Source: Candidatus Anderseniibacteriota bacterium (lineage in GTDB: Bacteria; Patescibacteriota; JAUYIX01). From it: a stretch of DNA of 64,000 nucleotides. The translations under genes were made by a program, and so were the position numbers. The notes below the pieces were generated by a model that had not been told where the DNA came from, made no database searches, and saw nothing but the letters and a program-made list of their open reading frames with translations. Below are positions 1-64,000 of this stretch, one piece after another. The stretch's first letter is position 1, and the number at the start of each line of letters is the position of its first letter. The stretch is from assembly GCA_046350855.1 (NCBI GenBank), contig JAXLZM010000002.1:142103-206102 (forward strand). The letters run 5' to 3'.

Positions 1-627
1 GTTGATGTTGTTGTGGTTGACTCGGTAGCAGCCCTAACCCCGCGCGCCGAGATCGAAGGTGAGATGGGTGAGAGTCACATGGGGTTACAGGCGCGCTTGC
101 TCAGCCAAGCCCTGCGTAAGCTTACCGCTACGATCGCTAAGTCCAACACGACGGTTATCTTTATCAACCAAATCCGCATGAAGATCGGCGTGATCTTTGG
201 TAACCCCGAGACCACGACCGGCGGCATGGCCCTCAAGTTTTATTCTTCGGTCCGGATTGAGGTCCGTCGTCGCGCGCAGCTCAAACTCAACGATGACATC
301 ATTGGTAACCGCGTTAAGGTCAAGATCGTTAAAAATAAAGTAGCGGCGCCCTTCCGCACCGCGGAGTTCGACATTTTGTACAACCACGGGATTAGTCTCG
401 AGGGCGACTTGATCGATAGCGGCATGATCTACGGGGTCGTGACTAAGACTGGCTCGTGGTTTAACTACGGGGACATCAAATTGGGACAGGGTCGCGAAGC
501 GGCCAAACAATTTTTGCGTGATAACGGCAAGATTGCACGTGAGATCGGTAAGCGAATCTGGGCGGTCGTACGGGAGCGCGAGCGCACAGGCCAACCGGTT
601 GGCGTAACGGCGATTAAAGGCCAATAA
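1..627 (+). CDS. recA: RecA recombinase, C-terminal ~205 aa (5' end truncated by window edge)
   Basis: Translation ...[14 protein letters not shown]...[18 protein letters not shown]... matches the RecA core and C-terminal domain; in frame from position 1; stop TAA at 625-627. Confidence 0.9.
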
Positions 628-635
628 AAAGCGAC

Positions 636-691
636 GGGCGGGGGTTCCCGGATCCTAGTTGGAGGATCCATTCACCTCCGCCCTTTCGCTT
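636..691 (+). terminator. putative intrinsic terminator after recA
   Basis: GGGCGGGGG (636-644) pairs with CCTCCGCCC (675-683), followed by TTTCGCTT; lies immediately after the recA stop. Confidence 0.45.
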
Positions 692-722
692 ATCACACAG
701 TTGATTGTGGTACAGTAGGCCC

Positions 723-1517
723 ATGTCTAAAAGGAATTCGACCAGGAATGCAACTTCGTCCCGTCGAAAAAAGACTCAGCAGCGTGTCGGTGCCTTTGTT
801 GCCGTTACGTTGATTGTATTTGCCGGCCTGATTACGTTTTATAGCGTTACCGCGCTCAAGGGTAAGCAAGAAAATCGCGTCAACACTGCAGCTGCCAATG
901 AGGCGCAAAACAATGCGGAGTCTAACAATGCGACCCAACCTCTGCTGCCGACCGACGAGCGTATCCTGCTCACGCCGGATGCACTTGCCCAGTACTCGCA
1001 TACGCCCGAGGGTTCACCCATCTGTGACGCGCAATTTGTAAATAGCGCAGCCACAACGAGCGTGACCTATACCAATGCGACGCACGGTTTTAGCGTCGCG
1101 CTACCCTATAATCCAGACTGGGGAACCGAACAGTATCGTCTGGCACCCTTTGATGAGCTGCGTAAACCCATCGATGACGGGACGGGCAAGGTTAAAGCCA
1201 CCACTCAGTATGGGCCAATGGGCGTGGGGGAGGGCTGTGGCTGGTATCGAGGGCTCTCGGTTTCGGTCCGCGAGGCTCGAGATTTGGAGCAGATCAAGGC
1301 CGATCTGCAAAATTATCCGCCTAGCCTGGCGCCCCGTGAGCATGCCTTAGGCAAACTCAAGACCGTCGAGTACGATGTGGGCGCACTGTGTGGCGCGCCT
1401 ACGATTGAGGTTTTGGGGGACACCTATAATTTAGTTTTTGCGCAGCTTTGTGGAACGGACGAGGTCGAAAAAGACATTGTTAAGCTCAGAGAGACCGTTA
1501 AAACGGTCGAGTTATAA
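723..1517 (+). CDS. hypothetical membrane-anchored secreted protein (ORF opens at TTG 705; first ATG at 723)
   Basis: Basic N-terminus then TM helix VGAFVAVTLIVFAGLITFY, followed by an Asn/Ala-rich linker and a Cys-containing globular part; no recognisable family. Confidence 0.5.
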   Translation: MSKRNSTRNATSSRRKKTQQRVGAFVAVTLIVFAGLITFYSVTALKGKQENRVNTAAANEAQNNAESNNATQPLLPTDERILLTPDALAQYSHTPEGSPICDAQFVNSAATTSVTYTNATHGFSVALPYNPDWGTEQYRLAPFDELRKPIDDGTGKVKATTQYGPMGVGEGCGWYRGLSVSVREARDLEQIKADLQNYPPSLAPREHALGKLKTVEYDVGALCGAPTIEVLGDTYNLVFAQLCGTDEVEKDIVKLRETVKTVEL

Positions 1518-1534
1518 CCTTAAACAGCTCCTCC

Positions 1535-1867
1535 CTAGCGTGCCGGCCCAGAGGTAACCCCTGGCAGGCGCGTCAGCGCCTCGATCGAGTCATCCGGTGC
1601 ACTTGTGTTGCGGCCGATTTTGCCGCAGCTGGTGCAACGGTACTCAATGTCGTAGCCCGTGCGCGTAACACAGGTGCCGATGGGTTCCATCGGAGCTTTA
1701 CAGGTCGCGGCGCGGTCGCCGGGTACCTCAGCATCAACGTGGCGCGACCAAAGACATGCAGGGCAGTGGTTGCGTACACTGGAGGGATGTGGGTTCGCGA
1801 CCGCGCCACAGTGCACACAGGTAAATCTAGTGTTGCGGCCCCTCACGATAAAATTGCGCTGAGCCAC
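1535..1867 (-). CDS. RNHCP-domain zinc-ribbon protein
   Basis: Contains the literal RNHCPAC motif plus paired CxxC pairs (CVHC...CPAC...CTSC). Confidence 0.55.
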   Translation of the reverse strand: MAQRNFIVRGRNTRFTCVHCGAVANPHPSSVRNHCPACLWSRHVDAEVPGDRAATCKAPMEPIGTCVTRTGYDIEYRCTSCGKIGRNTSAPDDSIEALTRLPGVTSGPAR

Positions 1868-1910
1868 AATGTTGGATGCTAGCTATCGGTACCCCTAAAG
1901 ACCTAGACGC

Positions 1911-2165
1911 CTAGGCCTGGACGTAGGGGACCAATCCGATAAAGCGCGCCTTTTTGAGCTCGGTCGAAACTTGGCGCTGGTGCTTAGCACAAACCCCTGT
2001 CCGACGGCGCGGCAAGATCTTGGCGTACGAGGACAAGAACTTACGCATCAAGCGCACGTTTTTGTAATCGATAATCGGCGCTTTGTTGTCGTGAAACGGA
2101 CAGGTTTTTGTTTTTTGGCCGAGCGCCCCGGTCGAGGCACCCGTCCCGCTAGTAATGCTGGGCAT
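1911..2165 (-). CDS. rpsR: 30S ribosomal protein S18
   Basis: KTCPFHDNKAPIIDYKNVRLMRKFLS...GVCAKHQRQVSTELKKARFIGLVPY is the typical S18 sequence; sits in the rpsF-ssb-rpsR arrangement. Confidence 0.85.
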   Translation of the reverse strand: MPSITSGTGASTGALGQKTKTCPFHDNKAPIIDYKNVRLMRKFLSSYAKILPRRRTGVCAKHQRQVSTELKKARFIGLVPYVQA

Positions 2166-2707
2166 TAAAATGGAATGTCTTCAATGGTAATAGTTTCGCT
2201 CTCGGCTCCTTTGCCTGCAGACACCGTGGCGGCCGTGACGGTTGGTTTAGCTTTTTTGCTACCTTTGACATCGGCGTCTAGTTCTACCGTGGGGACGGTC
2301 TCGGATGAGGCTGCTTTACCGCCAAATTTTTTGCCGTTGCCAGTAGCGCTACCCGCGCCGGCACCCATACCCTGACCTTGGCCGTAGGACAACATGATCA
2401 TGTTGTCGGCTACGATCTCGGTCCGGTAGCGCTTGACGCCATCTTGACCCTGCCAGTTGCGAGTCTGGAGACGACCCTCAACGTAGACTTTTTTACCCTT
2501 TTGCAGATACTGTGCGCAGATGTCGGCCAGTTTGCGCCAGGCCACGATGTTATGAAATTCCGCCTTTGATTGACGCTGTCCGCTTTGGTCGGTCCAGGTG
2601 AGATTGGTCGCGACCGAAAACGAGCAAACGTTTTGCCCCTGTGGGGTGGTGCGAACTTCGGGGTCCTGTGTGACGTTGCCGATGAGCATTACTTTGTTGA
2701 GATCCAT
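2165..2707 (-). CDS. ssb: single-stranded DNA-binding protein
   Basis: OB-fold N-terminus (MLIGNVTQDPEVRTTPQG...FHNIVAWRKLAD), Gly-rich linker and acidic C-terminal tip EDIPF. Confidence 0.85.
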   Translation of the reverse strand: MDLNKVMLIGNVTQDPEVRTTPQGQNVCSFSVATNLTWTDQSGQRQSKAEFHNIVAWRKLADICAQYLQKGKKVYVEGRLQTRNWQGQDGVKRYRTEIVADNMIMLSYGQGQGMGAGAGSATGNGKKFGGKAASSETVPTVELDADVKGSKKAKPTVTAATVSAGKGAESETITIEDIPF

Positions 2708-2767
2708 GGTGGTGCGGTTAGTGATTGGTTAGTGAACCCAGTATGCAAGGGCTAGATAAAACAAATG

Positions 2768-3250
2768 TTAAATTTTTTCGTCCAAAATTTCGTCGAGAGA
2801 TTTTTTGGGCTCCTCAGATGCCCCCGGCGGACCGCCTGCAGCCGCTTTAGACTTATCAACAGCACCCGCTTTTGCCGGACCTTTGTTGCCATTTTTGTCA
2901 CCCAGTTTGCGATCGTCAAAGACCGGAAGCGTAATAGGCTGTTGGTTTTTTGGCTGCTCAGTAAGCAAAAAGCGAGTCACGTTCTCGGCCACTTCTAGTT
3001 CGGCCGTTAATGGATTGACCTTGCCGGGCTCAACCGAGAGTCGCCACAAGACGTACGTGCCATGGACCTGCCGCTTAATTGGATAGGCCAATTTGATCCG
3101 ACCCCAGACGGATTCTTGCTCGACCTTGGCGCCGTGCTTAGCAAAGAGCTGTTTGAGCTCGGTCAAGGCCGCAGGCACACCGTCTTTGACGTTGTCGGAG
3201 AGAATGAGGAGGAGTTCGTAGGGTTGCATTAGTACGTGTAGGTAAAACAA
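2768..3250 (-). CDS. rpsF: 30S ribosomal protein S6 (true start probably the Met at 3229)
   Basis: MQPYELLLILSDN...HGTYVLWRLSVEP... is S6-like; lies upstream of ssb and rpsR on the same strand. Confidence 0.85.
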   Translation of the reverse strand: MFYLHVLMQPYELLLILSDNVKDGVPAALTELKQLFAKHGAKVEQESVWGRIKLAYPIKRQVHGTYVLWRLSVEPGKVNPLTAELEVAENVTRFLLTEQPKNQQPITLPVFDDRKLGDKNGNKGPAKAGAVDKSKAAAGGPPGASEEPKKSLDEILDEKI

Positions 3251-3327
3251 AAAATTGGGCTGAACATGGGACTCCGCAGAGGGCGTGGGCCCAGGCGGGT
3301 TCAGAGAGAGCCACTCTAACGGGTCGC

Positions 3328-5019
3328 TTGACGGACGTCAAGTCGCTTTGGGCTCGACTGGTCTTTACAGGCTCCAGCCTCACGTGCTCTAGTGGCGCTC
3401 GTATGAAGCGCCTCTCCTCTTTGGCTTTTTTGACCCCATTGAGCTTTGTCTTACTTGCCCTGCTCTATGTCGGGCTGGCCGTAGTACGCCTGCGCTATCC
3501 GGGTTTACATTTTGATGAGTTGCTCCACGTCAACGCCGCATTGGGTGGGTTGGACAACACATTTATATATAAAACGCTTTTTGGAGTGCCGTTTTTACTG
3601 ATGCCCTACATCGGTGCCCTCAAGGCCTGGCTGACCGGCCCACTCTTTGCGCTTTTTGGCGTCTCGGTAGTCTCGATTCGTTTGCCGCTGATTATCGTAA
3701 CCGCCGCTGCGCTGTATCTTCTTGGCAGAACCCTCCAGCGTTGGGTTGGTTTGTGGCCAGCTTTCGCGGTCTGCCTGCTGCTGGCGGTTGATCCGACTTT
3801 TATTGCGCTGACGCGGGCGGATTCTGGGCCGGTCGTGTTGCAATTTGCTCTCACGGTCACTGCCCTGAGTTGCCTGGGGACGTATCTACGTACTCGCCAG
3901 CTACTACCTTTGGTCGGTTTGGTGAGCTCGCTCGGTCTTGGTGTTTTTAATAAGCTCAACTTTATTTGGATCGCCAACGGGTTTGTCGTCGCTTTTGTTC
4001 TGGTCTACGCCCGCTCGCTCTGGGTCCAGCTGCGGGCCAGCACAGGCTCGGTCAACAAAAAGTGGTGGCATGTCTTACTCTTTTTGGGTGGCTACGGCCT
4101 GTCGGCGGCGTACTATCTGCTAGCAAGCTACAAATTTAATCTGTTTGATTTTTTGTCACCCCAAAAGTTTAACTGGTCGGCACGCCTCGCTAATCTCTCC
4201 AGTAGCTTATCCGGCTTGGTGCGGGGTGACCTTTTTTACAACTACGCCTATGGCCAACTACAGTGGAGAGGGGCCAGCATCGTTTTTTGGATCGTAGCTG
4301 CTACGAGTTTGGTTGGTGTGGCGTTACTCCTGAGTAAACGTTTATACAAACGCAGTGAGCGTCAGCTCGGGGTCTTTGCCCTGCTCTTGGTTACTGCGAC
4401 CTTGGCCCAGTTGATCGTCACGCGTAATGCGGTCTGGCCCTGGCACTACGCCACCCTCTATCCAGCACTCCAAATCGTTTTTGTGCTGGGACTGGTCGGC
4501 TACTATCGGCTCTTCCAAAAAACGGGCCTGCATTTTGCAAAACTTGCGAGTCTCCCGCTCTTGCTCCTGACCAGCACATACCTCCTCGGTGATATCGCCT
4601 ACGTTCGAGCCCTAGGACAACCCACCAAAAATGTCTACTGGTCACCGGCTATCTACACTCTCTACGACTACACTCAGCGTCTCGAGGGCCAAGTCGTCTC
4701 GGTCGATTGGGGAACCCACACGCAATTGCTCGGACTCTCGCAGGATCCGGCCAAGTACCACAATGCCAGTTTTTCTCTTAACCGTGATCCGTTGCCGAGC
4801 GATGCCAAGAGACAGTTTAATCAAGACTATTTAGAGCGGAATGTAACTGCGACTGAGTATTTTATTCTGCACACACCCCGGACAACGCTTTTTCCTGCAG
4901 CGCGCAAAAACTTTTTTGCCCTGGCAAGCGCTGCGGGCTACACCCCACGTTTGGTGCACACGGTTGCTGACGGTTCTACCACACTATTTGAGATCTATCA
5001 GCTCAAAAAACTAGGTTAG
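3328..5019 (+). CDS. GT-C fold polytopic membrane glycosyltransferase (ArnT/PMT-like), paralog 1 (first ATG at 3403; ORF opens at TTG 3328)
   Basis: About 12 predicted TM helices, conserved N-terminal ...VRLRYPGLHFDE... loop, large C-terminal soluble domain; paralogous to 10599, 12399, 15664 and 55837. Confidence 0.7.
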   Translation: MTDVKSLWARLVFTGSSLTCSSGARMKRLSSLAFLTPLSFVLLALLYVGLAVVRLRYPGLHFDELLHVNAALGGLDNTFIYKTLFGVPFLLMPYIGALKAWLTGPLFALFGVSVVSIRLPLIIVTAAALYLLGRTLQRWVGLWPAFAVCLLLAVDPTFIALTRADSGPVVLQFALTVTALSCLGTYLRTRQLLPLVGLVSSLGLGVFNKLNFIWIANGFVVAFVLVYARSLWVQLRASTGSVNKKWWHVLLFLGGYGLSAAYYLLASYKFNLFDFLSPQKFNWSARLANLSSSLSGLVRGDLFYNYAYGQLQWRGASIVFWIVAATSLVGVALLLSKRLYKRSERQLGVFALLLVTATLAQLIVTRNAVWPWHYATLYPALQIVFVLGLVGYYRLFQKTGLHFAKLASLPLLLLTSTYLLGDIAYVRALGQPTKNVYWSPAIYTLYDYTQRLEGQVVSVDWGTHTQLLGLSQDPAKYHNASFSLNRDPLPSDAKRQFNQDYLERNVTATEYFILHTPRTTLFPAARKNFFALASAAGYTPRLVHTVADGSTTLFEIYQLKKLG

Positions 5020-5104
5020 CCCTCGATTCTAAGAGCAGCGCGGAGAGGGCGCACAGCATTGCGTAAATCAGCAAAGTGGGGTATACCGATACATCCATTT
5101 TGCG

Positions 5105-7459
5105 ATGACAAAACCATCCAACGGGGCTAGCGAGGCTGTTGCGGCCCCGAGTGCCTCTCACATTGACCCTATTGACCTGCAAGATCCGCTCCGGCTGGAT
5201 GATCGGGTCGTTGCACGTGGGGCCGAACAGTACTACCAAGACCAGGCTGAACTCAACGCCGAGGCGATCCGTTTACAGATGCTCGAGGCGATCAACCAGG
5301 TTGGGCTGGTGCAGCAGGACTACCAAGCCCGCATCGCACGACTCCAGGAGCTCCTCAAGCCCAAGGTTTTTGTCCGTAAGGCCACCAAAAAAATCTTGCG
5401 TGCCGTCAAGCATCGTCTGGTGCGCTATGGTCGCGTCCTGATCGCCCGTCGAGACGCGCTCCAAATCCCACGTTTTACCGATATTTATTTTACGCAGCCC
5501 GCAGAGCCCGTCGTCTCGGTTATTATTCCGGTGTACAACTTGCTGCCGATCACCTTGGCCTGTTTGCGCTCCATCCTACGTCAACCCGAGCGGGTACCGT
5601 TTGAGATTATCGTGGTGGATGACGCCTCGCCCGATCCGTTGGTCCAGTCCGTTCTCAAACGCATCCCGGGCATCACCTACGTGCGCCAGCCCCAAAACGG
5701 CGGCTTTGTGCGCAGCTGTAATGCCGGAGCAAGTCGCGCTCGCGCCCCCATTTTGTATTTTTTGAACAACGACACCGAGGTCTGGTCTAACTGGCTCACC
5801 CCAATCGTACAGCTCTACCAAGACCGGACGGTCGGCGCGGTCGGCTCCAAAATGGTGTATCCCAAGCCGCCCGCGCAAGCCCACTGGACGCTGCAAGAAG
5901 CGGGCGGGATCGTCTTTAAAAGCGGTGAGGCCTGGAACTACGGCCGCACCGACCGCGCCGACCTCTCTCACTACAACTTTATCCGTGACGTAGATTTTTG
6001 TTCGGGGGCGGGCCTCTCGATCCGCCGCGATCTGTTTGAGCGTATTGGTGGGTTCAACTTAGCCTTGGCTCCGGGGTACTACGAGGATGTCGAACTTTGC
6101 TTTGCTGTACGCGACCTTGGGTATCGAGTGCTCTATCAGCCGCTCTCGGTCGTGACGCACTACGAGGGGGCTTCCTCGGCCAGCAAGGTGCTAAACGGTC
6201 AAAAACCAATGAAGGCCTACCAGATCGTCAATGGCCAAAAGTTTAAGCACATGCGGGTAAAAGAACTCACACAGCAGTGGCCTAAAGAGCTAGAAAAATT
6301 GCCCCTCATCGCGCGACGCAAACGCGGGATGCGCATCTGGTTTTTTGAGTGGTTCATCCCTATGTTTGATCGTGATTATGGCTCGGCCCGCACCGTGGCG
6401 CTCCTGCGTGAGCTGGCCCGGCACCATACGGTCACGTTTGTTGCACGTGACATTACCGATAAACCGCGCTACCGCGAGTTTTTGCAGAACCTCGGGGTCG
6501 AGGTGGTCCCGCGTGGGGTCGGCTCTAACCTCACGCACAAGCTAGCGGTTGAGGGTAAGTACATCGACCTGGCCATCGTGGCGCGACCCGATGTGATGCA
6601 CTATTTTTACCACCTGCTTAAACGTTTTGCGCCGCAAGCCCCGATCATTTACGACACGGTTGATATTCATCACATGCGCTTGGAGCGCGAACTGGCGCGT
6701 ACCACCGAGCCGCGCAAGTGTCGCGAAATCCAAGGCCAAATCACACTCTTTAAAACTCTCGAACTCGAGTACGGTCGTCGCTCCGACGCGATTTGGGCCA
6801 TTACACCGGCCGACCAAACCAATCTTTTGCGGTTGCTACCGGGTAAGCAAGTCGATATCGTCTCGGCTGCGCACGAGGCGCATCCAAGTCAGCGTACCTA
6901 CGCTGAGCGCGAGGGGCTGATGTATATCGGCTCGTTTCACCATCCGCCCAACATTGCCTCGATGGAGTTCTACATCAATGAGATCAACCCGCACCTGCAA
7001 CGCTTGGTGCCAGGTTTGACCCTCTCGGTCATCGGTCAAGCCGTGCCCGAGTGGCTCAAGCGCTTGGCCCGCGACAAAGCGGGGGAGACGGTCAAATTTA
7101 TTGGGACGGTCAGTGACGCCGGTCTCGAGCAGGCCTACGAGCGAGCCCGGCTCTTTGTAGCACCCGTGACCTTTGGCTCTGGTCTCAAAGGCAAGGTAGT
7201 CATGGCTATGTCGCGGGGGCTGCCGGTGGTGGCAACTTCGATGGCGGCCGAGGGGATTCCGGCTCGGGATGGTCTCTCAATCGATCTCGCGGACGAACCA
7301 CAACTGTTCGCCCAAAAAATCGCAGCGCTCTATTTAGATAACGCGGTTTGGCAGATGCGCTCGCAAGCCGCGCTCAAGGTGGTGCGTACTCACTACAGCG
7401 AGCAGCATTTTGCGCAAGAAATCAACGACTCATTTGCCAAACTTACCAGCCGACTTTAA
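5105..7459 (+). CDS. bifunctional glycosyltransferase: N-terminal GT2 (GT-A) domain plus C-terminal GT4-like (GT-B) domain
   Basis: VSVIIPVYN...VVDDASPD...NNDTEV (GT2 DxD-type) and C-terminal ...LFVAPVTFGSGLKGKVVMAMSRGLPVVAT... (GT-B, GT4-like). Confidence 0.75.
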   Translation: MTKPSNGASEAVAAPSASHIDPIDLQDPLRLDDRVVARGAEQYYQDQAELNAEAIRLQMLEAINQVGLVQQDYQARIARLQELLKPKVFVRKATKKILRAVKHRLVRYGRVLIARRDALQIPRFTDIYFTQPAEPVVSVIIPVYNLLPITLACLRSILRQPERVPFEIIVVDDASPDPLVQSVLKRIPGITYVRQPQNGGFVRSCNAGASRARAPILYFLNNDTEVWSNWLTPIVQLYQDRTVGAVGSKMVYPKPPAQAHWTLQEAGGIVFKSGEAWNYGRTDRADLSHYNFIRDVDFCSGAGLSIRRDLFERIGGFNLALAPGYYEDVELCFAVRDLGYRVLYQPLSVVTHYEGASSASKVLNGQKPMKAYQIVNGQKFKHMRVKELTQQWPKELEKLPLIARRKRGMRIWFFEWFIPMFDRDYGSARTVALLRELARHHTVTFVARDITDKPRYREFLQNLGVEVVPRGVGSNLTHKLAVEGKYIDLAIVARPDVMHYFYHLLKRFAPQAPIIYDTVDIHHMRLERELARTTEPRKCREIQGQITLFKTLELEYGRRSDAIWAITPADQTNLLRLLPGKQVDIVSAAHEAHPSQRTYAEREGLMYIGSFHHPPNIASMEFYINEINPHLQRLVPGLTLSVIGQAVPEWLKRLARDKAGETVKFIGTVSDAGLEQAYERARLFVAPVTFGSGLKGKVVMAMSRGLPVVATSMAAEGIPARDGLSIDLADEPQLFAQKIAALYLDNAVWQMRSQAALKVVRTHYSEQHFAQEINDSFAKLTSRL

Positions 7460-7471
7460 GCTAGTGCACCC

Positions 7472-8413
7472 ATGAAGCTCATCATCCAGATTCCCTGCTA
7501 CAACGAAGAAAAAACGCTGCCCTTAGTGCTGCGGGATATGCCGCGTGCTATCGCGGGGGTGGACGTGATCGAGACGCAGATCGTGGACGATGGTTCGACC
7601 GACAAAACGATCGAGGTCGCACGCCAACTCGGCGTCACACACATCGTCTCGTATGTAGGCAATAAAGGCCTCGGCAACGCCTTTAAACGCGGGGTCGAAC
7701 ACGCCCTGGCCGCCGGTGCCGACATCCTGGTTAATACGGACGGGGACAACCAGTACAAATCGAGTGACATTCCCCGCTTGGTGATCCCGATCGTGCACCG
7801 CAAAGCTGACATCGTGATCGGTAACCGCCAAACCGCCAAGATCGCGCATTTTTCTCCGCTCAAAAAGTTTTTCCAGTGGCTCGGCTCGAGCGTGACCCAG
7901 TATCTCTCGGGTCTGCGGGTGCCGGATGCGGTCAGTGGCTTTAGAGCCTACTCGCGTGAGTCCCTACTTGAGCTCAACGTCACCTCCGACTTTAGCTACG
8001 TTCTCGACACGATTATCCAGGCCAGTAAAAAGCGGCTTAAGATTGGCTACGTCGACATCGAGACCAACGCGCCAACCCGTCCCTCGCGACTCTTTAAGGG
8101 GATGTTCCAACACATTAAAAAGTCGACCTCCAACTTGCTGCGAGTGTATGCCATGTATGAGCCGCTCCGTACTTTTTCGCTCATCGGCAGCCTATTTTTG
8201 CTCTTGGGACTCTATCCGGTTTTGCGCTTTATCTATTTTTATCTGCAGCAAGAGGGTCAGGGGCACATCCAGTCCCTCATCGTGGGGGCCATGTGTGTGG
8301 TAATCGGCGTGCAATTTTTTGGGCTCGCAATTATAGGCGACTTGATCGCCAAGCAGCGTCGTTTGACCGAGGACTCGCTCTATCGTCTCAAGAAGGCTCA
8401 GTTCGGCAAATAG
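7472..8413 (+). CDS. polyprenyl-phosphate sugar synthase, GtrB/ArnC/Dpm1-like GT2 with C-terminal TM helices
   Basis: MKLIIQIPCYNEEKTL...VDDGSTDKT...NTDGDNQY plus two C-terminal TM helices, as in bactoprenol-phosphate glycosyltransferases. Confidence 0.8.
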   Translation: MKLIIQIPCYNEEKTLPLVLRDMPRAIAGVDVIETQIVDDGSTDKTIEVARQLGVTHIVSYVGNKGLGNAFKRGVEHALAAGADILVNTDGDNQYKSSDIPRLVIPIVHRKADIVIGNRQTAKIAHFSPLKKFFQWLGSSVTQYLSGLRVPDAVSGFRAYSRESLLELNVTSDFSYVLDTIIQASKKRLKIGYVDIETNAPTRPSRLFKGMFQHIKKSTSNLLRVYAMYEPLRTFSLIGSLFLLLGLYPVLRFIYFYLQQEGQGHIQSLIVGAMCVVIGVQFFGLAIIGDLIAKQRRLTEDSLYRLKKAQFGK

Positions 8414-9917
8414 CCATCGTCCACATCCCGGCGCTGCGGGTCTCGACCGTGGCAAAATACTTTTCGAGCAGGTTGCGCAGCTCCTTGGGCGAAAAATTCT
8501 GCACGTGTCCGGGGGTATTACCGAGCGCGCGCCAGTACTTGCCGCGCGCCATGTTGCCGATGCGCCAGATTGGCTCGCGCGGGACGCTCACGATCACGGT
8601 TTTAGCCACGCGGCGTAATTCTTTGGCGGCTTTTTCGGGTTCGTAGAGGTGCTCCATGACCTCGCCACAGAGTGCCACGTCAAAACTCCCGTCCTGAGCT
8701 GGGATCTCTAAAACACTCGCCACATCATACTGGACGCTTGGGTTGAGCTTGCGGGCCTTGTCAATCACTTCTTGCTCCAAATCCAGCCCCCTAATCTTGA
8801 GGTTGAACTGCTCGAGTAATTTTTTATCGACCACTCCCTCGCCGCAGCCGATATCAAGCAAGGTCACGGCCGAACCCTGCGCTGCCGTGCCGGCCACTTC
8901 ACCAACCAAGGTATAGAGGGTCGTAAAATAGCGCCCGACTAGCCAGCGCTCGATTGGATTCTTGGTGCCGTACTTATTAAAAAAGTTACCAGGTACGTTT
9001 TGGACCTTGTCACTTTTGAGCCAGGCCGCGACCCGTCGCAGCCCCAGACTAACTAAGGCAGCCAGGAGTTCTCCCGTAATCCACCAAAAGCGCGAGAGGA
9101 TCGCAGCGAGCACCGCCAACGGCTGACCCAGGGCTGGAGTGAGGAGCACCACCAGGGCCGCCTCACGCACACCCAAACCACCCGGGACGAACACCGCCAA
9201 AAATCCGATGGCCCAGGCTAAGACAAAACTGCCACCCGACAAAATAGGTGCCTCGAGACCGAGACTCTTGAGTAAAAAGAAAAAGCCAAGGCCAATGAGT
9301 AGCCACGCCAGAGCATAATTACTAAACAGCAGGTACAGCTCCCTAAAACGCAATTTGACGGGCGCGGTTATTTTGAACCGCTTAGCAGCGCGCGTAACGA
9401 TAAAACGCAGGACGGGCGGGTAGAGGAGTGCCACTCCAAGTATCGCCAGGCCGATGTATAGGACGATGCCCGTGACATCTGTAGCCAGCGAGGTCGTGGC
9501 GAGTAAGCCAAGGGCCAAAGCCGCCACGCTCATCAAGATGCTCTCGATCACGGTGCTTAATCCGGAATGAAAGTTAGAGACCCCTTTTTGTTTGGCAAGG
9601 TACGAGCGACCGACCGCAAACCAGATGGTACCCGGGACATATTTGCCAAACTGACTCGCGGTCCAGGCAAAGATGCCATCCGAGAGACGAATGTTCTGCC
9701 CGAGGCTTAAGAGCACCTCGCGCCAGTTAAAGGCCAGGATGAGGTAGCCGACTACGAGGAGGACAAGCGATAGGATCAAGGGTAGAGGTGAGAGCTGCAC
9801 TCTCTCCCACGGCACACGCGCAATCGCCTCGAGCGCTTTGACCACAAAAAAGTAGGTCACGACCCCCGCGATGAGGGCAAAAATGACTTGGCGCAAGAGG
9901 CTACCGCGGCGTTGCAT
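8388..9917 (-). CDS. fusion protein: N-terminal flippase-like polytopic membrane domain (MprF/LPG-synthase TM-like) plus C-terminal class I SAM methyltransferase
   Basis: About 8 TM helices in the first ~330 aa; then LLDIGCGEGVV...GLDLEQEVIDKARKL...VALCGEVMEHL, a methyltransferase motif I / post-I pattern. Confidence 0.6.
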   Translation of the reverse strand: MQRRGSLLRQVIFALIAGVVTYFFVVKALEAIARVPWERVQLSPLPLILSLVLLVVGYLILAFNWREVLLSLGQNIRLSDGIFAWTASQFGKYVPGTIWFAVGRSYLAKQKGVSNFHSGLSTVIESILMSVAALALGLLATTSLATDVTGIVLYIGLAILGVALLYPPVLRFIVTRAAKRFKITAPVKLRFRELYLLFSNYALAWLLIGLGFFFLLKSLGLEAPILSGGSFVLAWAIGFLAVFVPGGLGVREAALVVLLTPALGQPLAVLAAILSRFWWITGELLAALVSLGLRRVAAWLKSDKVQNVPGNFFNKYGTKNPIERWLVGRYFTTLYTLVGEVAGTAAQGSAVTLLDIGCGEGVVDKKLLEQFNLKIRGLDLEQEVIDKARKLNPSVQYDVASVLEIPAQDGSFDVALCGEVMEHLYEPEKAAKELRRVAKTVIVSVPREPIWRIGNMARGKYWRALGNTPGHVQNFSPKELRNLLEKYFATVETRSAGMWTMAICRTEPS

Positions 9918-9928
9918 AGGAGAGTGAG

Positions 9929-10765
9929 CTAGCTAACGCGACTCTTGAGCAAACAAAAGGCTCGCTCATCATGTTCCATAGACTCCGGCGTCGAGCGCAC
10001 GGTGTCGCCGCGGGTGATAAACGAGACGACCTCCCAGCCACTACGACGACAGAGGGTTTTGAGTCCTTCCGGTGTAAAGACAAAAAAATTGGTGGGATCG
10101 TTGTTGAGTTCGTGTTCGCCCACTAGATAGCCGAGCGACTGATCCGCAATGTTAAAGGCATGCTTGGGCAAAAAGCGACAGACTTTGGTGCTGAGCAAGC
10201 AATAGTCGGCATGGCGCGCGAGGTGCTCCAGCGCGTAAAAAGGATTTTTGAGGTGGTAGAGAATACCCAAAAAGATGACCAAACCGTAGCGCTCGGTCGG
10301 CAGGGTGAACTGCGTATCCAAATCGATGTCGTAAATTTTGACTCGCGAACGCAACGTTTTTTTGAGTAGCTTAGGTCCACGCAACGCATTTTGATGCGTC
10401 TCAGCGTGGTCGATGAGCTGCACTTTTTTGACACCGAGTTTTTCAAACATAAACCCAAAGTCACCGTCAGCGCCGCCGATATCTGCTAGGGGTTTGTCAC
10501 CGATCAGGGCTGAGAGGTTGCGCCATTTGCCCTGCAACAGGGCGTCCAGGTGTTGCACATTAGAGAGTGAGCCATAGGGATACCAGGTAAAGGGCGGCTT
10601 GAGATCTCTACGCATTTTGTCAAAGGCCACCACAAACTTAGGCAGCTCCCGTTTGAGGGTCTCGACGGTAATGGGCTGGTTTGGCATAGCACACGATAAT
10701 GGCACGTCGTTGGCCCTGCTGCAACCATTTTGGCTATTTGCGCTCGTGCGGCCTGCCGCTGGCAT
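9929..10765 (-). CDS. putative class I SAM-dependent methyltransferase (start may be the Met at 10687)
   Basis: DIGGADGDFG Gly-rich motif and downstream acidic residue consistent with a Rossmann-fold methyltransferase. Confidence 0.5.
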   Translation of the reverse strand: MPAAGRTSANSQNGCSRANDVPLSCAMPNQPITVETLKRELPKFVVAFDKMRRDLKPPFTWYPYGSLSNVQHLDALLQGKWRNLSALIGDKPLADIGGADGDFGFMFEKLGVKKVQLIDHAETHQNALRGPKLLKKTLRSRVKIYDIDLDTQFTLPTERYGLVIFLGILYHLKNPFYALEHLARHADYCLLSTKVCRFLPKHAFNIADQSLGYLVGEHELNNDPTNFFVFTPEGLKTLCRRSGWEVVSFITRGDTVRSTPESMEHDERAFCLLKSRVS

Positions 10766-12392
10766 ACTACGCGCTTTTTGCTACTCTGCTGGAGTGTTTT
10801 TAAGCAGGCTGAACCCAAAGCAGATCGTTTGGCTGGAACGGCTTTTTTTGGCCGTGGTGGTGGGTGCCTACCTCTGCCTCGCGTTGGTTAAGGTCAAATA
10901 CCCGGGTATTTACGCCAGTGAAATCACCCATGCCCCTGCAATTTTTGGGCTACCCAACGCCCCTGCTCTAGTAAAGCTCGGTAATTTTCCGGTCTTGGTC
11001 ATGGCCTACTACGGCGCGGTCAAAGTGTACGTCGGTTGGCTGTTCTTTAAAGTTTTAGGGGTCTCGGTCTTGACCATCCGTTTGCCCTGGATTGTGTGTG
11101 CCGCGGGCGGCTTGGTCGCGCTCTACTACGGTCTGCGCAAATACACCAACCGAACCATCGCCGCCGTGACACTCCTCCTGCTCGTTTTGGACCCAACCTT
11201 TGTCTCACAGACCAAACTAGACTCTGGTCCAGTTGCACTCGAGTTCTTGATCAAAGCCTCGGTGCTTGGACTGTGGGCTACGCTCCTCAAACGCGCCGAG
11301 CCACGTCGTGCCCTCCGCTTACTGCTGCCGATTTGGCTACTCCTGGCCCTGGGTGAGTACAACAAGCTCAACTTTTTGTGGTTTGTAAACAGTTTTTACG
11401 CGGCGGCCGTCCTAGTCTACTGGCGCTCGTGGCTTGGCTGGTATAAAACCGGCGCCAAAAAAATCCGTCTCGGCTTGACCGCTTTTTTTGCTGGCTACCT
11501 CGCCTTGGTAGGGTACTTCTTTTTGATCCAAGAAAAGTTCCACATTCTTGAATACTCGGACAACGCCTTTAATTTGCGTGATCGGCTCGAGATTATTTTT
11601 GATCAATTTAAGCATCACGTTGAGGGCACGATTTTTTATAACTTTGCTCTAGGCACTCTGGATGAACCCTGGCTACCCTGGCTCTTTTGGGGTGTGCTTG
11701 GCTTGACGGGCCTGGGTCTTGCGGTAATCGCTGTAAATGCGCGACTCAGAAAATCGCTCGGTCGACAGACTATCTTTGTAACGCTCATCGTCCTCAGTAC
11801 TCTGGCCCAAATCGTCGCGACAAAAAGCGCCAAAGCCCCCTGGCATCTCTTTGCCCTCTTTCCGTTCTTTACGATTTTGACGGCGACCGGACTGTATGCC
11901 ATCGCCCAGTTGTTCAGACAAAAAATGCGTTGGGTGGTGCTCGGTCTGCTGCTACTTGGTTTTGTGAGTGCAGGGGTGCGGCTCCAGGCGCGTTACCTAG
12001 ACGCCTACGATGATCCTCCCAAAAATATTCACTGGTCGGCCGCGATTTACGATGTCTTGGACTACACCAAGGCCAGTCAAGCTAAGGTTATCTGTGTCGA
12101 CTGGGGCACCTACACGCCCTTAGCCGTGTTGGATCCGATTAAAGGTAAGTATCTCAATTATGTTTGGTACTTTAGACGGGAGGAACCAGAACGATACGCC
12201 GATACCGCCCGCCGCTACCTTGACCCCAAAAAAGGCTACCTGTTTGTCTTACAGGACCACGAGCGGGCTTACTTTAAAGAGGCGCAGGATAAGTTTTACG
12301 CTTCGCTCAAGGCGAGCGGCTACACGCTTGAGCCGGTTTTGACCGCTGGACAAGGGCCGGTGCCAGACTTTACCGTGTACCGCACCAAATAA
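10599..12392 (+). CDS. GT-C membrane glycosyltransferase, paralog 2 (start uncertain; 5' end of the ORF overlaps the convergent gene)
   Basis: ...LALVKVKYPGIYASE... loop and TM topology parallel the 3328 paralog. Confidence 0.6.
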   Translation: MRSLRILSKATTNLGSSRLRVSTVMGWFGIAHDNGTSLALLQPFWLFALVRPAAGILRAFCYSAGVFLSRLNPKQIVWLERLFLAVVVGAYLCLALVKVKYPGIYASEITHAPAIFGLPNAPALVKLGNFPVLVMAYYGAVKVYVGWLFFKVLGVSVLTIRLPWIVCAAGGLVALYYGLRKYTNRTIAAVTLLLLVLDPTFVSQTKLDSGPVALEFLIKASVLGLWATLLKRAEPRRALRLLLPIWLLLALGEYNKLNFLWFVNSFYAAAVLVYWRSWLGWYKTGAKKIRLGLTAFFAGYLALVGYFFLIQEKFHILEYSDNAFNLRDRLEIIFDQFKHHVEGTIFYNFALGTLDEPWLPWLFWGVLGLTGLGLAVIAVNARLRKSLGRQTIFVTLIVLSTLAQIVATKSAKAPWHLFALFPFFTILTATGLYAIAQLFRQKMRWVVLGLLLLGFVSAGVRLQARYLDAYDDPPKNIHWSAAIYDVLDYTKASQAKVICVDWGTYTPLAVLDPIKGKYLNYVWYFRREEPERYADTARRYLDPKKGYLFVLQDHERAYFKEAQDKFYASLKASGYTLEPVLTAGQGPVPDFTVYRTK

Positions 12393-12398
12393 ACTGCC

Positions 12399-14006
12399 GT
12401 GCAAAACACCCCCACCAAACCGACCCTCTTCAAAAAACTCCAAGCTTGGCTGCCCAGACTGGTCCCGGCCGTCCTGTTTTTAGGGATCACTTTTTTTGCG
12501 ACCTTTGCAGCCTATCGCTCGGTCTCGTCCTTTGATGGCGCCATGAACCTCCAGGTCCCCGTGACTTTAATTAAGGAGCACCGCTACGCAACCCACTACG
12601 GCTCCATTGTCGATTTTGATCATAAAATCCAGACCGGGCCTACGGTGCTAGTGCCCATCGCCCTCACGATCGGGGTGTTTGGCAAGTCGTTTTTCTCAGC
12701 CAGCTTGGTCAACTTGGTCTATCTATTGGGTTTTTTGGGTTTGCTGTTTTTGTTTGTACGGCGACTGGTTGGGCCTTGGTGGGCAACGCTGGCGGTCACT
12801 CTCGTTTTTGTAGTGCCCCGATTTTTAAATATCGCGATCAACCAGTATGGCGAAATCCCCGGCCTCTTTTTTGCCCTATCGGCTGCACTGGTGTTGGATC
12901 GGGTCGCACGTTCTCCCCGTCGACGCTTGTTGTTTGCGGTGGTCGCAGGGGTGCTACTCGGTCTCTCCGTCTTGACCAAGACCGTCATGCTTATCGTCGT
13001 GCCAAGTTTTGTGGTAGTGCTGCTCCTCGACCGTCTCTTAACCAAGCGGATTGCCTGGCGGCACTACCTGGCCTTTTTTATCTCGAGCGTTGTTCCGTAT
13101 GCCGCGTTTGAACTGTTTAAACTCTGGATGCTTGGTCTCACGCAATACAAACTGTGGTGGGCAACCGAACTCGGGGCGGTCTCCTCGCAGGCAGGGGTTG
13201 CCGAGGGTACCTTTAGTGATACGCCCGGGTTACTCCATAAGTTAGTGACACACATTGGTCTTCTGGGTAAGGAATTTGGCGCTTCGCAGATTTTGATGCT
13301 CGCTCTGGTTATTTTGCCGGTGCTGCTGGTGATTGGTAAAACCGTTCAGCTCGTCCGCCAAAAAAAGACGTTTACCTGGCCCCTCTCATTTTTTACGGTA
13401 GCGGGGATCGCCTACTCCTACTTTGGTTGGTGGCTCTTGATCACTCCTACCGCCCGGGCCTGGCACCGCCGCATTTTGGACGGTGTGATTGTGCAGGAGG
13501 TGCTTTTGGTCCTAACCTTAGCGGTCTTGGTTGTCTTGATCCGCAAAACTACAAGCCGACCCAAAAAAATCGGGGCACTGTTAGCAGCACTCCTCATAGT
13601 ACTCACCATGCTGTGGCAAGTCACCGTCTTTACTCCGCGCTTACGTACAGAGATCCAGGCGGCCAAAGTACGGCAGACGGTCGAGTACCTGGCGGGCAAG
13701 GTCTACCAGCTGCCCGAGGATGCCCGCATCTACGGCACAGGTTGGTGGCAATCCCCGCGCATGTCTTTTTTGTCTGGCCGAACCTTTGAAAGTATCAACC
13801 ACAACCCGCCTCAAGAAAGTGGGCCGCTCACGCATACATACTTTGTGGTAGAACGTGAGGCCTATGCGCTCAGTCGACCCGAGATCGATCGGATTTTATC
13901 CTGGTTTGACTACGAGGTGGTCGAGAACAAAAATTCGGGCAACGGCTACTACTCGATCTACCAGCTCAACTACTTTAACGAGCCGCCCGAGCAACGTGGC
14001 GAGTAA
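12399..14006 (+). CDS. GT-C membrane glycosyltransferase (ArnT/PMT-like), paralog 3
   Basis: Polytopic membrane protein with a large C-terminal domain; family resemblance to neighbours. Confidence 0.65.
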   Translation: MQNTPTKPTLFKKLQAWLPRLVPAVLFLGITFFATFAAYRSVSSFDGAMNLQVPVTLIKEHRYATHYGSIVDFDHKIQTGPTVLVPIALTIGVFGKSFFSASLVNLVYLLGFLGLLFLFVRRLVGPWWATLAVTLVFVVPRFLNIAINQYGEIPGLFFALSAALVLDRVARSPRRRLLFAVVAGVLLGLSVLTKTVMLIVVPSFVVVLLLDRLLTKRIAWRHYLAFFISSVVPYAAFELFKLWMLGLTQYKLWWATELGAVSSQAGVAEGTFSDTPGLLHKLVTHIGLLGKEFGASQILMLALVILPVLLVIGKTVQLVRQKKTFTWPLSFFTVAGIAYSYFGWWLLITPTARAWHRRILDGVIVQEVLLVLTLAVLVVLIRKTTSRPKKIGALLAALLIVLTMLWQVTVFTPRLRTEIQAAKVRQTVEYLAGKVYQLPEDARIYGTGWWQSPRMSFLSGRTFESINHNPPQESGPLTHTYFVVEREAYALSRPEIDRILSWFDYEVVENKNSGNGYYSIYQLNYFNEPPEQRGE

Positions 14007-14025
14007 GGCTACCTGAATGTGGTTC

Positions 14026-14733
14026 TTACTTTTTTGTAGCGACCGCTAAAATATTTTTGCCAAACCAGTACTGGGTCAGCCGATCAAGGCCCAGACTGAC
14101 TGGAAAGACGTACGTGTCGTAGGTTTTAACTTGTCCCGGTTGCAGGGTGCCCGAGCGGCGCAGCGTCTTGTACGTTAATGCGGCCAAAAAGCCGAGCGAG
14201 TCGACGTAGCGAATGGTATCAACGCTAAAACCAGCCGCTTGTAACTTTTTGTGGAGATCAGCTCGTGTATAACGGCGATGATGCCCTACCTCTTGGTCCA
14301 TTTTTGAGTACAAAACCGGAAAAGCTGGTACGTAGAGCATCAGCTTACCGCCGGGCTTGAGGGCCGCGGCCAGCTGGCGTAAGACTTGTTTGTCCTCTTT
14401 AATGTGCTCGAGTACGTTGAGGCTGTAGATGTACTCGGCTTGCGCCGGAAGTTGAGTGAGCGAGGCGACGCTCGCAAAACCATCCGCCTTGAGGGTGGCT
14501 TGCAGACTCGGATCCATCTCGACCGGGACGACCGAGTAGTGTTGCGCGCGCATAGCTTTGGCAAAGGTCCCGGTGCCCGCCCCAAAATCTACAACACCGC
14601 GGACCTCGGCTGGACAGTAACGTGTCACGAGCGACAGTAAAAATCCGTTGTAGCGCCGGGCCAGCGCCATGGCCTCGAGGTTAGAACGGCCGGTGTAAAT
14701 TGCGCCGCCTACTTTTTGAGTGTGCGCTTCCAT
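14026..14733 (-). CDS. class I SAM-dependent methyltransferase
   Basis: VVDFGAGTGTFAKAM motif I, acidic post-I residue, LKPGGKLMLYVP motif. Confidence 0.7.
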   Translation of the reverse strand: MEAHTQKVGGAIYTGRSNLEAMALARRYNGFLLSLVTRYCPAEVRGVVDFGAGTGTFAKAMRAQHYSVVPVEMDPSLQATLKADGFASVASLTQLPAQAEYIYSLNVLEHIKEDKQVLRQLAAALKPGGKLMLYVPAFPVLYSKMDQEVGHHRRYTRADLHKKLQAAGFSVDTIRYVDSLGFLAALTYKTLRRSGTLQPGQVKTYDTYVFPVSLGLDRLTQYWFGKNILAVATKK

Positions 14734-15623
14734 AGTTCAAAGGATTCGTTGTGGTACTTAACCGCGGAGTCGAGAATTAAGCCGATGGCGAGCGCCAGAC
14801 TGGCGAGGATGCTCAGTCCCACTGCCAAAATCGCCAAGGGTACGTGTGAGACATACTTGGTTTCTATGTAGTCGGCGATCGGTACTAGACCGGCCGCCAA
14901 GGCACCCAGTGCGATTACACCACTCAGGCCCGAGAAAAACAGCAACGGTCGATAGTGCTTACAGATGGAGAACAGCGCTCGCAGGATGATCGCCCCATCG
15001 CGGTAGGTGTTGAGTTTAGAGGTGCTGCCGGTTGGTCGGGCGCGGTAAGCCACCTGCTGCTCGACGATCAAAAAGTTTTTACTGGCGGCTTGCAAGGTCA
15101 TTTCGGTCTCGATTTCAAAACCGGCCGAGGTCAGCGGTACCGTTTTGACAAATTCTCGGGAGAACACTCGGTAGCCCGACAGCACGTCCGTCACCCGCAC
15201 CTTAAACAAACGTGAGATCAGGCTGGCGACCAGGCGGTTGCCAAAGTTATGGAAGAGCCTAAAGGATTGCTCCGAAAAATCCTGCAAACGAGTCGCCACC
15301 ACCATATCCGCTCCGGTTAGTTCTGCCAGGTGAATCAATCGTCCGGCCTCCTCAGCCGGGTAGGTGTCATCCCCATCCACCATCACATAGAGATCGGCAT
15401 CCACCGCGGCAAACATATGCCGGACCACGTAGCCCTTACCCTGCCGACGCGAGGCGATCACGGTGGCTCCCGCCTGGCGCGCTTTGTCGGCAGAGCCATC
15501 GCGTGAGTTATTATCAAAGACATATATCTGCGCGGTTGGGAGGTGACGTGTAAAGTCCTCGACCACCTTAGCGATGGTCAAGTGCTCGTTATAGCAGGGT
15601 ATCAGGACCGCAATCGTAGGCAT
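14709..15623 (-). CDS. polyprenyl-phosphate sugar synthase, GtrB/Dpm1-like GT2 (second copy)
   Basis: MPTIAVLIPCYNEHLTI...VFDNNSRDGS...VDGDDTY plus C-terminal TM helices. Confidence 0.8.
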   Translation of the reverse strand: MPTIAVLIPCYNEHLTIAKVVEDFTRHLPTAQIYVFDNNSRDGSADKARQAGATVIASRRQGKGYVVRHMFAAVDADLYVMVDGDDTYPAEEAGRLIHLAELTGADMVVATRLQDFSEQSFRLFHNFGNRLVASLISRLFKVRVTDVLSGYRVFSREFVKTVPLTSAGFEIETEMTLQAASKNFLIVEQQVAYRARPTGSTSKLNTYRDGAIILRALFSICKHYRPLLFFSGLSGVIALGALAAGLVPIADYIETKYVSHVPLAILAVGLSILASLALAIGLILDSAVKYHNESFELWKRTLKK

Positions 15624-15663
15624 ACAGAATGGTCGTACATACTAGCAAAGTTGAACTCACTGT

Positions 15664-17286
15664 CTAGAGCCGCTCAACGCGACAGAGCGAGTACTTGGCT
15701 CGGGTAATATGTGCACTAAACTTTTGACAGTTTTGATCGAGTAGTCTCAGGTTGAACTCAGCTAAAACCCGCTCGATCCGCAGGTCATCCTGTTTTTGGA
15801 ACAGCGCAAAAAGTGGATCGTGTGTCTCGGCTAAGGTAGGGCGGATAAACCGATCCACAAACCCGGCGTTGTCGTAGCGCTCGCCGTTCCAAGCTACGAG
15901 GCTACCGTCGATTCGAACAAAGCGATACTGCTCCGGAAAAAACGGAATCAAGTACGAGCGTGGACCGGAGCCAGGCAAGAGAACGGTCGCCGGTTTGGTG
16001 TCGGTGAGACGCGGTCGCACGTCAAAAAAATCTTGGGAGAATTCCACACTGCCAAAATCTGGGATGTTCATCCAGCCGATGCAGAGGACCAGGGCGAGCG
16101 ACTGCAGGACGGTGCGTAGTTTTGGGCGAGTGCGCGGTATCAAAAATACGAGCGCGGCAAACGCGACCAGTGGTGCGAGCAGCTCGAGAGTTTGAGCATA
16201 GCGGTAGTCATAGTAAACAAAACCCCACACCAAAAAAGAGACGCTGTATAAAACGAGCAGCGCAATTGAGACGCGATGTGCGGCGACCCGGGCGCGTTGC
16301 TTTTTTAACAAGAGGTACGCGATCGCCGCGAGCGAGAGGAGCAACAGGGTTACCACCAGGGCGTGACGCGCATCCTGGAACGGCCACTGCATGGCGTGGA
16401 TTCCTTTTTGAAGGAGCGCAAACGGAAAAAGCAGGATATCCCAGACGGAGTCGGCCGGTTTGGGTGCATAGAGAACCTTAGCGGTAAAGTAGACCGGTGA
16501 CTTAAAAAACTGGTTGGCAAAAGGGAAGACCGGGTTGTGGTAGCGCGTCCAGAGCACGTACATCCAATGCCCGTTAGCCAGTAAAAATCCGGCGCCCGTG
16601 GCAACCAGCCAGGTTCCAAAGTACACTGCTCTCTTTTTGAGCGACCCCGACTTAATTACCACAACTGCGGCGGTGGTGCCGATAGCGAGAGCCGCGCCGG
16701 TCAATTTGAGTCCAGCTCCTGCGCCGACTAACACCCCGGCGCTTAAGAAAAGAGCGGCCGCCATCCGGGGCTTGGTTGAGTAGGCAGAGCGCAGCAGGAG
16801 CCACAGGCCCAACAAAAAGAAGACGCTCACAAAATTATCATTAAAGGTTTTGCCGTGTTCGGCCAGCGTAACCGGCGCAATAAATCCGGCTACCGCGATG
16901 AGGAGAGCCCAGAGGGTCGCCACTGTCTTTTGATAGTGCTGTCGGGTGAACTCACGCGCGGCCAAAAAGAGCAGCCAAAAGTTGAGACCGTGTAAGACCC
17001 CCAGCCAAAAAACCGTCACCCGGGCCGAAAAATGCGTCACAAGTAGATAAAACGGCAAGTCGAGGAGGGGGTTGATAAAAGTTTGAACCTGCGCGGGGGC
17101 GATATCAAAATCCAGACGACCGTTTAGAAAAGCAAAGGCGTTGTACAAGTGGTAGTTAGCGAGGTCCCAGTTGGCATCCTGTTTAAACCAAATCGCGAGC
17201 AGACCAAAGCCAACCAGCGAGGCAGCAACGGCGAGGATCCAAAGAACGCGACGCATGCTAGACGTTAAATTTAAACTCCATGACAT
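15664..17286 (-). CDS. GT-C membrane glycosyltransferase, paralog 4 (start possibly the Met at 17256, which removes most of the overlap with ychF)
   Basis: About 12 TM helices and a C-terminal soluble domain; head-to-tail with ychF. Confidence 0.65.
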   Translation of the reverse strand: MSWSLNLTSSMRRVLWILAVAASLVGFGLLAIWFKQDANWDLANYHLYNAFAFLNGRLDFDIAPAQVQTFINPLLDLPFYLLVTHFSARVTVFWLGVLHGLNFWLLFLAAREFTRQHYQKTVATLWALLIAVAGFIAPVTLAEHGKTFNDNFVSVFFLLGLWLLLRSAYSTKPRMAAALFLSAGVLVGAGAGLKLTGAALAIGTTAAVVVIKSGSLKKRAVYFGTWLVATGAGFLLANGHWMYVLWTRYHNPVFPFANQFFKSPVYFTAKVLYAPKPADSVWDILLFPFALLQKGIHAMQWPFQDARHALVVTLLLLSLAAIAYLLLKKQRARVAAHRVSIALLVLYSVSFLVWGFVYYDYRYAQTLELLAPLVAFAALVFLIPRTRPKLRTVLQSLALVLCIGWMNIPDFGSVEFSQDFFDVRPRLTDTKPATVLLPGSGPRSYLIPFFPEQYRFVRIDGSLVAWNGERYDNAGFVDRFIRPTLAETHDPLFALFQKQDDLRIERVLAEFNLRLLDQNCQKFSAHITRAKYSLCRVERL

Positions 17287-18367
17287 CGCCGTCTTTGACC
17301 AGGTACTCTTTGCCTTCGGCGCGGACTTTGGCCTGCTCGCGGGCTTTAGGGTAGCCGCCGGCGTCTATAAGGTCCTTCCAAAAGACCGTCTCAGCTTTGA
17401 TAAATCCACGCTCAAAATCGGTATGGATGACGCCGGCGGCCCGCGGAGCGTGTGCCCCACGCTTCACCGTCCAGGCCCGCGACTCATCTGGTCCGGTGGT
17501 AAAAAAGGTAATCAATCCGAGAGCCTCGTAGGCGGCTTTAATCACGTCATCGAGTCCAGAGTGATCCAGTCCCATCTCTTGCAAAAAAGCGGCCTTGTCT
17601 TGGGCCTCGAGTTCTGAGAGCTCCGCTTCGATTTTGGCCGAGACGGGAACCACAATGACCGACCCCGTTGGCTTTTTGTGAGCGGCCGTCACCGACGCAA
17701 CCAGTGCCGTGCGCTTTTGTGCATCGCGGTATTGTTCTTCTGACAAGTTGACCACGTACAGGAGCGGCTTAGCGGTCAAGAGCCCAAGTTGCTGTGCAAA
17801 GGGTTGCTCCTCCTCGGTCAGTGAAACTTCGCGTGCAGCCTGACCGGCATCCAATGCACTTTTAAGTTTGAATAAGGCAGTTTGTTCTGCCAGCGCCTCT
17901 TTTTTACCGGACTTAGCCAGACGTGCAACTGATTGCAGTCGCTTAGTGACGGTCTCTAGATCAGCCAGCGCCAACTCAGTATTAATTGCGTCGATGTCGT
18001 TGGTTGGATCGATCTTGCCGTGCACGTGCGTTACGTTGCTATCCTCAAAGACCCGTACGACCTCAGCCACCGCGGCTACCTCTCTAATGTGCGACAAAAA
18101 TTTGTTGCCCAGACCCTCGCCTTTGTGTGCGCCGCGCACCAGCCCTGCGATGTCCACAAACTCCACGATGGTCGGGACGACTTTGGCTGAGGCGGACAAT
18201 TTGGCCAGAGCGTCTAGTCGTTGATCCGGAACGGCCACCACCCCGACGTTAGGTTCGATCGTAGTAAAAGGGTAGTTCTCAGCGGCAACCTGTTTTTTGG
18301 TTAGGGCCTTAAACAACGTCGACTTACCGACGTTGGGTAGCCCCACGATGCCGATCTTGATGTTCAT
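17258..18367 (-). CDS. ychF: ribosome-binding ATPase YchF (Obg-like GTPase family)
   Basis: MNIKIGIVGLPNVGKSTLFKALT P-loop, TGS domain at the C-terminus. Confidence 0.9.
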   Translation of the reverse strand: MNIKIGIVGLPNVGKSTLFKALTKKQVAAENYPFTTIEPNVGVVAVPDQRLDALAKLSASAKVVPTIVEFVDIAGLVRGAHKGEGLGNKFLSHIREVAAVAEVVRVFEDSNVTHVHGKIDPTNDIDAINTELALADLETVTKRLQSVARLAKSGKKEALAEQTALFKLKSALDAGQAAREVSLTEEEQPFAQQLGLLTAKPLLYVVNLSEEQYRDAQKRTALVASVTAAHKKPTGSVIVVPVSAKIEAELSELEAQDKAAFLQEMGLDHSGLDDVIKAAYEALGLITFFTTGPDESRAWTVKRGAHAPRAAGVIHTDFERGFIKAETVFWKDLIDAGGYPKAREQAKVRAEGKEYLVKDGDVMEFKFNV

Positions 18368-18423
18368 CCGGCTAGCGTAAAGCGATCGCTTGCATCGGTC
18401 AATCCAGTCGGTAGCATGCCGGT

Positions 18424-19776
18424 ATGCCCCAAGTGGTCCCGACCATTTTTACCGAGGAGGCCATCCGCGGCCAGTACCCGGGTGAACTCAACGAGGGTTC
18501 GGCCTACTTGCTCGGTCGTGCTTTTGCGCAAGTCTTGCGAGCGCGCAAGGTGGTGCTCGGCCGTGACGCGCGGCCCTCCTCACACAGTTTGGCTGCCAGC
18601 TTTACTAAAGGTTTATTGGAGGAGGGGGTAACGGTGCACGATCTCGGTTGGGCCAGCACCCCCTACCTCTCCTTTGCCTGCCAGCAGGCCGACTACGACG
18701 GCTCGGTCATGGTCACGGCCTCGCACCTGCCCGCCGACAGCAATGGCTTTTTGCTGACCGCGGCGCGCGGTAAACCCCTGACCCTCGAGCGGGGACTGAC
18801 CGAACTGCGAGACCTGCTGCGTCAGGGCTTGCCCTATCGACCCGTCCCGGTCGGTACGGTGGCCGCCAAAGATTACTCGACCATTTATCTCGATGCCATC
18901 ACGCGTCAGCGTATTATCAAAAAGTGCACGGTCGCGATCGATACAAGCAATGGCATGGCGGGCTTAGTCGTCCCCGCGATCTTGCAGCGCTTTCCGCAAG
19001 TGACCCTCGTGCCGATTAACTTTGAGATCGACGGGCTGTTTCCTGGTCACGTGCCCAACCCCCTTTTGCCCGATGCGCTGATCAAACTCAAGGGCGCGGT
19101 GCGTCTCAACAAGTGCGATTTAGGAGTAGCCTTTGACGGCGACGGCGATCAGATCGCCTTTATCACTCCTCAGGGTGAACTCCTCCCCGGCGACTTTGTG
19201 GGGGTGTTATTAGCCCAGCGTCAACTCCTCAAGCATCCGGCCGAGACGATTCTGCACGATGTACGTGCCTCCTGGGCCGTGGCCGAAGAAGTCAAAAAAA
19301 TCGGTGGTCGTCCGATTGAGACACGTACCGGCAGCGGCCACATCAAACAAGCCATGCGCGAGCAGCAGGCGATTTTTGCCGCCGACCCGAGCATGCACTA
19401 CTACTTTAAAGATTTTTACGGTAGCGATAACGCTGATTACGCCTTGCTCGAGATGCTCGAGCTCTTGAGCGAGGCCCAGCAGCCCCTGCAAGAGTTGGTT
19501 GCCCCGCTTAAAAAGTATATTCAGTCGGGCGAGATCAGTCTCCCGGTCACCGATCCACAGGCTGTTTTGTCCGCCGTGGCCACGCACTTTAAAAATGCAC
19601 AGCAAAAGAATCTCGATGGCCTCTCACTGACGTACCCCGATTGGCATCTCAACATTCGCTCCGCTCTGGCGCAACCGATCGTGCACTTTAACCTCGAGGC
19701 TAAATCCTCGGCCCTGCTCAAAGAAAAACGCAACGAGCTGGCAGAACTCCTGCAGCCGTTTGTACAACCCAATTAA
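18424..19776 (+). CDS. phosphomannomutase / phosphoglucomutase (alpha-D-phosphohexomutase)
   Basis: Active-site Ser loop TASHLPADSNGF, metal-binding DGDGDQ, four-domain length. Confidence 0.85.
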   Translation: MPQVVPTIFTEEAIRGQYPGELNEGSAYLLGRAFAQVLRARKVVLGRDARPSSHSLAASFTKGLLEEGVTVHDLGWASTPYLSFACQQADYDGSVMVTASHLPADSNGFLLTAARGKPLTLERGLTELRDLLRQGLPYRPVPVGTVAAKDYSTIYLDAITRQRIIKKCTVAIDTSNGMAGLVVPAILQRFPQVTLVPINFEIDGLFPGHVPNPLLPDALIKLKGAVRLNKCDLGVAFDGDGDQIAFITPQGELLPGDFVGVLLAQRQLLKHPAETILHDVRASWAVAEEVKKIGGRPIETRTGSGHIKQAMREQQAIFAADPSMHYYFKDFYGSDNADYALLEMLELLSEAQQPLQELVAPLKKYIQSGEISLPVTDPQAVLSAVATHFKNAQQKNLDGLSLTYPDWHLNIRSALAQPIVHFNLEAKSSALLKEKRNELAELLQPFVQPN

Positions 19777-20045
19777 ATCTGGACCTGCCCAAAGTTCTTG
19801 ATCTCGAGTTTTTCAATTCGAGTTTCGTGGCGCCCAACTGCACTCTTGAGCGCAACCTGTTCCGTGTCTTTTTTAGAAAGCATGCCTATAATCCGATCAA
19901 GTTTTTGAGTTACGCCATCACTTTTATTGTCCAGCACAGTGAGGCGTTTCTCTATCTTGTTCAAGCGTAATTCATGTACATTAAATGCTTTTAGGAGCGC
20001 CAAAAGGGTCGTTTTTATCCATTTAAAGCTTGGATCAGCAACCAT
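19773..20045 (-). CDS. hypothetical small coiled-coil protein (weak call)
   Basis: Single ORF in an AT-richer spacer; no motif. Confidence 0.25.
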   Translation of the reverse strand: MVADPSFKWIKTTLLALLKAFNVHELRLNKIEKRLTVLDNKSDGVTQKLDRIIGMLSKKDTEQVALKSAVGRHETRIEKLEIKNFGQVQI

Positions 20046-20149
20046 GTGGGTGAGTTTAGCAAATTATGCAGCCAGTGTAGCGAGGCTTCCTTAACAAAAG
20101 ATTAACAAAACACAGTTTTGGCGAGTACTTTTGTTGATAACTCAGTTAA

Positions 20150-21118
20150 CTACCGTAGCCCGGTCGCTTTGCGCACCTTTTGCATGGTCTGCTCGGCCCG
20201 CACACTCGCTTTTTTGGCATTGGCCTGGAGCAGCTCTAGGATAAACCCGTCACCTTTGGCTTTGAGTTCAGCATACTTTTTTTGGAGCGGTGCCAAATAC
20301 CCCGCAATATTTTTAGCGACGTGTTCTTTGTAGGCCTCGCAGTTACGATCCTCTTTGTGACACTGGGTCGAGAGTTGCTTTGTTTCCGCGCTTGGGAACT
20401 GCCGGTCATGCCATTCAAAAATGGTAATGGGGCGCTGACCCTCAAATGAGTTAGCCCGCTCCGGGTTGATTACCGCCTTGCGGATTTTTTTGCGAATCAC
20501 CTCGGCCGAGTCCAAAAGCTCTAAGGTGTTGCCGAGTGATTTGCTCATTTTGCCTTTGCCATCCAGGCCAATAATGCGAGCCGCATCGTTGACCTGTGCC
20601 CGCGGCAACTTAAACGTCTCGCCAAAGCCTTTGTTAAATTTGCGCGCGGCAATGCGTGTTAACTCGACGTGCTGAGCTTGGTCTTGTCCAACCGGTACCA
20701 GATCGCCGTCATACAACAAGATATCGGCCGCCATCAAGACGGGGTAGGCAAAAATGCCAAAGTTCAGTTTTTTATGCTGAGTGGCTTTTTCTTTGTACTG
20801 AGTCATGCGCTCGAGTTCGGCCACAGGTAGTTGAGTCCCTAAGATCCAGGCTAACTCGCTATGCTGGGGTACCTCGGACTGGATAAAAATCAGAGATTTT
20901 TGTGGATCGATCCCCGCCGCTAAATAAACCCGCACCAACTCCAAAATGCGGGTACGTAGTTGGGCAGGCTCGTAGGGAATCGTCATGGCATGCAGATCGG
21001 CGACAAAGAGGACGCACTCGTGCTCGCGTTGCAGTTTAACCAGCGGCTCAATGGCCGTGACCAAATTGCCGATATGCAGACTGCCCGTCGGCTGGAGGCC
21101 GGTAATTACGGATGACAT
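20150..21118 (-). CDS. trpS: tryptophan--tRNA ligase
   Basis: Class I signatures TGSLHIGN (HIGH-like) and KMSKS. Confidence 0.9.
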   Translation of the reverse strand: MSSVITGLQPTGSLHIGNLVTAIEPLVKLQREHECVLFVADLHAMTIPYEPAQLRTRILELVRVYLAAGIDPQKSLIFIQSEVPQHSELAWILGTQLPVAELERMTQYKEKATQHKKLNFGIFAYPVLMAADILLYDGDLVPVGQDQAQHVELTRIAARKFNKGFGETFKLPRAQVNDAARIIGLDGKGKMSKSLGNTLELLDSAEVIRKKIRKAVINPERANSFEGQRPITIFEWHDRQFPSAETKQLSTQCHKEDRNCEAYKEHVAKNIAGYLAPLQKKYAELKAKGDGFILELLQANAKKASVRAEQTMQKVRKATGLR

Positions 21119-21183
21119 AGCGCTATCCTACACTAGGCCCTAGTGATCAAGCCAGGGCCTTGGTGCAGTCTATAGTGTGTAGA

Positions 21184-23160
21184 TTACGCTCGGACGACGA
21201 TCGGCAAGATCATCGGGCGACGCTCGGTTTTACCCCAGATGAACTCCGCCAACTCGTTACGGATGCGTGAGTTGAGGTAGTCCACGTTGACTTCGGCATT
21301 GGGGGAGACCCCGGCCAAAATCGCTTTGACGCGCTCCTCGATCTCTTTACCGAGTTTGGCGTTGTGTTGGAGCGAGGCAAAGCCACGGCTGATCACCATC
21401 GGCTCGCGCACCATTTGGCCGTGAGCGTTGGTGGTCACGATAATGACTAAGAGTCCCTCGGCGGCAAGCTCTTTGCGATCGCGCAAAACGATCTGTGAGA
21501 TGTCGCCCTCGCCCAGTCCATCCACCAAGACGTTGCCAGCTGGCACTTTAAACTTGGTTAGGTCGCCACGACCGGTTTGGTCAAACTCTAAGACATCACC
21601 GTTCTCGATCACAAAACTGTTGTGACGGGGGATACCCACCGGGACGGCCAGCTCGGCGCACAACTTGCGCCGCGTAAAGTTGGCGTGGATCGGGATCAAG
21701 TATTTGGGACGAACCAAGCGCATCATCAACTTGAGGTCCTCGTTTTTGCCATGCCCTCCCGCATGCACGTCCATGATCGATTTTTCGATGATCTGCGCCC
21801 CTTGGCGGGTAAGCGAGTCTTGCAAGGCTTCGATACCCCGCTCGTTGCCCGGGATAACGGACGAACTAAACAGTACCGTATCGCCTGGTTTGATCGCGAT
21901 ACTACGATGTTCGCCATTGGCGATGCGCATCAGCATGGCAAACTCCTCGGCTTGCGCGCCCGTGCCGATCACCATGACTTTATTGTCGGGGTAGTTGTTC
22001 ATCTCACGAACATCGATCAAGGTACCGGGTTTGATACGGATGACCTGTAGCTGATGCGCGATCTCGGTGTAGGACTTCATGCCACGACCCTCGAGAACCA
22101 CTTTGCGGCCGTATTTTTCGGCCAGGTTAAGTAGCATTTGCACGCGGGTAATGAGCGAGGCAAAGGTCACCGCGATCAAACGACCTTTGGTGTCTTTAAA
22201 GACATCCTCTAGGGTGCGTTGCACGTCGGTTTCGGAGATTTGGTGCCCGGGGTAGCCCGCATCGGTCGAGTCGATCAAAAGCGCCAAGACCCCTTTGTCA
22301 CCGATCTGCGCGATGTGACCGACATCCGATGGCTTGCCGAGGGTGGGTGAGAGGTCAAACTTAAAGTCGCCTGAGTGCACGATCGTGCCATTGGGCGTAT
22401 GGATCGCAAAGCCGACCGCCTCCGGAATATTGTGGTTGATATGAAAGATCTCAACCTTAAACGCCCCGAGCTGAATCACATCACGTGGTGTAAAGGTATT
22501 GATCTTAAAGCGATCTTTGTTGCCAAATTCTTCTTGGCGTTTTTCGATGAGCGCTTTGCTCAAGGGAGTGCAGTAGATCGGCGGATAATTGAGCAAGGGC
22601 GCAATGTGCGGCAGACCACCGATGTGGTCCAAGTGACCGTGACAGACCAACATGGCGCGGATGCGACTAGCATTCTCGCGCAAATACGATGAGTTAGGGA
22701 TGACGTAGTCTACGCCAGGCAGAACCTCCGAGTCGGCAAACCAGGTGCCGCAGTCGATAGTAATGATGTCGTCACCGTATTCGAGGACGGCCATGTTGCG
22801 CTCTCCGGGGGTCTCAAGACCACCCAAAAAGAACAAGCGTAATTTGTTAGCACCCACCGCGGGAACCTGCATGGGCTCCTGTGTGGTGGCAATCTCCATA
22901 CGGTAGCGTGGCCCGGCTGGTTTACCCGGACGGCGGACAAAGCGATCGCGTCCGCCTCTAAAGCGACCACCCCCGCCGCCACTGCGGCGGCCTTTATTGC
23001 GGCCGCCAGAGCCTCGGCCCCCCGAGCGTTGCCTGTTAAAGGGGCGGTCCGATCCGCGGCCGGCTTGGCCGGGACCACTCGGTCGGCGGTTTTGTTGATT
23101 GTTTGTGCCGCTACGCGGCGTAGTAGATCCGCTTTTAGGGCGGAAAAATCGTGCGTTCAT
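21184..23160 (-). CDS. rnj: ribonuclease J with ~95-aa Arg/Gly-rich N-terminal extension
   Basis: Metallo-beta-lactamase HGHLDHIGG, beta-CASP and C-terminal domain; N-terminus is RGG/RG repeat rich. Confidence 0.9.
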   Translation of the reverse strand: MNARFFRPKSGSTTPRSGTNNQQNRRPSGPGQAGRGSDRPFNRQRSGGRGSGGRNKGRRSGGGGGRFRGGRDRFVRRPGKPAGPRYRMEIATTQEPMQVPAVGANKLRLFFLGGLETPGERNMAVLEYGDDIITIDCGTWFADSEVLPGVDYVIPNSSYLRENASRIRAMLVCHGHLDHIGGLPHIAPLLNYPPIYCTPLSKALIEKRQEEFGNKDRFKINTFTPRDVIQLGAFKVEIFHINHNIPEAVGFAIHTPNGTIVHSGDFKFDLSPTLGKPSDVGHIAQIGDKGVLALLIDSTDAGYPGHQISETDVQRTLEDVFKDTKGRLIAVTFASLITRVQMLLNLAEKYGRKVVLEGRGMKSYTEIAHQLQVIRIKPGTLIDVREMNNYPDNKVMVIGTGAQAEEFAMLMRIANGEHRSIAIKPGDTVLFSSSVIPGNERGIEALQDSLTRQGAQIIEKSIMDVHAGGHGKNEDLKLMMRLVRPKYLIPIHANFTRRKLCAELAVPVGIPRHNSFVIENGDVLEFDQTGRGDLTKFKVPAGNVLVDGLGEGDISQIVLRDRKELAAEGLLVIIVTTNAHGQMVREPMVISRGFASLQHNAKLGKEIEERVKAILAGVSPNAEVNVDYLNSRIRNELAEFIWGKTERRPMILPIVVRA

Positions 23161-23261
23161 ATAGTTTTGGTATCTCCTTAAATGAGTTTTGTTAGGATCG
23201 AACGGCGCTAGAGGGCGACCGCTGGACCGTGAATTAAAATAAAAATTCTAAAAAAATGTGA

Positions 23262-24953
23262 CTATGATTTGGGAATTCGTTTGGTTTTGATGTACCAGTT
23301 GTGGACATCATTAAAGCGATCGGCCGGAATAGTGATCGTGGTGAGCGCTACACCTTTGATTTTATCGCGCACCGCCATGACGTACTGTGGACTGTACAAA
23401 AAGATAGCGTGTAGCTCTTTAGCCAAGAGTTTGCTGATCGCAGTTTGTTTGGCGGCACGCTTGGCGGGATCGGTAGTTTGACGCGCTTCCTCGAGGAGCT
23501 TGTCGAGCTCATCGTCGCTAAACGAGGTTAAGTTGAGGCCCGGATCGGCGATCTGGGTCGAGTGCCAAAATGGGTAAAGGTCTGGATCCGCTCCCGTAAC
23601 TTCACCAAAGAGCAGGACCTGGTACTTGCGCTCACGAATATGGGTCTGTTGCAGTTCAGCCACGGGGGCATTGACGATTACGACCTCAATCCCAACCGCC
23701 TCCCAGTAGCCCTTGATCATCTCGGCCACGGCGCGGTTTTCGGCTGTGTCGGCCGTCACGATCTCTGCGATGAGTTTGTCTTTGTCCTTAAACCAGCGAC
23801 CGTCTTTAAAGGTCCAGCCGTCCTGCTTGAGCAAAGCCTTGGATTTTTCTGGGTCGTAGCCGTAGACCGTCACGTCGGCCGTGTACCCCAAGGCACCCGG
23901 TACCAACGGCGAGTTAACCACAACGCCGTGACCTTGCAGCACCTTCTCGACCAGTTCTGACTTTTTAATGGCATGCGAGAGCGCCTGTCTGACCGCATCC
24001 GGCCGTAAATACGTATTGGTGTTGGCATTAATAAAGAGAGCGTCGTAGCGCGGCAAGCCGATACTCAGGAGCTGCGCGTTGTTGTTTTGCAAACTGCCCG
24101 TCTCGCTAATGGGAATCCCCCCGACCGTGTCCACATCATTATCCTTATAGGCCTGCACCAAATCCTCGGGGGTCTCGTAAAACGTCACCGAAATAGCATC
24201 AATGTGTGGTCGTCCAAAATGGTAGGCCGGGTTTGCTACCAGGTGGAACTTCTTAATCTTACCGGTTTTGTCTTTGGTGAGCTCATCAAATTTATACGGA
24301 CCCGAACCGATCGGCTTGGTGTTGAGTTCTGCCAAACTGGCGTTGGCACCTGGCACCGAGGCCCAGAGATGCTCCGGTAAAATGCCAAAGGTGAGTGTGG
24401 ACTGGAAGGGCGCATAGACCTCTTGCAGGGTAAACTTGACCGTGCGCTCATCGACCTGTTCGACCGTCACACCTTTAAAGCCGAGATTGAGCGGGGACTG
24501 CCAGTTGGGATCCTGAATGGCCTTAACGGTAAAGACTACGTCGCTAGCGGTGAGCGGCTGATCGTCGTGCCACTTGAGGTTGGGACGCAGGACGACCGTG
24601 TAGGTTTTTTGGTCTTTGCTGACGCTGACCGACTCGGCCAGGTCACCGTAGAGTTTGGCCTCTTTATCGAGCTTAAACAAACTGCCAAAGACCAGCGTCG
24701 AGAGGTCCATATCAACATCGGAGGTAGGGGCGAGCAGCGGGTTGACGTAGCGCGGCTGGCCGACGATACCCAAGGTAATGCTCCCGCCCTGTTCGGCCAC
24801 TACCATGGTCGAGTTGAGGTAGTTGCGGAGTCCCCACCAGGTGGCACCTCCAAAAAAGACCACGATGGCGAGCAGGACGAGAGTCTTCTCGGTCAGTGAG
24901 AGGGTTTTGGGGAGCAACTTGAGGCGGCGCAAGGAGGCCAGTTTTTCTGCCAT
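23262..24953 (-). CDS. ABC transporter substrate-binding protein, family 5 (peptide/nickel-type), orphan
   Basis: N-terminal TM/lipo anchor, length and sequence pattern of OppA/DppA-like SBPs; no permease or ATPase nearby. Confidence 0.75.
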   Translation of the reverse strand: MAEKLASLRRLKLLPKTLSLTEKTLVLLAIVVFFGGATWWGLRNYLNSTMVVAEQGGSITLGIVGQPRYVNPLLAPTSDVDMDLSTLVFGSLFKLDKEAKLYGDLAESVSVSKDQKTYTVVLRPNLKWHDDQPLTASDVVFTVKAIQDPNWQSPLNLGFKGVTVEQVDERTVKFTLQEVYAPFQSTLTFGILPEHLWASVPGANASLAELNTKPIGSGPYKFDELTKDKTGKIKKFHLVANPAYHFGRPHIDAISVTFYETPEDLVQAYKDNDVDTVGGIPISETGSLQNNNAQLLSIGLPRYDALFINANTNTYLRPDAVRQALSHAIKKSELVEKVLQGHGVVVNSPLVPGALGYTADVTVYGYDPEKSKALLKQDGWTFKDGRWFKDKDKLIAEIVTADTAENRAVAEMIKGYWEAVGIEVVIVNAPVAELQQTHIRERKYQVLLFGEVTGADPDLYPFWHSTQIADPGLNLTSFSDDELDKLLEEARQTTDPAKRAAKQTAISKLLAKELHAIFLYSPQYVMAVRDKIKGVALTTITIPADRFNDVHNWYIKTKRIPKS

Positions 24954-24972
24954 AGCTAATAAGTGGAGAGAG

Positions 24973-25191
24973 TTAGGCGATCAAAACACGAGTGAGGGCG
25001 AGGCCGGCAAAAGCCACCGCAAAAATGATTGTGGCGTAAAAGACGATTTTTTCGGCACCACGCTTGGTGCGATAGACGTTACCTTCGCCACCAAAGACTT
25101 GGCCGAGGCCGACACCCTTGGGCTGAATCAAAACCGACACTACCAGCAAGCCCGCCGTAACCATCTGGGCGATTAGCAATACGTTATCCAT
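24973..25191 (-). CDS. secG: preprotein translocase subunit SecG
   Basis: Two TM helices with LIQPKGVGLGQVFGG motif typical of SecG. Confidence 0.75.
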   Translation of the reverse strand: MDNVLLIAQMVTAGLLVVSVLIQPKGVGLGQVFGGEGNVYRTKRGAEKIVFYATIIFAVAFAGLALTRVLIA

Positions 25192-25286
25192 GAGCGCTAC
25201 TTGATATCACGGGCGGTGTCATATGTCAATTCACGGGCCGTACGCAAGTTGGAGCGAGAGTCCACGTGCGTCACGGTGATTTTTGG

Positions 25287-25706
25287 CTACTGACGGTCAA
25301 GATATTCGCAGTTGTCCGGGGTCGTTGCATTCTCGTCCACGCAAAAGGCGTAGGCCGTCTCGTCCTGCAAACAGGTGCCAAACGTGTCGACGTAAAAGCG
25401 GTAGTCCGGATTCTCCGGAGGTGGGACGGGCAGCGGTTTAAAGTTAGTAAAGCACGTACCAATCTCACTCAAGTCGGTCGAACCGGTGTTGTTAGTCGTG
25501 TTGTTTGAGGTGTTGTTGGTATTGGATTTGTTACCAGCCTCCAGTAGGGGGAACAAACTATTGTTGCCACAGTTGGGGTCCTCACCGATCGTACAGGGTG
25601 GTGTGGCGCGGGTGGCCGCTTGCGAACTGATAAAGAAATAACCAGCCACACCCAGCGCAATAACGCTGAGCCCGAGGGCGATCCAAGTAATGACTTTGCT
25701 GCTCAT
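25287..25706 (-). CDS. hypothetical secreted protein with Asn/Thr-rich low-complexity tract and Cys-rich C-terminus
   Basis: N-terminal TM/signal, NTNNTSNNTTNNTGST tract, 6 Cys. Confidence 0.4.
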   Translation of the reverse strand: MSSKVITWIALGLSVIALGVAGYFFISSQAATRATPPCTIGEDPNCGNNSLFPLLEAGNKSNTNNTSNNTTNNTGSTDLSEIGTCFTNFKPLPVPPPENPDYRFYVDTFGTCLQDETAYAFCVDENATTPDNCEYLDRQ

Positions 25707-25980
25707 GGGAGTGTGCGGCCAGTATAGCTAGCCGTCCCGACCATGTCGAGGCTTATTGACGCGCGAGGCATGGCGTACGCTTAGGCGCCCATGGCTACCG
25801 CGGCGACCCGGACCATGTCGCACGTCTTGCGGCTTGCCAGTCCCACCAGGGTGCCTTGCGGCTAAGCGTTGCAAGGTAAAGACATGCTTGCCCGTGACCG
25901 GCATGCGCTTGCGCTTTTTGTGTTCGCGTTTTTCGGCGCGGGTCCCATGCTCGCTGCGTCGGACCATTAGAGTGTAGACA

Positions 25981-28179
25981 TTAGGGTGCGATCAAAGTTT
26001 GGGCGACATTTTGCACCGCGCGCGAGACGGCCGCGGTTCCGCCGTAGATAAAGCCGTCCACGATCGTGCTGGCATGCTGCTCGAGGTAGTCCCAAATCGG
26101 TTGCGGTAGATTCTCTGGCTGAACCAATACAATCGGTGCCGTGGTATCTGCCGCGAGGTTGGCACCTGCTAATCCATCGGCAAAATTTGTACCGGTTGCA
26201 AGAGCAACGTTATCTGCGCGTGGGTAGAATTTTTCAGCCACTTTTTGCGAGGTCTCGTAGCGGTCCTCGCCAGCGATACGTTTGACGTTGATGCCGCGCG
26301 CGCTGAGTTGGTCTGCCACTGCTTGGCTGATGACCGACTCACCCCCGATCAAAAAGATGCCTTTAACGGTGTTGCCGATGGGGCCGTCCAAAAAGTCGAG
26401 TGTGGCCTGTGGTATGGAATCTTTGCTGGTTAAGAGAATTTGTTCGCCCCGCTCGGTGGCCGGACCTGCTGCCGACAAAATATCCGGGAAATTTGCCCCA
26501 GTGCCCATAAAGATGTTGTCGTGCTTGCTGCCGACTAAGGTCGCAATGGTCGCTGCGGTTTCAAAACGATTGTTGCCGGCCACGCGCACCACCGTAAAAC
26601 CAAGCCCTTCTAAGTCGTTAGTCACCTCCTGGCTAACGGCGGAGGTTCCACCCAGGATGAACACTCGCTTGCCTTGATCACGAGCCAAAACCCGATCAAT
26701 CTCGGTTGCGGTGGCGGGCGTAATGTCATTGCTTGCGGTCAAGAGCAGGGGTCCTTCGGCGTACCAGCGTGCGAGCACCGCACCACCTAAAGCGTCCGGC
26801 CAGTTTTCCCCGGTTGCGAGGACGACGCCCTTAGCACTGTGCGCAGTGGGGAACTGCTCTTGGCTAATGGCGATGGCAGTCTCGTAGCGGTTGCTGCCAA
26901 AGAGGCGTTTGAGTGAGTCGGGCACACCTTGCCCGTAGGCGCTCAACCCGTCCCACATGGCTTTGTCGCCGTCTTCGTAGCCGAGGGCCCAGACTGCCAC
27001 ACCACCCAGGTCCTGCGCATCGGCAAAATTGTATTTGTTAACCAGACTCTGGGCGTCGTCGTACCAAGTCTGGAATTGCTGTCCCGCTGCTGCGGTCGTG
27101 TAGGGGACCTGCGACGGTGCGTACCAGTTTTTGTTGTGGAGGGCGGCCTCCTCCTCAGCCTCGGTAAAAAGCAGCGGGCCAAGCCAGTCGCCACCCCCGC
27201 TACACGATGGGCTCACGCTTTTTGGTACGGATGAACCGCTCGTCTCCCAGCTGCCACCGTACCAGGGCACTCCGAGGATGAGTTTGTCTGGTCCGGCCGA
27301 ACCGAGTTCAGCCAAATAGGTCTGCACCGATTTTTGTACGGAATAATTGGCGCGCCAGCTCGTGTCATAAAGAGGAGCGATCGGGCCAGCCGTGTCGCTC
27401 CAGCAACCCCAGTAGTCGTAGCCCATCATGATGAGGCCGTCAGAGTTGGCGGCGAGGGCTGCGATATCAAAGGCGCTGGTCCAGTCGATGGCGGGAATGT
27501 CGATCGTCACGGTCGAGCCAGACTTGGCCGCATGCATCTTGCTCGTGAGCGTCTTGATAAAGTCGGTTAGCGCCGCGCGATTGCTGCTTTGGATCAGCTC
27601 GAGGTCGACGTTGATTCCGTCCGCATCCTCGGCCACTACTTTGGCGACCAAGGCGTCGGCCGCGCGGGTGTAGTAGGTCTTGCTGGTGAGTAAGGCATTG
27701 TTAGCACTGACATCGGTGCTTGTCATAGCGTACTCGACACGCACCCCGTTAGCATGGGCCAAGTCGACCAGTCCGGCGGGTGCTGCGTAGTTGGGATTGC
27801 TCGTGTCGAGGTAGCCGTCAAATTTTACCTGCAACTTAAAAAAGACGAGCGTACTGAGCGCCGACCAGCGGTAGTCAGCTTCGGAGCCGTTCATCCAGTA
27901 GGGGTGAAAACCATAGACTTTGTGTGCCGTGGCGGTGCTGGGGGTGACGGACTGCGCACTCGGTCCTGTATTGAGGCTGCTCGGTTGCTCAACCGTGTGG
28001 GCAAACTGCTTGTGCGCATTGAGCTGATCTTGTTCAGCTCGAGAGGAGGTAAATCCTGCCGGTGCGCCGCCCGCAGTCTGGGCCGCTGCTCGTGCGGCTG
28101 TTGGTGCGGTAAAAATCTGCTGCACAAAGGGCAGTGACAAAACGAGCAGACTGACAGCGGCAAGCCGACGATACCTCAT
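25981..28179 (-). CDS. secreted glycoside hydrolase family 18-like protein with three C-terminal cell-wall-binding CWB2 repeats
   Basis: Signal peptide; GH18-like motifs YGFHPYW, DADGINVDLE (DxxDxDxE-like), MGYDYWG, GGVAVWALGYED; three copies of N(R/N)(Y/F)ET(A/S)... repeats with GENWPDAL-like cores. Confidence 0.65.
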   Translation of the reverse strand: MRYRRLAAVSLLVLSLPFVQQIFTAPTAARAAAQTAGGAPAGFTSSRAEQDQLNAHKQFAHTVEQPSSLNTGPSAQSVTPSTATAHKVYGFHPYWMNGSEADYRWSALSTLVFFKLQVKFDGYLDTSNPNYAAPAGLVDLAHANGVRVEYAMTSTDVSANNALLTSKTYYTRAADALVAKVVAEDADGINVDLELIQSSNRAALTDFIKTLTSKMHAAKSGSTVTIDIPAIDWTSAFDIAALAANSDGLIMMGYDYWGCWSDTAGPIAPLYDTSWRANYSVQKSVQTYLAELGSAGPDKLILGVPWYGGSWETSGSSVPKSVSPSCSGGGDWLGPLLFTEAEEEAALHNKNWYAPSQVPYTTAAAGQQFQTWYDDAQSLVNKYNFADAQDLGGVAVWALGYEDGDKAMWDGLSAYGQGVPDSLKRLFGSNRYETAIAISQEQFPTAHSAKGVVLATGENWPDALGGAVLARWYAEGPLLLTASNDITPATATEIDRVLARDQGKRVFILGGTSAVSQEVTNDLEGLGFTVVRVAGNNRFETAATIATLVGSKHDNIFMGTGANFPDILSAAGPATERGEQILLTSKDSIPQATLDFLDGPIGNTVKGIFLIGGESVISQAVADQLSARGINVKRIAGEDRYETSQKVAEKFYPRADNVALATGTNFADGLAGANLAADTTAPIVLVQPENLPQPIWDYLEQHASTIVDGFIYGGTAAVSRAVQNVAQTLIAP

Positions 28180-28200
28180 AAGGGCATCCTAGCAGACCAA

Positions 28201-28228
28201 TTGTGATCTCGCTGTTAACCGTTATACT
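28201..28228 (+). promoter_or_regulatory. sigma70-like promoter TTGTGA-16-TATACT, 8 nt before the ATG (leaderless-type)
   Basis: -35 at 28201-28206, -10 at 28223-28228, ATG at 28237. Confidence 0.35.
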
Positions 28229-28236
28229 AAAGCGGT

Positions 28237-29352
28237 ATGAGCAAGAGAACGCAGCGCGGCCTCATTATTCTGGGATCTTTTGCAGTCCTCGCCATCGCTG
28301 CGGTGATCGTGGCCTACGGCGACGAGATCGTGACGTTTGTATCAGGGCCAGCCAAAAAAAATACCGTGAACACTGTACAGTCGGCTGACAGTGCAGCATA
28401 TAGGGCAAAGCTTGATGCATATCTTAAGGCTGACACTTCGGCTAAGCGCATTACCGACGCAGAAAAAAATAAAAAAATTACCCATTCTGAAGCATTGGTT
28501 CAGTATCTTAAACTCGCCCTTGATCCTGCCTCATTGGAACCTAGTTTTGTTGGAACCGTACAATTTGATCCGCAATTTACTGGCCCCGATCCTTTTCAGA
28601 ATGCAATAACAGAAAGTTTTTCTAATAGAAAGCAATTTTCTCCCGCGCAACTTAAGGAAATTGACCGCTTGACCGCACCTGCGACTGAAGATGGAAAAGT
28701 TTCGTATAACCTAAAGGCGCAAATTTCCATTATTGAAATCCCAAGGTCATTTGTTTGTAATCCACCAATAACCAATGCGATCTGTGGGAAAAACTTTATG
28801 ATACATAAGGAAAGTGATCAAGATTTTACAAGAGCAAAAATTGTTCTTAGTCAGCTCGAATCTGACTATACTCAGTCGCAAGACAGCAGCAAGGGATTTT
28901 CCTTTACGCCACCCCGTCATGACGGAAATTGCCAAGACAAACGAACTAATGGTCTTATCGATGTATATCTTGTAAAGAATTTACCCTCTTACGCTGATGG
29001 CTTTGCGGTGCCCTGTCTTGATTCTTATGGGGTATACCAGGGAGGATATATTCAACTAAGCAGCGAAATTCCTCTGGATGTAATTCCATTTACAGCCACA
29101 CATGAATTCACGCACCTCTTGCAATTTGAAGCCGGGCAATTAAAAGGCAACGCAAACGCTACCTTTATTGAGGGCGGTGCAGAGGTTCGTCTAACCACTA
29201 TGAGCTGGGTACGCCAGTGGAAAGTGGCTATCTACAAATGGCCAGTTTTGCCCAATATATGCCCGTCACTTCTCCTTGACGTTCCCGATGTGTATCCTCC
29301 CAGACCAGAAGATAGGCCGTTGTATGGCATTTATTATCTTGAGAGACTCTAG
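28237..29352 (+). CDS. hypothetical secreted protein with HExxH motif (putative zinc metallopeptidase)
   Basis: N-terminal TM anchor; ATHEFTHLLQFEAGQ. Confidence 0.5.
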   Translation: MSKRTQRGLIILGSFAVLAIAAVIVAYGDEIVTFVSGPAKKNTVNTVQSADSAAYRAKLDAYLKADTSAKRITDAEKNKKITHSEALVQYLKLALDPASLEPSFVGTVQFDPQFTGPDPFQNAITESFSNRKQFSPAQLKEIDRLTAPATEDGKVSYNLKAQISIIEIPRSFVCNPPITNAICGKNFMIHKESDQDFTRAKIVLSQLESDYTQSQDSSKGFSFTPPRHDGNCQDKRTNGLIDVYLVKNLPSYADGFAVPCLDSYGVYQGGYIQLSSEIPLDVIPFTATHEFTHLLQFEAGQLKGNANATFIEGGAEVRLTTMSWVRQWKVAIYKWPVLPNICPSLLLDVPDVYPPRPEDRPLYGIYYLERL

Positions 29353-29687
29353 AAAAGAACTAACAAATGCTGTATTAAAAGCTACCTGGACTGTGGTAGT
29401 TCACTTAAGGTTTTCAAAATGCACTTGGCAGTGCTTTGAAGTTTACCGATTCCAAAAATGGAACAGGAACGTGCAAGTTTTCTGATACTAAGAGGACTAC
29501 TCGCTTTCGGCTACGCTGGTTATGTCATCGTCGGTTTGCCCGAGGGCAGTCTGTACCCGCGATTGGCAACGGGTGCCTTCGTCACCAGTCAATCACCCCA
29601 AACGCCTTTTCATTATTCATATCCAGTAAGTATCCGAACACATTGCGCGCGGCGGGGTTGCTTTTTGGCGAGGTAGTCTTGTAAAAA

Positions 29688-30509
29688 ATGATGGCAGTCT
29701 TGAAAAAAAATAAAGTATTAACTTTGTCAAAGGACGATGGAAATTCCCCTACGCTTAGTCGCACAATGGATGTCGCTCAAATGGCTTCCGCTGACACCTA
29801 TTTTGTACAAGGACTCTCGCTCGACAAGGGGGATGGCATCCAGTTTGAATACACTTTTAAATTTTTATGCTCCGGCCCAGATGATGATATTTCCGATAAT
29901 ACTTCAGCTGGCAGTGGGCTTGAGAGTTGCCCCATTGACGATGATGACGAAACGGGCACGATCAAGCAAACTCACAACGCCTCATGTGATTACGGCGGAG
30001 TTTGTACTCAAGTAAACCCGCCACCGCAACAGCAAACGTACAGCGAAGGCTCACGTTTAGCATGCGCACCACTCTACGAGAACTATGGGACACAAAATCA
30101 GATCCGTCGTGATTACTTTGAGCAGCACCACCTAGAGGGAGGGCTGCCAGTGGCCAACACCGAGCAGTGCAACCAAAACCTATGGTTTTTTGTGTATCTC
30201 GATAGTAATAAAAACGGCGTGATTGATGCTTGTGGTAATGATTATGACCCACCCTGTGCCTCTGGTAGAACACCAGACCAGCGGCTCTCAGGCGCGACCG
30301 TACATGTCGAAAGTCAAACAGACCATACTAAATACTTGGATGTTACGACTAACAGCATTGGTGAATATCAATCAGGCGACATCCCAGCGGACAAGTACCA
30401 GATCTCGGCAAGTAAGTCCGGGACACTGCCAACTAACCAGTCCAGTTATCTAATTGACACGACCAAGTCGTACGGTAAAGTTTTCAATTTTTTGCTCACG
30501 CCTAATTAG
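29688..30509 (+). CDS. hypothetical secreted Cys-rich protein
   Basis: ORF with 8+ Cys, Asp-rich CPIDDDDETG tract; no family recognised. Confidence 0.4.
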   Translation: MMAVLKKNKVLTLSKDDGNSPTLSRTMDVAQMASADTYFVQGLSLDKGDGIQFEYTFKFLCSGPDDDISDNTSAGSGLESCPIDDDDETGTIKQTHNASCDYGGVCTQVNPPPQQQTYSEGSRLACAPLYENYGTQNQIRRDYFEQHHLEGGLPVANTEQCNQNLWFFVYLDSNKNGVIDACGNDYDPPCASGRTPDQRLSGATVHVESQTDHTKYLDVTTNSIGEYQSGDIPADKYQISASKSGTLPTNQSSYLIDTTKSYGKVFNFLLTPN

Positions 30510-32450
30510 CGGAGTTGCTGGCTGAGTTCGTGCGCGGCTTTTTTGCCGATGAGTTTACCGAGTTCCGTCTCGCTGGCATCAGCGATGGCACTTACCGTGC
30601 CGTACTTTTGAATGAGGAGTCGCTTTTTAGCGGGACCGATGCCGACGATCTCATCCAGGACCGAGCGGCGGCTGCGCTTGCCCCGGACCTGTCGGTGGAA
30701 CGTAATGGCAAAACGATGCGCCTCGTCGCGCATGCGCTGGACGAGATGCAGCTCACTCGATCCTGCCGGTAGTCGCACCGAGTCGGCTTTGTTCGGGACG
30801 AACAACTCCTCCTCACGCTTGGCAAGGCCAGTCAGCGGAATGTCGAGATCAAGCTCACGTAAAATTTGCAGCGCGGCACCGAGCTGCGGCTTGCCTCCAT
30901 CCACAATGATCAAGTCCGGCTTGGGCCAACGTGGATCATTGGTCACTAAGTGACGTAGGCGACGTCTTAGGACTTCTTTGAGCATGCCGACGTCGTTGGG
31001 TTCTTCCCGCAAGAGTCCTGGCAATCTTAAAACGCCGATAAGCCTGCTTGTTGGGCCTGCCTTTGTCAAAAACGACCATCGAGCCGACCGCCGAGGTGCC
31101 TTGGATGTTGGAGATATCGTAAATCTCGACGCGGTCCAAGCCGGCGTTGGCAGAACCGGTACCTATAGCCGCCTTTTTTTTAAGCGGAGGCGTAAGCGCC
31201 TTGGCCAAGCCCGCGAGCGCCGCCTGTACGTTGAGATCAGCCGCTGCCCACTCGTGGGTTTTGCGCGCTCTAAATTCTTGGGCGTTTTCTTCGGCCATGG
31301 CGAGGAGGCGCTTGTTGAGACCGGCGCGGGGGACCACGATTTGCGGGGCGTGTTTGAGCTCGAGGGCCTGTGTGCGTGTACGGAGCAGCTGGGTCAGGGC
31401 CACTTGGTCGGACAATTTGGTGCCGAGGATGAGCTGTTTAGGTATAAAGGTAGCTTGCTCGTAGTGCTCGACGATGAGGCGACGCAGCACTTCCTCGTCC
31501 GTGGCGCCCGCCGCGAGCGTCACCACAAAATGCTCTTGACCGAGCACCTTGCCGTCTCTAATTAACATAAGTGCTGCAAAGGCGCGGTTGCGCTCGCGGT
31601 CGGTCACGACCCCTAGCACATCTTGATTAGTAAAACGGGGTGAGAGCACGACTTGCTTTGCGGTGAGGTGTTCGATTTGCTTAATTTGGTCGCGCAACCG
31701 CGCGGCGCGTTCAAACAAATGTGCGGCAGCGGCGCGCTCCATCTCTCGGCGCAGATCCTGCATGACAAAGTCGAGCTTGCCCTCGAGAAAGAGTAGGACC
31801 TTATCGATCACGGCGCGATAGTCCTCGCGAGAAATATTCTCGATGCAGGGGGCGTCGCAGCGACCCATGTGGTAGCGCAGGCACGGTCGGTAGCCGCGCG
31901 CTTTAATCGTGCCGGCCGGTGCTGCCTTAGACCCAGGTGAGGCCGAGACCTGCAAATCGAGGTCGCAGGTCCGGTACGGAAAAATCCGCTGCAATAAGCG
32001 CAGCGTATCGCGCACCGCAAAGCTATTGGTAAACGGCCCAAAATAGCGGGCGCCATCTTTTGCGACCCGACGCACCGTCTCGACCTGCGGAAAATCTTCC
32101 TGCACCGTCACCTTAATAAACAAATAGTGCTTATCGTCTTTGAGGACCACGTTGTAGCGAGGCTCATACTTTTTAATGAGGATTGACTCGAGGATCAGCG
32201 CCTCCATCTCGCTGCTCACCACGATGGTCTCGATGTCGGCCACCTGACGCATCATGGAGAACTTGGCCGGCGCAAAGTTGGGTGTGGTATGGAAGTACGA
32301 GCGCACGCGGTTGCGCAAGACCTTGGCCTTGCCCACGTACAAAACCGTTCCACCGCTGTCTCTAAATAAATAGCAGCCCGGTTTTTTGGGTAACGTCGCC
32401 AACCGTTGCGTAATTTTTTTGCTCAAGGGTGAACCCGACATCCTAGCCAT
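30506..32450 (-). pseudogene. uvrC: excinuclease ABC subunit C, interrupted by a -1 frameshift near 31005-31009
   Basis: N-terminal ORF (30936..32450) has GIY-YIG (PGCYLFRDSGGTVLYVGKAK) and UvrBC domains and ends ...YRRFKIARTLAG; C-terminal ORF (30506..31069) continues ...EEPNDVGMLKEVLRRR through the RNase H-like and HhH2 domains in another frame. One missing G/C in a 3-nt run restores a single ORF. Confidence 0.8.
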
Positions 32451-32692
32451 GCTAAACGAACAGAGTACGGTCTTTTTGTGGTCCAGTCAACCGTGGTATA
32501 CTCCTGGCACTCCCATGAAAGGCTCAACGATTTTGTATATTCTCGCGGGTCTCATCCTCATCGCCTTTGCCGGTTTTTTGATCTACTGGCGCGCGTTTGA
32601 GGTGGCGACCGGCGTGCAGTTGTACGGACGCTAAACCGGTTGCTCAACAAGTAGCTAGTTGCTAGCATCTAATCCGCTACGGGAGGTGGCAG

Positions 32693-33133
32693 ATGTCCCT
32701 TTGGATCATAGGAGTCTTTGCACTTCTGGGAGTTGTTCTTTTTTGCATCGCGCGTGCCCACGCCTACAGTCGCACACCCCTGGCAACCTTGGGGGTCATT
32801 CGGGACGCTCTGGAAGAACCGTTCATCCGCGTGGATGACCGCACGACTGCCGAGCCCAACATCCGGCTGCGCAATCGACACCTAGACGTGTCGTATCTCT
32901 TGGACGAGTCCAAGGGGCAACGGCGACAAGTGTTCTTCTTTGTGCACGAACGCACCGGATTCTCCGTTCGCATCAAGCGCCGGCCAGAGTCCATCCGGAT
33001 CATGGTCAACGGGGCCCAAGTCGTAGTGCTCGACCGTCCCTCGCGTGATCTAGTCAGGCGCATGATCGAGCGGGTGCTCGAGGCGGTGGACGAACTCCCC
33101 GAGCCCGGTTTGCCGCAGCTGGTCAGCGCATGA
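32693..33133 (+). CDS. hypothetical protein with N-terminal TM helix
   Basis: ORF followed by a strong terminator. Confidence 0.4.
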   Translation: MSLWIIGVFALLGVVLFCIARAHAYSRTPLATLGVIRDALEEPFIRVDDRTTAEPNIRLRNRHLDVSYLLDESKGQRRQVFFFVHERTGFSVRIKRRPESIRIMVNGAQVVVLDRPSRDLVRRMIERVLEAVDELPEPGLPQLVSA

Positions 33134-33164
33134 GCTACCGGCGCCATCCGGGCAGTATCAGGTC

Positions 33165-33197
33165 GAGCGTTCTCTATCCAGAGGACGCTCGTTTTTT
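33165..33197 (+). terminator. intrinsic terminator
   Basis: GAGCGTTCTCT-ATCC-AGAGGACGCTC 11-bp stem followed by GTTTTTT. Confidence 0.55.
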
Positions 33198-33227
33198 ATA
33201 TGTGCGTGTACTTGTGTGCTGGTGGAC

Positions 33228-33256
33228 TTGCCAAGGGTCTGACAAGGCCGTATACT
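33228..33256 (+). promoter_or_regulatory. sigma70-like promoter TTGCCA-17-TATACT upstream of uvrA
   Basis: -35 33228-33233, -10 33251-33256, ~84 nt before the uvrA ATG. Confidence 0.35.
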
Positions 33257-33339
33257 GGCCGGTTTGCCCCTGGGGTCCAGTTAGTGGGTCTTGGTTCTAC
33301 CCTTGATCGCTCGGAGATTTTGCGATAGGCTCTGGGCTT

Positions 33340-36306
<2,967 letters not shown>

Positions 36307-36317
36307 CACAACTAGAA

Positions 36318-36935
36318 ATGTCCGAAATTCTCGGCGCGCTGGATGGAATAAAAAACTCCATTGATGCACTTCACAGATCTTTTTGGCAAGACATTTTATC
36401 CGGAGGTATCGGCGCCCTACTTGGCACCTTTTCTGCGTTCATACTTGGCGTTTATTCTCAGCGGAAAATACAGCGTAAATCGCTTCTGACCAACCTTCGC
36501 CCCGCTGCAATTAAGGACTACAGAAAGATTTGTGAAGCACCCTTAGCAGGAAGACCGTATGTTGCGGTTGACTTTGCAACTGGCTATAGCCGACCCAATC
36601 AATTGTTTTTGCCGTTGCAGCTCGATCTTTCAGACCTAAGCGCGCTTTGGGGCCGCGATCGAGAAGCCACGGAACAACTCAGAAAATCGATCGAAAAGTA
36701 TAACAAGCAAGTCGTAGTACTCTTTAAGAAGCTTTGTCTTAAAGCGCAAGAGGACTGCAAGACTTTTGTTCAAGAAGAAAACCTGCGTACGATACTCGCA
36801 AACTCGCTCCTTCAAATAAAAGAGCCAAATAACTGGCCTTACATCCAATACGTTTTAGACTCAGAAAGTGGCAAGGAGATTAAAAGTTTGTATTCTGAAG
36901 TGAAAAGTTCTTATGAACAGTTTATCGGCTTGTGA
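36318..36935 (+). CDS. hypothetical protein with N-terminal TM helix
   Basis: ORF only. Confidence 0.4.
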   Translation: MSEILGALDGIKNSIDALHRSFWQDILSGGIGALLGTFSAFILGVYSQRKIQRKSLLTNLRPAAIKDYRKICEAPLAGRPYVAVDFATGYSRPNQLFLPLQLDLSDLSALWGRDREATEQLRKSIEKYNKQVVVLFKKLCLKAQEDCKTFVQEENLRTILANSLLQIKEPNNWPYIQYVLDSESGKEIKSLYSEVKSSYEQFIGL

Positions 36936-36956
36936 TTATTCCTTAACGCTTACGAA

Positions 36957-37304
36957 ATGAAAATTCGTACGATCTATTTCAAGGTCAAGAATGTCAAAAA
37001 AGCCGCCGCATTTTGGGAGGGATTCCTTGGAGTCAAACCACATAAGACCTTTGATGAATGGTATGAGTTCATGACCGACAACATTAGACTGGGTTTATAC
37101 AAGAACACTGGTGACAAGTTTGCTGGCAGTAATTGCATTCCCGTTTTTGAGTTTAGCGATGCGGAGGTTGGTCAGTACGTTGAACGCGCAAAGGAGCTTG
37201 GAGCAAAGGTTCTGTTTGATTCTCTCAATGACCCAGATGTTTTAAGTGTTGGATTTAGAGATCCATTTGGACACGAGTTTGAAGTCAGTAAATTTCACAA
37301 CTAA
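36957..37304 (+). CDS. VOC (glyoxalase/bleomycin-resistance) family protein
   Basis: Size and beta-alpha-beta pattern; weak motif support. Confidence 0.45.
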   Translation: MKIRTIYFKVKNVKKAAAFWEGFLGVKPHKTFDEWYEFMTDNIRLGLYKNTGDKFAGSNCIPVFEFSDAEVGQYVERAKELGAKVLFDSLNDPDVLSVGFRDPFGHEFEVSKFHN

Positions 37305-37312
37305 TTGAGCCA

Positions 37313-37852
37313 ATGGTCACAATCATCTTCGAATCACATAGCACAACGACGGACAACGAAAAAGAACTCTCGTCCGGCCACAATGACGTGGGGCTCTCCG
37401 AGTTAGGGATCAAGCAATCCCACGAGCTTGGTGAGAGATATAAAGCTGTTCATGTAGATGCAGTGTTTGCGTCTGATCTAAAGCGAGCCTACAAAACCGG
37501 AGAAATTGCTTTTAAAGGGAGGGGCATCCCAATTATCAAAGACAGGCGTCTCCGCGAGGTAGATTATGGCGAACTCACCCAGCATCCCGGAGAAGAAGTG
37601 AAGAAGCTCAAGCCCGGGTTTATTACAAAACCGTTCCCGGGCGGCGAGAGTTACCAGCAAACTTCCGAGCGCATGAAATCTTTTTTGCAGGATCTGCTCA
37701 AAAAGTACGACGGTAAGACCGTTATGGTTATCGGACATCGCGCAACCCAATACGGTTTAGAGCACTGGATTAACGGTATCCCCTTGGAACAAGTTATCCC
37801 TGCGCCATGGAAGTGGCGGCCGGGTTGGAAGTACGAGCTGAAAAGCCTTTGA
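37313..37852 (+). CDS. histidine phosphatase family protein (phosphoglycerate mutase-like)
   Basis: Family size; SHSTT...HNDVGLSELG near the N-terminus and GHRATQ near the C-terminus. Confidence 0.55.
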   Translation: MVTIIFESHSTTTDNEKELSSGHNDVGLSELGIKQSHELGERYKAVHVDAVFASDLKRAYKTGEIAFKGRGIPIIKDRRLREVDYGELTQHPGEEVKKLKPGFITKPFPGGESYQQTSERMKSFLQDLLKKYDGKTVMVIGHRATQYGLEHWINGIPLEQVIPAPWKWRPGWKYELKSL

Positions 37853-37870
37853 CTTTACAAATAAGAAAAA

Positions 37871-37894
37871 GCACGTTGCCAGGGCGCAACGTGC
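37871..37894. other. perfect 9-bp hairpin GCACGTTGC-CAGGGC-GCAACGTGC flanked by A-runs
   Basis: Read directly; lies at the start of a 456-bp ORF-free region. Confidence 0.3.
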
Positions 37895-38308
37895 AAAAGG
37901 AGAGTGGACAAGGCCCCATTGTACTTAGACGTATTACTTCCCTGAACACACGTCGTCGTCTCGCAAAGCCTCAAAGAGAGTTATAAATAGAGTTCTCTCT
38001 CGACGGTCTCCTGAAGCACAATCTTTTGGCTCAAAGAGTGTGACCGTCTGGCAAACTGCTACAGCGTGCTCTAACACCTCGAGTGGGGACCGTGTCCCAA
38101 AGAAGCAGTTCGTAGTCCTCGCAGGGATGCGAGGGAGCCAGCAGCATGAAGCGAGTGAAGGTGCAGGTGTGGGCCGTAGCTAGGAGCTGCTACTTGCCCT
38201 ACTTGGTCACTGGAAACCGCTCATCGTTCACCTCCTGGTTTCAGTGGCGGGAAAATAGCATACGATTAGCTGATGGTCAAGACCCTCGGTTTTAGGTAGA
38301 GTTTATTC

Positions 38309-38992
38309 ATGAAAACCGCTCTAATCACCGGTACCGGCAAAGGAATAGGTCACGCTACCGCAGATCTTTTTCTCACCAAGGGCTGGCGCGTTATCGGTAC
38401 ATACACGCATGACAAGGGAACCATCGTCTCACCAAACTACAGCGAGATCAAATTAGATCTGCACTCCAAAAAGAGCGTCGCGGATGCGGCGAAAAGTATC
38501 GCCAAACTCGCTCCACAGATCGACGTGCTTATTAACAACGCCGGAATCGCGCCTGACGCTCTCAAGACCAAGGCCGATATGGAAAAAATCCGTGTGACTT
38601 TTGAGGTCAACGTCTTTGGCTTGATCGATCTGACGGAAAAAGTTCTACCGCTGCTCGCGACCGGCAGTCATGTCATCAATGTTAGTTCTCGGTATGGATC
38701 GTTCAACTTTAAGATCGTTGACTCGTATGCCACGGCCTATCGCATGTCAAAGGCCGCGCTCAATATGTACACACGCATGCTGGCTTTTCGGCTTAAAGAT
38801 AAAAAGATGCGTGTATCGGCGATTCATCCAGGCTGGGTAAAAACGGATATGGGTAACATGGGAGTCGGACCACAGGATAAAGCGCGTCCTGATCGGGAAC
38901 CAAAAGATGCCGCTGCGGACATCTACAGGCTTGCCACGAGTGATGTGGAGTCGGGCCAGTTTTGGTTTAAGGGCAGACAGTTTGAGTGGTAA
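38309..38992 (+). CDS. short-chain dehydrogenase/reductase (SDR)
   Basis: ALITGTGKGIGHA Rossmann motif, YxxxK catalytic pair (YRMSK). Confidence 0.8.
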   Translation: MKTALITGTGKGIGHATADLFLTKGWRVIGTYTHDKGTIVSPNYSEIKLDLHSKKSVADAAKSIAKLAPQIDVLINNAGIAPDALKTKADMEKIRVTFEVNVFGLIDLTEKVLPLLATGSHVINVSSRYGSFNFKIVDSYATAYRMSKAALNMYTRMLAFRLKDKKMRVSAIHPGWVKTDMGNMGVGPQDKARPDREPKDAAADIYRLATSDVESGQFWFKGRQFEW

Positions 38993-39001
38993 CAGAATCT
39001 T

Positions 39002-39499
39002 ATGTCCAATAGTTCATCCAACGAAATTAAAGTAGCGGTCGGTGCCTTTATTGCTAACGATAAGGGCCAGGTACTACTGGGCCTGAGAAAAAACGTGGCC
39101 GGAGCGGGCGAATGGCAGGTGCCAGGCGGTCATCTAGAATATGGTGAGACGCTCATCGACGGGGCCCGTAGAGAGGTCAAAGAAGAAACGGGGCTCACAG
39201 TTGGCGAGATGCGACTTGTTTCGGTTATCGACGAGAGCCCAGAGGTTATGGGGCGAACCACTCACTACGTTACCGTAGACTTTTCGGCCCACTACCTCGG
39301 TGGTACCCCCGTTGTTATGGAGCCGCACAAGTGTGGCGGGTGGCAGTGGTTCTCCCTGGATGCGCTGCCCGAGAAACTGTCGCAAGGGATGCGGATGGCG
39401 GTTGAGAACTATAAAAATAAGACCGTTTACAAGGCGAGGGATTTCACGATAAAAACTAAGCACCATGTTACAAAGCACGACTATGCTCAAAGCATTTAG
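39002..39499 (+). CDS. NUDIX hydrolase
   Basis: Nudix box GGHLEYGETLIDGARREVKEETGL. Confidence 0.8.
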   Translation: MSNSSSNEIKVAVGAFIANDKGQVLLGLRKNVAGAGEWQVPGGHLEYGETLIDGARREVKEETGLTVGEMRLVSVIDESPEVMGRTTHYVTVDFSAHYLGGTPVVMEPHKCGGWQWFSLDALPEKLSQGMRMAVENYKNKTVYKARDFTIKTKHHVTKHDYAQSI

Positions 39500-39785
39500 A
39501 AACGCCCTGCTTGCCACGGCCTATATCTCCGGAGTCGCCATGCTTATGTTCTTTGGGCAAAAGCATATCCCTGGCCCGGATACGTTTTTGATGCCGGTCG
39601 CAATGCTGAGCTTGCTGACGTTGTCAGCAGCCGTCATGGGGTATCTCTTTGTGTACCAACCAGCCACGCTTTTTCTCGCCAACAAAAAGGCAGAAGGTGT
39701 AAAGCTGTTCTTCCAGACCGTTGGGATTTTTGCAGGGATTACGACCATCGTTTTTGTGGCAGTCTTTTTGGGGATTGGTCGCTAG
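39465..39785 (+). CDS. small membrane protein (3 TM)
   Basis: ORF with hydrophobic helices; overlaps the NUDIX 3' end. Confidence 0.35.
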   Translation: MLQSTTMLKAFRNALLATAYISGVAMLMFFGQKHIPGPDTFLMPVAMLSLLTLSAAVMGYLFVYQPATLFLANKKAEGVKLFFQTVGIFAGITTIVFVAVFLGIGR

Positions 39786-39830
39786 CCGGTGTACCATTGC
39801 GGCATGTCTAAGTTGTAACCGTTCACCCAC

Positions 39831-40175
39831 ATGAAGCGAGCCGGAATCATACTCATCATCGTTGGCGTCTTTGCAACGCTCTGGGGTGCTTACGCGCTTA
39901 TGATGGCGTTTAATGGCTACACGATGGATACGTCGTACCTGGGTCGGGGGACCGGGCTGGGCTATAGCGTCAGTGCGACGACGGATGCCAATGGCAAATT
40001 GGTTCCGATAACACCGGAACAAGAAGCTGCTGCAGCCGCTGAGTATGATGTGGGCTATCAGGCGAACATCAGGCAGCACAAGCTTCGCGGATCGCTAATG
40101 CTCGGCGCTGGTGTCGTCGCCTTAGCGGTGGGTATTGGTCTCACCGCAGCCAGTAAGCGCAAGTCCAAAAAATAG
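39831..40175 (+). CDS. small membrane protein (2 TM)
   Basis: ORF, ATG start. Confidence 0.4.
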   Translation: MKRAGIILIIVGVFATLWGAYALMMAFNGYTMDTSYLGRGTGLGYSVSATTDANGKLVPITPEQEAAAAAEYDVGYQANIRQHKLRGSLMLGAGVVALAVGIGLTAASKRKSKK

Positions 40176-40752
40176 ATTGAAAAAAGTATTGCTCGGTTTA
40201 GAAAGAGGTTCAGTCAAGTTAGTGCCCCACGATCCACGCTGGGTAAGACTTTTTCAAAAGCAAAAGAAAATACTGAAAGACACATTTGGCGATACGATAC
40301 TTGCGATCGAACACGTCGGCAGCACGGCGATTCCCGGCATGCCCGCAAAGCCCATTATCGATATCGATGTGGGTGTTCGCTCAATGAGGGACATTGTGGC
40401 TATGCGTAAAAAGTTTAAAGCCCTAGGCTATCAGCACCGTCCCTTTGTCCCCGGTGTTACCAAGGGCGAACTCAAAAAACAAGAACTCTTTGTGGTTGGG
40501 TCGGGCGCAAAACGCACGCACCATATCCACATTGCGATATTTGGGAGTAACTATTGGAACAATAATATTCTGTTTCGTGATTACCTACGGGCGCATCCTG
40601 CTCGAGCTAAAAAATATGCTGCGCTCAAATGTCAACTTGTAAAAAAGTTTGCTAACGATCGCAACCGCTACACCAAAGCTAAAGAAAAGTTTATTTCTGC
40701 AACAATACAGTTGGCGCAGAAAAGGCATCCCAAACGGGTTGAGACGCCTTAA
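40135..40752 (+). CDS. GrpB-family nucleotidyltransferase-fold protein (TTG start)
   Basis: VGSTAIPGMPAKPIIDIDVGV motif typical of GrpB/UPF0157. Confidence 0.65.
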   Translation: MVSPQPVSASPKNRLKKVLLGLERGSVKLVPHDPRWVRLFQKQKKILKDTFGDTILAIEHVGSTAIPGMPAKPIIDIDVGVRSMRDIVAMRKKFKALGYQHRPFVPGVTKGELKKQELFVVGSGAKRTHHIHIAIFGSNYWNNNILFRDYLRAHPARAKKYAALKCQLVKKFANDRNRYTKAKEKFISATIQLAQKRHPKRVETP

Positions 40753-40904
40753 AAAAGTTAATCTCGAAATTCAGACAGCAGCGGTGTACTTATCCACAGA
40801 CGATAGTCAAAAAGTGGTCATTTTTTAATCTTTTCTTAAGGTTTAACCCGTACAGTCGTGTTGTTCCATTGGAACAGTGCACGTTGACAGCTAGGAGCAT
40901 CAAG

Positions 40905-41444
40905 ATGAAGCAACTCATCGCGGGCAGCCATGCGGAATGCAAATCCCGCATCTGGTTGCTCGACCTGGATCCGATCATGGTCAAGCTCATGGACAAGAAG
41001 GAAGGAAAGGGCTGGACGCTCGAGCAGGCACTGCTTGCGGTCGGGGAGTACCGGCGGTTTCTCTTCCTGACCGTCACGCGTGAGGAGACCATCGTTCCGA
41101 CCGAGTTCGTGGACGCGGTCTGGCACGCTCACATCCTCGACACCATGAAGTACGCCAAGGACTGCGAGGAGATCTTCGGGTTCTTCTTGCACCACTTCCC
41201 GTACTTCGGGATGCGCGGTGAGGAAGACCAGGCCACCCTGCAGTCGACCTTCCGTGCCAGCGCCGGCATCTACGAGGCGGCCTTCGGGCAGCCGTATTAC
41301 GTCGGGCTGAACGGCGCCAACTGCGGCACGTGCGGTCCCAACGCCTGTGGTTCGTGCGCTGGTTCTGGACTGATCCCTCCACAGAAGGACGTCTTTCGGG
41401 ACGTGGTGCGGTCGGACCATCGTCCCGTACTGGCGATTGCCTGA
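40905..41444 (+). CDS. glycine-rich-domain protein (GRDP/DUF1399-like); high-GC, probably horizontally acquired (ORF opens at TTG 40869)
   Basis: VDAVWHAHILDT motif; GC3-rich codon usage unlike neighbours; AGGAG 7 nt before the ATG at 40905. Confidence 0.6.
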   Translation: MKQLIAGSHAECKSRIWLLDLDPIMVKLMDKKEGKGWTLEQALLAVGEYRRFLFLTVTREETIVPTEFVDAVWHAHILDTMKYAKDCEEIFGFFLHHFPYFGMRGEEDQATLQSTFRASAGIYEAAFGQPYYVGLNGANCGTCGPNACGSCAGSGLIPPQKDVFRDVVRSDHRPVLAIA

Positions 41445-41456
41445 AGCAACTCTATT

Positions 41457-41489
41457 GGGGCTTGGATAACATCCGAGCCCCGCTTTTTT
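41457..41489 (+). terminator. intrinsic terminator
   Basis: GGGGCTTGGAT-AAC-ATCCGAGCCCC then GCTTTTTTG. Confidence 0.6.
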
Positions 41490-41523
41490 GAAAAATAGTT
41501 CTTGAATAGTAGTATCAACTTAT

Positions 41524-42129
41524 ATGGGTCAGCCTGTTATTCGAATTTCATACAATCGGCTTCTGGATCCGTTTTTCCGATCCTTTTTTGAATTACAGCA
41601 TGCCGGAACACCAAAAAACTCAACATATACTTCGCCAGAAGTAGTTTTGAAGAAAGTTTCTGAGTTTATCAATGCATGGAAAAAAAGAGAGTCGGTCTTG
41701 GAGTTTATGCAAGAAACGCTCTCGCTAGAGTTTTATCAAAATGCGATTGATGTGCACGTGGTTGGTTTTATTAAGCACGCGATTAGTTCGCCAATGATCA
41801 TTAGCAGTACGAAGTCTGTTGACGCATTTGTTGATTCTCTTACCCACGAACTTTTACATCGGCTTGTGAGTGATAACACAAAGAAAATTCCCGCTGGCAA
41901 GATTCTGCTTAATCTGTATCCAAAGGAATCGCGACTGTGCCGAAATCATATTGTTGTTCATGCGGTACTCAAAAAAATCTATCTCGAGTTTTTTAAAGAG
42001 GCTGAGCGGTTAACCGCTATTCAAGTGCGCGATAAAAAAGCATCTGCATATATGCGTGCCTGGGAGTTAGTCGATACGTTAGGGGCAGATTCTATAATTG
42101 CGCAATTCAAAAAAGGATATCAAAAATAA
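41524..42129 (+). CDS. hypothetical protein with HExxH motif (LTHELLHRL)
   Basis: ORF at the left edge of the low-GC island. Confidence 0.45.
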   Translation: MGQPVIRISYNRLLDPFFRSFFELQHAGTPKNSTYTSPEVVLKKVSEFINAWKKRESVLEFMQETLSLEFYQNAIDVHVVGFIKHAISSPMIISSTKSVDAFVDSLTHELLHRLVSDNTKKIPAGKILLNLYPKESRLCRNHIVVHAVLKKIYLEFFKEAERLTAIQVRDKKASAYMRAWELVDTLGADSIIAQFKKGYQK

Positions 42130-42138
42130 ATGGCGGCA

Positions 42139-43173
42139 TTAGAGCTTTTTGAGCTCGTATTTTGTTCTGCCAGTGTTAATTACTAAGATCTTCTTGCTGG
42201 CTGGCACCTTGTTTTTGAGTTGCAACAAAAGTGCTAAGCCTGCGATACCTGATGGTTCTGCCTCCACGTTTTGTGACTCAGCAAGCGCCATAGCTTGATC
42301 CAAGTATTTTTCCTGAATTTGCTGCACGCCGGATTCCGGTCCGCATAATCCCGCAAAGCGATAAAACTTAATCCACTGTTCATCAAAATGAACAAACGGC
42401 AAATGTGGTGAGTAGAGTTTTTGTGCTTTACTCTCTGGCGAGGTGGTAGTCGCTCCAATAAAGTTGCACTTGCGGAGCTTGTGCACGTTGCCCCTAAAAC
42501 GCGGATCGTGGTGCTCGGTTGTAACCTCGCGCTTGTTGATGTTGAGAATGTTCTCAAACAAGTTGCCCGTGCCGAACGGAATGAAACAGTAGTCTGGAGA
42601 TGCGTTGATGACCTCGTAGCTGAGCCAGTCGTAAAAGCGGGTGGTTGGCGCGAGGGCTTCATTGGAGGTAATGTCGAAGCCGGTTGGATTATTGGTTAAT
42701 GCCAAAATTTCGCGCCACTGGAGGGATTTTCTCGAGAGATCAGTGTCGTAGAGTTCACAGCCGATTTCTTTGAGGCGGCTTTGGATTTTATCGTCGAGGT
42801 GAGAATCGACTAGTACTTTGAGGTGGGGCAGGAGGTATTTGTTGAGCTGCATTTGTATTGCAAAGGCTGCGGTTCCGGATGAAATAATCGACATATGGGG
42901 GAGGGCACCGCGGAGTTCACCTCGTTTTTTGGATTGTAGAAACTCGCGGTAGGTCACAACGATCTCCCAGGCCATGCGATCCTTGTGCGTGCCAGTTGGG
43001 TTTTTGCTCTCATCTTTGAGCCAGACATTTTTGAATCCGGGCACCGTGATGCGGTAGGTCGGTGTGGCGGGAAACTTGGGATCGTCAGCAGGGAACTCTG
43101 GCCTCTGCGGGTCGTTTTCTGAAGCTACAACGATCGAGCGTAGGATTTTGTTTTCTTTGGTCGTAAGGGTCAC
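42139..43173 (-). CDS. PLP-dependent enzyme, fold type II (threonine synthase/cysteine synthase-like)
   Basis: Lys-containing NPTGTHKDR motif and Gly-rich SSGTAAFA phosphate loop. Confidence 0.65.
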   Translation of the reverse strand: MTLTTKENKILRSIVVASENDPQRPEFPADDPKFPATPTYRITVPGFKNVWLKDESKNPTGTHKDRMAWEIVVTYREFLQSKKRGELRGALPHMSIISSGTAAFAIQMQLNKYLLPHLKVLVDSHLDDKIQSRLKEIGCELYDTDLSRKSLQWREILALTNNPTGFDITSNEALAPTTRFYDWLSYEVINASPDYCFIPFGTGNLFENILNINKREVTTEHHDPRFRGNVHKLRKCNFIGATTTSPESKAQKLYSPHLPFVHFDEQWIKFYRFAGLCGPESGVQQIQEKYLDQAMALAESQNVEAEPSGIAGLALLLQLKNKVPASKKILVINTGRTKYELKKL

Positions 43174-43463
43174 TAGCGCAGGATACTTGGCAAAATATCT
43201 TTTGTCTCGTCATTGATAAATGGCTGAACTGCTTCTCGGCATACTTCAAGTGCGCCACGACCAAAGAGCTGTTCATAGTGGAGCACGAGTTCTTTGATAA
43301 CCCGTTTTGGATCCCCAACAACGGCGACATACTTTTTTATGGGATCAAGCTTGATTCCATAAACTAGCGTTGCCTGCTCCCAGGCAAGTGGTCCGACGAT
43401 CTTTGCTTGTGCCTCAATGATAGCGCTGACAATCGCAGAGCTGATTTTTAAGGGCGGAGTCAT
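43173..43463 (-). CDS. small soluble protein, family A, copy 1 (96 aa)
   Basis: Paralog of 44351..44629 (shared ...I(V/I)GP(L/I)AWE(Q/E)AT... and C-terminal LPSIL(R/K)); translationally coupled to the upstream membrane protein. Confidence 0.5.
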   Translation of the reverse strand: MTPPLKISSAIVSAIIEAQAKIVGPLAWEQATLVYGIKLDPIKKYVAVVGDPKRVIKELVLHYEQLFGRGALEVCREAVQPFINDETKDILPSILR

Positions 43464-43472
43464 TGCAGAATC

Positions 43473-44354
43473 TTATTTTTCTATTGACCACGATTTTTCT
43501 TTTGTGGGTGGTACCCTCAGCCTTTTCGGATTGAATTGTGCCAAGCCAAGCCCCAAGATGAAGAAAGTGACCGTGTAAAGAAAATCTGAAATGCTTCCAT
43601 TAAAGTACGATCCTTTGGTCGTCATATAGACGAACAAAAAGTCTGCGAAATACATCATAAAAAAACCAAGCAACAAAATGGGCATTGCCTTTTTAAAGAT
43701 TCCTCCAATGTATTTTTTCGTGAGCTTATACGTTAGAATCGTAAGACTCAATAGGATCGCGTCTCCAATTGGGTAATAGAAATCAAAGAAAAGCTTAGTT
43801 TTGCCGCCTGCCACATCAATGGTTCCATTACGAGCAACTATAAAAAGTAAATAATAAGAAACCAAAATCACAATTGCCGGTAATAGTGTTACTAACAACT
43901 TTCCGCCAGTTTTCTTTACAGCATATTTGGCTCCTGTACTGCGTAGTAGCAGAACAATACCAATGGTCCAGAATAGGGGACATGAGCCGAAAAAGATGTC
44001 CGCCATCGAAGGATAGGGAACCTCGACTCCCTTAAAAAAAAGATAGTAGTTCCACATAATCATGCCCCCGCCGAAGGCCGCTGTACCTATAGAGATAAAT
44101 ATTAGAGAACGACCTATAGAGCTTGACCACCAACCCCATCCACGAGCACTTGCTAGGCCCAAGAAGCCTCCAATAAGGGGAAGGAGTGCGACACCTGTTA
44201 AGTACGGCTTTATTCCGAACTCAAAGAGTTTTCCTTGAAGAACTCGAGCGTTTCCCGCGCCTACAATGTAATAAAGCCAAAAAAGAGTAGTCAGGCCGAA
44301 AATTAGACAAAGAATTATTATTCCTATACTTACGTTTTTTTGATTGTTTTTCAT
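43473..44354 (-). CDS. 8-TM membrane protein, family B, copy 1 (293 aa)
   Basis: Paralog of 44638..45468; shared motifs FG..., PYPS(M/W)(A/G)D(I/V), (F/L)(Y/G)YPIGDA. Confidence 0.55.
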   Translation of the reverse strand: MKNNQKNVSIGIIILCLIFGLTTLFWLYYIVGAGNARVLQGKLFEFGIKPYLTGVALLPLIGGFLGLASARGWGWWSSSIGRSLIFISIGTAAFGGGMIMWNYYLFFKGVEVPYPSMADIFFGSCPLFWTIGIVLLLRSTGAKYAVKKTGGKLLVTLLPAIVILVSYYLLFIVARNGTIDVAGGKTKLFFDFYYPIGDAILLSLTILTYKLTKKYIGGIFKKAMPILLLGFFMMYFADFLFVYMTTKGSYFNGSISDFLYTVTFFILGLGLAQFNPKRLRVPPTKEKSWSIEK

Positions 44355-44629
44355 TTTAGGATGCTTGGTAACAATTCTTTACTTTCTTCATCAATTAGCG
44401 ACTTAACTGCTGCTCGACTAACTTGTCGTGCAGTTAATCCAAACAAAACTTCAAAATGTCGCACAAGTTCCTTTAGAACAACGGGCGCGACCCCAACAAC
44501 TTGAACTTTTTTACTTTGAAGATCAACCAAAAGCCCTGCCGTTTTTGTTGCCTCTTCCCAAGCAATCGGCCCAATAATCTTTGCATGCTCCTTGATGATA
44601 CTTTCTGCCATTTGATCGGCTAAGTCCAT
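44351..44629 (-). CDS. small soluble protein, family A, copy 2 (92 aa)
   Basis: See copy 1. Confidence 0.5.
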   Translation of the reverse strand: MDLADQMAESIIKEHAKIIGPIAWEEATKTAGLLVDLQSKKVQVVGVAPVVLKELVRHFEVLFGLTARQVSRAAVKSLIDEESKELLPSILK

Positions 44630-44637
44630 CGGAGTAT

Positions 44638-45468
44638 TTATTTGACCTCTTTAAAACGCTGCAATGCTACGCCTAATTGTAACAACGCAAGTGTCATTAC
44701 GAAGTAAGCAAAGAAACAAAGGAAATCGACGCTTCCAGCAACATAGTAGGTCCCGCGACCCGCTTGGTATAAAAATGCAAAATCAGTGCAGTATTGCATG
44801 ATAAGAGCAAAGATTAGAAAGAGTATCGGAGCTCGTATGATGCCTCCCAAGAAGTTGCGTGAGAGCGCAAAAACCAGCAAGGCTGCAGAAACATAAATTG
44901 CATCGCCAATCGGGTACCCCAAATCAAGAAAAGTCCGCAATGGTTGCGACCAATCAGGCGTATAACCTCTTAAGAAAAATATAGTAGTTATGCTGAGCAT
45001 AATTAGCGGTATAACGACAGCTAGAGTTTTGCCTTTAAAGAATCGCAATGATAATTCGTTGCGCATTGCTTTTGCTAATGCGATTGCCCCCAACATGTAT
45101 AAAATAACCGTTCCAAAGTAACCAACGTCGCCCCAGGAAGGATATGGAGTCGTAATGTTTTTTACGTAAACGTAATATTCGTACACGGCCTGCCCGATTA
45201 ATTGAAACCCAAATCCAATTGTTAAGAAGAGAAGAGCCCGGCCAAGTTGGCTTTTCCTGCCGCCCCATTTTTTTGCGATCATCAAGCCACAAACTAAGCC
45301 TGGCCCGACAATTAATGGGTAGAGCAGAGTCAAAAATAAAATTTCTACCCCATTCTCGACTCCACGAATATGAATCGTAACCCACCAAATTGCGATTGCT
45401 ACAAAATAGATCGTACAAATTCTTGCGACATAACTTCGTTTGAGGGTCTCGTACAAGCTTTTTATCAT
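44638..45468 (-). CDS. 8-TM membrane protein, family B, copy 2 (276 aa)
   Basis: See copy 1. Confidence 0.55.
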   Translation of the reverse strand: MIKSLYETLKRSYVARICTIYFVAIAIWWVTIHIRGVENGVEILFLTLLYPLIVGPGLVCGLMIAKKWGGRKSQLGRALLFLTIGFGFQLIGQAVYEYYVYVKNITTPYPSWGDVGYFGTVILYMLGAIALAKAMRNELSLRFFKGKTLAVVIPLIMLSITTIFFLRGYTPDWSQPLRTFLDLGYPIGDAIYVSAALLVFALSRNFLGGIIRAPILFLIFALIMQYCTDFAFLYQAGRGTYYVAGSVDFLCFFAYFVMTLALLQLGVALQRFKEVK

Positions 45469-45491
45469 TGACTTATCTTACTTAATGAACC

Positions 45492-46817
45492 TTAAGAAAA
45501 TGTAGAATTCGAGGCCTCTGGTAAAACGGCTCGTAGTACGGTCCTATACTCATCTGCCTCCGGTATCGAGAGTTGGCCTCCGTGCGCACTCAAGATCCAA
45601 TGTGCGATATCGAGCTCAAGTCCTGTGATTCCTGCTTGTCGATCATCGCGCGTAGGTCGAGATTGTTTAATATCCTCTAACAAAACACGAAGCTGCCGTC
45701 CTTGACGTTGCGGGAGTGCGCTAAAAATAAGATCAATAGAATAGCTTGGTTTGGGCTGGTCATGGTGAAGCTCAACTAGCAAATCTTTTGGTGCCAAACG
45801 CAACGCACGCAATAGCAAGAGCTGCAAAAGCTTATATAGTAGTCCGGCATCGCCACGAATGAGGCTCGGCGTCCCTTCTATGAGAGTTGGACGCCAAATC
45901 AGTCGGCGGTTTTGGGTTTGTGCAAAATCCAGTGCGTACTCTACTGCATCGTCGACCAACAGCTCTAAATCAATCGGCTCAGCTTGAACCTGTATCTTGC
46001 CCGCCTCTGCGCGTGATAAATCCAGAATATGATCGATAAATTTCGTCATCCAAGAGACCTCGGCCTGCACTACCTTAAACTCAGCCGAGTCAGTAAGTCG
46101 CTCTTGCAAAGCAAAGGACATTACAACAACAGGGTTTTTGAGATCATGCGCCAACTGATCGAATTGCAAGGCATTATCGTGATCACGCTGATTAAGACGG
46201 TCATTGAGTCGCTGTAATGATTTTGTACTTTGCTGCAGCCTCGCTTTTATCTGTTCTAGCCGCAGCTGCTCATAGCGTCGCGCTTGAGCCAAGTCAAAGA
46301 GTACTGAGAGTTGATCGGCAAAACGTTGCAATGTTCTTCTGTCCCACTCTGTCCACGGGTCACCATTGTGTTTTGATCCAAAACAAAGAACGGCCTTGCG
46401 GTCATTGCCAATGGCTATTTGTAGTTTGGCATTGAGATTAACTGTACCCAGTTCTTGTAGTTCTAACGGAGCTTGAGTTGTAGTGCCAAGTGTTTTAATA
46501 GTCAGGGGAATAAGCTGCGCAAGAGGGGTAACAAGGATAAGCCGCTGTATCAATCCTTCTAGGAGCTCTTGGTAATCAAAAGAGCCCTTATAAATATGCT
46601 CTCGTGCCAATCGTTCTCCAGTTGGCACAAGTTGTGCCATGACAATTGCAATCAGGCTAATCACGAAAACAATACCTATAAGACGAGCGGTTGGGTATTG
46701 AAACAGTAACTTGTTAGTGCTGTTAAGTAGGATATAACTCGCCGGCCCAAGCAGTACAAGTATGCTGAAGTATAAAGCAATATAACGGCTCACGACGACA
46801 AGTAGATAGCGCTTCAT
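45492..46817 (-). CDS. sensor histidine kinase (membrane anchored), canonical H-box
   Basis: N-terminal TM helices; H-box LAHDLKNPV; HATPase_c motifs; 4-bp overlap with the upstream kinase. Confidence 0.8.
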   Translation of the reverse strand: MKRYLLVVVSRYIALYFSILVLLGPASYILLNSTNKLLFQYPTARLIGIVFVISLIAIVMAQLVPTGERLAREHIYKGSFDYQELLEGLIQRLILVTPLAQLIPLTIKTLGTTTQAPLELQELGTVNLNAKLQIAIGNDRKAVLCFGSKHNGDPWTEWDRRTLQRFADQLSVLFDLAQARRYEQLRLEQIKARLQQSTKSLQRLNDRLNQRDHDNALQFDQLAHDLKNPVVVMSFALQERLTDSAEFKVVQAEVSWMTKFIDHILDLSRAEAGKIQVQAEPIDLELLVDDAVEYALDFAQTQNRRLIWRPTLIEGTPSLIRGDAGLLYKLLQLLLLRALRLAPKDLLVELHHDQPKPSYSIDLIFSALPQRQGRQLRVLLEDIKQSRPTRDDRQAGITGLELDIAHWILSAHGGQLSIPEADEYRTVLRAVLPEASNSTFS

Positions 46818-48265
46818 ACAGAAATTCTTGTACTAACGTGTAATTCAACTAAAAACTGATTGCCTTGTGGTTCAACTCCGTCTTCCATTATTACAATCTG
46901 GGCATTGCCGCCATAGGCCTTTGCTAGCTTACGAACAATAGAAAGGCCAAGGCCGGTGCCTTTTTGGGTTACGCTACTGGCAGTACGGTAAAACGGTTCA
47001 AAAATCAGATCTTGCTCGTCTGGCGAAATTGGCTGGTTTTGATCCGTTACTTTAACCAAAAGACGTCCTGGAGAAACCGTAATACTACAGTCTATTTGAG
47101 TGTTCTTGATCGAATACTTGATAGCGTTTTCTATGAGATTATCGAGAATTTCTTCAAGATGGAGCGGCTTGATCGAAACCTGAGAGCACTTAGGTGAAGC
47201 TTTTACCGTAAGCGAAACGCTTTTTCGTGAGGCCAACTTTGCAAAACGAGTGTGTAACTTCTCAAGAAACATATCTATGTCGATCCATTCAACAAGGGGA
47301 GCGTCAACGATCTCAGTGCCACCAGATTGCTCGAACTCCTTGCTTAAGCTGACTAATTTTGCAACGGATTCCGTGATGGATTGTTGTGCTTCTTTGGGCA
47401 ACTCAATGGCACCACTTTGCACACCCGAAAGAACCACCGTTAACGGCGTGCGTAGTTCTCGGGCAACCGTTTTGAAAAATGCGGTACGATCTTGTAATTT
47501 TTTGTACAAGTTGGCGTTAGCTTGATGCAGCTGTTCTGTTTGTTGTTCAGTCACTAGCTGAACTTCAGCGACATGGTTTTTTCTTGTTCTTTGTAGTTGC
47601 TCTACCTCGGTTTTTGCAGCATACAGTGCGATATCTTTTTGGATACTCTCCACTTCTAGTGGAGTGAAAGCGATATTAAACTTCTTATGTCCCAATACGA
47701 AATAACCGTCTAAAGCAGGCAGGGCAAGAGAGACACGTTGCGGCCCCGTACCCGTTATGGTTCTAAAATGCTGGCCTAGTATGTAGTCCTTACTAATATC
47801 TATCGGATTCGCAAAACGCGTAGATGCAGCTTGTTCTTGTAGGCGGGCAGTTATTTCGTTGAACGCAATACTGCCTTCTGTTAGCGGTGCTTTGATTTTT
47901 CTATTAACCCAGACAACCCCAGTCAGCTGGTACTTTTCTACCAGTGATTGCAAAAAGCTTTTACGATTTGGCTGAATCTCGTGTTGTTTGTAGTCGCGTG
48001 TTATTTGACGACCCCAAAACCTATTCAGCAGTTGCTGGAGCACAATGACGATAAATAAGCCGGCGATAATTTGACTAAATACAGTTGTGCTTGAGTTTTG
48101 TTCAGCCTGATTACTGAGCCCTACCTTAGGCCAAAAAATAATAGTGATCAGGACGACACTTGTGATCGTCGCGAGTACCACATGCCTTGAGAACGTAACA
48201 GCGGTATTAATCGTCCCGTAACGTAGAACAACAAGACAAAGCGAATACAACAGCAAGAGACTCAC
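46814..48265 (-). CDS. sensor histidine kinase-like protein with Arg replacing the phospho-acceptor His (ARELRTPL); N-terminus possibly longer or frameshifted
   Basis: HisKA-like box VARELRTPLTVV, where the consensus is hELRTPL; intact N, G1, G2 boxes (LIENAIKYS, GTGLGLSIV). Confidence 0.7.
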   Translation of the reverse strand: MSLLLLYSLCLVVLRYGTINTAVTFSRHVVLATITSVVLITIIFWPKVGLSNQAEQNSSTTVFSQIIAGLFIVIVLQQLLNRFWGRQITRDYKQHEIQPNRKSFLQSLVEKYQLTGVVWVNRKIKAPLTEGSIAFNEITARLQEQAASTRFANPIDISKDYILGQHFRTITGTGPQRVSLALPALDGYFVLGHKKFNIAFTPLEVESIQKDIALYAAKTEVEQLQRTRKNHVAEVQLVTEQQTEQLHQANANLYKKLQDRTAFFKTVARELRTPLTVVLSGVQSGAIELPKEAQQSITESVAKLVSLSKEFEQSGGTEIVDAPLVEWIDIDMFLEKLHTRFAKLASRKSVSLTVKASPKCSQVSIKPLHLEEILDNLIENAIKYSIKNTQIDCSITVSPGRLLVKVTDQNQPISPDEQDLIFEPFYRTASSVTQKGTGLGLSIVRKLAKAYGGNAQIVIMEDGVEPQGNQFLVELHVSTRISV

Positions 48266-49139
48266 AGAAAGATAGGAATAGTAGTAGGCGTAAAAATCTG
48301 CGATACCAAATGCTGAAATTACTGAAAAAGCGACTGCGTTTACTACGATCGCCAGAAAAAGCGATGCCGATAATTTTCATTGGTCGCCTATCGTTCAGCG
48401 ACATCTTTTTATGTTTGATAAAGAGCGCTATGCTGCAAGTGCCCAAAAGGATGGATAGGCTACTTGTGAAGCACAAAGTAAGGCAACTCGGTTCTGGTGA
48501 CAATATTTTGTATCGAGTAGTCATACTGCAAAACCAGGCCTTGCGGCAGTAAGTTCAGAATAATGGTGCCAGCATTAGTAATGGTGGAAAGTCCGACAAT
48601 AAAAAACGCGATACAGTGCGACTCGAATACGGAGGAAACTTGCCAATAAAAACAAATAAAAAATACAAAAACTCCAATAGGGGACGACGTGCTTAGCGAC
48701 CAAGCCAAAGATATAATCCGGTGGCTGGTGGTAGCCTGATCGTCGGCGGAATGTTAAGAGCGATCCACAGGACGAACGCCAAACAAAAAAGCCTGCCCAT
48801 TGGGAGGGGTAGCGATTTTTGGATTAGACTTTAAATAGCGCAATCGTGAGTAAAGCCGCAACTATCAAAAACGGCGAAAGCGATTATTGCTTGTGTAACG
48901 CTAATACAGTTCAAGCAAGATCCTGAAAGGCTAGACGATCATGGCTTTATCGTCAAGGACTGCAATGAAAGAAAAAATTCATCCTGAAACCGTTCAAAAA
49001 TAGAGAGCGGATGCTGGGTACGGTAATAACCATCTTTATTTTTGAATTTGCGCCGAGCAGGACCAAACTGACAAAAACTTAAGAAAAGGTGAAATCGCTA
49101 TATTTTTGTGTAAAATAGCTCCACGACAAAATCCTGAAT

Positions 49140-50064
49140 CTTGTACGAACTGTTAAGCCTACCCAAGTGCCCTTATCTGAGCTCCCACGACAAAAGCTTG
49201 AACTAACCGATCGACCAGGCATAGAGAGACTGCGAAAAGAGTTTCCGGCGTACTCAGATTTCAATTTTACAAGCCTCTGGTGCTGGATACTAAGAACGAT
49301 CTTACTTTCTCGGTTGTCGAAGGAAATCTTGCAGTAAAGTTTAATGATTATCTAACTGGAGATCCGTTTATTCGCATTCTTAGGTAAAAATCAAGCAGAG
49401 GCCGCAGAAAGGCTACTTCCGAACGGCAGCAGATAGAGGAAGCCATAAGGTTGAATTGCGTTTAGCGCCTGCTGAGTCTGTACAGTCGTTGGATGCTAGT
49501 AAGTATTATATCGCACCAGATGAAAACAACTTTGACTATCTCTTATCAACTGAAGAACTATCCTCATTTAAAGGAAATAAGTGGCGTGCGAAGAGTAACT
49601 TTGTTAACCGCTTCAAAAAAATGTATCGATCAAAAGTCATAGAGTTGGATCTGGGAGACCCATCGACTGAAAAAAAAATTAAAGGTTTATTCGGACTTTG
49701 GGCACAAAAAAAGGCACCCAACTCTAAAGATACAAAAAATGAAGGTATCGCAATTTCAAGGTTGTTGCAGTTCTCAAAACACTTTAAAACTGAATCAATA
49801 GGTTTAGAAATAGAAGGTGAACTGGTTGGTTTTTCAATAAATGAAATAACCTCCCCATCATCAGCTTTATTACATTTTGAAAAGGCTAATCTTAATTTCG
49901 TAGGCGTTTATGCTTACCTCATGCAACAAACCGCAGTCCATTTGCGCAATAAAGGATGTACGATATTAAACTATGAGCAAGATCTTGGGCTGCAAGGCTT
50001 AAAGAAAGCAAAGGCCTCTTATTTCCCCGTATCTTTTTTAAAAAAATACGTTGTTAGCAAATGA
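49140..50064 (+). pseudogene. DUF2156 (MprF C-terminal lysyltransferase-like domain) gene remnant, multiple frame disruptions
   Basis: Family assignment is from pattern memory. N-terminal fragment ...RLRKEFPAYSDFNFTSLWCW... at ~49140-49300 in one frame, two further fragments in other frames, then a 202-aa ORF 49456..50064. Confidence 0.45.
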
Positions 50065-50140
50065 CGCTAGTAAGGAATGCATACAATAATGTAAAATATT
50101 TGCACGAGCATGTGGCACATATTTAAGAGACTCGTTTCTC

Positions 50141-50968
50141 GTGATTGGGCGGCAAAACAGCGTTGCTTATTTTTTAGCGCTGTTTGCATGGTGGTTTCTG
50201 TTACAAGTTTTGTATCAAGGACAAGATGCTGAAAAAAACTTAATTTGGGCGGCCACATATCAGCTCGTTGCTTTGCTTGGTGCTATTTTGGGGAATTTTT
50301 GTTTCGCGGTCTTGGGGTGGAACTAAAAGTGTTTTTGGTAGAGCAATTGGTGCGTTTGCGCTGGGTCTACTTTTCCAAACTATTGGACAAAGCGTCTTTA
50401 GTTTTTACAATTCCATTTTAAAAGTCGAAATTCCCTTATCCTCACTAGCAGATGTCGGTTTTTTTGGAAGCATTCCGTTGCATGTATATGGCGCAATTTC
50501 TTTAGGTAGAGCTTCGGGCGCCGTCGTTTCTCTGCGAAGATTCCGCAACCAACTTTCAGCCTTTTATTACCTGCGGCAGCGCTTTTGATTTCTTATTTAT
50601 TTTTCTTGAGGTTATGAGTTTGATTGGGAGTTCACCATTGCGGGTTTTTCTAGATTTTGCATATCCATTGGGACAAGCAACTTTATGTTTCTTTCGCATT
50701 GCTTGTTTTTATCATTACAAAAAATTCTCGGCGGCATTATGCGTCCCAGGGTACTTTTATTTTGATTGCCCTTTGCAGTACAGTACTTGGCCGATTATAC
50801 TTTCTTTTTCATATTTTCAGATTGATGCAACGAAGTGCAGGACTCTATTTATTTAGCTGCTTATTTGTTTATGTCGTTGGCATTGTTGCAAATAAATCGC
50901 GTTGGCATCCAAAGAGCTGTGATCAGTTTTTGCGAAGTTACAAGACCAGATTGCTGCTAAGATCATAA
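50141..50968 (+). pseudogene. decayed third copy of family B membrane protein
   Basis: Four overlapping ORF fragments that align segment by segment with 44638..45468 (GQSVFSFYN / GQAVYEYY; ADVGFFGS / GDVGYFGT; DFAYPLGQA / DLGYPIGDA). Confidence 0.5.
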
Positions 50969-51211
50969 AAGACCAAGAACTTATAATTGGTCCTTTCGCG
51001 TGGTCCGAAGCAAAGAAGGTGAAGGGCCGTGAGGGTCAACCCAAACACTAATCAAGCAGAAATCTTAGGAGCACCAAAAGTCGTTTTAGAGTCCTTGGTC
51101 AAAAGATACGCGCGCTTATTTGGTGATGCTTCTATCGAAGTTTGCAAGGATGCAGCAAGACCATTTATTGGAAAGTTTCCAAAGGCTGAGTTGCCAGCAA
51201 GTCTTCAATAG
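50923..51211 (+). pseudogene. decayed third copy of family A small protein (start codon lost, internal frameshift/stop at ~51049)
   Basis: ...QDQIAAKIIKDQELIIGPFAWSEAKKV... then stop; C-terminal part in another frame ...LVKRYARLFGDASIEVCKDAARPFIGKFPKAELPASLQ. Confidence 0.45.
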
Positions 51212-51229
51212 TTTTTAGGCTTCTAACTC

Positions 51230-52615
51230 ATGAAGGACCGCAAGAACTCAAAAAGCAGTTCTGATTCCGTCAGTACAGGATCACAGCAGATAAACCGTGA
51301 GCTCTATAAGCGGAACGCCGAATTGGCAGTACGCAACAAAACCCTGGCTCTCCTACGTAAGCTGGATGAGATTTCTTTACGGGCAATTGGGATTCAACCT
51401 ACGGCTCAGGAGATTGCTGGAGCGATCTCCGTCGAGTTTGGGTACGAGATTGTCTCAGTAGCAATCGCCATGCCTGAGAAAAAGGAGTTGCGCTGGCTCG
51501 CGCTCGCGTCTTCGGTACCGACCTACTCTGCTCTTTTTGGACAAGTTATTCCCGGTGAGTCAGATTTTTTGGCAAAAGCGCCTGCTAAAAAACTCGAGGG
51601 TCAGCTCCGCAAGGACACGTTTGTTAAGGGTATCGACAGTTTATTTCCCGATGACCTCAAGCAAAAAATTGGGGCTATCAAGGGTGACGCGATCTCCAGT
51701 ACGCTAGTTTACCCACTTGTTTTTGAGGAAAAGCCGATTGGCATTATTACGTTCAGCGCCATTCGAAATCTGCACGAACTCACTAAATACGAGCACGAAT
51801 CGATCGAGGGCATTGTCAGCCTAACCTCGCTCGCTCTCTACAAGGCAAAGCTTTTTGAGGACTTACAAACGACAACCGAGCAGTTACGCGAGGCCAACCA
51901 CCGACTTAAAGAGCTCATGGAAATCAAGACTCAGTTTTTGCATATTGCATCTCACCAATTGCGCACACCGCTCACGAGTCTCCGCGGCTTCTTAGACATG
52001 CAGGCGAGCGGGGATTTTGACAAGCTCACGCCGGATCGACGTAAAGAGCTCCAAAAAACGATGGCCATGGCTGGCGACCAACTCAATGCGCTGGTCAATG
52101 ATCTTCTTAATGCCATGGAACTTGAAGGTGGTGCGCCAAACATCAAGCCTATCGCAACTGACGTCTGGAAAGTTATCGAGGAAGCCGTCGTCACACTCCA
52201 GATCGCTTTCGACAAAAAGGGCCTCAAACTTGTTGCAAACAAGCCCGCCATTAAATTGCCGCAGATTCTTGCAGATGCCTCGTACCTCCGTCAGGTCTTC
52301 CTCAACTCTCTCGACAACGCGATGAAGTATACGCCCAAAGGCTCAGTCACGATTAGCGCCAAAGTAGCTGGCAAAAACATCGCTATTGACGTCACCGATA
52401 CCGGTATTGGTATCGACCCGCGCGACAAGCCCAAGCTCTTTGGTAAGTTCGTCCGCGGTGGCAATTCGGAGACGCAGCACACCACAGGCAGTGGTCTAGG
52501 ACTCTTTATCATGAAGCAAATCGTCCAGCAGCATCACGGTACGATTGAACTTAGGAGCGATGGCGTAGGCAAGGGGACGACCGTGCACATCGAGCTTCCA
52601 ATCCTTAAAGTCTAA
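51230..52615 (+). CDS. cytoplasmic sensor histidine kinase (GAF-HisKA-HATPase)
   Basis: H-box ASHQLRTPLTSL, N/G boxes, N-terminal GAF-like region. Confidence 0.8.
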   Translation: MKDRKNSKSSSDSVSTGSQQINRELYKRNAELAVRNKTLALLRKLDEISLRAIGIQPTAQEIAGAISVEFGYEIVSVAIAMPEKKELRWLALASSVPTYSALFGQVIPGESDFLAKAPAKKLEGQLRKDTFVKGIDSLFPDDLKQKIGAIKGDAISSTLVYPLVFEEKPIGIITFSAIRNLHELTKYEHESIEGIVSLTSLALYKAKLFEDLQTTTEQLREANHRLKELMEIKTQFLHIASHQLRTPLTSLRGFLDMQASGDFDKLTPDRRKELQKTMAMAGDQLNALVNDLLNAMELEGGAPNIKPIATDVWKVIEEAVVTLQIAFDKKGLKLVANKPAIKLPQILADASYLRQVFLNSLDNAMKYTPKGSVTISAKVAGKNIAIDVTDTGIGIDPRDKPKLFGKFVRGGNSETQHTTGSGLGLFIMKQIVQQHHGTIELRSDGVGKGTTVHIELPILKV

Positions 52616-52618
52616 GCA

Positions 52619-52966
52619 ATGAAGGCCTGGGGTAAATCGATCGCAATCGACTTATATCAATGCGATCACAAAAAAATGATCGATCCGGAAGGGCTTAAGA
52701 CCTTTATCGCTGAACTTATTAAGTCGGTAGACATGGTTGCACATGGACCGTGTTACGTAGAGCGCTTTGGCGAAGGCAAACTCTTGGGGTACTCGGCTAT
52801 GCAATTTATTGAAACTTCTGCAATTACTGTCCATCTAGACGAAGTCGATAGCCGTGCCTTTATTGATCTCTTTAGCTGCAAACAATTTGATGCAAAAAAA
52901 CCAACCGAACTTGCCATCAAATATTTTGGCGCAAAGCAACACAAGTTGACTGAGCTCAACCGCTAG
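52619..52966 (+). CDS. S-adenosylmethionine decarboxylase-like pyruvoyl enzyme (SpeH-type, small form)
   Basis: 115 aa; ...GYSAMQFIETSAITVHLDE... resembles the SpeH self-cleavage region (ES/TS). Confidence 0.55.
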   Translation: MKAWGKSIAIDLYQCDHKKMIDPEGLKTFIAELIKSVDMVAHGPCYVERFGEGKLLGYSAMQFIETSAITVHLDEVDSRAFIDLFSCKQFDAKKPTELAIKYFGAKQHKLTELNR

Positions 52967-52974
52967 CAGATAGT

Positions 52975-53895
52975 GTGGCCATGAATTGGCTGCTCCTCGC
53001 CGTTATCCCACCGCTGCTGTATGCGGTCGTAAACCACTTTGATAAGTATCTCGTGCAGAGATATTTCAAGGGAGCGAGTGTTGGTGCGGTACTTATTTTT
53101 TCGGCGCTCATCGGGATTTTTGTCGCGATTCCTATTGGCATTTTTGTTCCCGAAGTTTTTGACTTGCCTGCTCGGCACTCCGCTCTCATCGTCGCAAACG
53201 GATTTTTGTATCTGTTGGCCAGCCTCCCATACTTTTATGCCCTCTCGAAAGACGAAGCCTCCGTCGTTGTACCTGTTTTTCAGCTCGTGCCCTTCTTTAT
53301 TCTGCTTTTTGCTTTTATATTTTTGGGAGAGACCATTAGTCTAAACGGCCTTCTCGGTGGCGCAGTTGTTGTTTTGGGAGCGGTGTTGATTTCGTTAGAG
53401 CTATCCCACAAAAAAGCTAAGTTCAAACAGAGCGTTTTTTGGCTGATGGTGCTGTCATCCTCACTTTTTGCGCTTAACTTTGTGCTCTTCAAGAATTTAA
53501 ACATCGACAGCACTTTTTGGATCACAAACTTTTGGGAATATGTCGGTTTTGTACTTTTTGCTGCTTTTGCGCTGGTCTGTATCCCGCCATACCGAAGACA
53601 ATTCTTTTCTGTTTTCAAACAAAACAAAAAAACGGTACTCGCGCTTAACGGCATCAACGAAATAATCGCAGTTGCAGCCAAGGCTTCGTTTAACTTTGCG
53701 TCGCTTTTAGCCCCGGTTGCACTCGTTTCTTTTGTTGGCGGGCTTCAACCGCTATTCGTTTTTCTTATTGGAATAGCACTGACGCTGTTCTTCCCTAAAA
53801 TTAGTAAAGAAAACATCGACGCTCGGCATCTAATTCAAAAAATAGTCGCAATTTTGGTGATTTTGGTTGGCGTTTGGATGCTGAGTTCAGCCTAG
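52975..53895 (+). CDS. DMT-superfamily transporter (two EamA domains)
   Basis: 10 TM helices in two repeats. Confidence 0.75.
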   Translation: MAMNWLLLAVIPPLLYAVVNHFDKYLVQRYFKGASVGAVLIFSALIGIFVAIPIGIFVPEVFDLPARHSALIVANGFLYLLASLPYFYALSKDEASVVVPVFQLVPFFILLFAFIFLGETISLNGLLGGAVVVLGAVLISLELSHKKAKFKQSVFWLMVLSSSLFALNFVLFKNLNIDSTFWITNFWEYVGFVLFAAFALVCIPPYRRQFFSVFKQNKKTVLALNGINEIIAVAAKASFNFASLLAPVALVSFVGGLQPLFVFLIGIALTLFFPKISKENIDARHLIQKIVAILVILVGVWMLSSA

Positions 53896-54170
53896 GGAGA
53901 CTCTGCAAAAAGGGCCCTGGGAACCGTGTGGATTACTGCTACTTATACCCTAGCGCCCCAGCCCAAGACCTTGTAGAATAATCAGCAAAAGAGAGGACTT
54001 GCCGGCCAAGCAAAGGCCAACCAGCAGGTTCAACAGGGGAAACAAAAAGCGAACCAAAAGGACTTCCAAGACAGAGAGCTCTTGCGAGTTTGCGCTGTAA
54101 TGAGGCCGGATAAAGAGACCGGCCGCGAGGCAGCAGTTTACTTACTACACTTCCCTCACTTCCCATCCAC

Positions 54171-54674
54171 ATGGCTAGCTCACGTTCTGCCCAACCAACC
54201 GCACTAACCGCTGCCCAACGCGCGGGTGCCAGCACCGCTACCGGTCTGGCCGCCCCTGACATCGAATCCGCCCACTGGATTAACGTCAAAAACAACGGGT
54301 TTGGCTCGCTCACGGGTAAAATCGTCGTAGTGAACTTTTGGACTTACGCCTGTCACCATAGCCAATCGCTCCTCCGTCACCTCTCTGTTTTACAACGCAC
54401 CTACCGGCGCCATCCCGTCCAGATTATCGGGGTGCACACGCCGGAGTTTTTGTTTGAAGCAGATGTGGACAACGTTAAACGCGCCGTCCGGGACTTTCGC
54501 ATCAATTGGCCAGTCGCGGTCGACAACGATTACGAGAACTTCAACCGCTTTGGCGTGCGCTTTTGGCCGACCACCGTCTTGATCGATGCCGATGGTCGCG
54601 TAGCCGGGCGCTTTGTCGGGGCCGGGAGCTTCCCGGATCTGGCCCGCAGCATCCATGTTATACTGCCGCGGTAA
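54171..54674 (+). CDS. thioredoxin-fold (TlpA/redoxin-like) protein with CxxS-type motif
   Basis: VVNFWTYACHHSQ where WCxxC is expected; redoxin-like length. Confidence 0.5.
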   Translation: MASSRSAQPTALTAAQRAGASTATGLAAPDIESAHWINVKNNGFGSLTGKIVVVNFWTYACHHSQSLLRHLSVLQRTYRRHPVQIIGVHTPEFLFEADVDNVKRAVRDFRINWPVAVDNDYENFNRFGVRFWPTTVLIDADGRVAGRFVGAGSFPDLARSIHVILPR

Positions 54675-54742
54675 TTGATCGGCGCTGTCCTGGGGCAGTT
54701 GAGCCAACTTTAGTAGCGCAAGTTTTAACGGACACTTCTCGG

Positions 54743-55840
54743 ATGAACACCGATACCTCAGCTCTCGTGCAACCCAAAACGGTGCGCGAGGCGGTTGCTC
54801 TAACACTGGCCTACTGTGATGCACAGGGCTTGGTCGCCACGGCCTTTGACGTTTGGTACAACCTCATACGCTACCAAGCCAGTTACGGTGCGGTCTTAAG
54901 CGCGCTGCAAGAACTCGTCGCCGAGTCACGCCTGATCACGCAGGACGGATATTACTCACTACGCGGACTCGACGCCATCGAAGCTCGGCAGCTACGCCAC
55001 AAGGTGAGTGAGTACAAGTGGCGTCGCGCACGGCGCGTAGCACGCCTCTTAAGTTTGGTTCCATTTGTCCAAGCGGTGAGTGTGGTTGATAGTGTCGCGC
55101 TCAACAAAGCTAAACCACAATCCGACATCGATTTTTTTATCGTCACAACCCCGGGGCATCTGTGGGCCGCACGTATGTGTGCTACAGCTCTTACGCAAGC
55201 CTTGCGCCTGCGCCGCCACGGCACGCACGTGCGCGATCGGGCCTGCCTCTCGTTTTATGCTACCAGTGACGCCTTGGCCCTCCAAAACCTCTCGATTGCG
55301 GGGGGCGATCTCTACTTGGCCCAGTGGGTCTATCTCGTGAGTCCACTCTGGCAACGGGCTGGGTTTGACCTGACTCAACAACTCATACAGCACAATCCCT
55401 GGGCCGCGGAGCTTTTTCCGCAGCGGGCCACGGGCACCGTTAGTGATCGTCGCACCGTAGAACCCGGGCTTGCTCGTCTCACTCGGCCGTTCCAGTGGAC
55501 CCTCGAGACGCTTTTGGCTAAGCGTCTTGGACGGTGGGTCGAGACCAAACTCCGTACTCTGCAACTGCGGTACATGCACAAAACGCTCCCGACCGAAATC
55601 AAAAATCGTTCCAGCCATATCGTGATCAACGATCGGATGCTTAAATTTCATGAACAAGATCGGCGTACCTGGTTTAGAGAGCGCACCTTGGCGACCTACC
55701 AGCGCCTCCTGGCCCGCGAGCCGCTCAACCTCTCGCTCGACGATGTGCGCTTTGCCTCAGGAGGATTATTGGTTCAGCCGATCGGAGCCACGCTGGTACA
55801 ACACCGTCCTCAGAGCACCACACTACCGGCCCCGGCATGA
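54743..55840 (+). CDS. nucleotidyltransferase-fold protein (Pol beta-like), hypothetical (ORF opens at 54506; first non-overlapping ATG is 54743)
   Basis: ...AVSVVDSVALNKAKPQSDIDFFIV... resembles the GS...DxD minimal nucleotidyltransferase motif. Confidence 0.45.
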   Translation: MNTDTSALVQPKTVREAVALTLAYCDAQGLVATAFDVWYNLIRYQASYGAVLSALQELVAESRLITQDGYYSLRGLDAIEARQLRHKVSEYKWRRARRVARLLSLVPFVQAVSVVDSVALNKAKPQSDIDFFIVTTPGHLWAARMCATALTQALRLRRHGTHVRDRACLSFYATSDALALQNLSIAGGDLYLAQWVYLVSPLWQRAGFDLTQQLIQHNPWAAELFPQRATGTVSDRRTVEPGLARLTRPFQWTLETLLAKRLGRWVETKLRTLQLRYMHKTLPTEIKNRSSHIVINDRMLKFHEQDRRTWFRERTLATYQRLLAREPLNLSLDDVRFASGGLLVQPIGATLVQHRPQSTTLPAPA

Positions 55841-57072
55841 TCACCTCCCTACGTCGCATTGGCGTAGGAGGAGCGCTCATACTCATCGTCTGGCTGGCCT
55901 CGTTTGGGGTACTGCTCACAAAAACCGTGCCGGTCTCGGGCGACGGGATTTACTACTTTGTGCAGCTCGAGTCGCTGACCCTCGATCACGACGTCGACTA
56001 TGCCAACAACCTTGAGCGCTTTAGGGCCAACCCCTACGTTGCCAAGCAACTCGACTCAGGCGTCACCACTCCAACCGGCCGAACCCCAAACTTGTTCTCG
56101 ATTGGGCCAGCCCTGCTCTGGTCACCAGTGTATGTGGTTGTGCACTTTTTAGCTCCGCAGGCAGAACTCCTTGCACCCAGCCTTGCGACCGGGCTTTGTG
56201 TATTGGTTGGGTTGGTCTGTCTGTATCGAGCTCTGCGCCGATTAGGGTTTATCGATACCGTAGCCGGACTTGCGGTTACCGCAACGTATCTTGGCACCAA
56301 CCTTATCTATTATTCGATCTTTGAAGCCAGTATGGCCCATGGTCTGGGTTTTGCGCTGGTTAGCCTTCTCCTACTCCTTGCCCTGCGGTCTAGTAAAAAA
56401 CTTTTGGGCGCGTTGGTGTTTGGTGTGATTGCGGGTCTCGCGGTGGACGTCCGTTGGCAGTTACTGCTTGCGGTTGTGCCGCTGGGGGTCCTCGCTTTTT
56501 TCCATTTGAAGACGCGCAACCCTCGTACGTGGTTAGCAGCCGCGGTAGGGTTTGCCCTCGGTGTTTTGCCACAGCTCCTGGTCTGGAAAGCTCTCTATGG
56601 CAGCTTTTTGGTTCTACCACAGGGGGCAGGATTTATCGTGCCGACTAGCCCACATTTTGGCGAGGTGCTCTGGTCAGCGCGTCATGGGCTTATCACCTGG
56701 ACCCCGCTCGTGTTGCTTGCAGTGGTAGGGGTAGTGCTGGCTGCTCGTACAAAAAATGCTGCCGTACGTGCGGTTGCACTAGTGTCCATCGTGATTTTAT
56801 TTTTACAAACGTACCTTAATGGTTCTCTCATCGAGTGGTGGGGAGGGGATGCTTTTGGGGCCCGACGTTTTACCGATGTCACGGCCGTGTTTGCATTCGG
56901 CCTCGCGGCTCTCTTTGCCGCGACCAAACCCAAATGGCGTGCCGTGCTTGCTAGTTTGGTCGCATTGCTTGTTCTAGCCAACCTGACGCTCATGCAACTC
57001 TACCGGCACGATCGAATCTCACGTTCTCTGCCGGTGCACGTGCGTGCTGCTGTGGAAGCACTACGCCACTAG
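55837..57072 (+). CDS. GT-C-like polytopic membrane glycosyltransferase (shorter paralog)
   Basis: 11+ TM helices; N-terminal ...SGDGIYYFVQLESLTLDHDVDYANN... loop like ArnT/PMT family. Confidence 0.55.
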   Translation: MITSLRRIGVGGALILIVWLASFGVLLTKTVPVSGDGIYYFVQLESLTLDHDVDYANNLERFRANPYVAKQLDSGVTTPTGRTPNLFSIGPALLWSPVYVVVHFLAPQAELLAPSLATGLCVLVGLVCLYRALRRLGFIDTVAGLAVTATYLGTNLIYYSIFEASMAHGLGFALVSLLLLLALRSSKKLLGALVFGVIAGLAVDVRWQLLLAVVPLGVLAFFHLKTRNPRTWLAAAVGFALGVLPQLLVWKALYGSFLVLPQGAGFIVPTSPHFGEVLWSARHGLITWTPLVLLAVVGVVLAARTKNAAVRAVALVSIVILFLQTYLNGSLIEWWGGDAFGARRFTDVTAVFAFGLAALFAATKPKWRAVLASLVALLVLANLTLMQLYRHDRISRSLPVHVRAAVEALRH

Positions 57073-57090
57073 TCGCGCTACACTATCTGT

Positions 57091-57243
57091 ATGACTTCCC
57101 GCACCTATCACGTCCTCTTTTGGTCCGTGCTCTCGCTCATGGTCCTTGTGTTTGCCTGGTACGGGTATCTCTTTAGCCGCGGTCTGGTGACCTTTAGCCT
57201 CGGCCCCACTATCGACAACACGATCATCATCAATAGCGACTAA
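57091..57243 (+). CDS. possible 50-aa single-TM peptide (below the ORF-track cutoff)
   Basis: ATG ORF MTSRTYHVLFWSVLSLMVLVFAWYGYLFSRGL... in the spacer. Confidence 0.3.
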   Translation: MTSRTYHVLFWSVLSLMVLVFAWYGYLFSRGLVTFSLGPTIDNTIIINSD

Positions 57244-57291
57244 GACAGCTTTAGAGCCGGTAGAGAGGGCCATAGAGCCTTTTTGGCTACC

Positions 57292-57320
57292 TTGACTTTA
57301 TCTAAAAAAAGTGCTAAAGT
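57292..57320 (+). promoter_or_regulatory. sigma70-like promoter TTGACT-17-TAAAGT
   Basis: Followed by SD AAGGAGG (57373-57379) and the ATG at 57385. Confidence 0.4.
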
Positions 57321-57384
57321 CCTCGTTTAGTTTTCGGCTCGTTCTCTCTCAACACGACCAAAACGCCCCATCAAGGAGGAACTC

Positions 57385-57909
57385 ATGTTCTTGCTGCGCT
57401 CTCTCAATCCGGCTGCGCAGATCAGCGTACTCGGTGCCGCCTTGGCCCTGACGTTTGCCGGTGCTCAGTCGGTCTTCCAGTCTACGGGCCTCCTCTCCAG
57501 CCATCCGCAGTTCGACGACGTGCTGGTCGGCATTTACTCCGAGCGAGTCTCGCTCGATCGTGTCGAGCAGCGTGATCTGATCTTTGGTGGCATCAAGGAG
57601 GTGCCGCTGTTCTCCCTGACGCTCGGGCGTGAGTCTTTCTCAAACCTCGAGCCGCGCTACATTGTGGCTGTACCCTCCCTGGAGAAGTCACATGTCTTTG
57701 TGTATCCAGCCAGTTGCCAGCTCTGCGACAACGCCGTGTTCTTGATCGGACCGTACGGCGAGGTCCAGGCACAAGTAGCGGGTGTCACGGATCAAGCACT
57801 CAAGGCTTCTGGCCCCAAACGCTTTATCGTGATCGTCCCGAGCGACGATCCTATCGTCACTCAGGCTCCAAGTCACCTTCGGCAAGACGTTCAACTGGAG
57901 AAACGATGA
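57385..57909 (+). CDS. hypothetical secreted protein
   Basis: Signal-peptide-like N-terminus; strong SD. Confidence 0.5.
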   Translation: MFLLRSLNPAAQISVLGAALALTFAGAQSVFQSTGLLSSHPQFDDVLVGIYSERVSLDRVEQRDLIFGGIKEVPLFSLTLGRESFSNLEPRYIVAVPSLEKSHVFVYPASCQLCDNAVFLIGPYGEVQAQVAGVTDQALKASGPKRFIVIVPSDDPIVTQAPSHLRQDVQLEKR

Positions 57910-58271
57910 AATACCTCGAGAATCTTTTGGAGAGTGAGCGCTTTGAGTGGGTGCTCTTTTGGGCCATGCTGGCTCTGGATCTCACCTGCTTTGCGCTCTT
58001 TGCCATCGAGCCCACCTTGTTGAGCTCGTTTGCGGCACTCGCGGGCGCGATGTTTTTGGCGCGGCAGCTCCACTACGTCGTGTCACAGGAACCGTTCCGT
58101 CGCAAGCTCTCGGCACTCCGCCTCGGTCTCGAGCGGGCCTTTGCTCTCGAGCATGAGGCCCGTATCCGGCACGAGCCCGAGCGCCCCGTCCCTACTCGGG
58201 CACAAATCGTGCAGGAGGAGGAAGAATGGCGGCATCGACAGCAGTGTTCGTTCTTTAGAACCTCGGCCTAG
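57906..58271 (+). CDS. small membrane protein (2 TM), ATGA-coupled to the upstream gene
   Basis: ATG 57906 overlaps the TGA of 57385..57909. Confidence 0.45.
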   Translation: MKYLENLLESERFEWVLFWAMLALDLTCFALFAIEPTLLSSFAALAGAMFLARQLHYVVSQEPFRRKLSALRLGLERAFALEHEARIRHEPERPVPTRAQIVQEEEEWRHRQQCSFFRTSA

Positions 58272-58346
58272 AGCCACCCTAGACGCCCCGATCGCAGGAT
58301 CCCGGGCGTCTTTTTCTTACCCAGCGATTCTGCTAGTATACAACCC

Positions 58347-59729
58347 ATGGAAATCAAACACTCCTCGCCCTCCGTGGCGCGTCCCGTCGAACACCATGCT
58401 GGTAAAAAGCGCTGGCCCTGGGTTCTCCTGATCGTGCTTGGCGTCATCCTAGTCGTGGGTGGGATCATCACCGCGCTCTACTTTTACGGCGGTAAACTGA
58501 TTTCTAAAAAGGACAATCAAGCGACGCAAACTAATCAAGCTACTCAGACCAATCAGCCGGCCCAAACACCCGCTGGTGGCTTTAGCGTTAAGCCCGAGCC
58601 CGATGCGGATGAACTGCACCAAGTGGTGGTCGGCCGTTACGACAGCGAGGATCTGGTTGGACCGGTCACGCTCTCGACCGTTGACGCGACCGACAGCGGC
58701 ACATTGACCGAGACCAAGGTGCTCACCCACGAGGCCAAAGTGCCCGATGCCCGCACCACCGTGACGACCTCACCCAATGGACAATTTGTGGCGATCACCG
58801 AGAGCGAGGTACCAACGACGGGTGGCGAGGATGAGGCAGCCGCTCAAGCCGATCTCAAACACACTGTCTCACTGGTCGAGCTCAGTAGCGGCAAAGAGAC
58901 GACCGTAGCCGATGGCCTCAAAGGTCTTGCGGCCGATCCACTTTGGACCCCCGACTCACAGCACCTGATCTTTTTTGAGACGGACCCCGCGGTTGAACAA
59001 GTGCAAAGTTTTAACGTCTACGACGTCGAGTCTGGTCTGACCGCCAGCACTAAATCTGCTACGGCTGAGGGTCCGACGGATTTGTTTATCCCGGTTAAAG
59101 CCACCGAGAACGATCTCTTTGTGATCGATACGACCGCGGGCTCGGAGGATCCGGGTAAACTGGGTACCTTTAGTCTCTCTGACAAGGCCGAGATCGGGAC
59201 GGATTTTGACAAGATTATCGATATGCCGGCGCAATTCCGTGGTCTGGATGTCTCGAGCGATGGTGGTCAGATTATTATGGCGCGTGGCAGCGGGGAAGAA
59301 CTCAGTGTCTCGACCGGACCGTACCTGCTCGAGTTGCTCGACCGTGACACTGGTGAGATCGAGGAGCTGCGCAAGAGTTCTTCTGATGAGCAGTATGGCT
59401 CGCCGCTCTTTACGCGCGACGGTGACTCTATTATCTACGGAGCGGCCTCGGGAATCTGGATGCTGGAGGTCAAATCCGGCGATCGGACGCAACTCATCGA
59501 GAGCAGCGAGTTTAACGACGTAAGTGGTGCGGACGGCGACGTCGTGCAGCCGGAGTTTATCAGCCCCAATGGTGAGCTGGTCGTGCTCAGTGTCCCAATG
59601 GATAAAGGCTTGACGCGAGACTTCTTTACGCTCGGCACGGATGCTGACCAAGCTGCCCTAGACGATCTCGGCGTGGTCGAACCGGCTGACTCCAGTGCCT
59701 CAGTAGGTGCCTTTGGCTGGACGATCTAG
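58347..59729 (+). CDS. membrane-anchored TolB/PD40-like beta-propeller protein with Thr/Gln repeat linker
   Basis: TM anchor, NQATQTNQATQTNQPAQT repeat, repeated PD40-like segments (SPNG.., TPDSQ.., SPNGE..). Confidence 0.5.
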   Translation: MEIKHSSPSVARPVEHHAGKKRWPWVLLIVLGVILVVGGIITALYFYGGKLISKKDNQATQTNQATQTNQPAQTPAGGFSVKPEPDADELHQVVVGRYDSEDLVGPVTLSTVDATDSGTLTETKVLTHEAKVPDARTTVTTSPNGQFVAITESEVPTTGGEDEAAAQADLKHTVSLVELSSGKETTVADGLKGLAADPLWTPDSQHLIFFETDPAVEQVQSFNVYDVESGLTASTKSATAEGPTDLFIPVKATENDLFVIDTTAGSEDPGKLGTFSLSDKAEIGTDFDKIIDMPAQFRGLDVSSDGGQIIMARGSGEELSVSTGPYLLELLDRDTGEIEELRKSSSDEQYGSPLFTRDGDSIIYGAASGIWMLEVKSGDRTQLIESSEFNDVSGADGDVVQPEFISPNGELVVLSVPMDKGLTRDFFTLGTDADQAALDDLGVVEPADSSASVGAFGWTI

Positions 59730-59751
59730 TACCGGTGCGCATTTGAGCGGA

Positions 59752-59780
59752 TTGACAAAGGGGTAAAAAGGCGGTATACC
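59752..59780 (+). promoter_or_regulatory. consensus-like sigma70 promoter TTGACA-17-TATACC
   Basis: -35 59752-59757, -10 59775-59780. Confidence 0.4.
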
Positions 59781-59835
59781 GCGCAAGAGTTCTTTGGCAT
59801 TGTTACGCAACGGTGCTCTCCTTTTGATCGACCTT

Positions 59836-59878
59836 GGTCCGCGCGTGGGTTCAGCCAAACTGAAAACACGCGCGGACC
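59836..59878 (+). other. long perfect inverted repeat / leader hairpin GGTCCGCGCGTG...CACGCGCGGACC (with nested GTTCAG/CTGAA)
   Basis: 12-bp perfect arms, 19-nt spacer that is itself partly self-complementary; sits between the promoter and the SD-GTG start at 59899. Confidence 0.45.
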
Positions 59879-59898
59879 AAGATTTGAGGAGGAGAACC

Positions 59899-60720
59899 GT
59901 GAAGATCGAAACGTTGAGTGATTCTTTTTCTGGATTGGGGCTGATCGAACAGCGCTTGGGAGAGTACGAGACACGCAGTCGCCGGAAGGCGCTGCGGCGC
60001 TCTTTGGTACTAATGGGGTATTGGGCCCTCGCGTTAGGGGCTCTCATCTCCCTACCGCTCTCGGCCTACCTGCGGAACCTGTGCTTTCGCAAGTTTGTGG
60101 TGCTCTTTTGTCTCTGGTTGGCCACGACCGTCATGCTCTGGTTGCTCTCCTCGTCGCTGGGGAGCGTGCGACGTAACGGCGCATTGGCTGGCCTGTTACT
60201 CATGATTCTCCAGACCAGTCTGTTTTGGCCCACGCCGACGACGAGCTGGTTTGTCAACGGACAGCTGCACAGCCTGGTCCCGGCCGTGGCCTTGCCGCTC
60301 TACACGTCCGCGAGTCCGATCACGGTGCACTTTAGGGCAGCCGACTACACGGCGCTCAATCTCTACTACGGCTTTAAGAACGAACGGGACATCAAGTTGC
60401 ACGCGCGGATTGAGTACGATCTCGTCTGTCTCCCAATCACGAGTGCTGGTGCCCAAAAACTGCTACCTGGCGGGGAGTTGGAGCATCTCGAAGCACTCCT
60501 GCAGGACCAGATTCGCCAGGCCTTGGGAGCTTCGATTGAGCGTGCGGCTCAAGAAGCTGACAAAGAAACTGCTCAAGAAAAGGGCAATCTGTATTCCGAG
60601 ACGCAGATCCTGGGCTCGGTCAGGGATGCTTTTCCTGATCTCAACATCTTTGGCACCATCCACGTGCGCGAGTGTGAACTCACGTTGGGTGGTCCACCGC
60701 CTCAGCTCGGATTGTTCTAA
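59899..60720 (+). CDS. hypothetical polytopic membrane protein (GTG start after GAGGAGGAG SD; ORF opens at TTG 59794)
   Basis: SD 59886-59894, GTG 59899; 4-5 TM helices. Confidence 0.5.
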   Translation: MKIETLSDSFSGLGLIEQRLGEYETRSRRKALRRSLVLMGYWALALGALISLPLSAYLRNLCFRKFVVLFCLWLATTVMLWLLSSSLGSVRRNGALAGLLLMILQTSLFWPTPTTSWFVNGQLHSLVPAVALPLYTSASPITVHFRAADYTALNLYYGFKNERDIKLHARIEYDLVCLPITSAGAQKLLPGGELEHLEALLQDQIRQALGASIERAAQEADKETAQEKGNLYSETQILGSVRDAFPDLNIFGTIHVRECELTLGGPPPQLGLF

Positions 60721-60733
60721 GGCTTGGGTTCGC

Positions 60734-60768
60734 GGGCGGCGTCGATTACATCGACGCCGCCCTTTTTT
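60734..60768 (+). terminator. intrinsic terminator
   Basis: GGGCGGCGTCGA-TTACA-TCGACGCCGCCC then TTTTTT. Confidence 0.6.
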
Positions 60769-60807
60769 ATTTGTGATGGCTTTGTAGAGCGCTGTTATGG
60801 CCAGCCC

Positions 60808-60834
60808 TTGTCACTCTCAGGGGGAGAGTGCTAG
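60808..60834 (+). promoter_or_regulatory. CIRCE-like HrcA operator (TTGTCACTC-N9-GAGTGCTAG) upstream of groES
   Basis: Matches CIRCE consensus TTAGCACTC-N9-GAGTGCTAA at 15/18 positions; possible -10 TTATGG at 60795-60800. Confidence 0.55.
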
Positions 60835-61077
60835 GATCCGCACGGTTGTTCTTTGCGTTTAGTGAGCGTTTTTGTCGTGTTGCGCTGGTCTGGTTTTTAT
60901 CGGGGACAAACCGAACATAACCAGAACAGCTTTAAGTCTGTGAGCGGTCGGCTACCGGTGGTAGCGGTCGCGGCTCGCAACAACAAAAACGCGCTCGTGC
61001 AAGGAGGCACGCGTATTTTTAGTTAGGCGCTTACGGTTTTAGCCGGGCGTCAGGTTTATCAATTAAGTTCATCCAAA

Positions 61078-61377
61078 ATGGCAGAACTCAAACTGCGCCC
61101 ACTTGCTGACAAAGTAGTGGTGCGTCCAAAAAAAGAGGAAGAAAAAACTAAGTCCGGGATCGTCTTGCCCGCGACCGCAGAAAAAGACAAGCCTGAGCAG
61201 GGCGAAGTCGTGGCGGTCGGCCCCGGTAAACTGACCGAGGACGGCAAGCTCTTGCCGATGTCGGTTAAGGTCGGGGACGTGGTGGTCTTTCAGCAATACG
61301 GTCCGACCGAGATTAAGATCGAGGGCACTAAGTACTTGGTCTTGAGCGAGGGCGATATTCTCGCCGTAGCTGAGTAG
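61078..61377 (+). CDS. groES: co-chaperonin GroES
   Basis: MAELKLRPLADKVVVRP... Confidence 0.9.
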   Translation: MAELKLRPLADKVVVRPKKEEEKTKSGIVLPATAEKDKPEQGEVVAVGPGKLTEDGKLLPMSVKVGDVVVFQQYGPTEIKIEGTKYLVLSEGDILAVAE

Positions 61378-61410
61378 GTTGAACGACGGATTGGTTCAGC
61401 CAAATTATAA

Positions 61411-63072
<1,662 letters not shown>

Positions 63073-63101
63073 TTCTCCGAGTAAATCTAAACAGAGCGCA
63101 A

Positions 63102-63132
63102 AGAGCGGGTCTATCCGCGCCCGCTCTTTTTG
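63102..63132 (+). terminator. intrinsic terminator after groEL
   Basis: AGAGCGGG-loop-CCCGCTCT then TTTTT. Confidence 0.5.
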
Positions 63133-63175
63133 TGCTGCAAAGTCGCGTAACCCGCCATAAATAGGGCCTGGACAC

Positions 63176-63265
63176 GGAGGGGTCTCATGGTGGCCTAGTG
63201 AGTTCGCTTGGAAAGCGAATGAACGGGTCAAACCGTCTCGAGGGTTCAATCCCTCCCCTCCGCCA
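63176..63265 (+). tRNA. tRNA-Ser (anticodon GGA), class II with long variable arm; T-loop/acceptor region appears 2 nt short
   Basis: Acceptor GGAGGGG/CCCCTCC + G + CCA; D-arm TCA/TGA; anticodon stem TTCGC/GCGAA with loop TTGGAAA; variable stem ACGG/CCGT; T-stem GAGGG/CCCTC, but the T-loop is TTCAAT (6 nt) and the T-stem and acceptor share one C. Confidence 0.7.
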
Positions 63266-64000
63266 AAATTGAAAATCGGAATTGGAAGCCGAAATGGGGT
63301 CGCGCCGCAGGCGGCAAACATTCCCGCCAAAATTCCCGAATCCAAAGGTTTTTCCACGCTCCGCGTGGCACCTCAAAAAGTACGGTTCGATCGCCAATTT
63401 GAAAGTTCGAACCGCCGACTTTTTTGAACAAATGAAGTTTCTCTTCATTTGTTCCCTCGTTTGCCAATTCATATTGTATTTCAAAAACTTTTCGGTAAGT
63501 TCGAACCGATTATTCGCTTTTTGCTCGAAAGCCGATAATTTCTCTTTGAGAAATGTTTTTGACTAACCAACACACTTTTAGCGTCCGATATTCCTCTAGT
63601 GAAAGTGCGTTCTCTAGGTAAGCGTTCATCAGCTTCTCAATCTTGGAATCCAAGAGAAATATCGGCTTTTGTTTTGTCTGCAAAAAGCGTAGACGATTGG
63701 GCCTCCGCAATTTATCTTTTTTCGTTTTCCACTAACATCCATTTAGCCCAATCGTCTGGCAAAGAAACTTTGATTTCTTTTTGAATTTCGGAAGTGATGA
63801 TTTCCTCACGAGTATATTTTTGAGCGCAAGGATTTTCCGTTTAGTACATCGTAAATAGTTATGTCCTTTTTGGGTTTCGGTGGTAATGAAACAGCCACAT
63901 TCTCCGCAACGGAAAAATCCATGATACAAATATGGTTTCAAACCTCGCGACACCGGTTTAGATTTTCTCATCATCACTTCCTGAACAGAATCAAAAAGTT
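63266..64000. mobile_element. start of an AT-rich integrated element inserted at the 3' end of tRNA-Ser (continues beyond the window)
   Basis: Abrupt GC drop after the tRNA; recombinase gene reading toward the tRNA. Confidence 0.5.
63510..64000 (-). pseudogene. large serine recombinase (integrase), C-terminal zinc-ribbon and coiled-coil part; 5' end outside the window; frameshift between 63732 and 63710
   Basis: ...RGLKPYLYHGFFRCGECGCFITTETQKGHNYLRCTKRK (recombinase zinc beta-ribbon) and, in the next frame, ...LDSKIEKLMNAYLENALSLEEYRTLK (coiled-coil motif). Confidence 0.55.

Follow-up and report, generated by a model that had tools for sequence, protein, structure and literature searches.

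The locus at positions 3328-19776 (~16 kb) of a Patescibacteria (CPR) MAG, Candidatus Andersenbacteria, raises the question of whether its glycosyltransferase and methyltransferase genes belong to one pathway, and what this pathway would modify. All positions refer to the window, i.e. the whole stretch of 64,000 nucleotides analysed. We read the cluster as a predicted envelope-glycosylation locus, in which a lipid-linked sugar would be made, flipped, transferred outward by GT-C enzymes and methylated. We give this reading a probability of roughly 60%.

Content and layout of the locus

Eleven intact glycosylation-type genes (A-J and L) and one embedded housekeeping gene were found:

3403-5019 (ORF from 3328), + strand: A, putative GT-C enzyme, PMT_2/ArnT-like, 538 aa according to the gene caller
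5105-7459, + strand: B, predicted cytoplasmic GT2+GT4 fusion (GT2 at aa 138-359, GT4 at aa 605-744)
7472-8413, + strand: C, predicted GT2 polyprenyl-phosphate sugar synthase with a DGD (DxD) motif and two C-terminal TM helices
8388-9917, - strand: D, whole fusion gene, PF03706 domain plus SAM methyltransferase
9087-9875, - strand: N-terminal domain of D (aa 15-277), LPG_synthase_TM/PplT/UPF0104, MprF-flippase-like
8448-8885, - strand: C-terminal domain of D, class I SAM methyltransferase (Methyltransf_11, 64.5 bits, aa 354-439)
9929-10687, - strand: E, SAM methyltransferase, 252 aa according to the gene caller, on the strand of D and upstream of it
10794-12392 (ORF from 10599), + strand: F, candidate GT-C paralog of A (33% identity, 554 aa, E 3e-67)
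12399-14006, + strand: G, candidate GT-C enzyme of the PMT_2 type
14026-14733, - strand: H, SAM methyltransferase (Methyltransf_23, 68 bits; motif VVDFGAGTG)
14709-15623, - strand: I, second predicted polyprenyl-phosphate hexose synthase, AglJ-like (GT2, DGD, two C-terminal TM helices)
15664-17256, - strand: J, putative GT-C enzyme of a GT87/DUF2029-like family, by homolog names and predicted fold
17258-18367, - strand: YchF, housekeeping ATPase (464 bits, cutoff 279)
18424-19776, + strand: L, hexose-phosphate mutase of the PGM/PMM superfamily with PGM_PMM domains I, II and III

All ORFs of the first-pass annotation were present and intact at their coordinates. One correction to it is that YchF lies inside the interval. 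The genes formed four co-directional strings. A-B-C and F-G run on the + strand, E-D and YchF-J-I-H on the - strand. The gaps within A-B-C measure 85 and 12 nt, and the first 25 nt of H coincide with the end of I.

No genes for GtrA, a phosphoglycosyltransferase, a polymer exporter (ABC or Wzx) or an LCP ligase were found at the locus. As the latter three are missing, neither an acceptor for B nor a way of exporting what it makes is accounted for. A stand-alone LPG_synthase_C ORF was present elsewhere in the window.

GT-C candidates

Four GT-C paralogs had been proposed at the locus. Four GT-C candidates (A, F, G and J) were retained, but true paralogy among them is limited to A and F. The assignment rests on the predicted fold for A and J, and on sequence matches for F and G.

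A matched PMT_2 with 31 bits (Pfam cutoff 26.1). The best 40 Foldseek matches of its AF2 model (pLDDT 93.5) against the PDB were all GT-C structures, with ArnT in first place (5f15, E 6e-7, TM 0.52). The residues D38, E39, K74, R93, D140, K184, H348 and D435-W-G were invariant in the A family. Moreover, A has a C-terminal soluble domain and a loop-1 DE motif, which was invariant in the family as well. This motif is typical of PMT and ArnT enzymes and a hallmark of PMTs, and the loop-1 Asp of A corresponds to the catalytic base of ArnT (PMC8698208).

F kept 15 of the 16 invariant residues of the A family. The exception was D38: loop 1 reads YASE instead of FDE, i.e. Ser stands at the position of the proposed catalytic Asp. 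The ortholog in locus L084, 68% identical, has YASE too. F is a candidate GT-C enzyme that may be active, and its lack of this Asp counts against our reading of the locus. G matched PMT_2 with 46 bits, above the Pfam cutoff, and was aligned to the A family by hhalign with a probability of 95%, which covered only the 116-column PMT_2 core. By this profile comparison, G is related to A and F only distantly.

For J, the Pfam search gave no match. Some of its homologs were named GT87/DUF2029 or carried PF09594, and one (P0105) was fused to a GtrA domain. The best 26 Foldseek matches of the AF2 model (pLDDT 91.8) were all GT-C, including STT3, ALG9, ArnT, Pmt4 and PimE, and the invariant residues of the first loop were D30, Y34, Y37 and D50. 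The profile comparison of J with the A family showed no similarity (hhalign probability 4.5%).

A fifth GT-C enzyme had been claimed 36 kb from the locus:

55837-57072, + strand: M, possible short GT-C-like membrane protein

The matches in favour of this claim were all sub-threshold (PMT_2 16 bits, E 0.013; NCBIfam LA_3751/2 putative glycosyltransferase 44/200), and the profiles of M and the A family were not similar.

Synthases, fusion glycosyltransferase and mutase

The two polyprenyl-phosphate sugar synthases named in the first-pass annotation were borne out at family level: judged by their sequences, C and I are ArnC/DPMS/AglJ-like, and no equivalog sets the sugar. In the PDB, C matched ArnC (E 1e-13) and the DPMS of P. 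furiosus (E 7e-12) along the entire protein. Its NCBIfam matches were AglJ, PpgS and ArnC, each under the cutoff. I matched AglJ (TIGR04182) with 226 bits (cutoff 325) and a dolichyl-phosphate hexose transferase model with 93.5 bits; its PDB matches were DPMS (5mlz, E 4.5e-9) and ArnC. The pairwise identity of C and I was 27%.

B is a GT2-GT4 fusion, as had been described, and combines a GT-A (GT2) with a GT-B (GT4) domain. Glycos_transf_2 matched with 94 bits (aa 138-314) and Glyco_trans_1_4 with 76.5 bits (aa 605-744), and the PDB matches were ppGalNAc-T/GT2 and PimA. The N-terminal ~130 aa had no counterpart in non-CPR homologs. Orthologs in CPR were 55-57% identical and homologs in Lysobacterales 35-39%; the single neighbourhood examined there, in Rhodanobacter, was O-antigen-like.

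L, which had been called a phosphomannomutase, has the motifs TASH and DGDGD and reached 339/618 for PMM/PGM and 290/439 for archaeal GlmM in NCBIfam. As it stayed under every equivalog cutoff, the name holds at superfamily level only. L probably supplies hexose-1-phosphate. A homolog of L adjoined J in locus L002 and a C-J pair in L138. With C, I and L all under every NCBIfam equivalog cutoff, the identity of the sugar is not assignable.

Flippase-like domain and methyltransferases

Three SAM methyltransferases had been listed, and D, E and H were recognised as such. D, however, is also flippase-like. Its N-terminal domain matched PF03706 with 57 bits (cutoff 33.4), and both TIGR00374 (flippase-like) and the N-terminal region of MprF matched under their cutoffs. 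The methyltransferase motif of D is LLDIGCGEG. Flippase activity of PF03706 proteins is documented for phospholipids in MprF and is a prediction only for polyprenyl-linked sugars. From its sequence, the domain is a candidate flippase for the lipid-linked sugar. As it had been missed in the first-pass annotation, flipping was asserted there without a named gene.

UPF0104 has been predicted as a glycosylation flippase, and in archaea it adjoins AglD-like GT2 and PMT/STT3-like genes (PMC5898192). Rare proteins in which PplT is fused to a SAM methyltransferase have already been listed (10.1101/2022.03.11.483950). In our searches, the D-type fusion was rare as well: one search gave 5 full-length matches, and another gave ~10-12 among the best 150 representatives.

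E matched Methyltransf_23 with 26.3 bits, slightly below the cutoff of 27, and TIGR04290 with 40 bits. In two Lentzea genomes, homologs of E (42-43%) were located ~2 kb from a B homolog. The methyltransferases could have other substrates than a lipid-linked sugar, and no characterised precedent for methylating a polyprenyl-monophosphate sugar ahead of flipping was found in the literature.

Conservation of gene order

The core order A-B-C-D(-F-G-J) was kept across three CPR genomes including the host, with identities of 38-86%. As it recurs in two other CPR genomes, the grouping is more than chance. L084 (Parcubacteria group) has A, B, C, D (still fused), F, G and J in order, with identities of 51, 57, 82, 64, 68, 55 and 38%, respectively; E, H and I are missing. 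In L002 (868-kb contig), A, B and C occur together with an unfused PF03706 gene, YchF, J and the mutase gene; the content between C and YchF differs here and includes genes for a GT4 and a Methyltransf_21 protein. The highest conservation in the locus was that of C (86% in L002, 82% in L084); YchF reached 82%.

A D-type methyltransferase gene occurred near a C homolog in 7 of 50 loci (the co-occurrence statistics rest partly on crude TM counting) and directly downstream of it in L087, L115 and L155. In L155, C and the methyltransferase gene were followed by a PMT-type GT-C gene, and in L115, a PMT_2 gene adjoined C, the methyltransferase gene and a gene for a 6-TM protein. L088 has the methyltransferase gene followed by LPG_synthase_TM. 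Of two loci seeded from the methyltransferase, L167 has PMT_2, GT2 and an LPG_synthase_TM gene overlapping the methyltransferase gene, unfused and in the same order as in D, and L168 has GT2 followed by the methyltransferase gene. In unrelated metagenomic contigs, a GT2 synthase, a D-type methyltransferase and a GT-C enzyme were thus encoded as a cassette of separate genes, in some cases together with PplT. B, PF03706 and C also co-occurred in Rhodanobacter and in one Verrucomicrobiae MAG.

Proposed pathway and alternative readings

The first-pass logic of donor synthesis, flipping, GT-C transfer and methylation is supported by sequence matches and structure models (the synthases C and I, the flippase-like domain of D, the GT-C folds of A and J) and by synteny. 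For the donor lipid, its sugar, the methylation target, flipping and the acceptors, we infer the following route. L would provide hexose-1-phosphate, with the nucleotide-sugar step encoded outside the locus. The soluble B would assemble or lengthen a glycan on the cytoplasmic side. C and I would each load a hexose from a nucleotide sugar onto polyprenyl phosphate at the inner membrane face. The methyltransferase domain of D is paired with C, H with I, and E with B; the first two probably O-methylate the lipid-linked sugar before flipping, which is placed on the cytoplasmic side because SAM is available there. The MprF-flippase-like domain of D would then carry the lipid-linked sugar to the outer face, where A, F, G and J may pass it to one or more envelope acceptors, such as a wall glycopolymer, a lipoglycan or surface proteins.

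It is unlikely that the locus serves protein O-glycosylation only, with A, F and G as Pmt-like (GT39) protein O-mannosyltransferases. Modelled on actinobacterial Ppm1/Pmt, they would use polyprenyl-phosphate mannose from C or I on secreted proteins, pilins or S-layer proteins, and B would be unrelated. The NCBI name of A ('glycosyltransferase family 39 protein'), the PMT_2 matches of A and G, the invariant loop-1 DE (PMC8698208) and the adjoining PMM/PGM-type mutase agree with this, and CPR pilin glycosylation is suspected though unexplored (PMC11623550). However, PF02366, the GT39-specific PMT model, was matched by none of A, F, G and J, and PMT_2 covers ArnT-like lipid/glycan transferases too, ArnT being the best fold match of A. 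J is GT87-like, and characterised GT87 members act on lipoglycans. An acceptor protein was not identifiable, and the O-antigen-like region of Rhodanobacter, where B, PF03706 and C occur with WbsX/RgpF genes, indicates a polysaccharide acceptor. Remodelling of membrane lipids is quite unlikely. D would be a phospholipid/glycolipid methyltransferase-flippase, the glycosyltransferases would build on diacylglycerol or phosphatidylglycerol, and the GT-C enzymes would act on lipid acceptors like ArnT. PF03706 is the MprF flippase domain, the top structural match of A is a lipid A transferase, and the window has a stand-alone LPG_synthase_C ORF. Moreover, enzymes of phospholipid synthesis are among the interaction partners of E. 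coli PplT (10.1101/2022.03.11.483950), and a passage of PMC12713373 mentions a UPF0104/YbhN protein alongside glucosaminyl-phosphatidylglycerol synthesis. Against this, the matches of C and I to polyprenyl-phosphate sugar synthases span the full length, C-terminal TM helices included, and in unrelated contigs, D-type methyltransferase genes are flanked directly by the gene of such a synthase and a GT-C gene. The match of B to the GlcNAc-PG synthase model was negligible (15.6 bits).

A loose neighbourhood of adjacent but unrelated genes in a gene-dense small genome is disfavoured and improbable: YchF is embedded and the content between C and YchF varies among relatives (L084, L002), but the core order is kept, the four strings are tightly packed or overlapping, D fuses two neighbours that stay separate genes elsewhere and sub-cassettes recur in unrelated lineages. 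We consider it very improbable that A and F are short AglB/PglB/STT3-related oligosaccharyltransferases (OSTs), which would take an oligosaccharide assembled by B from its polyprenyl-diphosphate carrier and attach it as a whole to Asn residues of proteins. AglB, STT3 and PglB were nearly equal to ArnT as matches of the A model (E 7e-7 to 1e-5), and a DWG triplet is invariant in the C-terminal soluble domain of the A family. The OST motif WWDxG, however, was found in none of A, F, G and J, the soluble domain of these 530-540-aa proteins comprises only ~130 aa, and the profile search of PDB sequences gave no OST. OSTs have DxD in loop 1, so the DE of the A family also counts against this. C and I would make monophosphate-type donors, and the locus has no phosphoglycosyltransferase for a diphosphate-linked glycan. 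An O-antigen ligase, which the first-pass annotation had named together with OSTs as the alternative, was not matched in the Pfam search either. The envelope-glycosylation reading is preferred.

Comparison with known systems

Three-component (Gtr-type) systems are well established, e.g. GtrA/GtrB/Gtr* in Shigella and Salmonella, CsbB/GtcA/YfhO and GtlA/GtlB for teichoic acids, GacI/J/K/L and the GT136 pentofuranose systems (PMC11127046, PMC8035078). As proposed for the locus, a GT2 with C-terminal TM helices loads a single sugar onto polyprenyl phosphate, the donor is flipped by a membrane protein, and a GT-C attaches the sugar to an existing glycan on the outer side of the membrane. The locus differs in having a PplT/UPF0104 (MprF-like) domain instead of a GtrA, SMR or MATE flippase gene, two predicted synthases and four GT-C candidates, a SAM methyltransferase paired with each synthase (one fused to the flippase-like domain) and a CPR host.

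In archaea, AglJ and AglD are Dol-P-hexose synthases, AglR has a flippase role, AglS is a Dol-P-Man mannosyltransferase and AglP a SAM methyltransferase; arCOG00899 (UPF0104), arCOG00563 (PMT/STT3-like) and arCOG00897 (AglD-like) are neighbours (PMC3871713, PMC5898192). AglJ is the closest curated family to I, yet under its cutoff. The locus shares the trio of GT2, UPF0104 and PMT/STT3-like GT-C predicted for archaea, and a SAM methyltransferase belongs to both pathways. In contrast, the locus has a bacterial host and no AglB-type oligosaccharyltransferase, and UPF0104 is fused to GT2 in AglD and to a methyltransferase in D.

In Actinobacteria, Ppm1, Pmt (GT39), PimE/Rv2181 (GT87) and Mpt mannosylate proteins and LM/LAM, and MtxS/MtxT adds methylthioxylose (MTX) to LAM (PMC3485146, PMC8780516, PMC11127046). 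There, too, a polyprenyl-phosphate sugar donor is used by PMT-like and GT87-like GT-C families and a phosphomannomutase-type gene feeds the pathway, but no protein of the window reached the GT39 (PF02366) or GT87 (PF09594) cutoff, and the locus lacks phosphatidylinositol-mannoside machinery. MtxS/MtxT is a likeness in that a GT-C can deliver a modified sugar from a decaprenyl-phosphate donor; MTX, however, comes from methylthioadenosine and not from a SAM methyltransferase acting on a lipid-linked sugar.

The matches of C to ArnC and of the A model to ArnT recall ArnC/ArnE-ArnF/ArnT, but Ara4N biosynthesis genes (ArnA, ArnB, ArnD) and an SMR flippase are absent from the locus. CPR bacteria are usually regarded as monoderms that lack lipid A. 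With MprF and PplT/YbhN, D shares the PF03706 domain; it carries a SAM methyltransferase instead of LPG_synthase_C, and it is surrounded by glycosyltransferase genes rather than by genes of phospholipid synthesis. The general scheme of the locus is thus already known, and its unusual part is the predicted flippase-methyltransferase fusion D.

Gene content and genomic setting

The host is a metagenome-assembled genome (MAG) of the lineage Patescibacteria group; Parcubacteria group; Candidatus Anderseniibacteriota. Six window proteins were identical to NCBI entries within MFO0704776–MFO0704792. The existing NCBI names are generic ('glycosyltransferase family 39 protein', 'glycosyltransferase family 2 protein', 'phosphomannomutase/phosphoglucomutase'). 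Housekeeping genes flank the locus on both sides: RecA, SSB and ribosomal protein S6 upstream, and TrpRS, RNase J, an SBP_bac_5 protein and SecG downstream. The GC content of the locus (0.53–0.57) matched that of these flanks. At gathering thresholds, zero Rfam RNA families were found across the window, and the single tRNA gene in the window was a tRNA-Ser.

Genes of the locus (window coordinates, strand, gene and assignment)
3403–5019, +, A: GT-C candidate, PMT_2 at 31 bits (cutoff 26.1)
5105–7459, +, B: fusion of a GT2 domain (aa 138–359) and a GT4 domain (aa 605–744)
7472–8413, +, C: polyprenyl-phosphate sugar synthase; GT2, DGD motif, two C-terminal hydrophobic helices
8388–9917, −, D: LPG_synthase_TM (aa 15–277, 57 bits), then a class I SAM methyltransferase
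9929–10687, −, E: SAM methyltransferase
10794–12392, +, F: GT-C candidate, PMT_2 below cutoff; 33% identity to A over 554 residues (E 3e-67)
12399–14006, +, G: GT-C candidate, PMT_2 at 46 bits
14026–14733, −, H: SAM methyltransferase
14709–15623, −, I: polyprenyl-phosphate sugar synthase; GT2, DGD motif, two C-terminal hydrophobic helices
15664–17256, −, J: GT-C candidate, zero Pfam matches
17258–18367, −, K: YchF at 464 bits (cutoff 279)
18424–19776, +, L: PGM/PMM mutase, three domains

Every ORF listed in the first-pass annotation was present and intact, and no unassigned coding space was found within the locus. The inventory of the interval stood, with the addition of YchF inside it. All three annotated methyltransferases were present, and D had to be reclassified: it is an LPG_synthase_TM (PF03706) domain fused to a methyltransferase, and its description as a plain methyltransferase was rejected. 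No phosphoglycosyltransferase, exporter or LCP ligase gene was found in the locus.

YchF is a housekeeping ATPase embedded among the glycosylation genes, with its stop codon 1 nt from the start of J. It also adjoins J in the homologous locus on an 868-kb contig (L002). This suggests that YchF, which is translation-associated, is co-transcribed with envelope genes.

GT-C transferases

Among PDB chain sequences, neither single-sequence nor profile searches with A, G and J gave a meaningful match. The assignment of the GT-C fold was therefore taken from AlphaFold models. Alignments of 35 sequences (J family) and 27 sequences (A family) were built before structure prediction. The J model had a pLDDT of 91.8 and a pTM of 0.92, and its best 26 Foldseek PDB matches were all GT-C enzymes (TM 0.31–0.48). 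They included STT3, ALG9, AglB, ArnT, Pmt4, ALG3/12, Emb, AftD, AftB, GPI-MT-I and PimE, the last in 18th place. The A model had a pLDDT of 93.5. Its best 40 matches were likewise all GT-C, led by ArnT (5f15, E 6e-7, TM 0.52) and followed by AglB, STT3, PglB, DPY19, ALG9, AftA and Emb.

In hhalign, G was linked to the A family via a 116-column PMT_2 core only (probability 95%), and no link was found between the J family and the A family (probability 4.5%). According to these uneven links, the GT-C enzymes of the locus fall into three separate lineages (A/F, G and J). The four proteins had been annotated as GT-C paralogs; the GT-C assignment held, and the paralogy of all four did not.

The only Pfam PMT family matched by A, F and G was PMT_2 (PF13231). 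The PMT model of GT39 (PF02366) had no match above cutoff in A, F, G or J. The A family is small, with 32 matches among 5.8 billion proteins in a k-mer-seeded search, and the named ones were mostly from CPR (Patescibacteria). Its invariant residues are D38-E39 directly after TM1, K74, R93, D140, K184 and H348, and the C-terminal soluble domain contains an invariant D435-W-G triplet. PMT and ArnT-type GT-C enzymes are characterised by a DE motif in loop 1, of which the Asp has been proposed to act as catalytic base (PMC8698208). The A family carries this GT39 (Pmt) motif as the invariant D38-E39; F has Ser in place of Asp.

F keeps 15 of 16 A-family invariants, with D38 replaced by Ser (YASE versus FDE). 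The loop-1 Asp was present in all 27 A-family members. The F ortholog on a Parcubacteria-group contig (L084, 2090–3586, −; 68% identical) reads YASE too, so the exchange is conserved and does not stem from faulty sequencing. F may serve as a partner without catalytic activity, or it may be a GT-C that works by another mechanism.

Invariant residues in the first loop of the J family are D30, Y34, Y37 and D50. D30 and D50 lie just after TM1 and give J the acidic first-loop residue of GT87-type enzymes. The GT87/DUF2029 model (PF09594) was unmatched by J, the profile of the 35 J-family members found nothing in PDB sequences, and only some J homologs carry PF09594 or are named GT87. One J homolog (P0105) is fused to a GtrA domain.

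A motif scan of A, F, G, J and the candidate fifth GT-C (M) found neither WWD nor W-x-D-x-G in any of them, and the DWG triplet in A and F only. Oligosaccharyltransferase identity was rejected for A and F, which have no WWDxG motif. O-antigen ligase identity was rejected for the GT-C proteins, with zero Wzy_C matches.

M (55837–57072, +) is a 411-aa polytopic membrane protein with sub-threshold matches to PMT_2 and LA_3751/2 only. The fifth GT-C annotated at this position was consequently rejected as a secure assignment. A 444-aa ORF (54506–55840, +) with zero family matches overlaps the start of M by 4 nt. As the matches of M are only sub-threshold, the two ORFs are perhaps a separate small glycosylation unit. 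The same MAG encodes a third A-like GT-C paralog (P0139), which is 37% identical to A and has an intact DE motif. It is located on a 4-kb contig (L170, 74–2122) beside a DUF212 (divergent PAP2 phosphatase-like) gene, whose product could recycle polyprenyl phosphates.

Donor synthases, mutase and the GT2–GT4 fusion

C and I aligned with the structures of ArnC and Pyrococcus DPMS and with the AglJ, PpgS and ArnC models. Both have the cytoplasmic GT-A domain and the C-terminal TM helices of Gtr-type synthases. Both scored below the equivalog cutoff of AglJ (TIGR04182, 325 bits), I with 225.8 and C with 106.7.

The catalytic motifs TASH and DGDGD are both present in L. Its scores relative to the equivalog cutoffs were 339/618 for PMM/PGM, 290/439 for archaeal GlmM and 251/801 for CpsG. 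L had been annotated as a phosphomannomutase. Its membership of the PGM/PMM superfamily was confirmed, and the scores for PMM/PGM and archaeal GlmM do not assign it a substrate.

Homologs of B (35–39% identity over residues ~124–767) were common in Lysobacterales among the matches listed, which also included Actinobacteria, Verrucomicrobia and Cyanobacteria. A contig scan with the B alignment had no close CPR genome among its listed matches (identities ≤39%, mostly Lysobacterales). In Rhodanobacter fulvus, the B homolog is part of an O-antigen-like region (L021, 10085–21296). Besides etfB/etfA, this region has a fusion of WbsX and RgpF, a GT4 and a sugar epimerase, and its PF03706 gene immediately precedes a C homolog (49% identity). 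In a Verrucomicrobiae MAG (L052), genes for B, PF03706 and C are likewise grouped. Both contexts link B with polysaccharide synthesis and with the pair of C and PplT, the latter being another name for PF03706. There are hints that the B/PF03706/C module was exchanged laterally between CPR and other phyla. Among the matches listed, the nearest non-CPR homologs of B, C and J were proteobacterial (33–49% identity).

Fusion of a flippase-like domain with a methyltransferase (D)

No ORF of the locus matched GtrA, SMR (ArnE/F, Rv3789) or MATE flippases, and the sole flippase candidate is the PF03706 (PplT/MprF-like) domain of D. D consists of this domain and the methyltransferase; LPG_synthase_C (PF09924) is absent from it. 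The bifunctional MprF model reached 23.7/600 on D. MprF identity was rejected, as there is no synthase domain.

Full-length D-like fusions are rare. A search of 5.8 billion proteins gave five matches, and ~10–12 such fusions were among the best 150 representatives from 1.84 billion proteins. The remainder of these 150 were mostly stand-alone methyltransferases of ~200 aa (35–44% identity) and PF03706 proteins of ~300 aa. UPF0104 (PplT) domains have been predicted to be glycosylation flippases, with AglD-like GT2 and PMT/STT3-like genes as archaeal neighbours (PMC5898192). PplT–methyltransferase fusions have been listed among rare architectures (10.1101/2022.03.11.483950). Methylthioxylose (MtxS/MtxT) was considered as an earlier example of such a methylation and rejected: methylthioadenosine, and no SAM methyltransferase, provides its methyl group.

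Synteny in other CPR genomes

J has its closest homolog, at 42% identity, on the 868-kb contig (L002/L003). The order there begins with SecG, SBP5, RNase J, WbsX and a methyltransferase, continues with TrpRS, the mutase (65%), J, YchF (82%) and a 606-aa membrane protein, and ends with a stand-alone LPG_synthase_TM, a GT4, Methyltransf_21, C (86%), B (55%) and A (54%). L084 has the gene order of the window: A (51%), B (57%), C (82%), D (64%), F (68%) and G (55%). The D fusion is retained in L084, J is present as its end (38%), and E, H and I are missing. Comparing both contigs, the core is A-B-C-D(-F-G-J), and the accessory genes are variable. C was the most conserved gene of the locus, exceeding YchF.

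A recurring synthase–methyltransferase–GT-C cassette

Metagenomes were scanned with an alignment of C orthologs, and loci of at least 5 kb were counted (n=50). A D-type methyltransferase was found near the C homolog in 7 of the 50 loci, and directly downstream of it in L087, L115 and L155. According to the Pfam scan, C is followed by the methyltransferase and a PMT/PMT_2 GT-C in L155. In L115, a divergent PMT_2 gene stands beside C, which is followed by the methyltransferase and a 6-TM protein. The order in L087 is an 11-TM protein, C, the methyltransferase and a truncated PMT_2-like protein. In L088, C is present and, further along, the methyltransferase precedes an LPG_synthase_TM gene. Because tblastn co-occurrence is insensitive for divergent membrane proteins, a crude TM-count proxy was added: by this measure, 31 of the 50 C-homolog loci encode, within 3.5 kb, a protein with six or more TM segments and a length of 380 aa or more.

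Independent seeding from stand-alone methyltransferase homologs gave L166, L167 and L168. L167 contains a GT4, PMT_2 (713 aa), a GT2 (292 aa) and an LPG_synthase_TM gene (305 aa) overlapping a methyltransferase (203 aa). The last two are an unfused D with identical domain order. In L168, a GT2 is followed by a methyltransferase; in L166, the methyltransferase adjoins a GT2 and an ABC-2 transporter.

In our locus, H overlaps I by 25 nt and J belongs to the same gene string. Hence, the locus contains two synthase–methyltransferase–GT-C sets. Two Lentzea genomes encode methyltransferases resembling E (42–43% identity) at a distance of ~2 kb from their B homologs.

Other features of the window

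A GH18 chitinase-like protein (25981–28179, −; 732 aa) with three CWB2 cell-wall-binding repeats is encoded 6 kb downstream of the locus. A similar GH18+CWB2 gene adjoins the syntenic locus in L002. In Firmicutes, the ligands of CWB2 repeats are wall glycopolymers. By analogy, the protein could be a client of the locus glycan, and such a neighbour is compatible with a wall glycopolymer.

A low-GC block (~36000–54000; GC 0.41–0.49 versus 0.53–0.58 elsewhere) contains three histidine-kinase ORFs, His_Phos_1, SDR, NUDIX, GrpB, PALP and EamA, and may be a horizontally acquired island. It also includes a stand-alone LPG_synthase_C ORF (49456–50064, 202 aa), i.e. the synthase half of MprF without the flippase half. 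A GroES-like ORF (61078–61377) is followed by a GroEL that is in frame for 209 aa only (61432–62061), both on the + strand. The rest of GroEL is recognisable within 61078–63150 (+), with at least five reading-frame switches. The broken gene is either a pseudogene or the result of local assembly indel errors.

Proposed pathway and alternatives

The interpretation offered in the first-pass annotation (a lipid-linked sugar donor, flipping and GT-C transfer) was supported. L would supply hexose-1-phosphate, B would assemble a cytoplasmic glycan, and both C and I would load a hexose onto polyprenyl phosphate. The lipid-linked sugar would probably be modified on the cytoplasmic side by the partnered methyltransferases, the PplT domain of D would flip the donor, and A, F, G and J would attach it to envelope acceptors. 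We infer the sugar, the lipid, the methylation target, the flipping and the acceptor of this model, which is our main reading of the locus.

A bolder reading, to which we assign a probability of roughly one in four, is a hitherto undescribed four-component route: a synthase, a methyltransferase acting on the lipid-linked hexose, a flip by the PplT domain and installation of the O-methylated sugar by a GT-C. If true, the synthase would be GtrB/AglJ-like, a dedicated SAM methyltransferase of ~200 aa would act on the cytoplasmic face, and an MprF-type (PplT) flipping domain would be fused to the methyltransferase in this CPR lineage. In that case, the synthase–methyltransferase–GT-C cassette, whether PplT accompanies it or not, would be a module that is widespread and has so far gone unrecognised.

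Pure protein O-mannosylation is an unlikely reading of the locus, and membrane-lipid remodelling by a lipid methyltransferase-flippase is slightly more doubtful still. Both are partly compatible with the main model, as the difference is mainly in the acceptor. An OST-type N-glycosylation system is disfavoured by the missing WWDxG motif. That the neighbourhood is non-functional is disfavoured as well, given the conserved synteny and the gene fusion.

More broadly, the fusion of a methyltransferase to an MprF-type flippase-like domain and the recurrence of the unfused cassette in unrelated bacteria provide a testable hypothesis: polyprenyl-linked sugars would be flipped by MprF-type domains, and the lipid-linked donor could be methylated.

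CPR are ultrasmall bacteria thought to be attached to other microbes. The genome of the window organism is probably small too, since the locus of its closest relative lies on an 868-kb contig. The ~16 kb given over to two synthases, four GT-C enzymes and three methyltransferases suggest an importance of surface glycans for the way it lives. They could serve in host recognition, phage evasion or wall integrity. Glycosylation processes in CPR have been called unexplored in a study of Saccharibacteria (PMC11623550).

Comparison with known systems

The general scheme of the locus is already known. Three-component systems are well characterised, and their flippases are GtrA, SMR or MATE proteins (PMC11127046, PMC8035078). 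As in Gtr-type systems, GT-C transferases are encoded with the synthase (A and J by fold, G by the PMT_2 cutoff and F as a paralog of A). In Haloferax, Dol-P-hexose synthases act in the Agl pathway alongside a flippase-associated protein, the Dol-P-Man GT-C AglS and the SAM methyltransferase AglP (PMC3871713). Four features are undescribed in the literature searched: a PplT-type flippase-like domain where those systems have GtrA, SMR or MATE, the fusion of this domain to a methyltransferase, the unfused synthase–methyltransferase–GT-C cassette across lineages, and a GT-C paralog with a conserved Asp-to-Ser exchange at the catalytic position.

Follow-up and report, generated by a model that had tools for sequence, protein, structure and literature searches.

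The block at 41.5-53.9 kb of the window (i.e., the whole 64-kb stretch of DNA analysed here) is best read as an AT-shifted flexible locus of Candidatus Andersenbacteria (CPR), which would hold a fixed slot between uvrA and a thioredoxin-like (Trx-like) gene, combines putative A-B sensors with histidine kinases, and decays at the strain level. We place the probability of this joint reading at about 0.6. The block would be a long-standing variable signalling and amine-metabolism locus at a fixed spot rather than a fresh mobile island, a picture of which one part is shown and the other is inferred. Its features, with those of the adjacent sequence, are the following.

36318..41444, + strand: left extension of the atypical stretch, directly after uvrA (composition and Pfam matches)
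41456..41492, + strand: terminator-like (intrinsic) hairpin and T run at the sharp GC drop, the left border in the preliminary description
41524..42129, + strand: HExxH (HELLH) protein, 201 aa, convergent with the left operon
42139..43173, - strand: PLP fold-II enzyme (PALP), 344 aa, last gene of the left operon (Pfam PALP, E 1.7e-15)
43173..43463, - strand: B1, putative soluble partner domain of 96 aa
43473..44354, - strand: A1, membrane module of 293 aa with eight TM helices (AF2 model)
44351..44629, - strand: B2, 92 aa, homologous to B1 (AF2 model)
44638..45468, - strand: A2, 276 aa
45492..46817, - strand: HK1, membrane histidine kinase (Pfam HisKA), with a 4-nt overlap with the HK2 stop
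46814..48265, - strand: HK2, intact 3' two-thirds (HisKA and HATPase_c, Pfam)
48266..48912 (approximate), - strand: HK2, decayed 5' third (HisKA_7TM in the intact allele, by comparison with L001)
48913..49163, no strand: divergent intergenic region between the operons, placed from L001 gene coordinates
49164..50064, + strand: stand-alone DUF2156/LPG_synthase_C gene (Pfam on the fragment 49456-50064; 5' 290 nt frameshifted)
50110..50930, + strand: A3 pseudogene (tblastn match to A2, 33%)
50935..51208, + strand: B3 pseudogene with one frameshift (tblastn match split over frames 1 and 2)
51230..52615, + strand: HK3, soluble histidine kinase, 461 aa (Pfam HisKA and HATPase_c)
52619..52966, + strand: AdoMet_dc/SpeD homolog, predicted small pyruvoyl-type decarboxylase (Pfam AdoMet_dc, E 1.1e-16)
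52975..53895, + strand: EamA-family transporter (Pfam), the final gene ahead of the sharp GC rise
54171..54674, + strand: thioredoxin-like gene, right-flank anchor (Pfam; native GC)

The block consists of two divergent operons, within which genes overlap or are separated by gaps of at most 23 nt: HK2-HK1-A2-B2-A1-B1-PLP enzyme on the left, and DUF2156-A3-B3-HK3-SpeD homolog-EamA on the right. The gene calls of the preliminary description proved correct, with Pfam matches for PALP, the three histidine kinases (45492-46817, 46814-48265 and 51230-52615), the LPG_synthase_C fragment, AdoMet_dc and EamA. The A and B modules it had recognised are likewise real: A1 and A2 are 31% identical (E 4e-32), B1 and B2 are 46% identical (E 1e-24), and A3 and B3, with their in-frame stops and frameshift, are detectable by tblastn only.

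The stretch had also been described as AT-richer than both flanks, and its composition agrees. The block presents a GC of 0.440, whereas forty 1-kb windows taken from typical sequence have 0.553 (sd 0.021; Mann-Whitney p=2.2e-7). GC3 ranges from 0.30 to 0.58 in block genes and from 0.58 to 0.71 in uvrA and the right-flank genes, the AT shift being mainly at third codon positions, and the correlation of tetranucleotide usage with the background drops from about 0.9 to 0.56-0.75 inside the block. Of the two borders proposed, 41.45 and 53.9 kb, the right one is sharp and stands. At the left one the local drop is confirmed, GC falling from 0.6 to 0.4 directly past the terminator (a hairpin at 41456-41482 with a 12-bp stem and 7 GC pairs, then the T run CTTTTTTGAA). 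However, the sequence at 36.3-40.8 kb is atypical too (GC 0.41-0.56, tetranucleotide r 0.73-0.80), and therefore the anomalous stretch begins directly past uvrA, at 36.3 kb. It is broken up by the gene at 40869-41444, which is indeed the separate high-GC gene noted in the left flank (GC3 0.82). This left extension encodes a 205-aa unknown protein, a glyoxalase-like protein, a histidine phosphatase, an SDR, a NUDIX protein, two small membrane proteins and GrpB, and the gene at 40869-41444 closes it.

No Pfam or NCBIfam model matches A or B. The structure model of A1 has eight helices (AF2 pLDDT 93, pTM 0.90), and that of B2 (AF2 pLDDT 92) has the order alpha-alpha-beta-beta-alpha-alpha. Fold searches returned no significant match, the best being 7TM receptors for A (E>=0.1, TM about 0.4) and the N-terminal part of H-NOX for B (E>1). 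The A family comprises 5213 cluster representatives at E<=1e-3, and the B family 1812 matches, all of approximately 92-101 aa and every named one from CPR. A1 has an identical counterpart at NCBI, protein U0517_02440, whose annotation reads Candidatus Andersenbacteria bacterium, and A2 has orthologs in L116 (59%), L117 (51%) and L009 (40%).

Elsewhere, A occurs in fusions. In P0164 and P0167, B follows A as a C-terminal fusion (hhalign probability 99%), and A is found N-terminal to PAS-HisKA-HATPase_c in P0226. Further A architectures include NB-ARC/STAND NTPases (P0185, P0204), a TrmB wHTH (P0163, P0249), HisKA_7TM (P0184) and an A-MazG fusion. Given the fusions of A to B and to PAS-histidine kinase, STAND NTPase and TrmB domains, A-B is suggested to be an undescribed two-part membrane sensor, present in three copies in the block, of which A3-B3 is decayed. 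The sensor role is inferred from domain architecture and gene context. Membership of A in HisKA_7TM (PF16927) was considered and rejected, as there is no Pfam match and hhalign with the A profile yields E 0.24 against the L009 7TM protein and E 0.36 against the N-terminus of HK2. Like sensor kinases of that type, A is polytopic and, in P0226, N-terminal to PAS-HisKA-HATPase_c; in other cases it is encoded beside short or soluble kinases, and HK2 is itself a HisKA_7TM kinase. Unlike them, A has eight helices and in most cases forms a polypeptide of its own, paired with the small B protein, i.e., a split arrangement.

HK2 and HK3 have both HisKA and HATPase_c matches. HK1 has an H-box and a HisKA match, no HATPase_c match and a degenerate ATP-binding domain; its orthologs are 58% identical in L117 and 37% in L009. 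HK3 is 71% identical (aa) to an L008 gene at the same locus and 39% to a GAF kinase of L034, in which the GAF domain occupies the homologous region N-terminal to HisKA. As the preliminary description had stated, no response regulator accompanies the kinases: a tblastn search of the 64-kb window with two receiver sequences, a low-sensitivity check, found no receiver domain. In L009, a 125-aa single-domain receiver follows the HK3-like gene.

The remaining genes of the block encode enzymes and a transporter. The PLP fold-II enzyme carries the lysine motif NPTGTHKDR, matches threonine synthase and cysteine synthase models only weakly, far under their cut-offs, and has homologs in the same position in L116 and L117. 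The HELLH protein (41524-42129) has no Pfam, NCBIfam, PADLOC or PHROG match; a 62%-identical homolog lies in L117, in the same convergent position after PALP. The DUF2156 fragment matches PF09924 (E 5e-25) over profile positions 90-297 only, the gene is 40% identical to one in the L034 cassette, and its product is predicted to be a stand-alone aminoacyl-transferase-like protein. It shares with the C-terminal lysyl-phosphatidylglycerol synthase domain of MprF (DUF2156, PF09924) an LPG_synthase_C match, full-length in L001 and L034. Unlike MprF, it is stand-alone and soluble (284-301 aa), has no flippase or transmembrane part, and is encoded next to A-B rather than lipid-synthesis genes.

For the SpeD homolog, the prediction is a pyruvoyl-type decarboxylase of uncertain substrate with the fold of AdoMetDC/SpeD class 1b. 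It shares with that class the small pyruvoyl-enzyme fold, and in an alignment to T. maritima 1TLU it retains the self-processing Ser (equivalent to S63) as well as both catalytic residues, His and Cys (equivalent to H68 and C83). It differs in having Thr in place of the Glu (E62) that precedes the processing Ser, and in scoring 38.2 bits against the NCBIfam equivalog TIGR03330, under the cut-off of 75.65 that would mark a bona fide AdoMet decarboxylase; phmmer against AdoMetDC in the PDB gives only E 0.05. The class has neofunctionalised offshoots acting as ornithine and arginine decarboxylases (PMC10407285). Homologs occur in CPR genomes, and in the window no speE lies beside the gene.

Similar neighbourhoods are found in other CPR genomes. 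The gene order is MT-MT-A-B-HK in L002 and L005, EamA-AdoMet_dc-DUF2156-A-B-HK(GAF) in L034, and EamA-Orn/Arg decarboxylase-A-B...HK-HK in L035. These neighbourhoods also bear on a different account of function, compatible with any model of the island, in which A-B is a transporter or membrane enzyme for the amine that the neighbouring enzymes make, and the kinases are merely co-located regulators. In every setting A adjoins a small-molecule enzyme, be it a methyltransferase, a decarboxylase, DUF2156 or PALP; in L003, which has MT-A-B, none of the five genes after B is called as a kinase; and the acidic and aromatic residues conserved in A are typical of amine-binding membrane proteins. Yet the partners fused to A (histidine-kinase, STAND NTPase and TrmB DNA-binding domains) are of the kind usual for input domains and not for transporters, and the cassette already has EamA as a transporter. 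We consider this account tenable, if unlikely, and retain the sensor assignment.

The position of the block was followed through the right flank, the NTP-transferase-like gene after the Trx-like gene being used for finding relatives. Three relatives are informative, all distant, with flank proteins 46-85% identical. The Trx-like gene has counterparts of 84-85% identity in L007 and L008 and of 48% in L009. In L008, HK3 (71%), the SpeD homolog (68%) and EamA (69%, in the same position) lie directly upstream of the Trx-like (84%) and NTP-transferase-like genes. Within 10 kb upstream of the same flank, L009 (Ca. Andersenbacteria STL-PAT3) has another kinase besides homologs of A2, HK1 and full-length HK2. 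The short contigs L116 and L117 (GC 0.45) are collinear with the left arm, including the HExxH gene at the supposed border. Thus the genes keep a fixed position in the window, L008 and L009, ahead of the Trx-like and NTP-transferase-like pair, and the functional theme is kept while the content turns over: L009 has an ALDH-like gene and the single-domain response regulator in place of SpeD-EamA, a Mu Gam-like gene sits precisely at the EamA|Trx junction of L008, and a single A-B module in L117 stands against two in both the window and L116. The presence of same-locus genes with changing content in relatives fits a flexible island better than a recent insertion. The preliminary description had held that finding the same block at the same locus in all relatives would speak against its own reading, and this is largely what L008, L009 and L116/L117 present.

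The conserved position could also be explained by a native, vertically inherited locus, free of horizontal transfer, whose AT-richness stems from a local regime such as mutation biased towards AT, reduced GC-biased gene conversion, or weak codon selection in signalling genes of low expression. The shared locus and theme agree with this, as does the identity of HK3-SpeD-EamA to L008 (68-71%), which is comparable to the 55-85% seen for the flank genes. The L008 locus is only mildly AT-shifted (GC 0.45-0.47 versus 0.53-0.55), and given its small third-position shift (0.51-0.54 versus 0.54-0.58), part of it reflects amino-acid composition; a shift mostly not at third positions is again in line with a native locus. 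However, the L009 locus is strongly shifted, with GC3 of 0.44-0.58 versus 0.79-0.89 in the flanks, and a difference of 30-40 points is very large for expression effects alone. The differing gene content of relatives also counts against a native locus, and so does the affinity of A3 and the SpeD homolog, which are nearer to an L034 cassette at a different locus (54% to its A and 57%, respectively) than to anything in L009. Together with the mosaic described next, this makes a purely native origin unlikely, and horizontal exchange is the most likely source of the AT shift.

Contig L001 provides a second allele of the block. It is identical to the window over 41609-48233 (6.6 kb) and 49490-50061, and all 107 differences (77 substitutions, of which 51 are transitions and 26 transversions, and 30 indel events) are confined to 48234-49489 and 50062-50569, approximately 2 kb. 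The divergent intergenic region (48913..49163) lies inside the most diverged segment, at about 7% divergence. This alternation of segments with 0% and about 7% divergence is suggestive of recombination, with one contig compared; it is the mosaic that weighs against a locus closed to exchange.

The same comparison locates the decay. Frameshifts and stops show that the partial decay claimed by the preliminary description is real, and of its "at least three decayed genes" DUF2156, B3 and A3 are all confirmed, while a fourth, the 5' 7TM-coding third of HK2, had been missed. The 3' part of HK2 is 100% identical to L001 up to position 48233, and in the window the 5' third carries frameshifting indels and the 7TM sensor is lost. 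In L001 the ORF is open (698 aa), has HisKA_7TM (E 2.8e-6) and gives an end-to-end alignment to the 676-aa kinase of L009 (E 4e-96). DUF2156 is left with a 202-aa ORF from 49456 in the window and is intact at 301 aa in L001, and A3, with at least four in-frame stops in the window, is open in L001 over its first 154 codons, as far as the contig reaches. Since HK2 and DUF2156 are intact in L001 and A3 is open there to the contig end, the comparison indicates that the decay is strain-specific and not a property of the locus as such.

The block carries no hallmark of mobility. A Pfam scan of all ORFs of at least 90 aa at 36.3-54.1 kb found no integrase, transposase or recombinase, and in this stretch no unassigned space is large enough for such a gene. 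A search for flanking direct repeats, as the preliminary description had proposed, found no repeat pair bracketing 41.5/53.9 kb or 36.3/54.1 kb, and the sole tRNA of the window lies at 63.2 kb (63175-63264). In its reading of a horizontally acquired accessory island under partial decay, the atypical composition, the accessory character and the decay hold; the picture of a discrete, recent island finds no support. A single recent acquisition of the 12.4-kb block, now decaying, would explain the strong GC and GC3 shift, the sharp borders, the accessory gene content and the pseudogenes, and low-GC CPR genomes with similar cassettes are possible donors (L034, GC 0.41; L116 and L117, GC 0.45). We regard it as improbable, given the orthologous genes at the same junction in L008 and L009, the missing integrase, att site and tRNA, the heterogeneous GC3 within the block (0.30-0.58), which argues against a single origin, and a decay that spans only about 2 kb and that a near-identical strain lacks. 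A chimera of assembly or binning, with a low-GC segment of another organism joined into the contig of this metagenome-assembled genome, is very improbable: no independent contig or syntenic relative spans the left junction (41.5 kb) to uvrA (L001 starts in-block, at 41609) and L007 breaks off 842 bp ahead of its Trx-like gene, but the EamA-then-Trx-like junction is repeated in L008 and kinase genes lie upstream of the same flank in L009, both independent assemblies, and the first 500 bp of L007 are AT-shifted too (0.47).

Genomic islands are common in Patescibacteria (PMC12455944). With these and with classical integrase- or tRNA-associated islands, the block shares the compositional anomaly, the accessory genes and the partial decay; unlike classical islands, it has no integrase, transposase, tRNA target or direct repeats, and it is not sporadic among the relatives examined, all of them distant. 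Flexible islands that keep a conserved position and are maintained by homologous recombination have been described (PMC4033161, PMC10872708). With such replacement or additive islands (fGIs), the block shares a common slot, a related theme carried by different genes, atypical composition, the lack of integrases and att sites, and strain-level alleles with recombination-like mosaicism. Classical fGI examples are within-species, come from cultured marine and freshwater bacteria and mostly concern surface glycans, whereas this block was compared across distant CPR species and its content is signal transduction and amine metabolism. Judging from composition alone, one fixed hotspot appears to have seen recurrent exchange within the CPR gene pool rather than one recent insertion.

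Under the favoured reading of a flexible locus, relatives would keep the position and functional theme of the block, while its content changes and alleles are exchanged or decay at the strain level, with no mobile-element machinery involved. In the window genome, inactivation has reached the divergent promoter region, HK2 and DUF2156 at their 5' ends, and A3-B3. A would act as an eight-TM input (sensor) module and B as its cytoplasmic partner domain, the two together feeding the histidine kinases next to them. An amine or polyamine-like compound, which the linked enzymes and transporter may produce, modify or carry, would be the likely ligand or output.

The sequence between 41.5 and 53.9 kb, here called the block, has a GC content of 0.440, compared with 0.553 (sd 0.021) across 40 windows of 1 kb taken from typical sequence (Mann-Whitney p = 2.2e-7). 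Third codon positions are the main site of the shift, with GC3 values of 0.30-0.58 in block genes versus 0.58-0.71 in uvrA and the right-flank genes, and the correlation of tetranucleotide usage with the remaining window falls from about 0.9 to 0.56-0.75. The AT shift noted in the preliminary description is thus confirmed, and it is large. Given the wide GC3 range among its genes (0.58 in PALP, a PLP fold-II enzyme, and in the histidine kinase HK3; 0.30 in the small protein B2; 0.33 in DUF2156), the block is not compositionally uniform. The features considered are as follows.

28200-30500: another AT-shifted patch (GC 0.42-0.48), flanked by uvrC and a gene for a GH18+CWB2 wall protein; its genes encode proteins of 371 aa (no Pfam match) and 273 aa (CarboxypepD_reg-like domain)
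36318-40752: small accessory genes after uvrA (glyoxalase-like, histidine phosphatase, SDR, NUDIX, two small membrane proteins, GrpB)
40869-41444 (+): 191-aa gene, GC 0.61, GC3 0.82, above the genome's own typical genes; its sole match is weak and GRDP-like
41456-41482: strong terminator-like hairpin
41524-42129: HELLH protein (HExxH gene), without match in Pfam, NCBIfam, PADLOC or PHROGs
45492-46817 (-): histidine kinase HK1, with a HisKA H-box; HATPase_c not detected in Pfam
minus-strand operon: HK2-HK1-A2-B2-A1-B1-PALP
plus-strand operon: DUF2156-A3-B3-HK3-SpeD homolog-EamA
63000-64000: GC falls to 0.45 at the window end, directly after tRNA-Ser(GGA), 63175-63264

At 53.9 kb the block ends sharply on the right, whereas its left border, at the hairpin, is a local edge only: 36.3-40.8 kb, starting directly 3' of uvrA, is atypical too (GC 0.41-0.56). 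Since the GC of the accessory genes after uvrA is intermediate to low, the anomalous interval truly begins at 36.3 kb. The 191-aa gene separates the two AT-shifted stretches. At the window end, the GC drop after the tRNA could be the start of another tRNA-sited island.

The block consists of two divergent, closely packed operons. Pfam matches comprise the PLP fold-II enzyme, three histidine kinases, a DUF2156/LPG_synthase_C fragment, an AdoMet_dc-fold protein (the SpeD homolog) and an EamA transporter, in agreement with the gene calls made from the sequence alone. HK1 and the HK2 stop overlap by 4 nt, and HK1 may be a pseudokinase partner phosphorylated in trans by HK2. In line with the lack of a response regulator noted before, tblastn with two receiver sequences, a search of low sensitivity, detected no receiver domain in the whole window. 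The remaining genes encode membrane modules (A1-A3) and their partner proteins (B1-B3). NCBI protein U0517_02440, annotated as Candidatus Andersenbacteria bacterium and encoded on a 229-kb MAG contig, has exactly the sequence of A1. With A1 and A2 31% identical and B1 and B2 46% identical, the A/B modules are, judged by sequence, true paralogs.

Relatives were sought with the right-flank protein as query, using one genome per GTDB species, and three informative ones were found. In L008, whose flank proteins are 55-85% identical, homologs of HK3 (71%), the SpeD homolog (68%) and EamA (69%) lie immediately upstream of the same Trx-like gene. In L009 (Ca. Andersenbacteria STL-PAT3), where flank-protein identity is 46-50%, the 10 kb upstream of this flank hold homologs of A2, HK1 and HK2, the last at full length, along with one more kinase and, after it, a single-domain response regulator. 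The L007 contig ends 842 bp upstream of the Trx-like gene, and its initial 500 bp are already AT-shifted. The left arm is collinear in two short contigs, as A2-B2-A1-B1-PALP in L116, and as HK1-A2-B2-PALP followed by a convergent HExxH gene in L117, where a single A-B module is present. A metagenome scan anchored on the Trx-like protein returned only matches of at most 45% identity from unrelated organisms, with no synteny information, and neither HK3 nor the 411-aa flank protein had a record in exact look-ups.

Block genes in L009 have GC3 values of 0.44-0.58 versus 0.79-0.89 for flanking genes, and L008 shows a modest shift (GC 0.45-0.47 vs 0.53-0.55; GC3 0.51-0.54 vs 0.54-0.58). The shift stays at one position, on background GC of 0.52-0.65, while content turns over. 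The turnover in L009 involves an ALDH-like gene and the response regulator. In L017, a more distant, high-GC relative, kinases lie upstream of the same gene without AT shift, and in low-GC Andersenbacteria the same right-arm cassette is found at a different locus (L034, GC 0.41: EamA, AdoMet_dc (57%), DUF2156 (40%), A (54% to A3), B, HK(GAF) (39%)). Three features of the relatives are given here by coordinate.

L009:8516-8893 (+): 125-aa single-domain response regulator after an HK3-like kinase, at the place held by the SpeD homolog in the window
L008:2361-2966 (-): GC-rich (GC3 0.81) Mu Gam-like gene exactly at the EamA/Trx-like junction, the counterpart of the block's right border
L012:7227-10906: uvrA immediately next to the right-flank gene's homolog; the genome is that of a very distant member of Patescibacteria (27% GC)

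Given that uvrA abuts the right-flank homolog in L012, there are hints that the whole 36.3-54.1 kb interval, from uvrA to the flank, is an expandable, maybe ancient, slot.

No integrase or transposase was found among ORFs of at least 90 aa. The search for flanking direct or inverted repeats gave only chance-level short matches and the A2/A3 paralog signal, no tRNA lies at the block borders (the sole one being near 63.2 kb), and an Rfam scan of the entire window returned zero matches. PADLOC and PHROGs found no phage or defence matches among the unknown proteins, so a defence-island or prophage reading is unsupported.

The preliminary description proposed a horizontally acquired, decaying island. 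This view is supported in part: the composition shift and partial decay favor it, but the missing mobility hallmarks and the same-locus genes in relatives weaken recent acquisition; the presence of block genes at the same locus in L008 and L009 goes largely against it, as far as these distant relatives tell. The block is best described as a flexible genomic island at a conserved position, a kind already described (PMC4033161, PMC10872708), the content of which is probably refreshed via exchange inside the CPR gene pool. Vertical inheritance combined with a locus-specific AT bias is a less likely alternative. As an island, the block is of known kind, older and more locus-bound than first proposed, and the locus offers a clear case for studying accessory-cassette exchange in CPR without mobile-element machinery.

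As reported earlier, at least three genes in the block are decayed: A3 and B3, detected by tblastn only, are interrupted by stops and a frameshift, and DUF2156 is a fragment. A fourth, HK2, had been overlooked. L001, an independent Logan contig (SRR26348421) covering window positions 41609-50569, is 100% identical across 41609-48233 and 49490-50061. All 107 differences (77 substitutions, i.e., 51 transitions and 26 transversions, and 30 indel events) are confined to 48234-49489 and 50062-50569, with zero in the adjoining 6.6 kb. These patches span the divergent promoter, the 5' ends of HK2 and DUF2156, and A3. In L001, DUF2156 is complete (301 aa), codons 1-154 of A3 are open, and the HK2 frame is open across 698 aa, with an N-terminal HisKA_7TM domain, and aligns along its full length with a 676-aa L009 kinase. 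Therefore, the HK2 of the window lost its membrane sensor through frameshifts, and the block pseudogenes are strain-specific. Sequencing error was rejected as their cause, given the 2:1 transition bias, the homopolymer indels amounting to just 12 of 30, and the confinement to two patches. Judging from the alignment, about 7% divergence next to 6.6 kb of identity cannot result from in-situ neutral decay. This mosaic calls for one of three sources: recombination with an allele that had decayed before, local hypermutation, or an assembly path mixing strains. The window patches resemble a decayed allele that was either imported or hypermutated.

Of all that the block contains, the A-B modules are the most novel part. 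Neither family is modelled in Pfam or NCBIfam. A is a predicted 8-helix membrane protein (pLDDT 93, high confidence) and B a predicted small alpha/beta domain (pLDDT 92). Neither has a relative by sequence in Pfam, NCBIfam or, by profile searches, PDB, and Foldseek against PDB gave nothing at E<=0.001; resemblances of the models to 7TM receptors and H-NOX are leads only. A relation of A to HisKA_7TM-type regions was rejected, since hhalign showed none. Profile searches found 5213 A members at E<=1e-3 (among 1.84 billion cluster representatives at 50% identity) and 1812 B proteins; all organism-named members of both are CPR/Patescibacteria. Among A fusions, cluster taxonomy names an organism for only three, all Patescibacteria (3/3). 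A and B are fused in P0164 and P0167 (hhalign probability 99%), and A is joined to PAS-HisKA-HATPase_c in P0226. A is also joined to NB-ARC/STAND NTPases, TrmB wHTH, HisKA_7TM and a MazG-like domain (P0185, P0204, P0182, P0163, P0249, P0184, P0191). Given such varied partners, A, with B, would be expected to act as a signalling input module. As B is fused to the A C-terminus and free B has no signal peptide, both A termini are probably cytoplasmic, which would leave the invariant E-V-P-Y-P-S-x-x-D loop of A outward-facing.

Elsewhere in CPR, the genes next to A-B encode enzymes that modify amines or amino acids (NNMT/PNMT-type and guanidinoacetate-type methyltransferases, Orn/Arg decarboxylase, SpeD homolog, DUF2156, PALP), and a kinase usually follows A-B. 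Compared with T. maritima AdoMetDC, the SpeD homolog has kept the processing Ser as well as the catalytic His and Cys, and the Glu before that Ser is replaced by Thr; its score falls short of the equivalog cut-off. At the corresponding place, L035 has a PLP-dependent Orn/Arg decarboxylase. Given these features, and the SpeD homologs decarboxylating ornithine or arginine documented in CPR (PMC10407285), its substrate may be other than AdoMet.

A-B may sense an amine-type compound and pass the signal to the adjoining kinases, while the block enzymes and EamA would produce and move that compound. Functionally, the chief competing view is that A-B itself acts as a transporter or enzyme. The sensing role could be extended, in a form we consider rather unlikely, to a widespread, hitherto undescribed split membrane receptor of CPR bacteria for a self-made, exported amine or polyamine derivative. 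Its 8-TM module and 92-aa cytoplasmic domain would couple to histidine kinases, STAND NTPases or TrmB regulators, the compound would be supplied by a decarboxylase, methyltransferase or PLP enzyme plus an EamA exporter, and lineages would swap cassettes at a fixed genomic hotspot. If true, ultra-small episymbiotic bacteria would possess a signalling circuit that is autoinducer-like or directed at the host. Since, to our knowledge, little is known about environmental or host sensing in CPR bacteria, the recurrent sensor-plus-amine-enzyme cassette provides a concrete, testable entry point.

What the first reader, a model, noticed from the sequence alone, without database searches (positions are those of the whole stretch)
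43173..45468. Tandemly repeated two-gene module (8-TM membrane protein B + ~92-aa soluble protein A), with a third decayed copy, inside a histidine-kinase operon
Two back-to-back copies of [B, 276/293 aa, 8 TM, conserved PYPS(M/W)xD and YPIGDA motifs] + [A, 92/96 aa, conserved IGP(I/L)AWE(E/Q)AT and C-terminal LPSIL(K/R)] sit directly downstream of two tandem sensor kinases on the minus strand. Stop/start codons overlap (43173; 44351/44354; 46814/46817), so this looks like one operon. A third B+A copy at 50141..51211 on the plus strand is fragmented by frameshifts and has lost its start codon. I do not recognise either protein as a known family. The repeated pairing is consistent with a sensor, export or processing membrane partner and a cognate small protein. 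Possible roles are a precursor/processing pair, a partner-switching pair, or a kinase accessory module.
Basis: partly seen in the sequence, partly recalled or inferred. Interest (0 to 1): 0.75.

Follow-up and report, generated by a model that had tools for sequence, protein, structure and literature searches.

The report
Three-piece split sensor kinase of CPR bacteria
The repeated membrane-protein and small-protein gene pair is real, and it belongs to an undescribed module found across the tiny "candidate phyla radiation" bacteria, in which membrane sensor, connector and histidine kinase are usually three genes and occasionally one fused protein.

Summary
Two intact B+A pairs (B 276/293 aa with 8 TM helices; A 92/96 aa) lie in a tight seven-gene minus-strand operon: HK1-HK2-B2-A2-B1-A1-PLP enzyme. 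The pairs are old paralogues (B 31% identity, A 46%).

Neither protein matches Pfam, NCBIfam, PADLOC or any solved structure, but both belong to large families. B has 4840 cluster representatives and A has more than 1100 proteins. All named records among the 80 best genome loci are Patescibacteria (CPR).

In those loci the order LPG_synthase_C - B - A - histidine kinase is strongly conserved. A follows or is fused to B in 73 of 80 cases, and a kinase follows A in 61 of 67.

Natural fusions decide the reading. They include B-A proteins, TrmB-B, NB-ARC-B, and one 796-aa protein with B-A-coiled coil-GAF-HisKA-HATPase in gene order. B-A-HK is therefore a sensor kinase split into three genes.

The "decayed third copy" sits at the canonical conserved locus. 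Its decay is probably an assembly artefact. An independent assembly is 100% identical on both flanks, differs at 108 positions (45 gap openings) only there, and has intact ORFs.

HK1 lacks the phospho-acceptor His, and HK2 has a degenerate ATPase domain.

The ligand is unknown. I rate this a new variant of a known kind, of moderately high interest.

The parts
46814..48265 (-). HK1: membrane-anchored histidine-kinase-like protein with HisKA and a strong HATPase_c. The H-box His is replaced by Arg (ARELRTPL) and the G1 box is atypical (DQNQP). The true N-terminus probably lies about 110 nt further upstream (520 aa in the independent assembly).
   Evidence: domains; H-box and G1 alignment; 520-aa version, 4 hydrophobic segments
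45492..46817 (-). HK2: membrane-anchored kinase paralogue. It keeps the H-box His (AHDLKNP), but the ATPase domain is degenerate (N-box Asn replaced by Arg, G1 box lost). Its start overlaps the HK1 stop.
   Evidence: HisKA 4e-6, HATPase_c only 0.027; (3 hydrophobic segments)
44638..45468 (-). B2: 276-aa, 8-TM membrane protein of the undescribed B family, close to the canonical CPR type (45-51% identity to the nearest relatives).
44351..44629 (-). A2: 92-aa cytoplasmic connector protein of the undescribed A family.
43473..44354 (-). B1: 293-aa divergent B paralogue, at most 38% identical to any other B examined. Its start overlaps the A2 stop.
43173..43463 (-). A1: 96-aa A paralogue. Its stop overlaps the start of the PLP enzyme.
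42139..43173 (-). PLP-dependent fold-type II enzyme (PALP). It is the last gene of the operon and is translationally coupled to A1. The same B-A-PALP junction occurs in a relative.
49456..50064 (+). LPG_synthase_C (PF09924) gene, the conserved upstream neighbour of B across CPR. It is truncated to 202 aa in the window but is 301 aa in the independent assembly.
50126..50968 (+). B3: the B gene at the canonical syntenic position. It is broken by frameshifts and stops in this window sequence. Its first 154 aa are intact in the independent assembly, which ends there.
50938..51211 (+). A3: the A gene at the canonical position, with one frameshift near 51027 in this window sequence. This stretch is not covered by the independent contigs.
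51230..52615 (+). HK3: canonical soluble kinase of the module. It has an N-terminal coiled-coil motif NRELYKRNAELAVRNKTLALLRKL, a GAF-like region, HisKA and HATPase_c, with all catalytic boxes intact and no TM segment.
52619..53895 (+). AdoMet_dc (52619-52966) and an EamA transporter (52975-53895), recurrent neighbours of the module in CPR genomes.

Best explanation
B, A and the adjacent histidine kinase are the three parts of one sensor kinase encoded as separate genes. This module is conserved across Patescibacteria (CPR).

B is an 8-TM, N-in/C-in membrane receptor. Its invariant polar and aromatic residues (D114, D182, D229, Y99, Y109, Y185, Y234, W29, Q93 and the PYPS loop) all lie in the outer half of the helix bundle. 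That placement suggests an extracytoplasmic or outer-leaflet ligand pocket. Two Gly-rich cytoplasmic loops (WGG and LGG) face the cytoplasm.

A is a small folded cytoplasmic domain. It docks between the C-terminus of B and the N-terminal coiled coil of the kinase. It would pass the conformational signal to the GAF-DHp-CA core, which then phosphorylates a stand-alone receiver protein.

This genome has three such sets within 11 kb. One is the canonical LPG_synthase_C-B3-A3-HK3 locus. The other two belong to an extra operon, HK1-HK2-B2-A2-B1-A1-PALP. In that operon the two membrane-anchored kinases are complementarily degenerate: HK1 has no acceptor His, and HK2 has a degenerate ATPase domain. 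They probably work as a heterodimer, each served by one B-A pair.

Shown: gene order, the fusions, the topology constraints, and where the conserved residues lie. Inferred: physical contacts, direction of signal flow, the HK1/HK2 heterodimer, and the nature of the ligand.
For: (1) Synteny in 80 evaluable B genes from CPR genomes. A follows B in 69 cases (median gap 3 nt) and is fused to it in 4. A kinase follows A in 61 of 67 cases (median gap 22 nt).

(2) Rosetta-stone fusions. B-A proteins of about 384 aa occur in L013, L036 and L084, and many B-family representatives are 364-387 aa long, the size of a B-A fusion. P0237 (796 aa) is B(6-264)-A-coiled coil-GAF-HisKA-HATPase, in the same order as the genes. 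P0190 is B-A plus a C-terminal extension, and P0288 is B-A-MazG-like.

(3) B behaves as a portable membrane input module. It is fused C-terminally to TrmB HTH regulators (L006, P0172) and to NB-ARC STAND ATPases (L011, P0232, P0263).

(4) Topology. Cytoplasmic domains sit on both the N- and the C-terminus of B, and the model has 8 TM helices. Both ends are therefore inside, and A is cytoplasmic. A has no hydrophobic segment.

(5) Canonical kinases are mostly soluble: 37 of 55 have no TM segment. They share the N-terminal motif that directly follows A in the fusion. Without B they would lack a membrane input.

(6) Both models are confident (pLDDT 93.6 and 92.3), so these are real folded proteins. 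The invariant columns are listed.

(7) Stand-alone receiver genes lie within 6 kb in 38 of 89 sources, often directly after the kinase.
Against: No experiment exists, and no complex prediction could be run. Contact between A and B, or between A and the kinase, is inferred only from fusions and gene order.

No receiver gene lies anywhere in this 64-kb window.

LPG_synthase_C is almost as tightly linked to B as the kinase is (67 of 76 cases). A role for B in lipid handling therefore cannot be excluded.

HK1 and HK2 have their own TM segments, so in the extra operon B is not needed simply to anchor the kinase.

The ligand is unknown.
Confidence: 0.72

Rival explanations
1. B is a lipid flippase or transporter that works with the neighbouring LPG_synthase_C enzyme. 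This would be an MprF split into separate genes, with synthase and 8-TM flippase apart. A would be a regulatory subunit, and the kinase would only regulate or accompany this envelope-modification locus.
For: LPG_synthase_C lies within 900 nt upstream of B in 67 of 76 loci. From general knowledge, MprF combines this synthase domain with an N-terminal multi-TM flippase. EamA transporter and polyamine genes recur nearby.
Confidence: 0.12
2. B is an intramembrane enzyme (protease or transferase), and A is its substrate or precursor, processed or exported in response to kinase signalling.
For: The pairing of a small protein with a polytopic membrane protein, the strictly conserved C-terminal LPxxLK motif in A, and the conserved Asp residues in B helices.
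Against: A is a compact, confidently folded domain conserved along its whole length. It has no leader/core division and no signal peptide. It occurs covalently between B and the kinase in the fusions. B lacks any His/Glu/Ser catalytic signature, and it gives no hit to CAAX, rhomboid, exosortase or any other Pfam or NCBIfam family.
Confidence: 0.04
3. The locus really is decaying. The canonical B3-A3 set has been pseudogenised in this strain and replaced functionally by the extra HK1-HK2-B2-A2-B1-A1 operon.
For: The window sequence shows several frameshifts and stops in B3, one in A3, a truncated LPG_synthase_C, and PYPS changed to PLSS. Extra paralogous sets that could compensate are present. 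The stretch carrying A3 (50570-51446) is not covered by the independent contigs.
Against: The independent assembly of the same organism has intact ORFs wherever it overlaps. It differs from the window only inside 48234-50569 (108 differences, 45 gap openings) and is identical over 9.6 kb of flanks. The damage also hits HK1's N-terminus and the intergenic DNA, which points to sequence error rather than selection-free decay of one gene.
Confidence: 0.15

Closest known systems
Sensor histidine kinases that rely on a separate membrane protein for input (e.g. BceS with the BceAB transporter, LiaS with LiaF, UhpB with UhpC, DcuS with DctA/DcuB, WalK with YycH/YycI). These examples are recalled from general knowledge and were not tested here.
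   Same: A kinase core receives its signal from a separately encoded polytopic membrane partner in the same operon. The partner is genetically inseparable from the kinase.
   Different: B and A show no sequence relationship to any of those accessory proteins (no Pfam or NCBIfam hit). Here the canonical kinase is soluble and a third, small connector protein is obligatory. Natural fusions show that the three genes are pieces of one kinase rather than a kinase plus a co-opted transporter.
Membrane-embedded sensor domains of bacterial signalling proteins (MASE1-9, 7TMR-DISM, 5TMR-LYT, 7TM-HD)
   Same: A polytopic all-helical module without a large periplasmic domain, combined with varied cytoplasmic output domains. 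For B these are HisKA/HATPase, TrmB HTH, NB-ARC and MazG-like.
   Different: No Pfam model of these families matches B at E<=1. B is usually a free-standing protein rather than the N-terminus of its effector. All named records among the 80 best genome loci are Patescibacteria.
GPCR / microbial-rhodopsin type 7-TM bundles
   Different: Sequence identity is 5-13%, rmsd is about 4 A, Foldseek TM-scores are below 0.5 and no hit has E<=1e-3. B has eight helices with both termini inside. This is generic bundle similarity and is no evidence of homology.
MprF (lysyl-phosphatidylglycerol synthase/flippase)
   Same: The conserved upstream neighbour carries the MprF C-terminal synthase domain PF09924, and B has about as many TM helices as the MprF flippase part.
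   Different: B has no detectable similarity to the MprF TM region. The synthase gene's orientation relative to B is variable. B is fused to signalling domains, never (in the set examined) to PF09924.

Membership tests
Two-component sensor kinase system (as a split kinase) | HisKA (DHp) and HATPase_c (CA) domains with intact H, N, G1 and G2 boxes in the linked kinase | tested here: met
   HK3 has HisKA 6.5e-13 and HATPase_c 9e-29, with SHQLRTPL, DNAMKY, DTGIG and GSGLGL all present. HK1 and HK2 are each only partly intact.
Two-component sensor kinase system (as a split kinase) | B and A are physically part of the kinase input, shown by covalent fusion in some genomes and fixed gene order in others | tested here: met
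   P0237 is B-A-GAF-HisKA-HATPase. B-A fusions occur in L013, L036 and L084. Gene-order counts are 73/80 and 61/67.
Two-component sensor kinase system (as a split kinase) | A cognate response regulator | tested here: inconclusive
   Stand-alone receiver genes lie within 6 kb in 38 of 89 sources, several directly after the kinase. None is found in this 64-kb window.
Known membrane sensor domains (MASE, 7TMR-DISM, 5TMR-LYT) and CAAX protease / exosortase / rhomboid | A match to the family profile | tested here: not met
   Pfam gives nothing for B2 and only a 13-bit spurious hit for B1 at E<=1. NCBIfam and PADLOC give nothing. A PDB sequence-profile search gives no hit at E<=10.
MprF flippase / LPG_synthase_TM | Sequence or structural similarity to the MprF transmembrane region | tested here: not met
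GPCR / rhodopsin 7-TM superfamily | Seven-helix bundle with significant structural superposition and an N-out/C-in topology | tested here: not met
HAMP / PAS / GAF / H-NOX type signal-transducing domains (for A) | A profile or fold match | tested here: not met
Pseudogene (third copy) | The disruptions reproduce in independent sequence data from the same organism | tested here: not met
   The Logan contig L087 has intact ORFs over the overlapping part, and the differences are confined to 48234-50569. The part from 50570 to 51446 could not be checked.

The most novel reading that the evidence does not exclude
B/A/HK is the principal and ancestral environmental sensor of CPR bacteria. It would be a receptor built on an 8-TM bundle with an outer-leaflet pocket lined by three Asp and several Tyr/Trp residues. 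This pocket would detect a cationic envelope or host-derived signal, such as polyamines or aminoacylated lipid head groups, in keeping with the conserved AdoMet_dc/PvlArgDC/agmatinase, EamA and LPG_synthase_C neighbours. The signal would pass through a previously unseen connector fold (A). This would make the module a handle on how epibiotic ultra-small bacteria perceive their hosts or their own envelope.
Probability: 0.2. Interest if true: 0.85.

Novelty: new variant of a known kind. Interest (0 to 1): 0.66.

Why it matters
CPR/Patescibacteria have very few histidine kinases: about 0.29 per 100 genes, the lowest among bacteria in one survey (PMC10805038). A kinase module conserved from Microgenomates through Parcubacteria to Saccharibacteria is therefore likely to be one of their core sensing devices. 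Neither its membrane receptor nor its connector domain is in any domain database I searched.

Recognising B-A-HK as one split kinase has several consequences:
- It gives functional context to two large families of 'hypothetical proteins' (thousands of sequences).
- It supplies a natural experiment in how transmembrane signalling can be divided among three polypeptides.
- It points to a candidate ligand pocket that could be tested by mutagenesis in the few cultivable Saccharibacteria.
- It links sensing to aminoacyl-lipid and polyamine genes that may shape the cell surface of epibionts.

There is also a practical warning. The apparent pseudogenes in this MAG are probably sequence errors.

Tried and rejected
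- Pfam, NCBIfam and PADLOC scans of A and B found nothing.
- PDB sequence-profile searches with the A and B alignments found nothing meaningful.
- The AlphaFold DB fold library was unavailable.
- The promoter/terminator consensus scan of 41400-54200 gave counts close to shuffled expectation (12 against 18.2±3.5 promoter-like sites; 22 against 14.5±4.1 terminator-like sites) and no convincing terminator inside the operon, so it is uninformative.
- An exact-product look-up of HK3, meant to recover an independent copy of B3-A3, found no record. The AdoMet_dc look-up gave a contig that starts inside HK3, so 50570-51446 remains unverified.
- Six literature searches on CPR or Saccharibacteria kinases found no description of this module.
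- An internal 4+4 TM duplication in B is suggested only weakly (hhalign P 0.0023, probability 12.6%), and I make no claim for it.
- The precursor/processing and toxin/defence readings were considered and rejected for the reasons given under the rival explanations.
Full report
**What is in the window**

On the minus strand, reading 5' to 3', the genes are:
- HK1 (46814-48265)
- HK2 (45492-46817)
- B2 (44638-45468, 276 aa)
- A2 (44351-44629, 92 aa)
- B1 (43473-44354, 293 aa)
- A1 (43173-43463, 96 aa)
- a PLP-dependent enzyme (42139-43173, Pfam PALP 1.7e-15)

The junctions are overlaps or gaps of at most 23 nt, so a single operon is the natural reading. A consensus promoter/terminator scan adds nothing either way.

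B1 and B2 are 31% identical (E 4e-32), and A1 and A2 are 46% identical (E 1e-24). The quoted motifs are present. According to the database record of the identical B2 protein, the window comes from a Candidatus Andersenbacteria MAG, which belongs to the CPR/Patescibacteria.

**Neither protein belongs to a described family, but both families are large**

Pfam, NCBIfam and PADLOC give no credible hit for A or B. Profile searches of all PDB sequences are empty for B and meaningless for A.

- A word-indexed search found 47 B relatives.
- An exhaustive profile search of 1.84 billion cluster representatives found 4840 at E<=1e-3 and 324 at E<=1e-30.
- A profile of A found 1179 proteins, none with a Pfam domain.
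- A scan of one genome per GTDB species found 286 genomes encoding B. Every named record among the 80 best loci is a Patescibacteria lineage: Microgenomates groups, Parcubacteria groups and Saccharibacteria. The remainder carry generic or evidently mistaken labels.

**Conserved neighbourhood**

I searched six-frame ORFs of 85 loci with the window's own proteins. Gene calls from three direct look-ups agree. The canonical order is (EamA) - LPG_synthase_C (PF09924) - B - A - histidine kinase.

| Test | Count | Median gap |
|---|---|---|
| A follows B | 69 of 80 evaluable B genes | 3 nt |
| A fused to B | 4 of 80 | - |
| Kinase follows A | 61 of 67 | 22 nt |
| LPG_synthase_C within 900 nt upstream of B (either orientation) | 67 of 76 | - |

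The kinases at this position are mostly soluble: 37 of 55 have no hydrophobic segment. They share an N-terminal motif, N-x-E-L-Y-x-R-N-x-E-L-A-x-x-N-K-T-L-x-L-L-R, followed by a GAF-like region, HisKA and HATPase_c. Stand-alone receiver genes lie within 6 kb in 38 of 89 sources, several immediately after the kinase.

**Fusions decide the interpretation**

- Four ORFs of about 384 aa in the loci are B-A fusions. Many B-family representatives are 364-387 aa long, the size expected of such fusions.
- B also occurs at the C-terminus of TrmB-type HTH regulators (L006, P0172) and of NB-ARC STAND ATPases (L011, P0232, P0263).
- B occurs in tandem with a second B domain (P0174; P0172 and three other representatives also show two matched stretches), and as B-A-MazG-like (P0288).
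- Most telling is P0237 (796 aa). It reads B (6-264), then an unmistakable A domain (QLAQRIIEEQERVVGPLAWEEAQQV...), then the coiled-coil motif (NLYRHNLELATKNKTLALLRQL), GAF, HisKA and HATPase_c. This is the exact order of the three genes.

B, A and the kinase are therefore pieces of one signalling protein that most CPR genomes encode as three genes.

**Anatomy**

The AlphaFold2 model of B2 is very confident (pLDDT 93.6, pTM 0.91) and has eight long helices. Cytoplasmic domains are fused to the N-terminus (HTH, NB-ARC) and to the C-terminus (A-GAF-kinase). Both ends must therefore be inside, which the positive-inside distribution of the loops supports.

On this topology, the invariant and near-invariant residues fall as follows:
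- In the outer half of the bundle or in outer loops: W29, Y50, Q93, Y99, P108-Y109-P110-S111, D114, L181-D182-x-G184-Y185-P186, D229, F232 and Y234.
- In cytoplasmic loops: W68-G69-G70 and L207-G208-G209.

This is the pattern expected of a receptor with an outward-facing pocket and an inward-facing coupling surface. The pocket placement is an inference from topology and has not been measured on coordinates.

**The 'third, decayed copy'**

tblastn confirms that the window sequence at 50126-51211 encodes a B and an A broken by several frame changes and stops, with PYPS changed to PLSS. Two facts change its meaning.

1. It sits at the canonical, syntenic position. LPG_synthase_C (49456-50064) lies upstream; HK3 (51230-52615), AdoMet_dc (52619-52966, PF02675) and EamA (52975-53895) lie downstream. 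It is the ancestral set, and the two intact pairs are the extras.

2. Independent Logan contigs from SRR26348421 disagree with the window only here.
   - L087 is 100% identical to window 41609-48233, but shows 108 differences with 45 gap openings across 48234-50569.
   - L088 is 100% identical to 51447-54422.
   - In L087, LPG_synthase_C is 301 aa (full Pfam coverage), HK1 is 520 aa with four hydrophobic segments, and the first 154 aa of B3 are in frame with an intact PYPSLAD motif.

A patch with 4.6% divergence and dozens of indels, inside flanks with no difference at all, damaging three genes and the spacer alike, is best explained by local sequence error in the MAG contig. The 50570-51446 stretch, which holds the end of B3 and all of A3, could not be checked.

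**The extra operon**

B2 is close to the canonical type, at 45-51% identity to its nearest relatives. B1 is at most 38% identical to anything examined.

A relative (L086) carries an HK2-like kinase, one B, one A, the same PLP enzyme and the same 200-aa neighbour. The second pair is therefore lineage-specific, and the PLP enzyme link belongs to this sublineage only. It matched no other locus among the 85 searched.

Alignment of the kinases shows that HK1 has ARELRTPL where the H-box His should be, and a G1 box reading DQNQP. HK2 keeps the His (AHDLKNP) but has lost the N-box Asn and the G1 box. HK3 is canonical throughout.

One kinase without an acceptor and one without a working ATPase, translationally coupled and followed by two B-A pairs, suggests a heterodimer. 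In it, HK1's catalytic domain would phosphorylate HK2's His, and each subunit would have its own B-A input. This is inference only.

**Mechanism proposed**

1. A signal is perceived in the outer half of B.
2. Movement of the bundle is transmitted through the Gly-rich cytoplasmic loops to A.
3. In the fusion, A sits about ten residues before the kinase's signalling helix, and it biases the coiled coil and the GAF-DHp-CA core.
4. The phosphoryl group goes to a single-domain receiver.

The recurrent neighbours are an aminoacyl-phosphatidylglycerol-synthase-like enzyme, an EamA exporter and polyamine enzymes (AdoMet_dc here; PvlArgDC, agmatinase-like and deoxyhypusine-synthase-like genes elsewhere). 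Together with the Asp/Tyr-rich pocket, they make a cationic envelope-related ligand an attractive but untested guess.

**Rivals**

- *Lipid flippase partner of LPG_synthase_C.* This fits the synteny. It does not fit the variable orientation of that gene, the lack of any similarity to MprF or to transporters, or the fusions to regulators and a kinase.
- *Enzyme-substrate pair.* This is contradicted by A being a conserved folded domain placed between B and the kinase.
- *Real pseudogenisation of the canonical set.* This remains possible (about 15%) until reads are mapped.

**Novelty and interest**

Sensor kinases that depend on separately encoded membrane partners are well known, so the kind is not new. 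What is new:
- both protein families;
- the obligatory three-part split, with a dedicated connector domain;
- its breadth across CPR, a group with exceptionally few kinases (0.29 per 100 genes, PMC10805038);
- the conserved linkage to lipid-aminoacylation and polyamine genes.

Six literature searches found no description of it, though the searchable library is incomplete. I rate it a new variant of a known kind, with interest 0.66.

Noticed in passing
window 46814-48265 (HK1) and 45492-46817 (HK2): The two kinases are complementarily degenerate. HK1 has Arg in place of the phospho-acceptor His (ARELRTPL) and a G1 box reading DQNQP. HK2 keeps the His but has lost the N-box Asn and the G1 box. 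HK3 is fully canonical. This suggests an obligate heterodimer or a pseudokinase partner.
   Followed up: partly
window 48234 to about 51400: This patch of the MAG contig differs from an independent short-read assembly of the same organism at 108 positions (45 gap openings). The flanks, 6.6 kb and 3.0 kb, are 100% identical. The patch truncates LPG_synthase_C and HK1 and breaks B3/A3, and is probably local assembly or consensus error.
   Followed up: partly
window 40001-54000: G+C falls to 41-49% across the whole signalling cluster, against about 53-58% in most of the window. Shorter dips to 46% occur at 28001-30000 and 36001-38000. I did not establish whether this marks an island or only local composition.
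   Followed up: no
window 52619-53895; L001, L003, L004: Polyamine-pathway genes and an EamA transporter recur next to the LPG_synthase_C-B-A-HK module in distant CPR lineages. Here the gene is AdoMet_dc. Elsewhere they are pyruvoyl arginine decarboxylase, an arginase/agmatinase family gene, a deoxyhypusine-synthase-like gene and an Orn/Arg decarboxylase.
   Followed up: partly
window 42139-43173 (-); L086 2109-3143: A divergent PLP-dependent fold-type II enzyme is translationally coupled to the last A gene, both here and in a relative. It has only weak threonine-synthase/cysteine-synthase similarity, and it matched no other locus among the 85 searched. Its substrate and its link to signalling are unknown.
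   Followed up: partly
L011 1155-3185; L006 913-2556 (-); P0172, P0232, P0263, P0288, P0174: The B domain is combined with NB-ARC STAND ATPases, TrmB HTH regulators, a MazG-like domain and a second B domain. It is therefore a portable membrane module used well beyond the kinase context.
   Followed up: partly
B2 residues 8-131 vs 142-265 (window 44638-45468): There is a weak signal for an internal 4+4 TM duplication in B. It aligns WGG with LGG, PYPSxGD with GGxND, and YG with GYP (hhalign P 0.0023, probability 12.6%).
   Followed up: partly
whole window 1-64000: No receiver-domain ORF of 50 aa or more was detected anywhere in the 64-kb window, despite three kinases. In relatives such as L007, one or two stand-alone receivers directly follow the canonical kinase.
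   Followed up: partly
window 41524-42129 (+) and L086 3154-3756 (-): A 200-aa protein with no Pfam or NCBIfam hit is conserved next to the PLP enzyme in both genomes, convergent with the operon.
   Followed up: no

Follow-up and report, generated by a model that had tools for sequence, protein, structure and literature searches.

Reciprocally degenerate tandem histidine kinases in Patescibacteria, a probable case of one class-I kinase split between two proteins

Two adjacent genes in a Patescibacteria genome encode proteins resembling histidine kinases, and the upstream one carries an arginine where the phospho-acceptor histidine is expected. The locus therefore raises the question of whether the missing histidine is real, and, if so, what such a protein does beside its neighbour. 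The window analysed here is the whole stretch of 64,000 nucleotides that contains the pair. The tandem reading frames that had been predicted were both recovered on the minus strand, and we refer to them as HK1 and HK2. Their setting, in coordinates of the window, is as follows:

46814..48265, minus strand: HK1, a 483-aa reading frame with a GTG start, encoding residual TM helices, a GAF-like linker, a DHp domain lacking the His and a CA domain
46814..46817, minus strand: the stop/start overlap of HK1 and HK2, ATGA, 4 bp
45492..46817, minus strand: HK2, 441 aa, with two TM helices, a small GAF-like alpha/beta domain, a DHp domain containing His224 and a CA-like domain
44638..45468, minus strand: TM276, a membrane protein of 7-8 TM helices without a Pfam or NCBIfam match
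44351..44629, minus strand: a small protein of 92 aa after TM276, without a family match
43473..44354, minus strand: TM293, a paralog of TM276 (31% identity)
43173..43463, minus strand: a small protein of 96 aa, paralog of the 92-aa protein (46% identity)
42139..43173, minus strand: a PLP-dependent enzyme of the PALP fold, weakly threonine-synthase-like
51230..52615: HK3, a canonical kinase near the pair

Some of these neighbours accompany the pair elsewhere. TM276 is a conserved companion, 44% identical to the copy in locus L008 and 41% identical to that in L104, and the PLP-dependent enzyme is 68% identical to homologues adjoining the pair in L008 and L100. No named NCBIfam family was found for TM276, the 92-aa protein, or the 201-aa and 194-aa proteins. 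Kinship of the TM276/TM293 family with the 7TM domain of HK1 was considered and rejected (hhalign probability 1.8%, BLAST E > 0.1), and no free-standing 7TM paralog was found upstream of HK1 in the window. A divergently transcribed TrmB-type regulator is present in the short-form loci.

The kinase motifs of HK1 are located as follows:

47441..47467, minus strand: H box, VARELRTPL, with Arg269 at the phospho-acceptor position
47111..47158, minus strand: N box, LEEILDNLIENAIKYS, intact
47027..47044, minus strand: G1 box, DQNQPI, degenerate in the window copy only
46940..46960, minus strand: G2 box, GTGLGLS, intact

The arginine at the phospho-acceptor position, on which the original prediction hinged, is indeed encoded (CGA at 47459..47461, two substitutions away from CAY). 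Across 13 loci carrying the pair this position is occupied by R, N, Q, A, R, E, A, Q, T, S, A, A and T, never by His, and around it the family conserves ELRTPL, the N box, DxGxG, LIFEPF and GTGLGL. HK1 scores 20.3 bits against the Pfam HisKA model, below the cutoff of 26.9, and 81.7 bits against HATPase_c; its best NCBIfam score, to PhoR, is 98.9 bits, short of the 334 required. The N, G1 and G2 boxes had all been described as intact. This is true of the N and G2 boxes, and of the F box as well, but not of G1, which reads DQNQPI in the window and DxGxG[I/V] in all 12 orthologous sequences. The orthologs carry all four ATP-binding motifs (N, G1, F and G2). In a GHKL ATP site, DQNQPI in place of G1 should impair ATP binding. 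An exact-sequence lookup found no record identical to the HK1 of the window.

A base-call error at the Arg codon had been suggested as a way out, and an ordinary kinase with a sequencing or assembly error at Arg269 would be in keeping with how often errors generally occur in metagenome-assembled genomes; the patch of frameshifts next door could also hint at local assembly problems. We nevertheless regard this explanation as practically negligible. CGA differs from CAC and CAT at two positions, the decayed genes nearby also contain substitution-type in-frame stops, unlike indel-type errors, and the His is missing from all 12 other HK1 orthologs. Because the residue is never His in 13 independent loci, its absence is a trait of the HK1 family. 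Nor did an alignment of 12 sequences reveal a conserved alternative His in the DHp domain of HK1 that could serve as the acceptor. An 'NH' motif about 38 residues upstream was rejected as phospho-acceptor, being present in nine of the 12 aligned sequences and missing from the short forms. Since the His position is free to vary without ever being His, while the catalytic motifs are conserved, catalysis appears to be maintained in the family, and self-phosphorylation of HK1 should be impossible.

For HK2 the corresponding motifs are:

46131..46154, minus strand: H box, LAHDLKNP, in which His224 is encoded by CAT at 46146..46148
45789..45851, minus strand: N-box equivalent, DAGLLYKLLQLLLLRALRLAP, in which Arg337 takes the place of the Mg-ATP-binding Asn and Arg340 that of the Lys
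45612..45632, minus strand: G2 remnant, GITGLEL, near-invariant in the family

HK2 keeps the His, as had been claimed for it. Its H box conforms to the kinase/phosphatase motif H[E/D]xx[N/T] (as HDxxN), the His is invariant in all family members, and the Pfam HisKA model scores 27.2 bits. HK2 is not, however, the normal kinase that it had been taken for. The HATPase_c score is 15.3 bits against a cutoff of 26.4, and Pfam does not call this domain in any member of the family. With the N box placed by alignment to 'LIVNAIRYS' of HprS, the N-box Asn, the GxG of G1 and the F box prove to be missing from every HK2 family member. The best NCBIfam scores, to the BaeS models NF007837 (44.5 bits vs 603) and NF012163 (44.7 bits vs 500), are likewise far below cutoff. 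HK2 aligns full-length to solved DHp-CA structures, and its AF2 model has a pLDDT of 83. In Foldseek this model has its top match in the RetS kinase region; the RetS-GacS co-complex (entry 7n0e: RetS kinase region plus GacS DHp domain) also ranks among the best structural matches. The E-value for RetS (1.7e-11) barely differs from those of the ordinary kinases HK853 and CpxA (~1e-10), so that the RetS match is non-specific.

HK1 is followed by HK2 in 13 of 13 independent metagenomic loci, with a spacer of 0 bp or an overlap of 1-17 bp. The 4-bp overlap is common to the window, L001, L002, L004, L005, L009, L054 and L099, and in L006, L008, L100, L102 and L104 the genes abut or overlap by 1-17 bp. 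The ATGA overlap suggests that HK1 and HK2 are translationally coupled and made together. Recurrence of an HK1 without the His beside an HK2 that keeps it in every one of these loci is beyond chance, and the order and coupling hold across deep divergence (31-45% identity). Minimal pairs without sensor domains (236-290 aa plus 234-251 aa) preserve the reciprocal motif pattern; the short natural pair of L102 consists of about 250 and 244 aa. Because synonymous sites have reached saturation (pS ~0.75), selection was judged from the contrast of pN with pS alone, not from dN/dS ratios. pN is 0.13-0.45 in every domain, including the DHp domain of HK1 that lacks the His and the CA-like domain of HK2. 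All four domains are thus under purifying selection, and this extends to the HK1 catalytic motifs and to the HK2 His. Members of the family are very rare: among 1.84 billion representatives only 12 proteins were found at E≤1e-30, one of which is an unrelated multidomain protein.

Judged by their motifs, the defects of HK1 and HK2 are reciprocal and neither is a complete kinase. HK1 would supply only the catalytic domain, and HK2, because its own ATP site is degenerate, only the phospho-acceptor. A canonical class-I kinase is not found in either gene, as HK1 lacks the His, HK2 lacks the ATP motifs and no regulator is adjacent. What is found is a catalytic function and a His on separate, co-occurring polypeptides, with the same motif pattern in all 13 loci. 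We consider it probable that a single class-I (HisKA-type) histidine kinase is functionally split here, HK1 forming one half and HK2 the other. HK1 would ancestrally have consisted of a 7TM sensor, a GAF-like linker, DHp and CA, with a working ATP-binding domain and no phosphorylatable His; HK2, with its two TM helices, GAF-like domain, DHp and CA-like domain, would keep the His of HDxxN and be unable to bind Mg-ATP. The DHp helices of the two proteins probably assemble into a heteromeric four-helix bundle, in which the CA domain of HK1 would phosphorylate His224 of HK2 in trans, so that each complex would have a single site of phosphorylation. From HK2 the phosphoryl group would then pass to a partner, presumably encoded elsewhere because the vicinity contains no receiver domain. 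The heterodimer, the trans-phosphorylation and the downstream target are what we infer from these observations. The original prediction of a pseudo-kinase/kinase pair working by trans-phosphorylation thus survives, and is strengthened, as a conserved, coupled module of 13 loci under purifying selection; its one-sided division into a pseudo-kinase and a kinase does not survive, as neither partner appears complete.

The predicted lack of a receiver-domain protein was corroborated, since a custom REC HMM found none in six frames of the window (best E ~1) and none in 15 related loci (9 + 6). The same HMM detected REC in 56 of 88 control histidine-kinase loci. These scans covered the window and 15 family loci, and a regulator may be encoded elsewhere in the genome. 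In the loci scanned neither a response regulator nor any other acceptor was identified, which counts against a split kinase. A bolder version, in which the pair would form an obligately heteromeric class-I kinase, phosphorylated at one site only, and signal without a receiver protein to a non-canonical acceptor in Patescibacteria, seems to us a long shot. Under such a receiver-free reading the output could be the 7-8-TM protein with its partner of about 92 aa, the highly conserved PLP enzyme or, in short-form loci, the TrmB-type regulator. The Patescibacteria loci that we examined are kinase-rich yet devoid of receiver domains. Several canonical 7TM kinases share loci with the pair, and canonical kinases nearby, such as HK3, could instead act as phosphodonors for HK2. 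No other kinase is found near the pair in the short-form loci L100, L102 and L104.

The window copy of HK1 is itself damaged upstream of its reading frame:

48266..48893 (end approximate), minus strand: eroded N-terminal 7TM (HisKA_7TM-like) domain of HK1, recovered by frameshift-aware alignment to P0002-P0005

The short reading frames at 48207..48708 are displaced N-terminal pieces of HK1, as had been proposed, and the remnant extends beyond them to about 48893. Its sequence is scattered over three frames by at least 5-6 frameshifts, and near 48824 it is interrupted by one in-frame stop. Because the 7TM sensor has been lost to frameshifts and the G1 box is mutated, the window copy of HK1 may be impaired, and the module here weakened or heading for loss.

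This damage, in particular the DQNQPI of G1, the destroyed sensor and the GTG start without an obvious Shine-Dalgarno sequence, speaks against a working split kinase in this genome. It is possible, if on the doubtful side, that the pair is a decaying relic here, consisting of an HK1 pseudogene and an HK2 orphan left stranded or without function, which would be compatible with function elsewhere. The window HK1 is the sole family member with a mutated G1 box, and it borders a 3-kb patch (48266..51208) with three more broken genes, in a region where the 48-50 kb interval has the lowest GC content of the window (41%). Across 48.2-51.3 kb the apparent frameshifts and stops also affect an LPG_synthase_C gene and a third TM/small-protein module. 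The distribution of the damage points the other way. Every disruption lies in the initial ~630 bp, and the 1452 bp after them are free of disruptions, a clustering with P ~7e-5 if eight events are assumed to be evenly spread. Of 49 sites that are otherwise invariant, the window HK1 deviates at five, a number within the 0-6 seen across the family, so that it is no outlier and relaxed selection on its C-terminal part finds no support. HK2 is intact, and L099, L009 and the minimal loci naturally contain short HK1 forms to which no 7TM domain is fused. Two further explanations dispense with a joint kinase. HK2 could be a phosphotransferase of the Spo0B/ChpT type or a dedicated phosphatase, shuttling phosphate between, or removing it from, receiver domains or canonical kinases encoded elsewhere, with HK1 as an ATP-binding regulatory pseudo-kinase that modulates HK2 and transfers no phosphate to it. 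The layout of HK2, a DHp domain with the His and a CA-like domain without ATP motifs, appears to match this exactly, the HDxxN phosphatase motif is kept and canonical kinases cluster nearby. We nevertheless hold it to be unlikely, as the strictly conserved catalytic motif set of HK1 would be unexplained if HK1 never transfers phosphate, the invariant coupling of the genes points to HK1 as donor, and the receiver domains between which such a protein would work are missing from the window and the 15 related loci scanned. That same conservation of the HK1 catalytic motifs is hard to reconcile with a purely inhibitory role, in which one or both proteins would, like RetS, bind the DHp domains of canonical kinases (HK3 or the neighbouring 7TM kinases) and tune their output. 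RetS-GacS heterodimers are documented (PMC8498467), the canonical 7TM kinases in shared loci would offer partners, and the structural matches of the HK2 model include both RetS and its complex with GacS. Given that the RetS match is hardly better than those of HK853 and CpxA, and that L100, L102 and L104 carry the pair without another kinase nearby, we think this very improbable.

Work on trans- versus cis-autophosphorylation, and on the functional asymmetry of histidine-kinase dimers, has relied mostly on engineered half-dead mutants, for example in EnvZ complementation. If HK1 and HK2 are a split kinase, they would represent a naturally evolved asymmetric kinase, in which ATP could be bound by one subunit alone and only the other could be phosphorylated. 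The pair would give access to the evolution of DHp heterodimer specificity, show how two sensor inputs (7TM on HK1 and 2TM/GAF-like on HK2) merge in one catalytic event, and could reveal whether split class-I kinases give the switch-like behaviour predicted for split kinases (PMC3591291). Short natural pairs such as that of L102 would be convenient for biochemistry and crystallography. The pair also has a bearing on signalling in small-genome Patescibacteria, with their kinase-rich loci without receiver domains.

Our search of the literature on pseudokinases, heterodimers, His-less and split kinases and the Candidate Phyla Radiation found no description of the HK1/HK2 pair, and the known systems each resemble it in part. 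In Spo0B and ChpT a DHp-like helical hairpin with the His is joined to a CA-like alpha/beta domain that has lost its ATP motifs, a layout that HK2 appears to share. These proteins are soluble, act between receiver domains of a phosphorelay and have no dedicated kinase partner lacking the His, whereas HK2 is predicted to be membrane-anchored in its long form, is similar to HisKA kinases over its whole length and is always paired with HK1. DivL of Caulobacter, the plant subfamily-2 ethylene receptors and RcsD resemble HK1 in having a kinase fold that has lost the His, and act by protein-protein interaction. DivL is among our sequence and structure matches, but it has a conserved Tyr at the His position, where the residue of HK1 is unconstrained (Arg in the window), and HK1 differs further in keeping the catalytic motifs and a dedicated His-bearing partner.

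In Mycobacterium tuberculosis an adjacent gene pair likewise forms the sensor kinase of one system, HK1/HK2/TcrA (Rv0600c/Rv0601c/Rv0602c). Shrivastava and colleagues reportedly found in 2007 that HK1 of M. tuberculosis binds ATP and phosphorylates the His of M. tuberculosis HK2. The mycobacterial kinase has simply been divided between its domains: one protein carries only the ATPase and the other only the His domain, and the gene of the response regulator adjoins them. In the window pair, by contrast, both proteins keep DHp and CA-like domains, the degeneration is reciprocal and no regulator is adjacent; here order and coupling are also conserved over deep divergence (31-45% identity). The mycobacterial HK1 and HK2 are listed together with TcrA in one account (PMC9321153), and the system figures as two sensor kinases and one regulator in another (PMC3544749).

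RetS of Pseudomonas aeruginosa is a degenerate kinase-like protein that pairs with another kinase, GacS, via the DHp region (PMC8498467; PMC12189002). RetS is a hybrid with receiver domains, which neither HK1 nor HK2 contains; it is encoded at a separate locus, inhibits GacS and is not needed for GacS kinase activity, and it is not half of a reciprocal, co-translated pair. Precedents for a split kinase exist: proteins that have HisKA alone and carry the motif H[E/D]xx[N/T] have been predicted to be split kinases, and the domains of EnvZ can be split in vitro (PMC3591291). CheA3 and CheA4 of Rhodobacter sphaeroides do not autophosphorylate alone, but when the two are mixed the partner with the His becomes phosphorylated (PMC3591291). 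In that system the kinase activity resides on one polypeptide and the phospho-acceptor on another, the same division of labour that we propose for HK1 and HK2. CheA3 and CheA4 are class-II chemotaxis kinases with the His on a separate P1/HPt domain, and each simply lacks the domains of the other. HK1 and HK2, which have no linked CheY-like acceptor, are full-length class-I DHp-CA proteins, each with a degenerate copy of the function that it has lost, and the position of the His on the dimerisation helix would imply a heteromeric four-helix bundle.

The sensor-kinase genes HK1 (upstream) and HK2 (downstream) overlap by an ATGA common to both ORFs, at the coordinates originally predicted:

46814..48265, minus strand: HK1, 483 aa, GTG start
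45492..46817, minus strand: HK2, 441 aa

The replacement of the HK1 phospho-acceptor His by Arg was confirmed; the H box reads VARELRTPL, and the Arg269 codon is CGA (47459..47461), two substitutions apart from CAC/CAT. HK2 retains its His as predicted, with His224 of LAHDLKNP encoded by CAT (46146..46148). Alignment of HK1 to the Pfam HisKA HMM gave a sub-threshold 20.3 bits against a cutoff of 26.9, and its HATPase_c score is strong (81.7 bits). HK2 is barely over the HisKA threshold (27.2) and far below that of HATPase_c (15.3, cutoff 26.4). The two Pfam profiles are mirror images, a reciprocity missed by the original prediction, which treated HK2 as a normal kinase. This did not hold, as the N-box position reads LLLRALRL, with Arg replacing the Mg-ATP-binding Asn, neither the G1 GxG nor an F box is present, and G2 is reduced to a GITGLEL remnant. 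The ATP-binding boxes of HK1 had been described as intact, which is true of the N box and G2, and also of the F box. However, its G1 box is DQNQPI (47027..47044), where all orthologs have DxGxG[I/V]. No NCBIfam family covers either protein. Overall, the observation was largely confirmed, with three corrections.

The AF2 model of HK2 (pLDDT 83) has two TM helices and, at residues 81-146, a small alpha/beta domain; His224 lies on a long helix, which is followed by the second helix of the dimerisation/phospho-acceptor (DHp) domain and by an alpha/beta domain resembling a catalytic ATP-binding (CA) domain. A profile search of PDB sequences gave end-to-end alignment with DHp-CA cores, placing HK2 'LLvRavRl' opposite HprS 'LIVNAIRYS'.

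NCBI annotation assigns the window protein to a Candidatus Andersenbacteria MAG. The pair was recovered in 13 independent loci by homology search, by contig lookup with exact proteins and by scanning genome and metagenome collections for patterns: the window; L001 (781-kb JGI contig); L002/L003; L004; L005; L006 (= L007, Parcubacteria group); L008 (Ca. Andersenbacteria); L009 (labelled Saccharibacteria); L054; L099 (1.05-Mb JGI contig); L100/L101; L102/L103; and L104. HK1 precedes HK2 with zero spacer in all 13. Most have the 4-bp ATGA overlap; in L006 the two ORFs directly adjoin, and in L008, L100, L102 and L104 they share 1-17 bp. The HK1 His position is occupied by R, N, Q, A, R, E, A, Q, T, S, A, A and T, and by His in none, while conservation extends over the neighbouring ELRTPL and the four ATP-binding boxes (N, G1, F, G2). 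The HK1 DHp domain contains no further conserved His that could serve as an alternative phospho-acceptor. All HK2 family members keep LAH[D/E]x[K/R][N/D]P and lack the N-box Asn. Members of the family are very rare: of 1.84 billion representatives searched exhaustively with an HK2 profile (HMMER), only 12 proteins reached E ≤ 1e-30, one of them a different, multidomain protein of 2017 aa. In the closest pairs synonymous sites are saturated (pS ~0.75), whereas non-synonymous divergence is 0.13-0.45 in each domain, even in the HK1 DHp that lacks its His and the HK2 CA-like domain that is dead. Purifying selection therefore acts on all four domains. The short forms in L100, L102 and L104 (HK1 236-290 aa, HK2 234-251 aa) have no sensor regions and show the same reciprocal motif pattern.

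The most economical reading is that HK1 and HK2 form a split class-I kinase. The HK1 catalytic domain is maintained although HK1 cannot phosphorylate itself, and HK2, its invariable and co-translated neighbour, has kept the acceptor His but cannot bind ATP. Trans-phosphorylation of HK2 by HK1, probably inside a heteromeric DHp bundle, is therefore most likely. The HDxxN of HK2 matches H[E/D]xx[N/T], the kinase/phosphatase consensus from which split bifunctional kinases have been predicted (PMC3591291). The comparison supports the essence of the predicted pseudo-kinase/kinase pair with trans-phosphorylation, although HK2 is not a complete kinase; heterodimerisation, phosphotransfer and a downstream acceptor are all three what we infer. 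Alternatively, HK2 could be a Spo0B/ChpT-like phosphotransferase or phosphatase supplied by other kinases. A RetS-like modulatory role is a further rival; among the kinase cores matched by Foldseek in the PDB, the RetS kinase region was best (E 1.7e-11), and GacS, DivL, HK853 and CpxA scored similarly.

For the window genome specifically, the pair could be a decaying relic. HK1 orthologs have 668-743 aa, with an N-terminal multi-TM domain of ~215-260 aa. The predicted displaced N-terminal pieces are real and larger than claimed: frameshift-aware alignment of four orthologs to window 48100..49000 recovered this domain from ~48893 down to 48266 over three frames, with at least 5-6 frameshifts and an in-frame stop near 48824. 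Two frameshifts, near 48368 and 48468, were located identically by all four queries. HK1 adjoins a ~3-kb decay patch (48266..51208) of four broken genes with intact genes on either side:

48266 to ~48893, minus strand: HK1 N-terminal domain
49167..50064: LPG_synthase_C/DUF2156-type gene, split over frames; an intact L104 homolog of 310 aa shares 37% identity
50168..50915, plus strand: third gene copy of the TM276-type membrane proteins (family of paralogs TM276 and TM293), six frameshifts, two stops
50935..51208, plus strand: third small-protein gene copy, one frameshift

The 48-50 kb region is the GC minimum of the window (41%). The in-frame stops speak for genuine decay rather than assembly errors of the indel type. 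However, the 1452-bp C-terminal ORF of HK1 is intact, the probability that eight events distributed evenly over 2082 bp all lie in the first 630 bp is ~7e-5 (arithmetic from the alignment), HK1 departs from the invariant sites to no exceptional extent, and HK1 without a fused 7TM domain occurs naturally, the 7TM part being a separate intact ORF in L099 and L009. This argues that the C-terminal part is still maintained, and window HK1 may therefore still act as a truncated partner, with some doubt raised by its aberrant G1 box and the weak context of its start codon. The separate ORFs suggest natural sensor/kinase fission. In several loci, free-standing 7TM paralogs of the N-terminal domain closely precede HK1:

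L099 5040-6617; L009 3731-4534; L001 9093-9959; L004 102-893; L008 3035-3847: free-standing 7TM proteins

GC content in window 36000-54000 is 41-47%, against 53-58% on either side; the region is not obviously a foreign island, since its genes are syntenic with Patescibacteria loci L001 and L008. Around the pair are found:

window 43173-45468, minus strand, and 50168-51208, plus strand; L008 7266-8377, with the kinase pair: module of a 7-8-TM protein (276/293 aa) followed by a ~92-96-aa soluble protein
L104 1156-2007: the TM protein alone
window 42139-43173; L008 8403-9404; L100 4070-5134: PLP-dependent enzyme (PALP fold) beside the pair
L100 5137-5895; L102 2022-2792; L104 2089-2889: TrmB-family regulator, divergent from the pair
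window 40836-42129; counterparts L001 13664-15006: two uncharacterised genes (201 and 194 aa)

The module is present in three window copies, the third broken; neither of its proteins has Pfam or NCBIfam matches, and a relationship of the TM protein to the HK1 7TM domain was rejected. The PALP-fold enzyme, with weak, threonine-synthase-like matches only, is 68-69% identical between loci, whereas their kinase pairs are only ~35-45% identical. Further PLP enzymes adjoin the pair in L002 (Orn/DAP decarboxylase) and L099 (aminotransferase). The TrmB-family regulator occurs in all three short-form loci (mutual identity 64-74%), is absent from the window, and could be a non-receiver output. The 201-aa and 194-aa genes are 56% and 44% identical to genes directly after the L001 pair, one tagged PF27765 UCP032817-like, and the kinase-pair locus is therefore syntenic across genomes.

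A receiver-domain (REC) HMM trained on CheY, Spo0F, OmpR, PhoB, NarL and 63 hybrid-kinase receiver domains found no match in the six frames of the window (best E ~1), in agreement with the original prediction, nor in 99 kb from nine related loci or in L099-L104, another six loci (best E 0.3). As a control, REC was detected in 56/88 loci with ordinary kinase relatives. The window holds a third kinase:

51230..52615, plus strand: HK3, soluble, GAF-containing, fully canonical (IASHQLRTPL, NAMKYT, DTGIGI, GSGLGL)

HK3 directly follows the broken module and has no receiver partner within the window. Kinase-crowded Patescibacteria loci occur at L002 1424-12298 (five kinase genes within 21 kb of L002), L099 1-9389 (four within 17 kb of L099) and L001 3899-13494; many of these kinases carry HisKA_7TM, and REC is absent throughout the stretches retrieved.

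No description of the pair was found in the literature. It is closest to the CheA3/CheA4 split kinase (PMC3591291), HK1/HK2/TcrA of M. tuberculosis (PMC9321153, PMC3544749), RetS-GacS heteromers (PMC8498467, PMC12189002), Spo0B/ChpT and the His-less DivL. Unlike any of these, the pair described here has the full set of two full-length class-I paralogs, reciprocal degeneration, a fixed overlapping order and no linked regulator.
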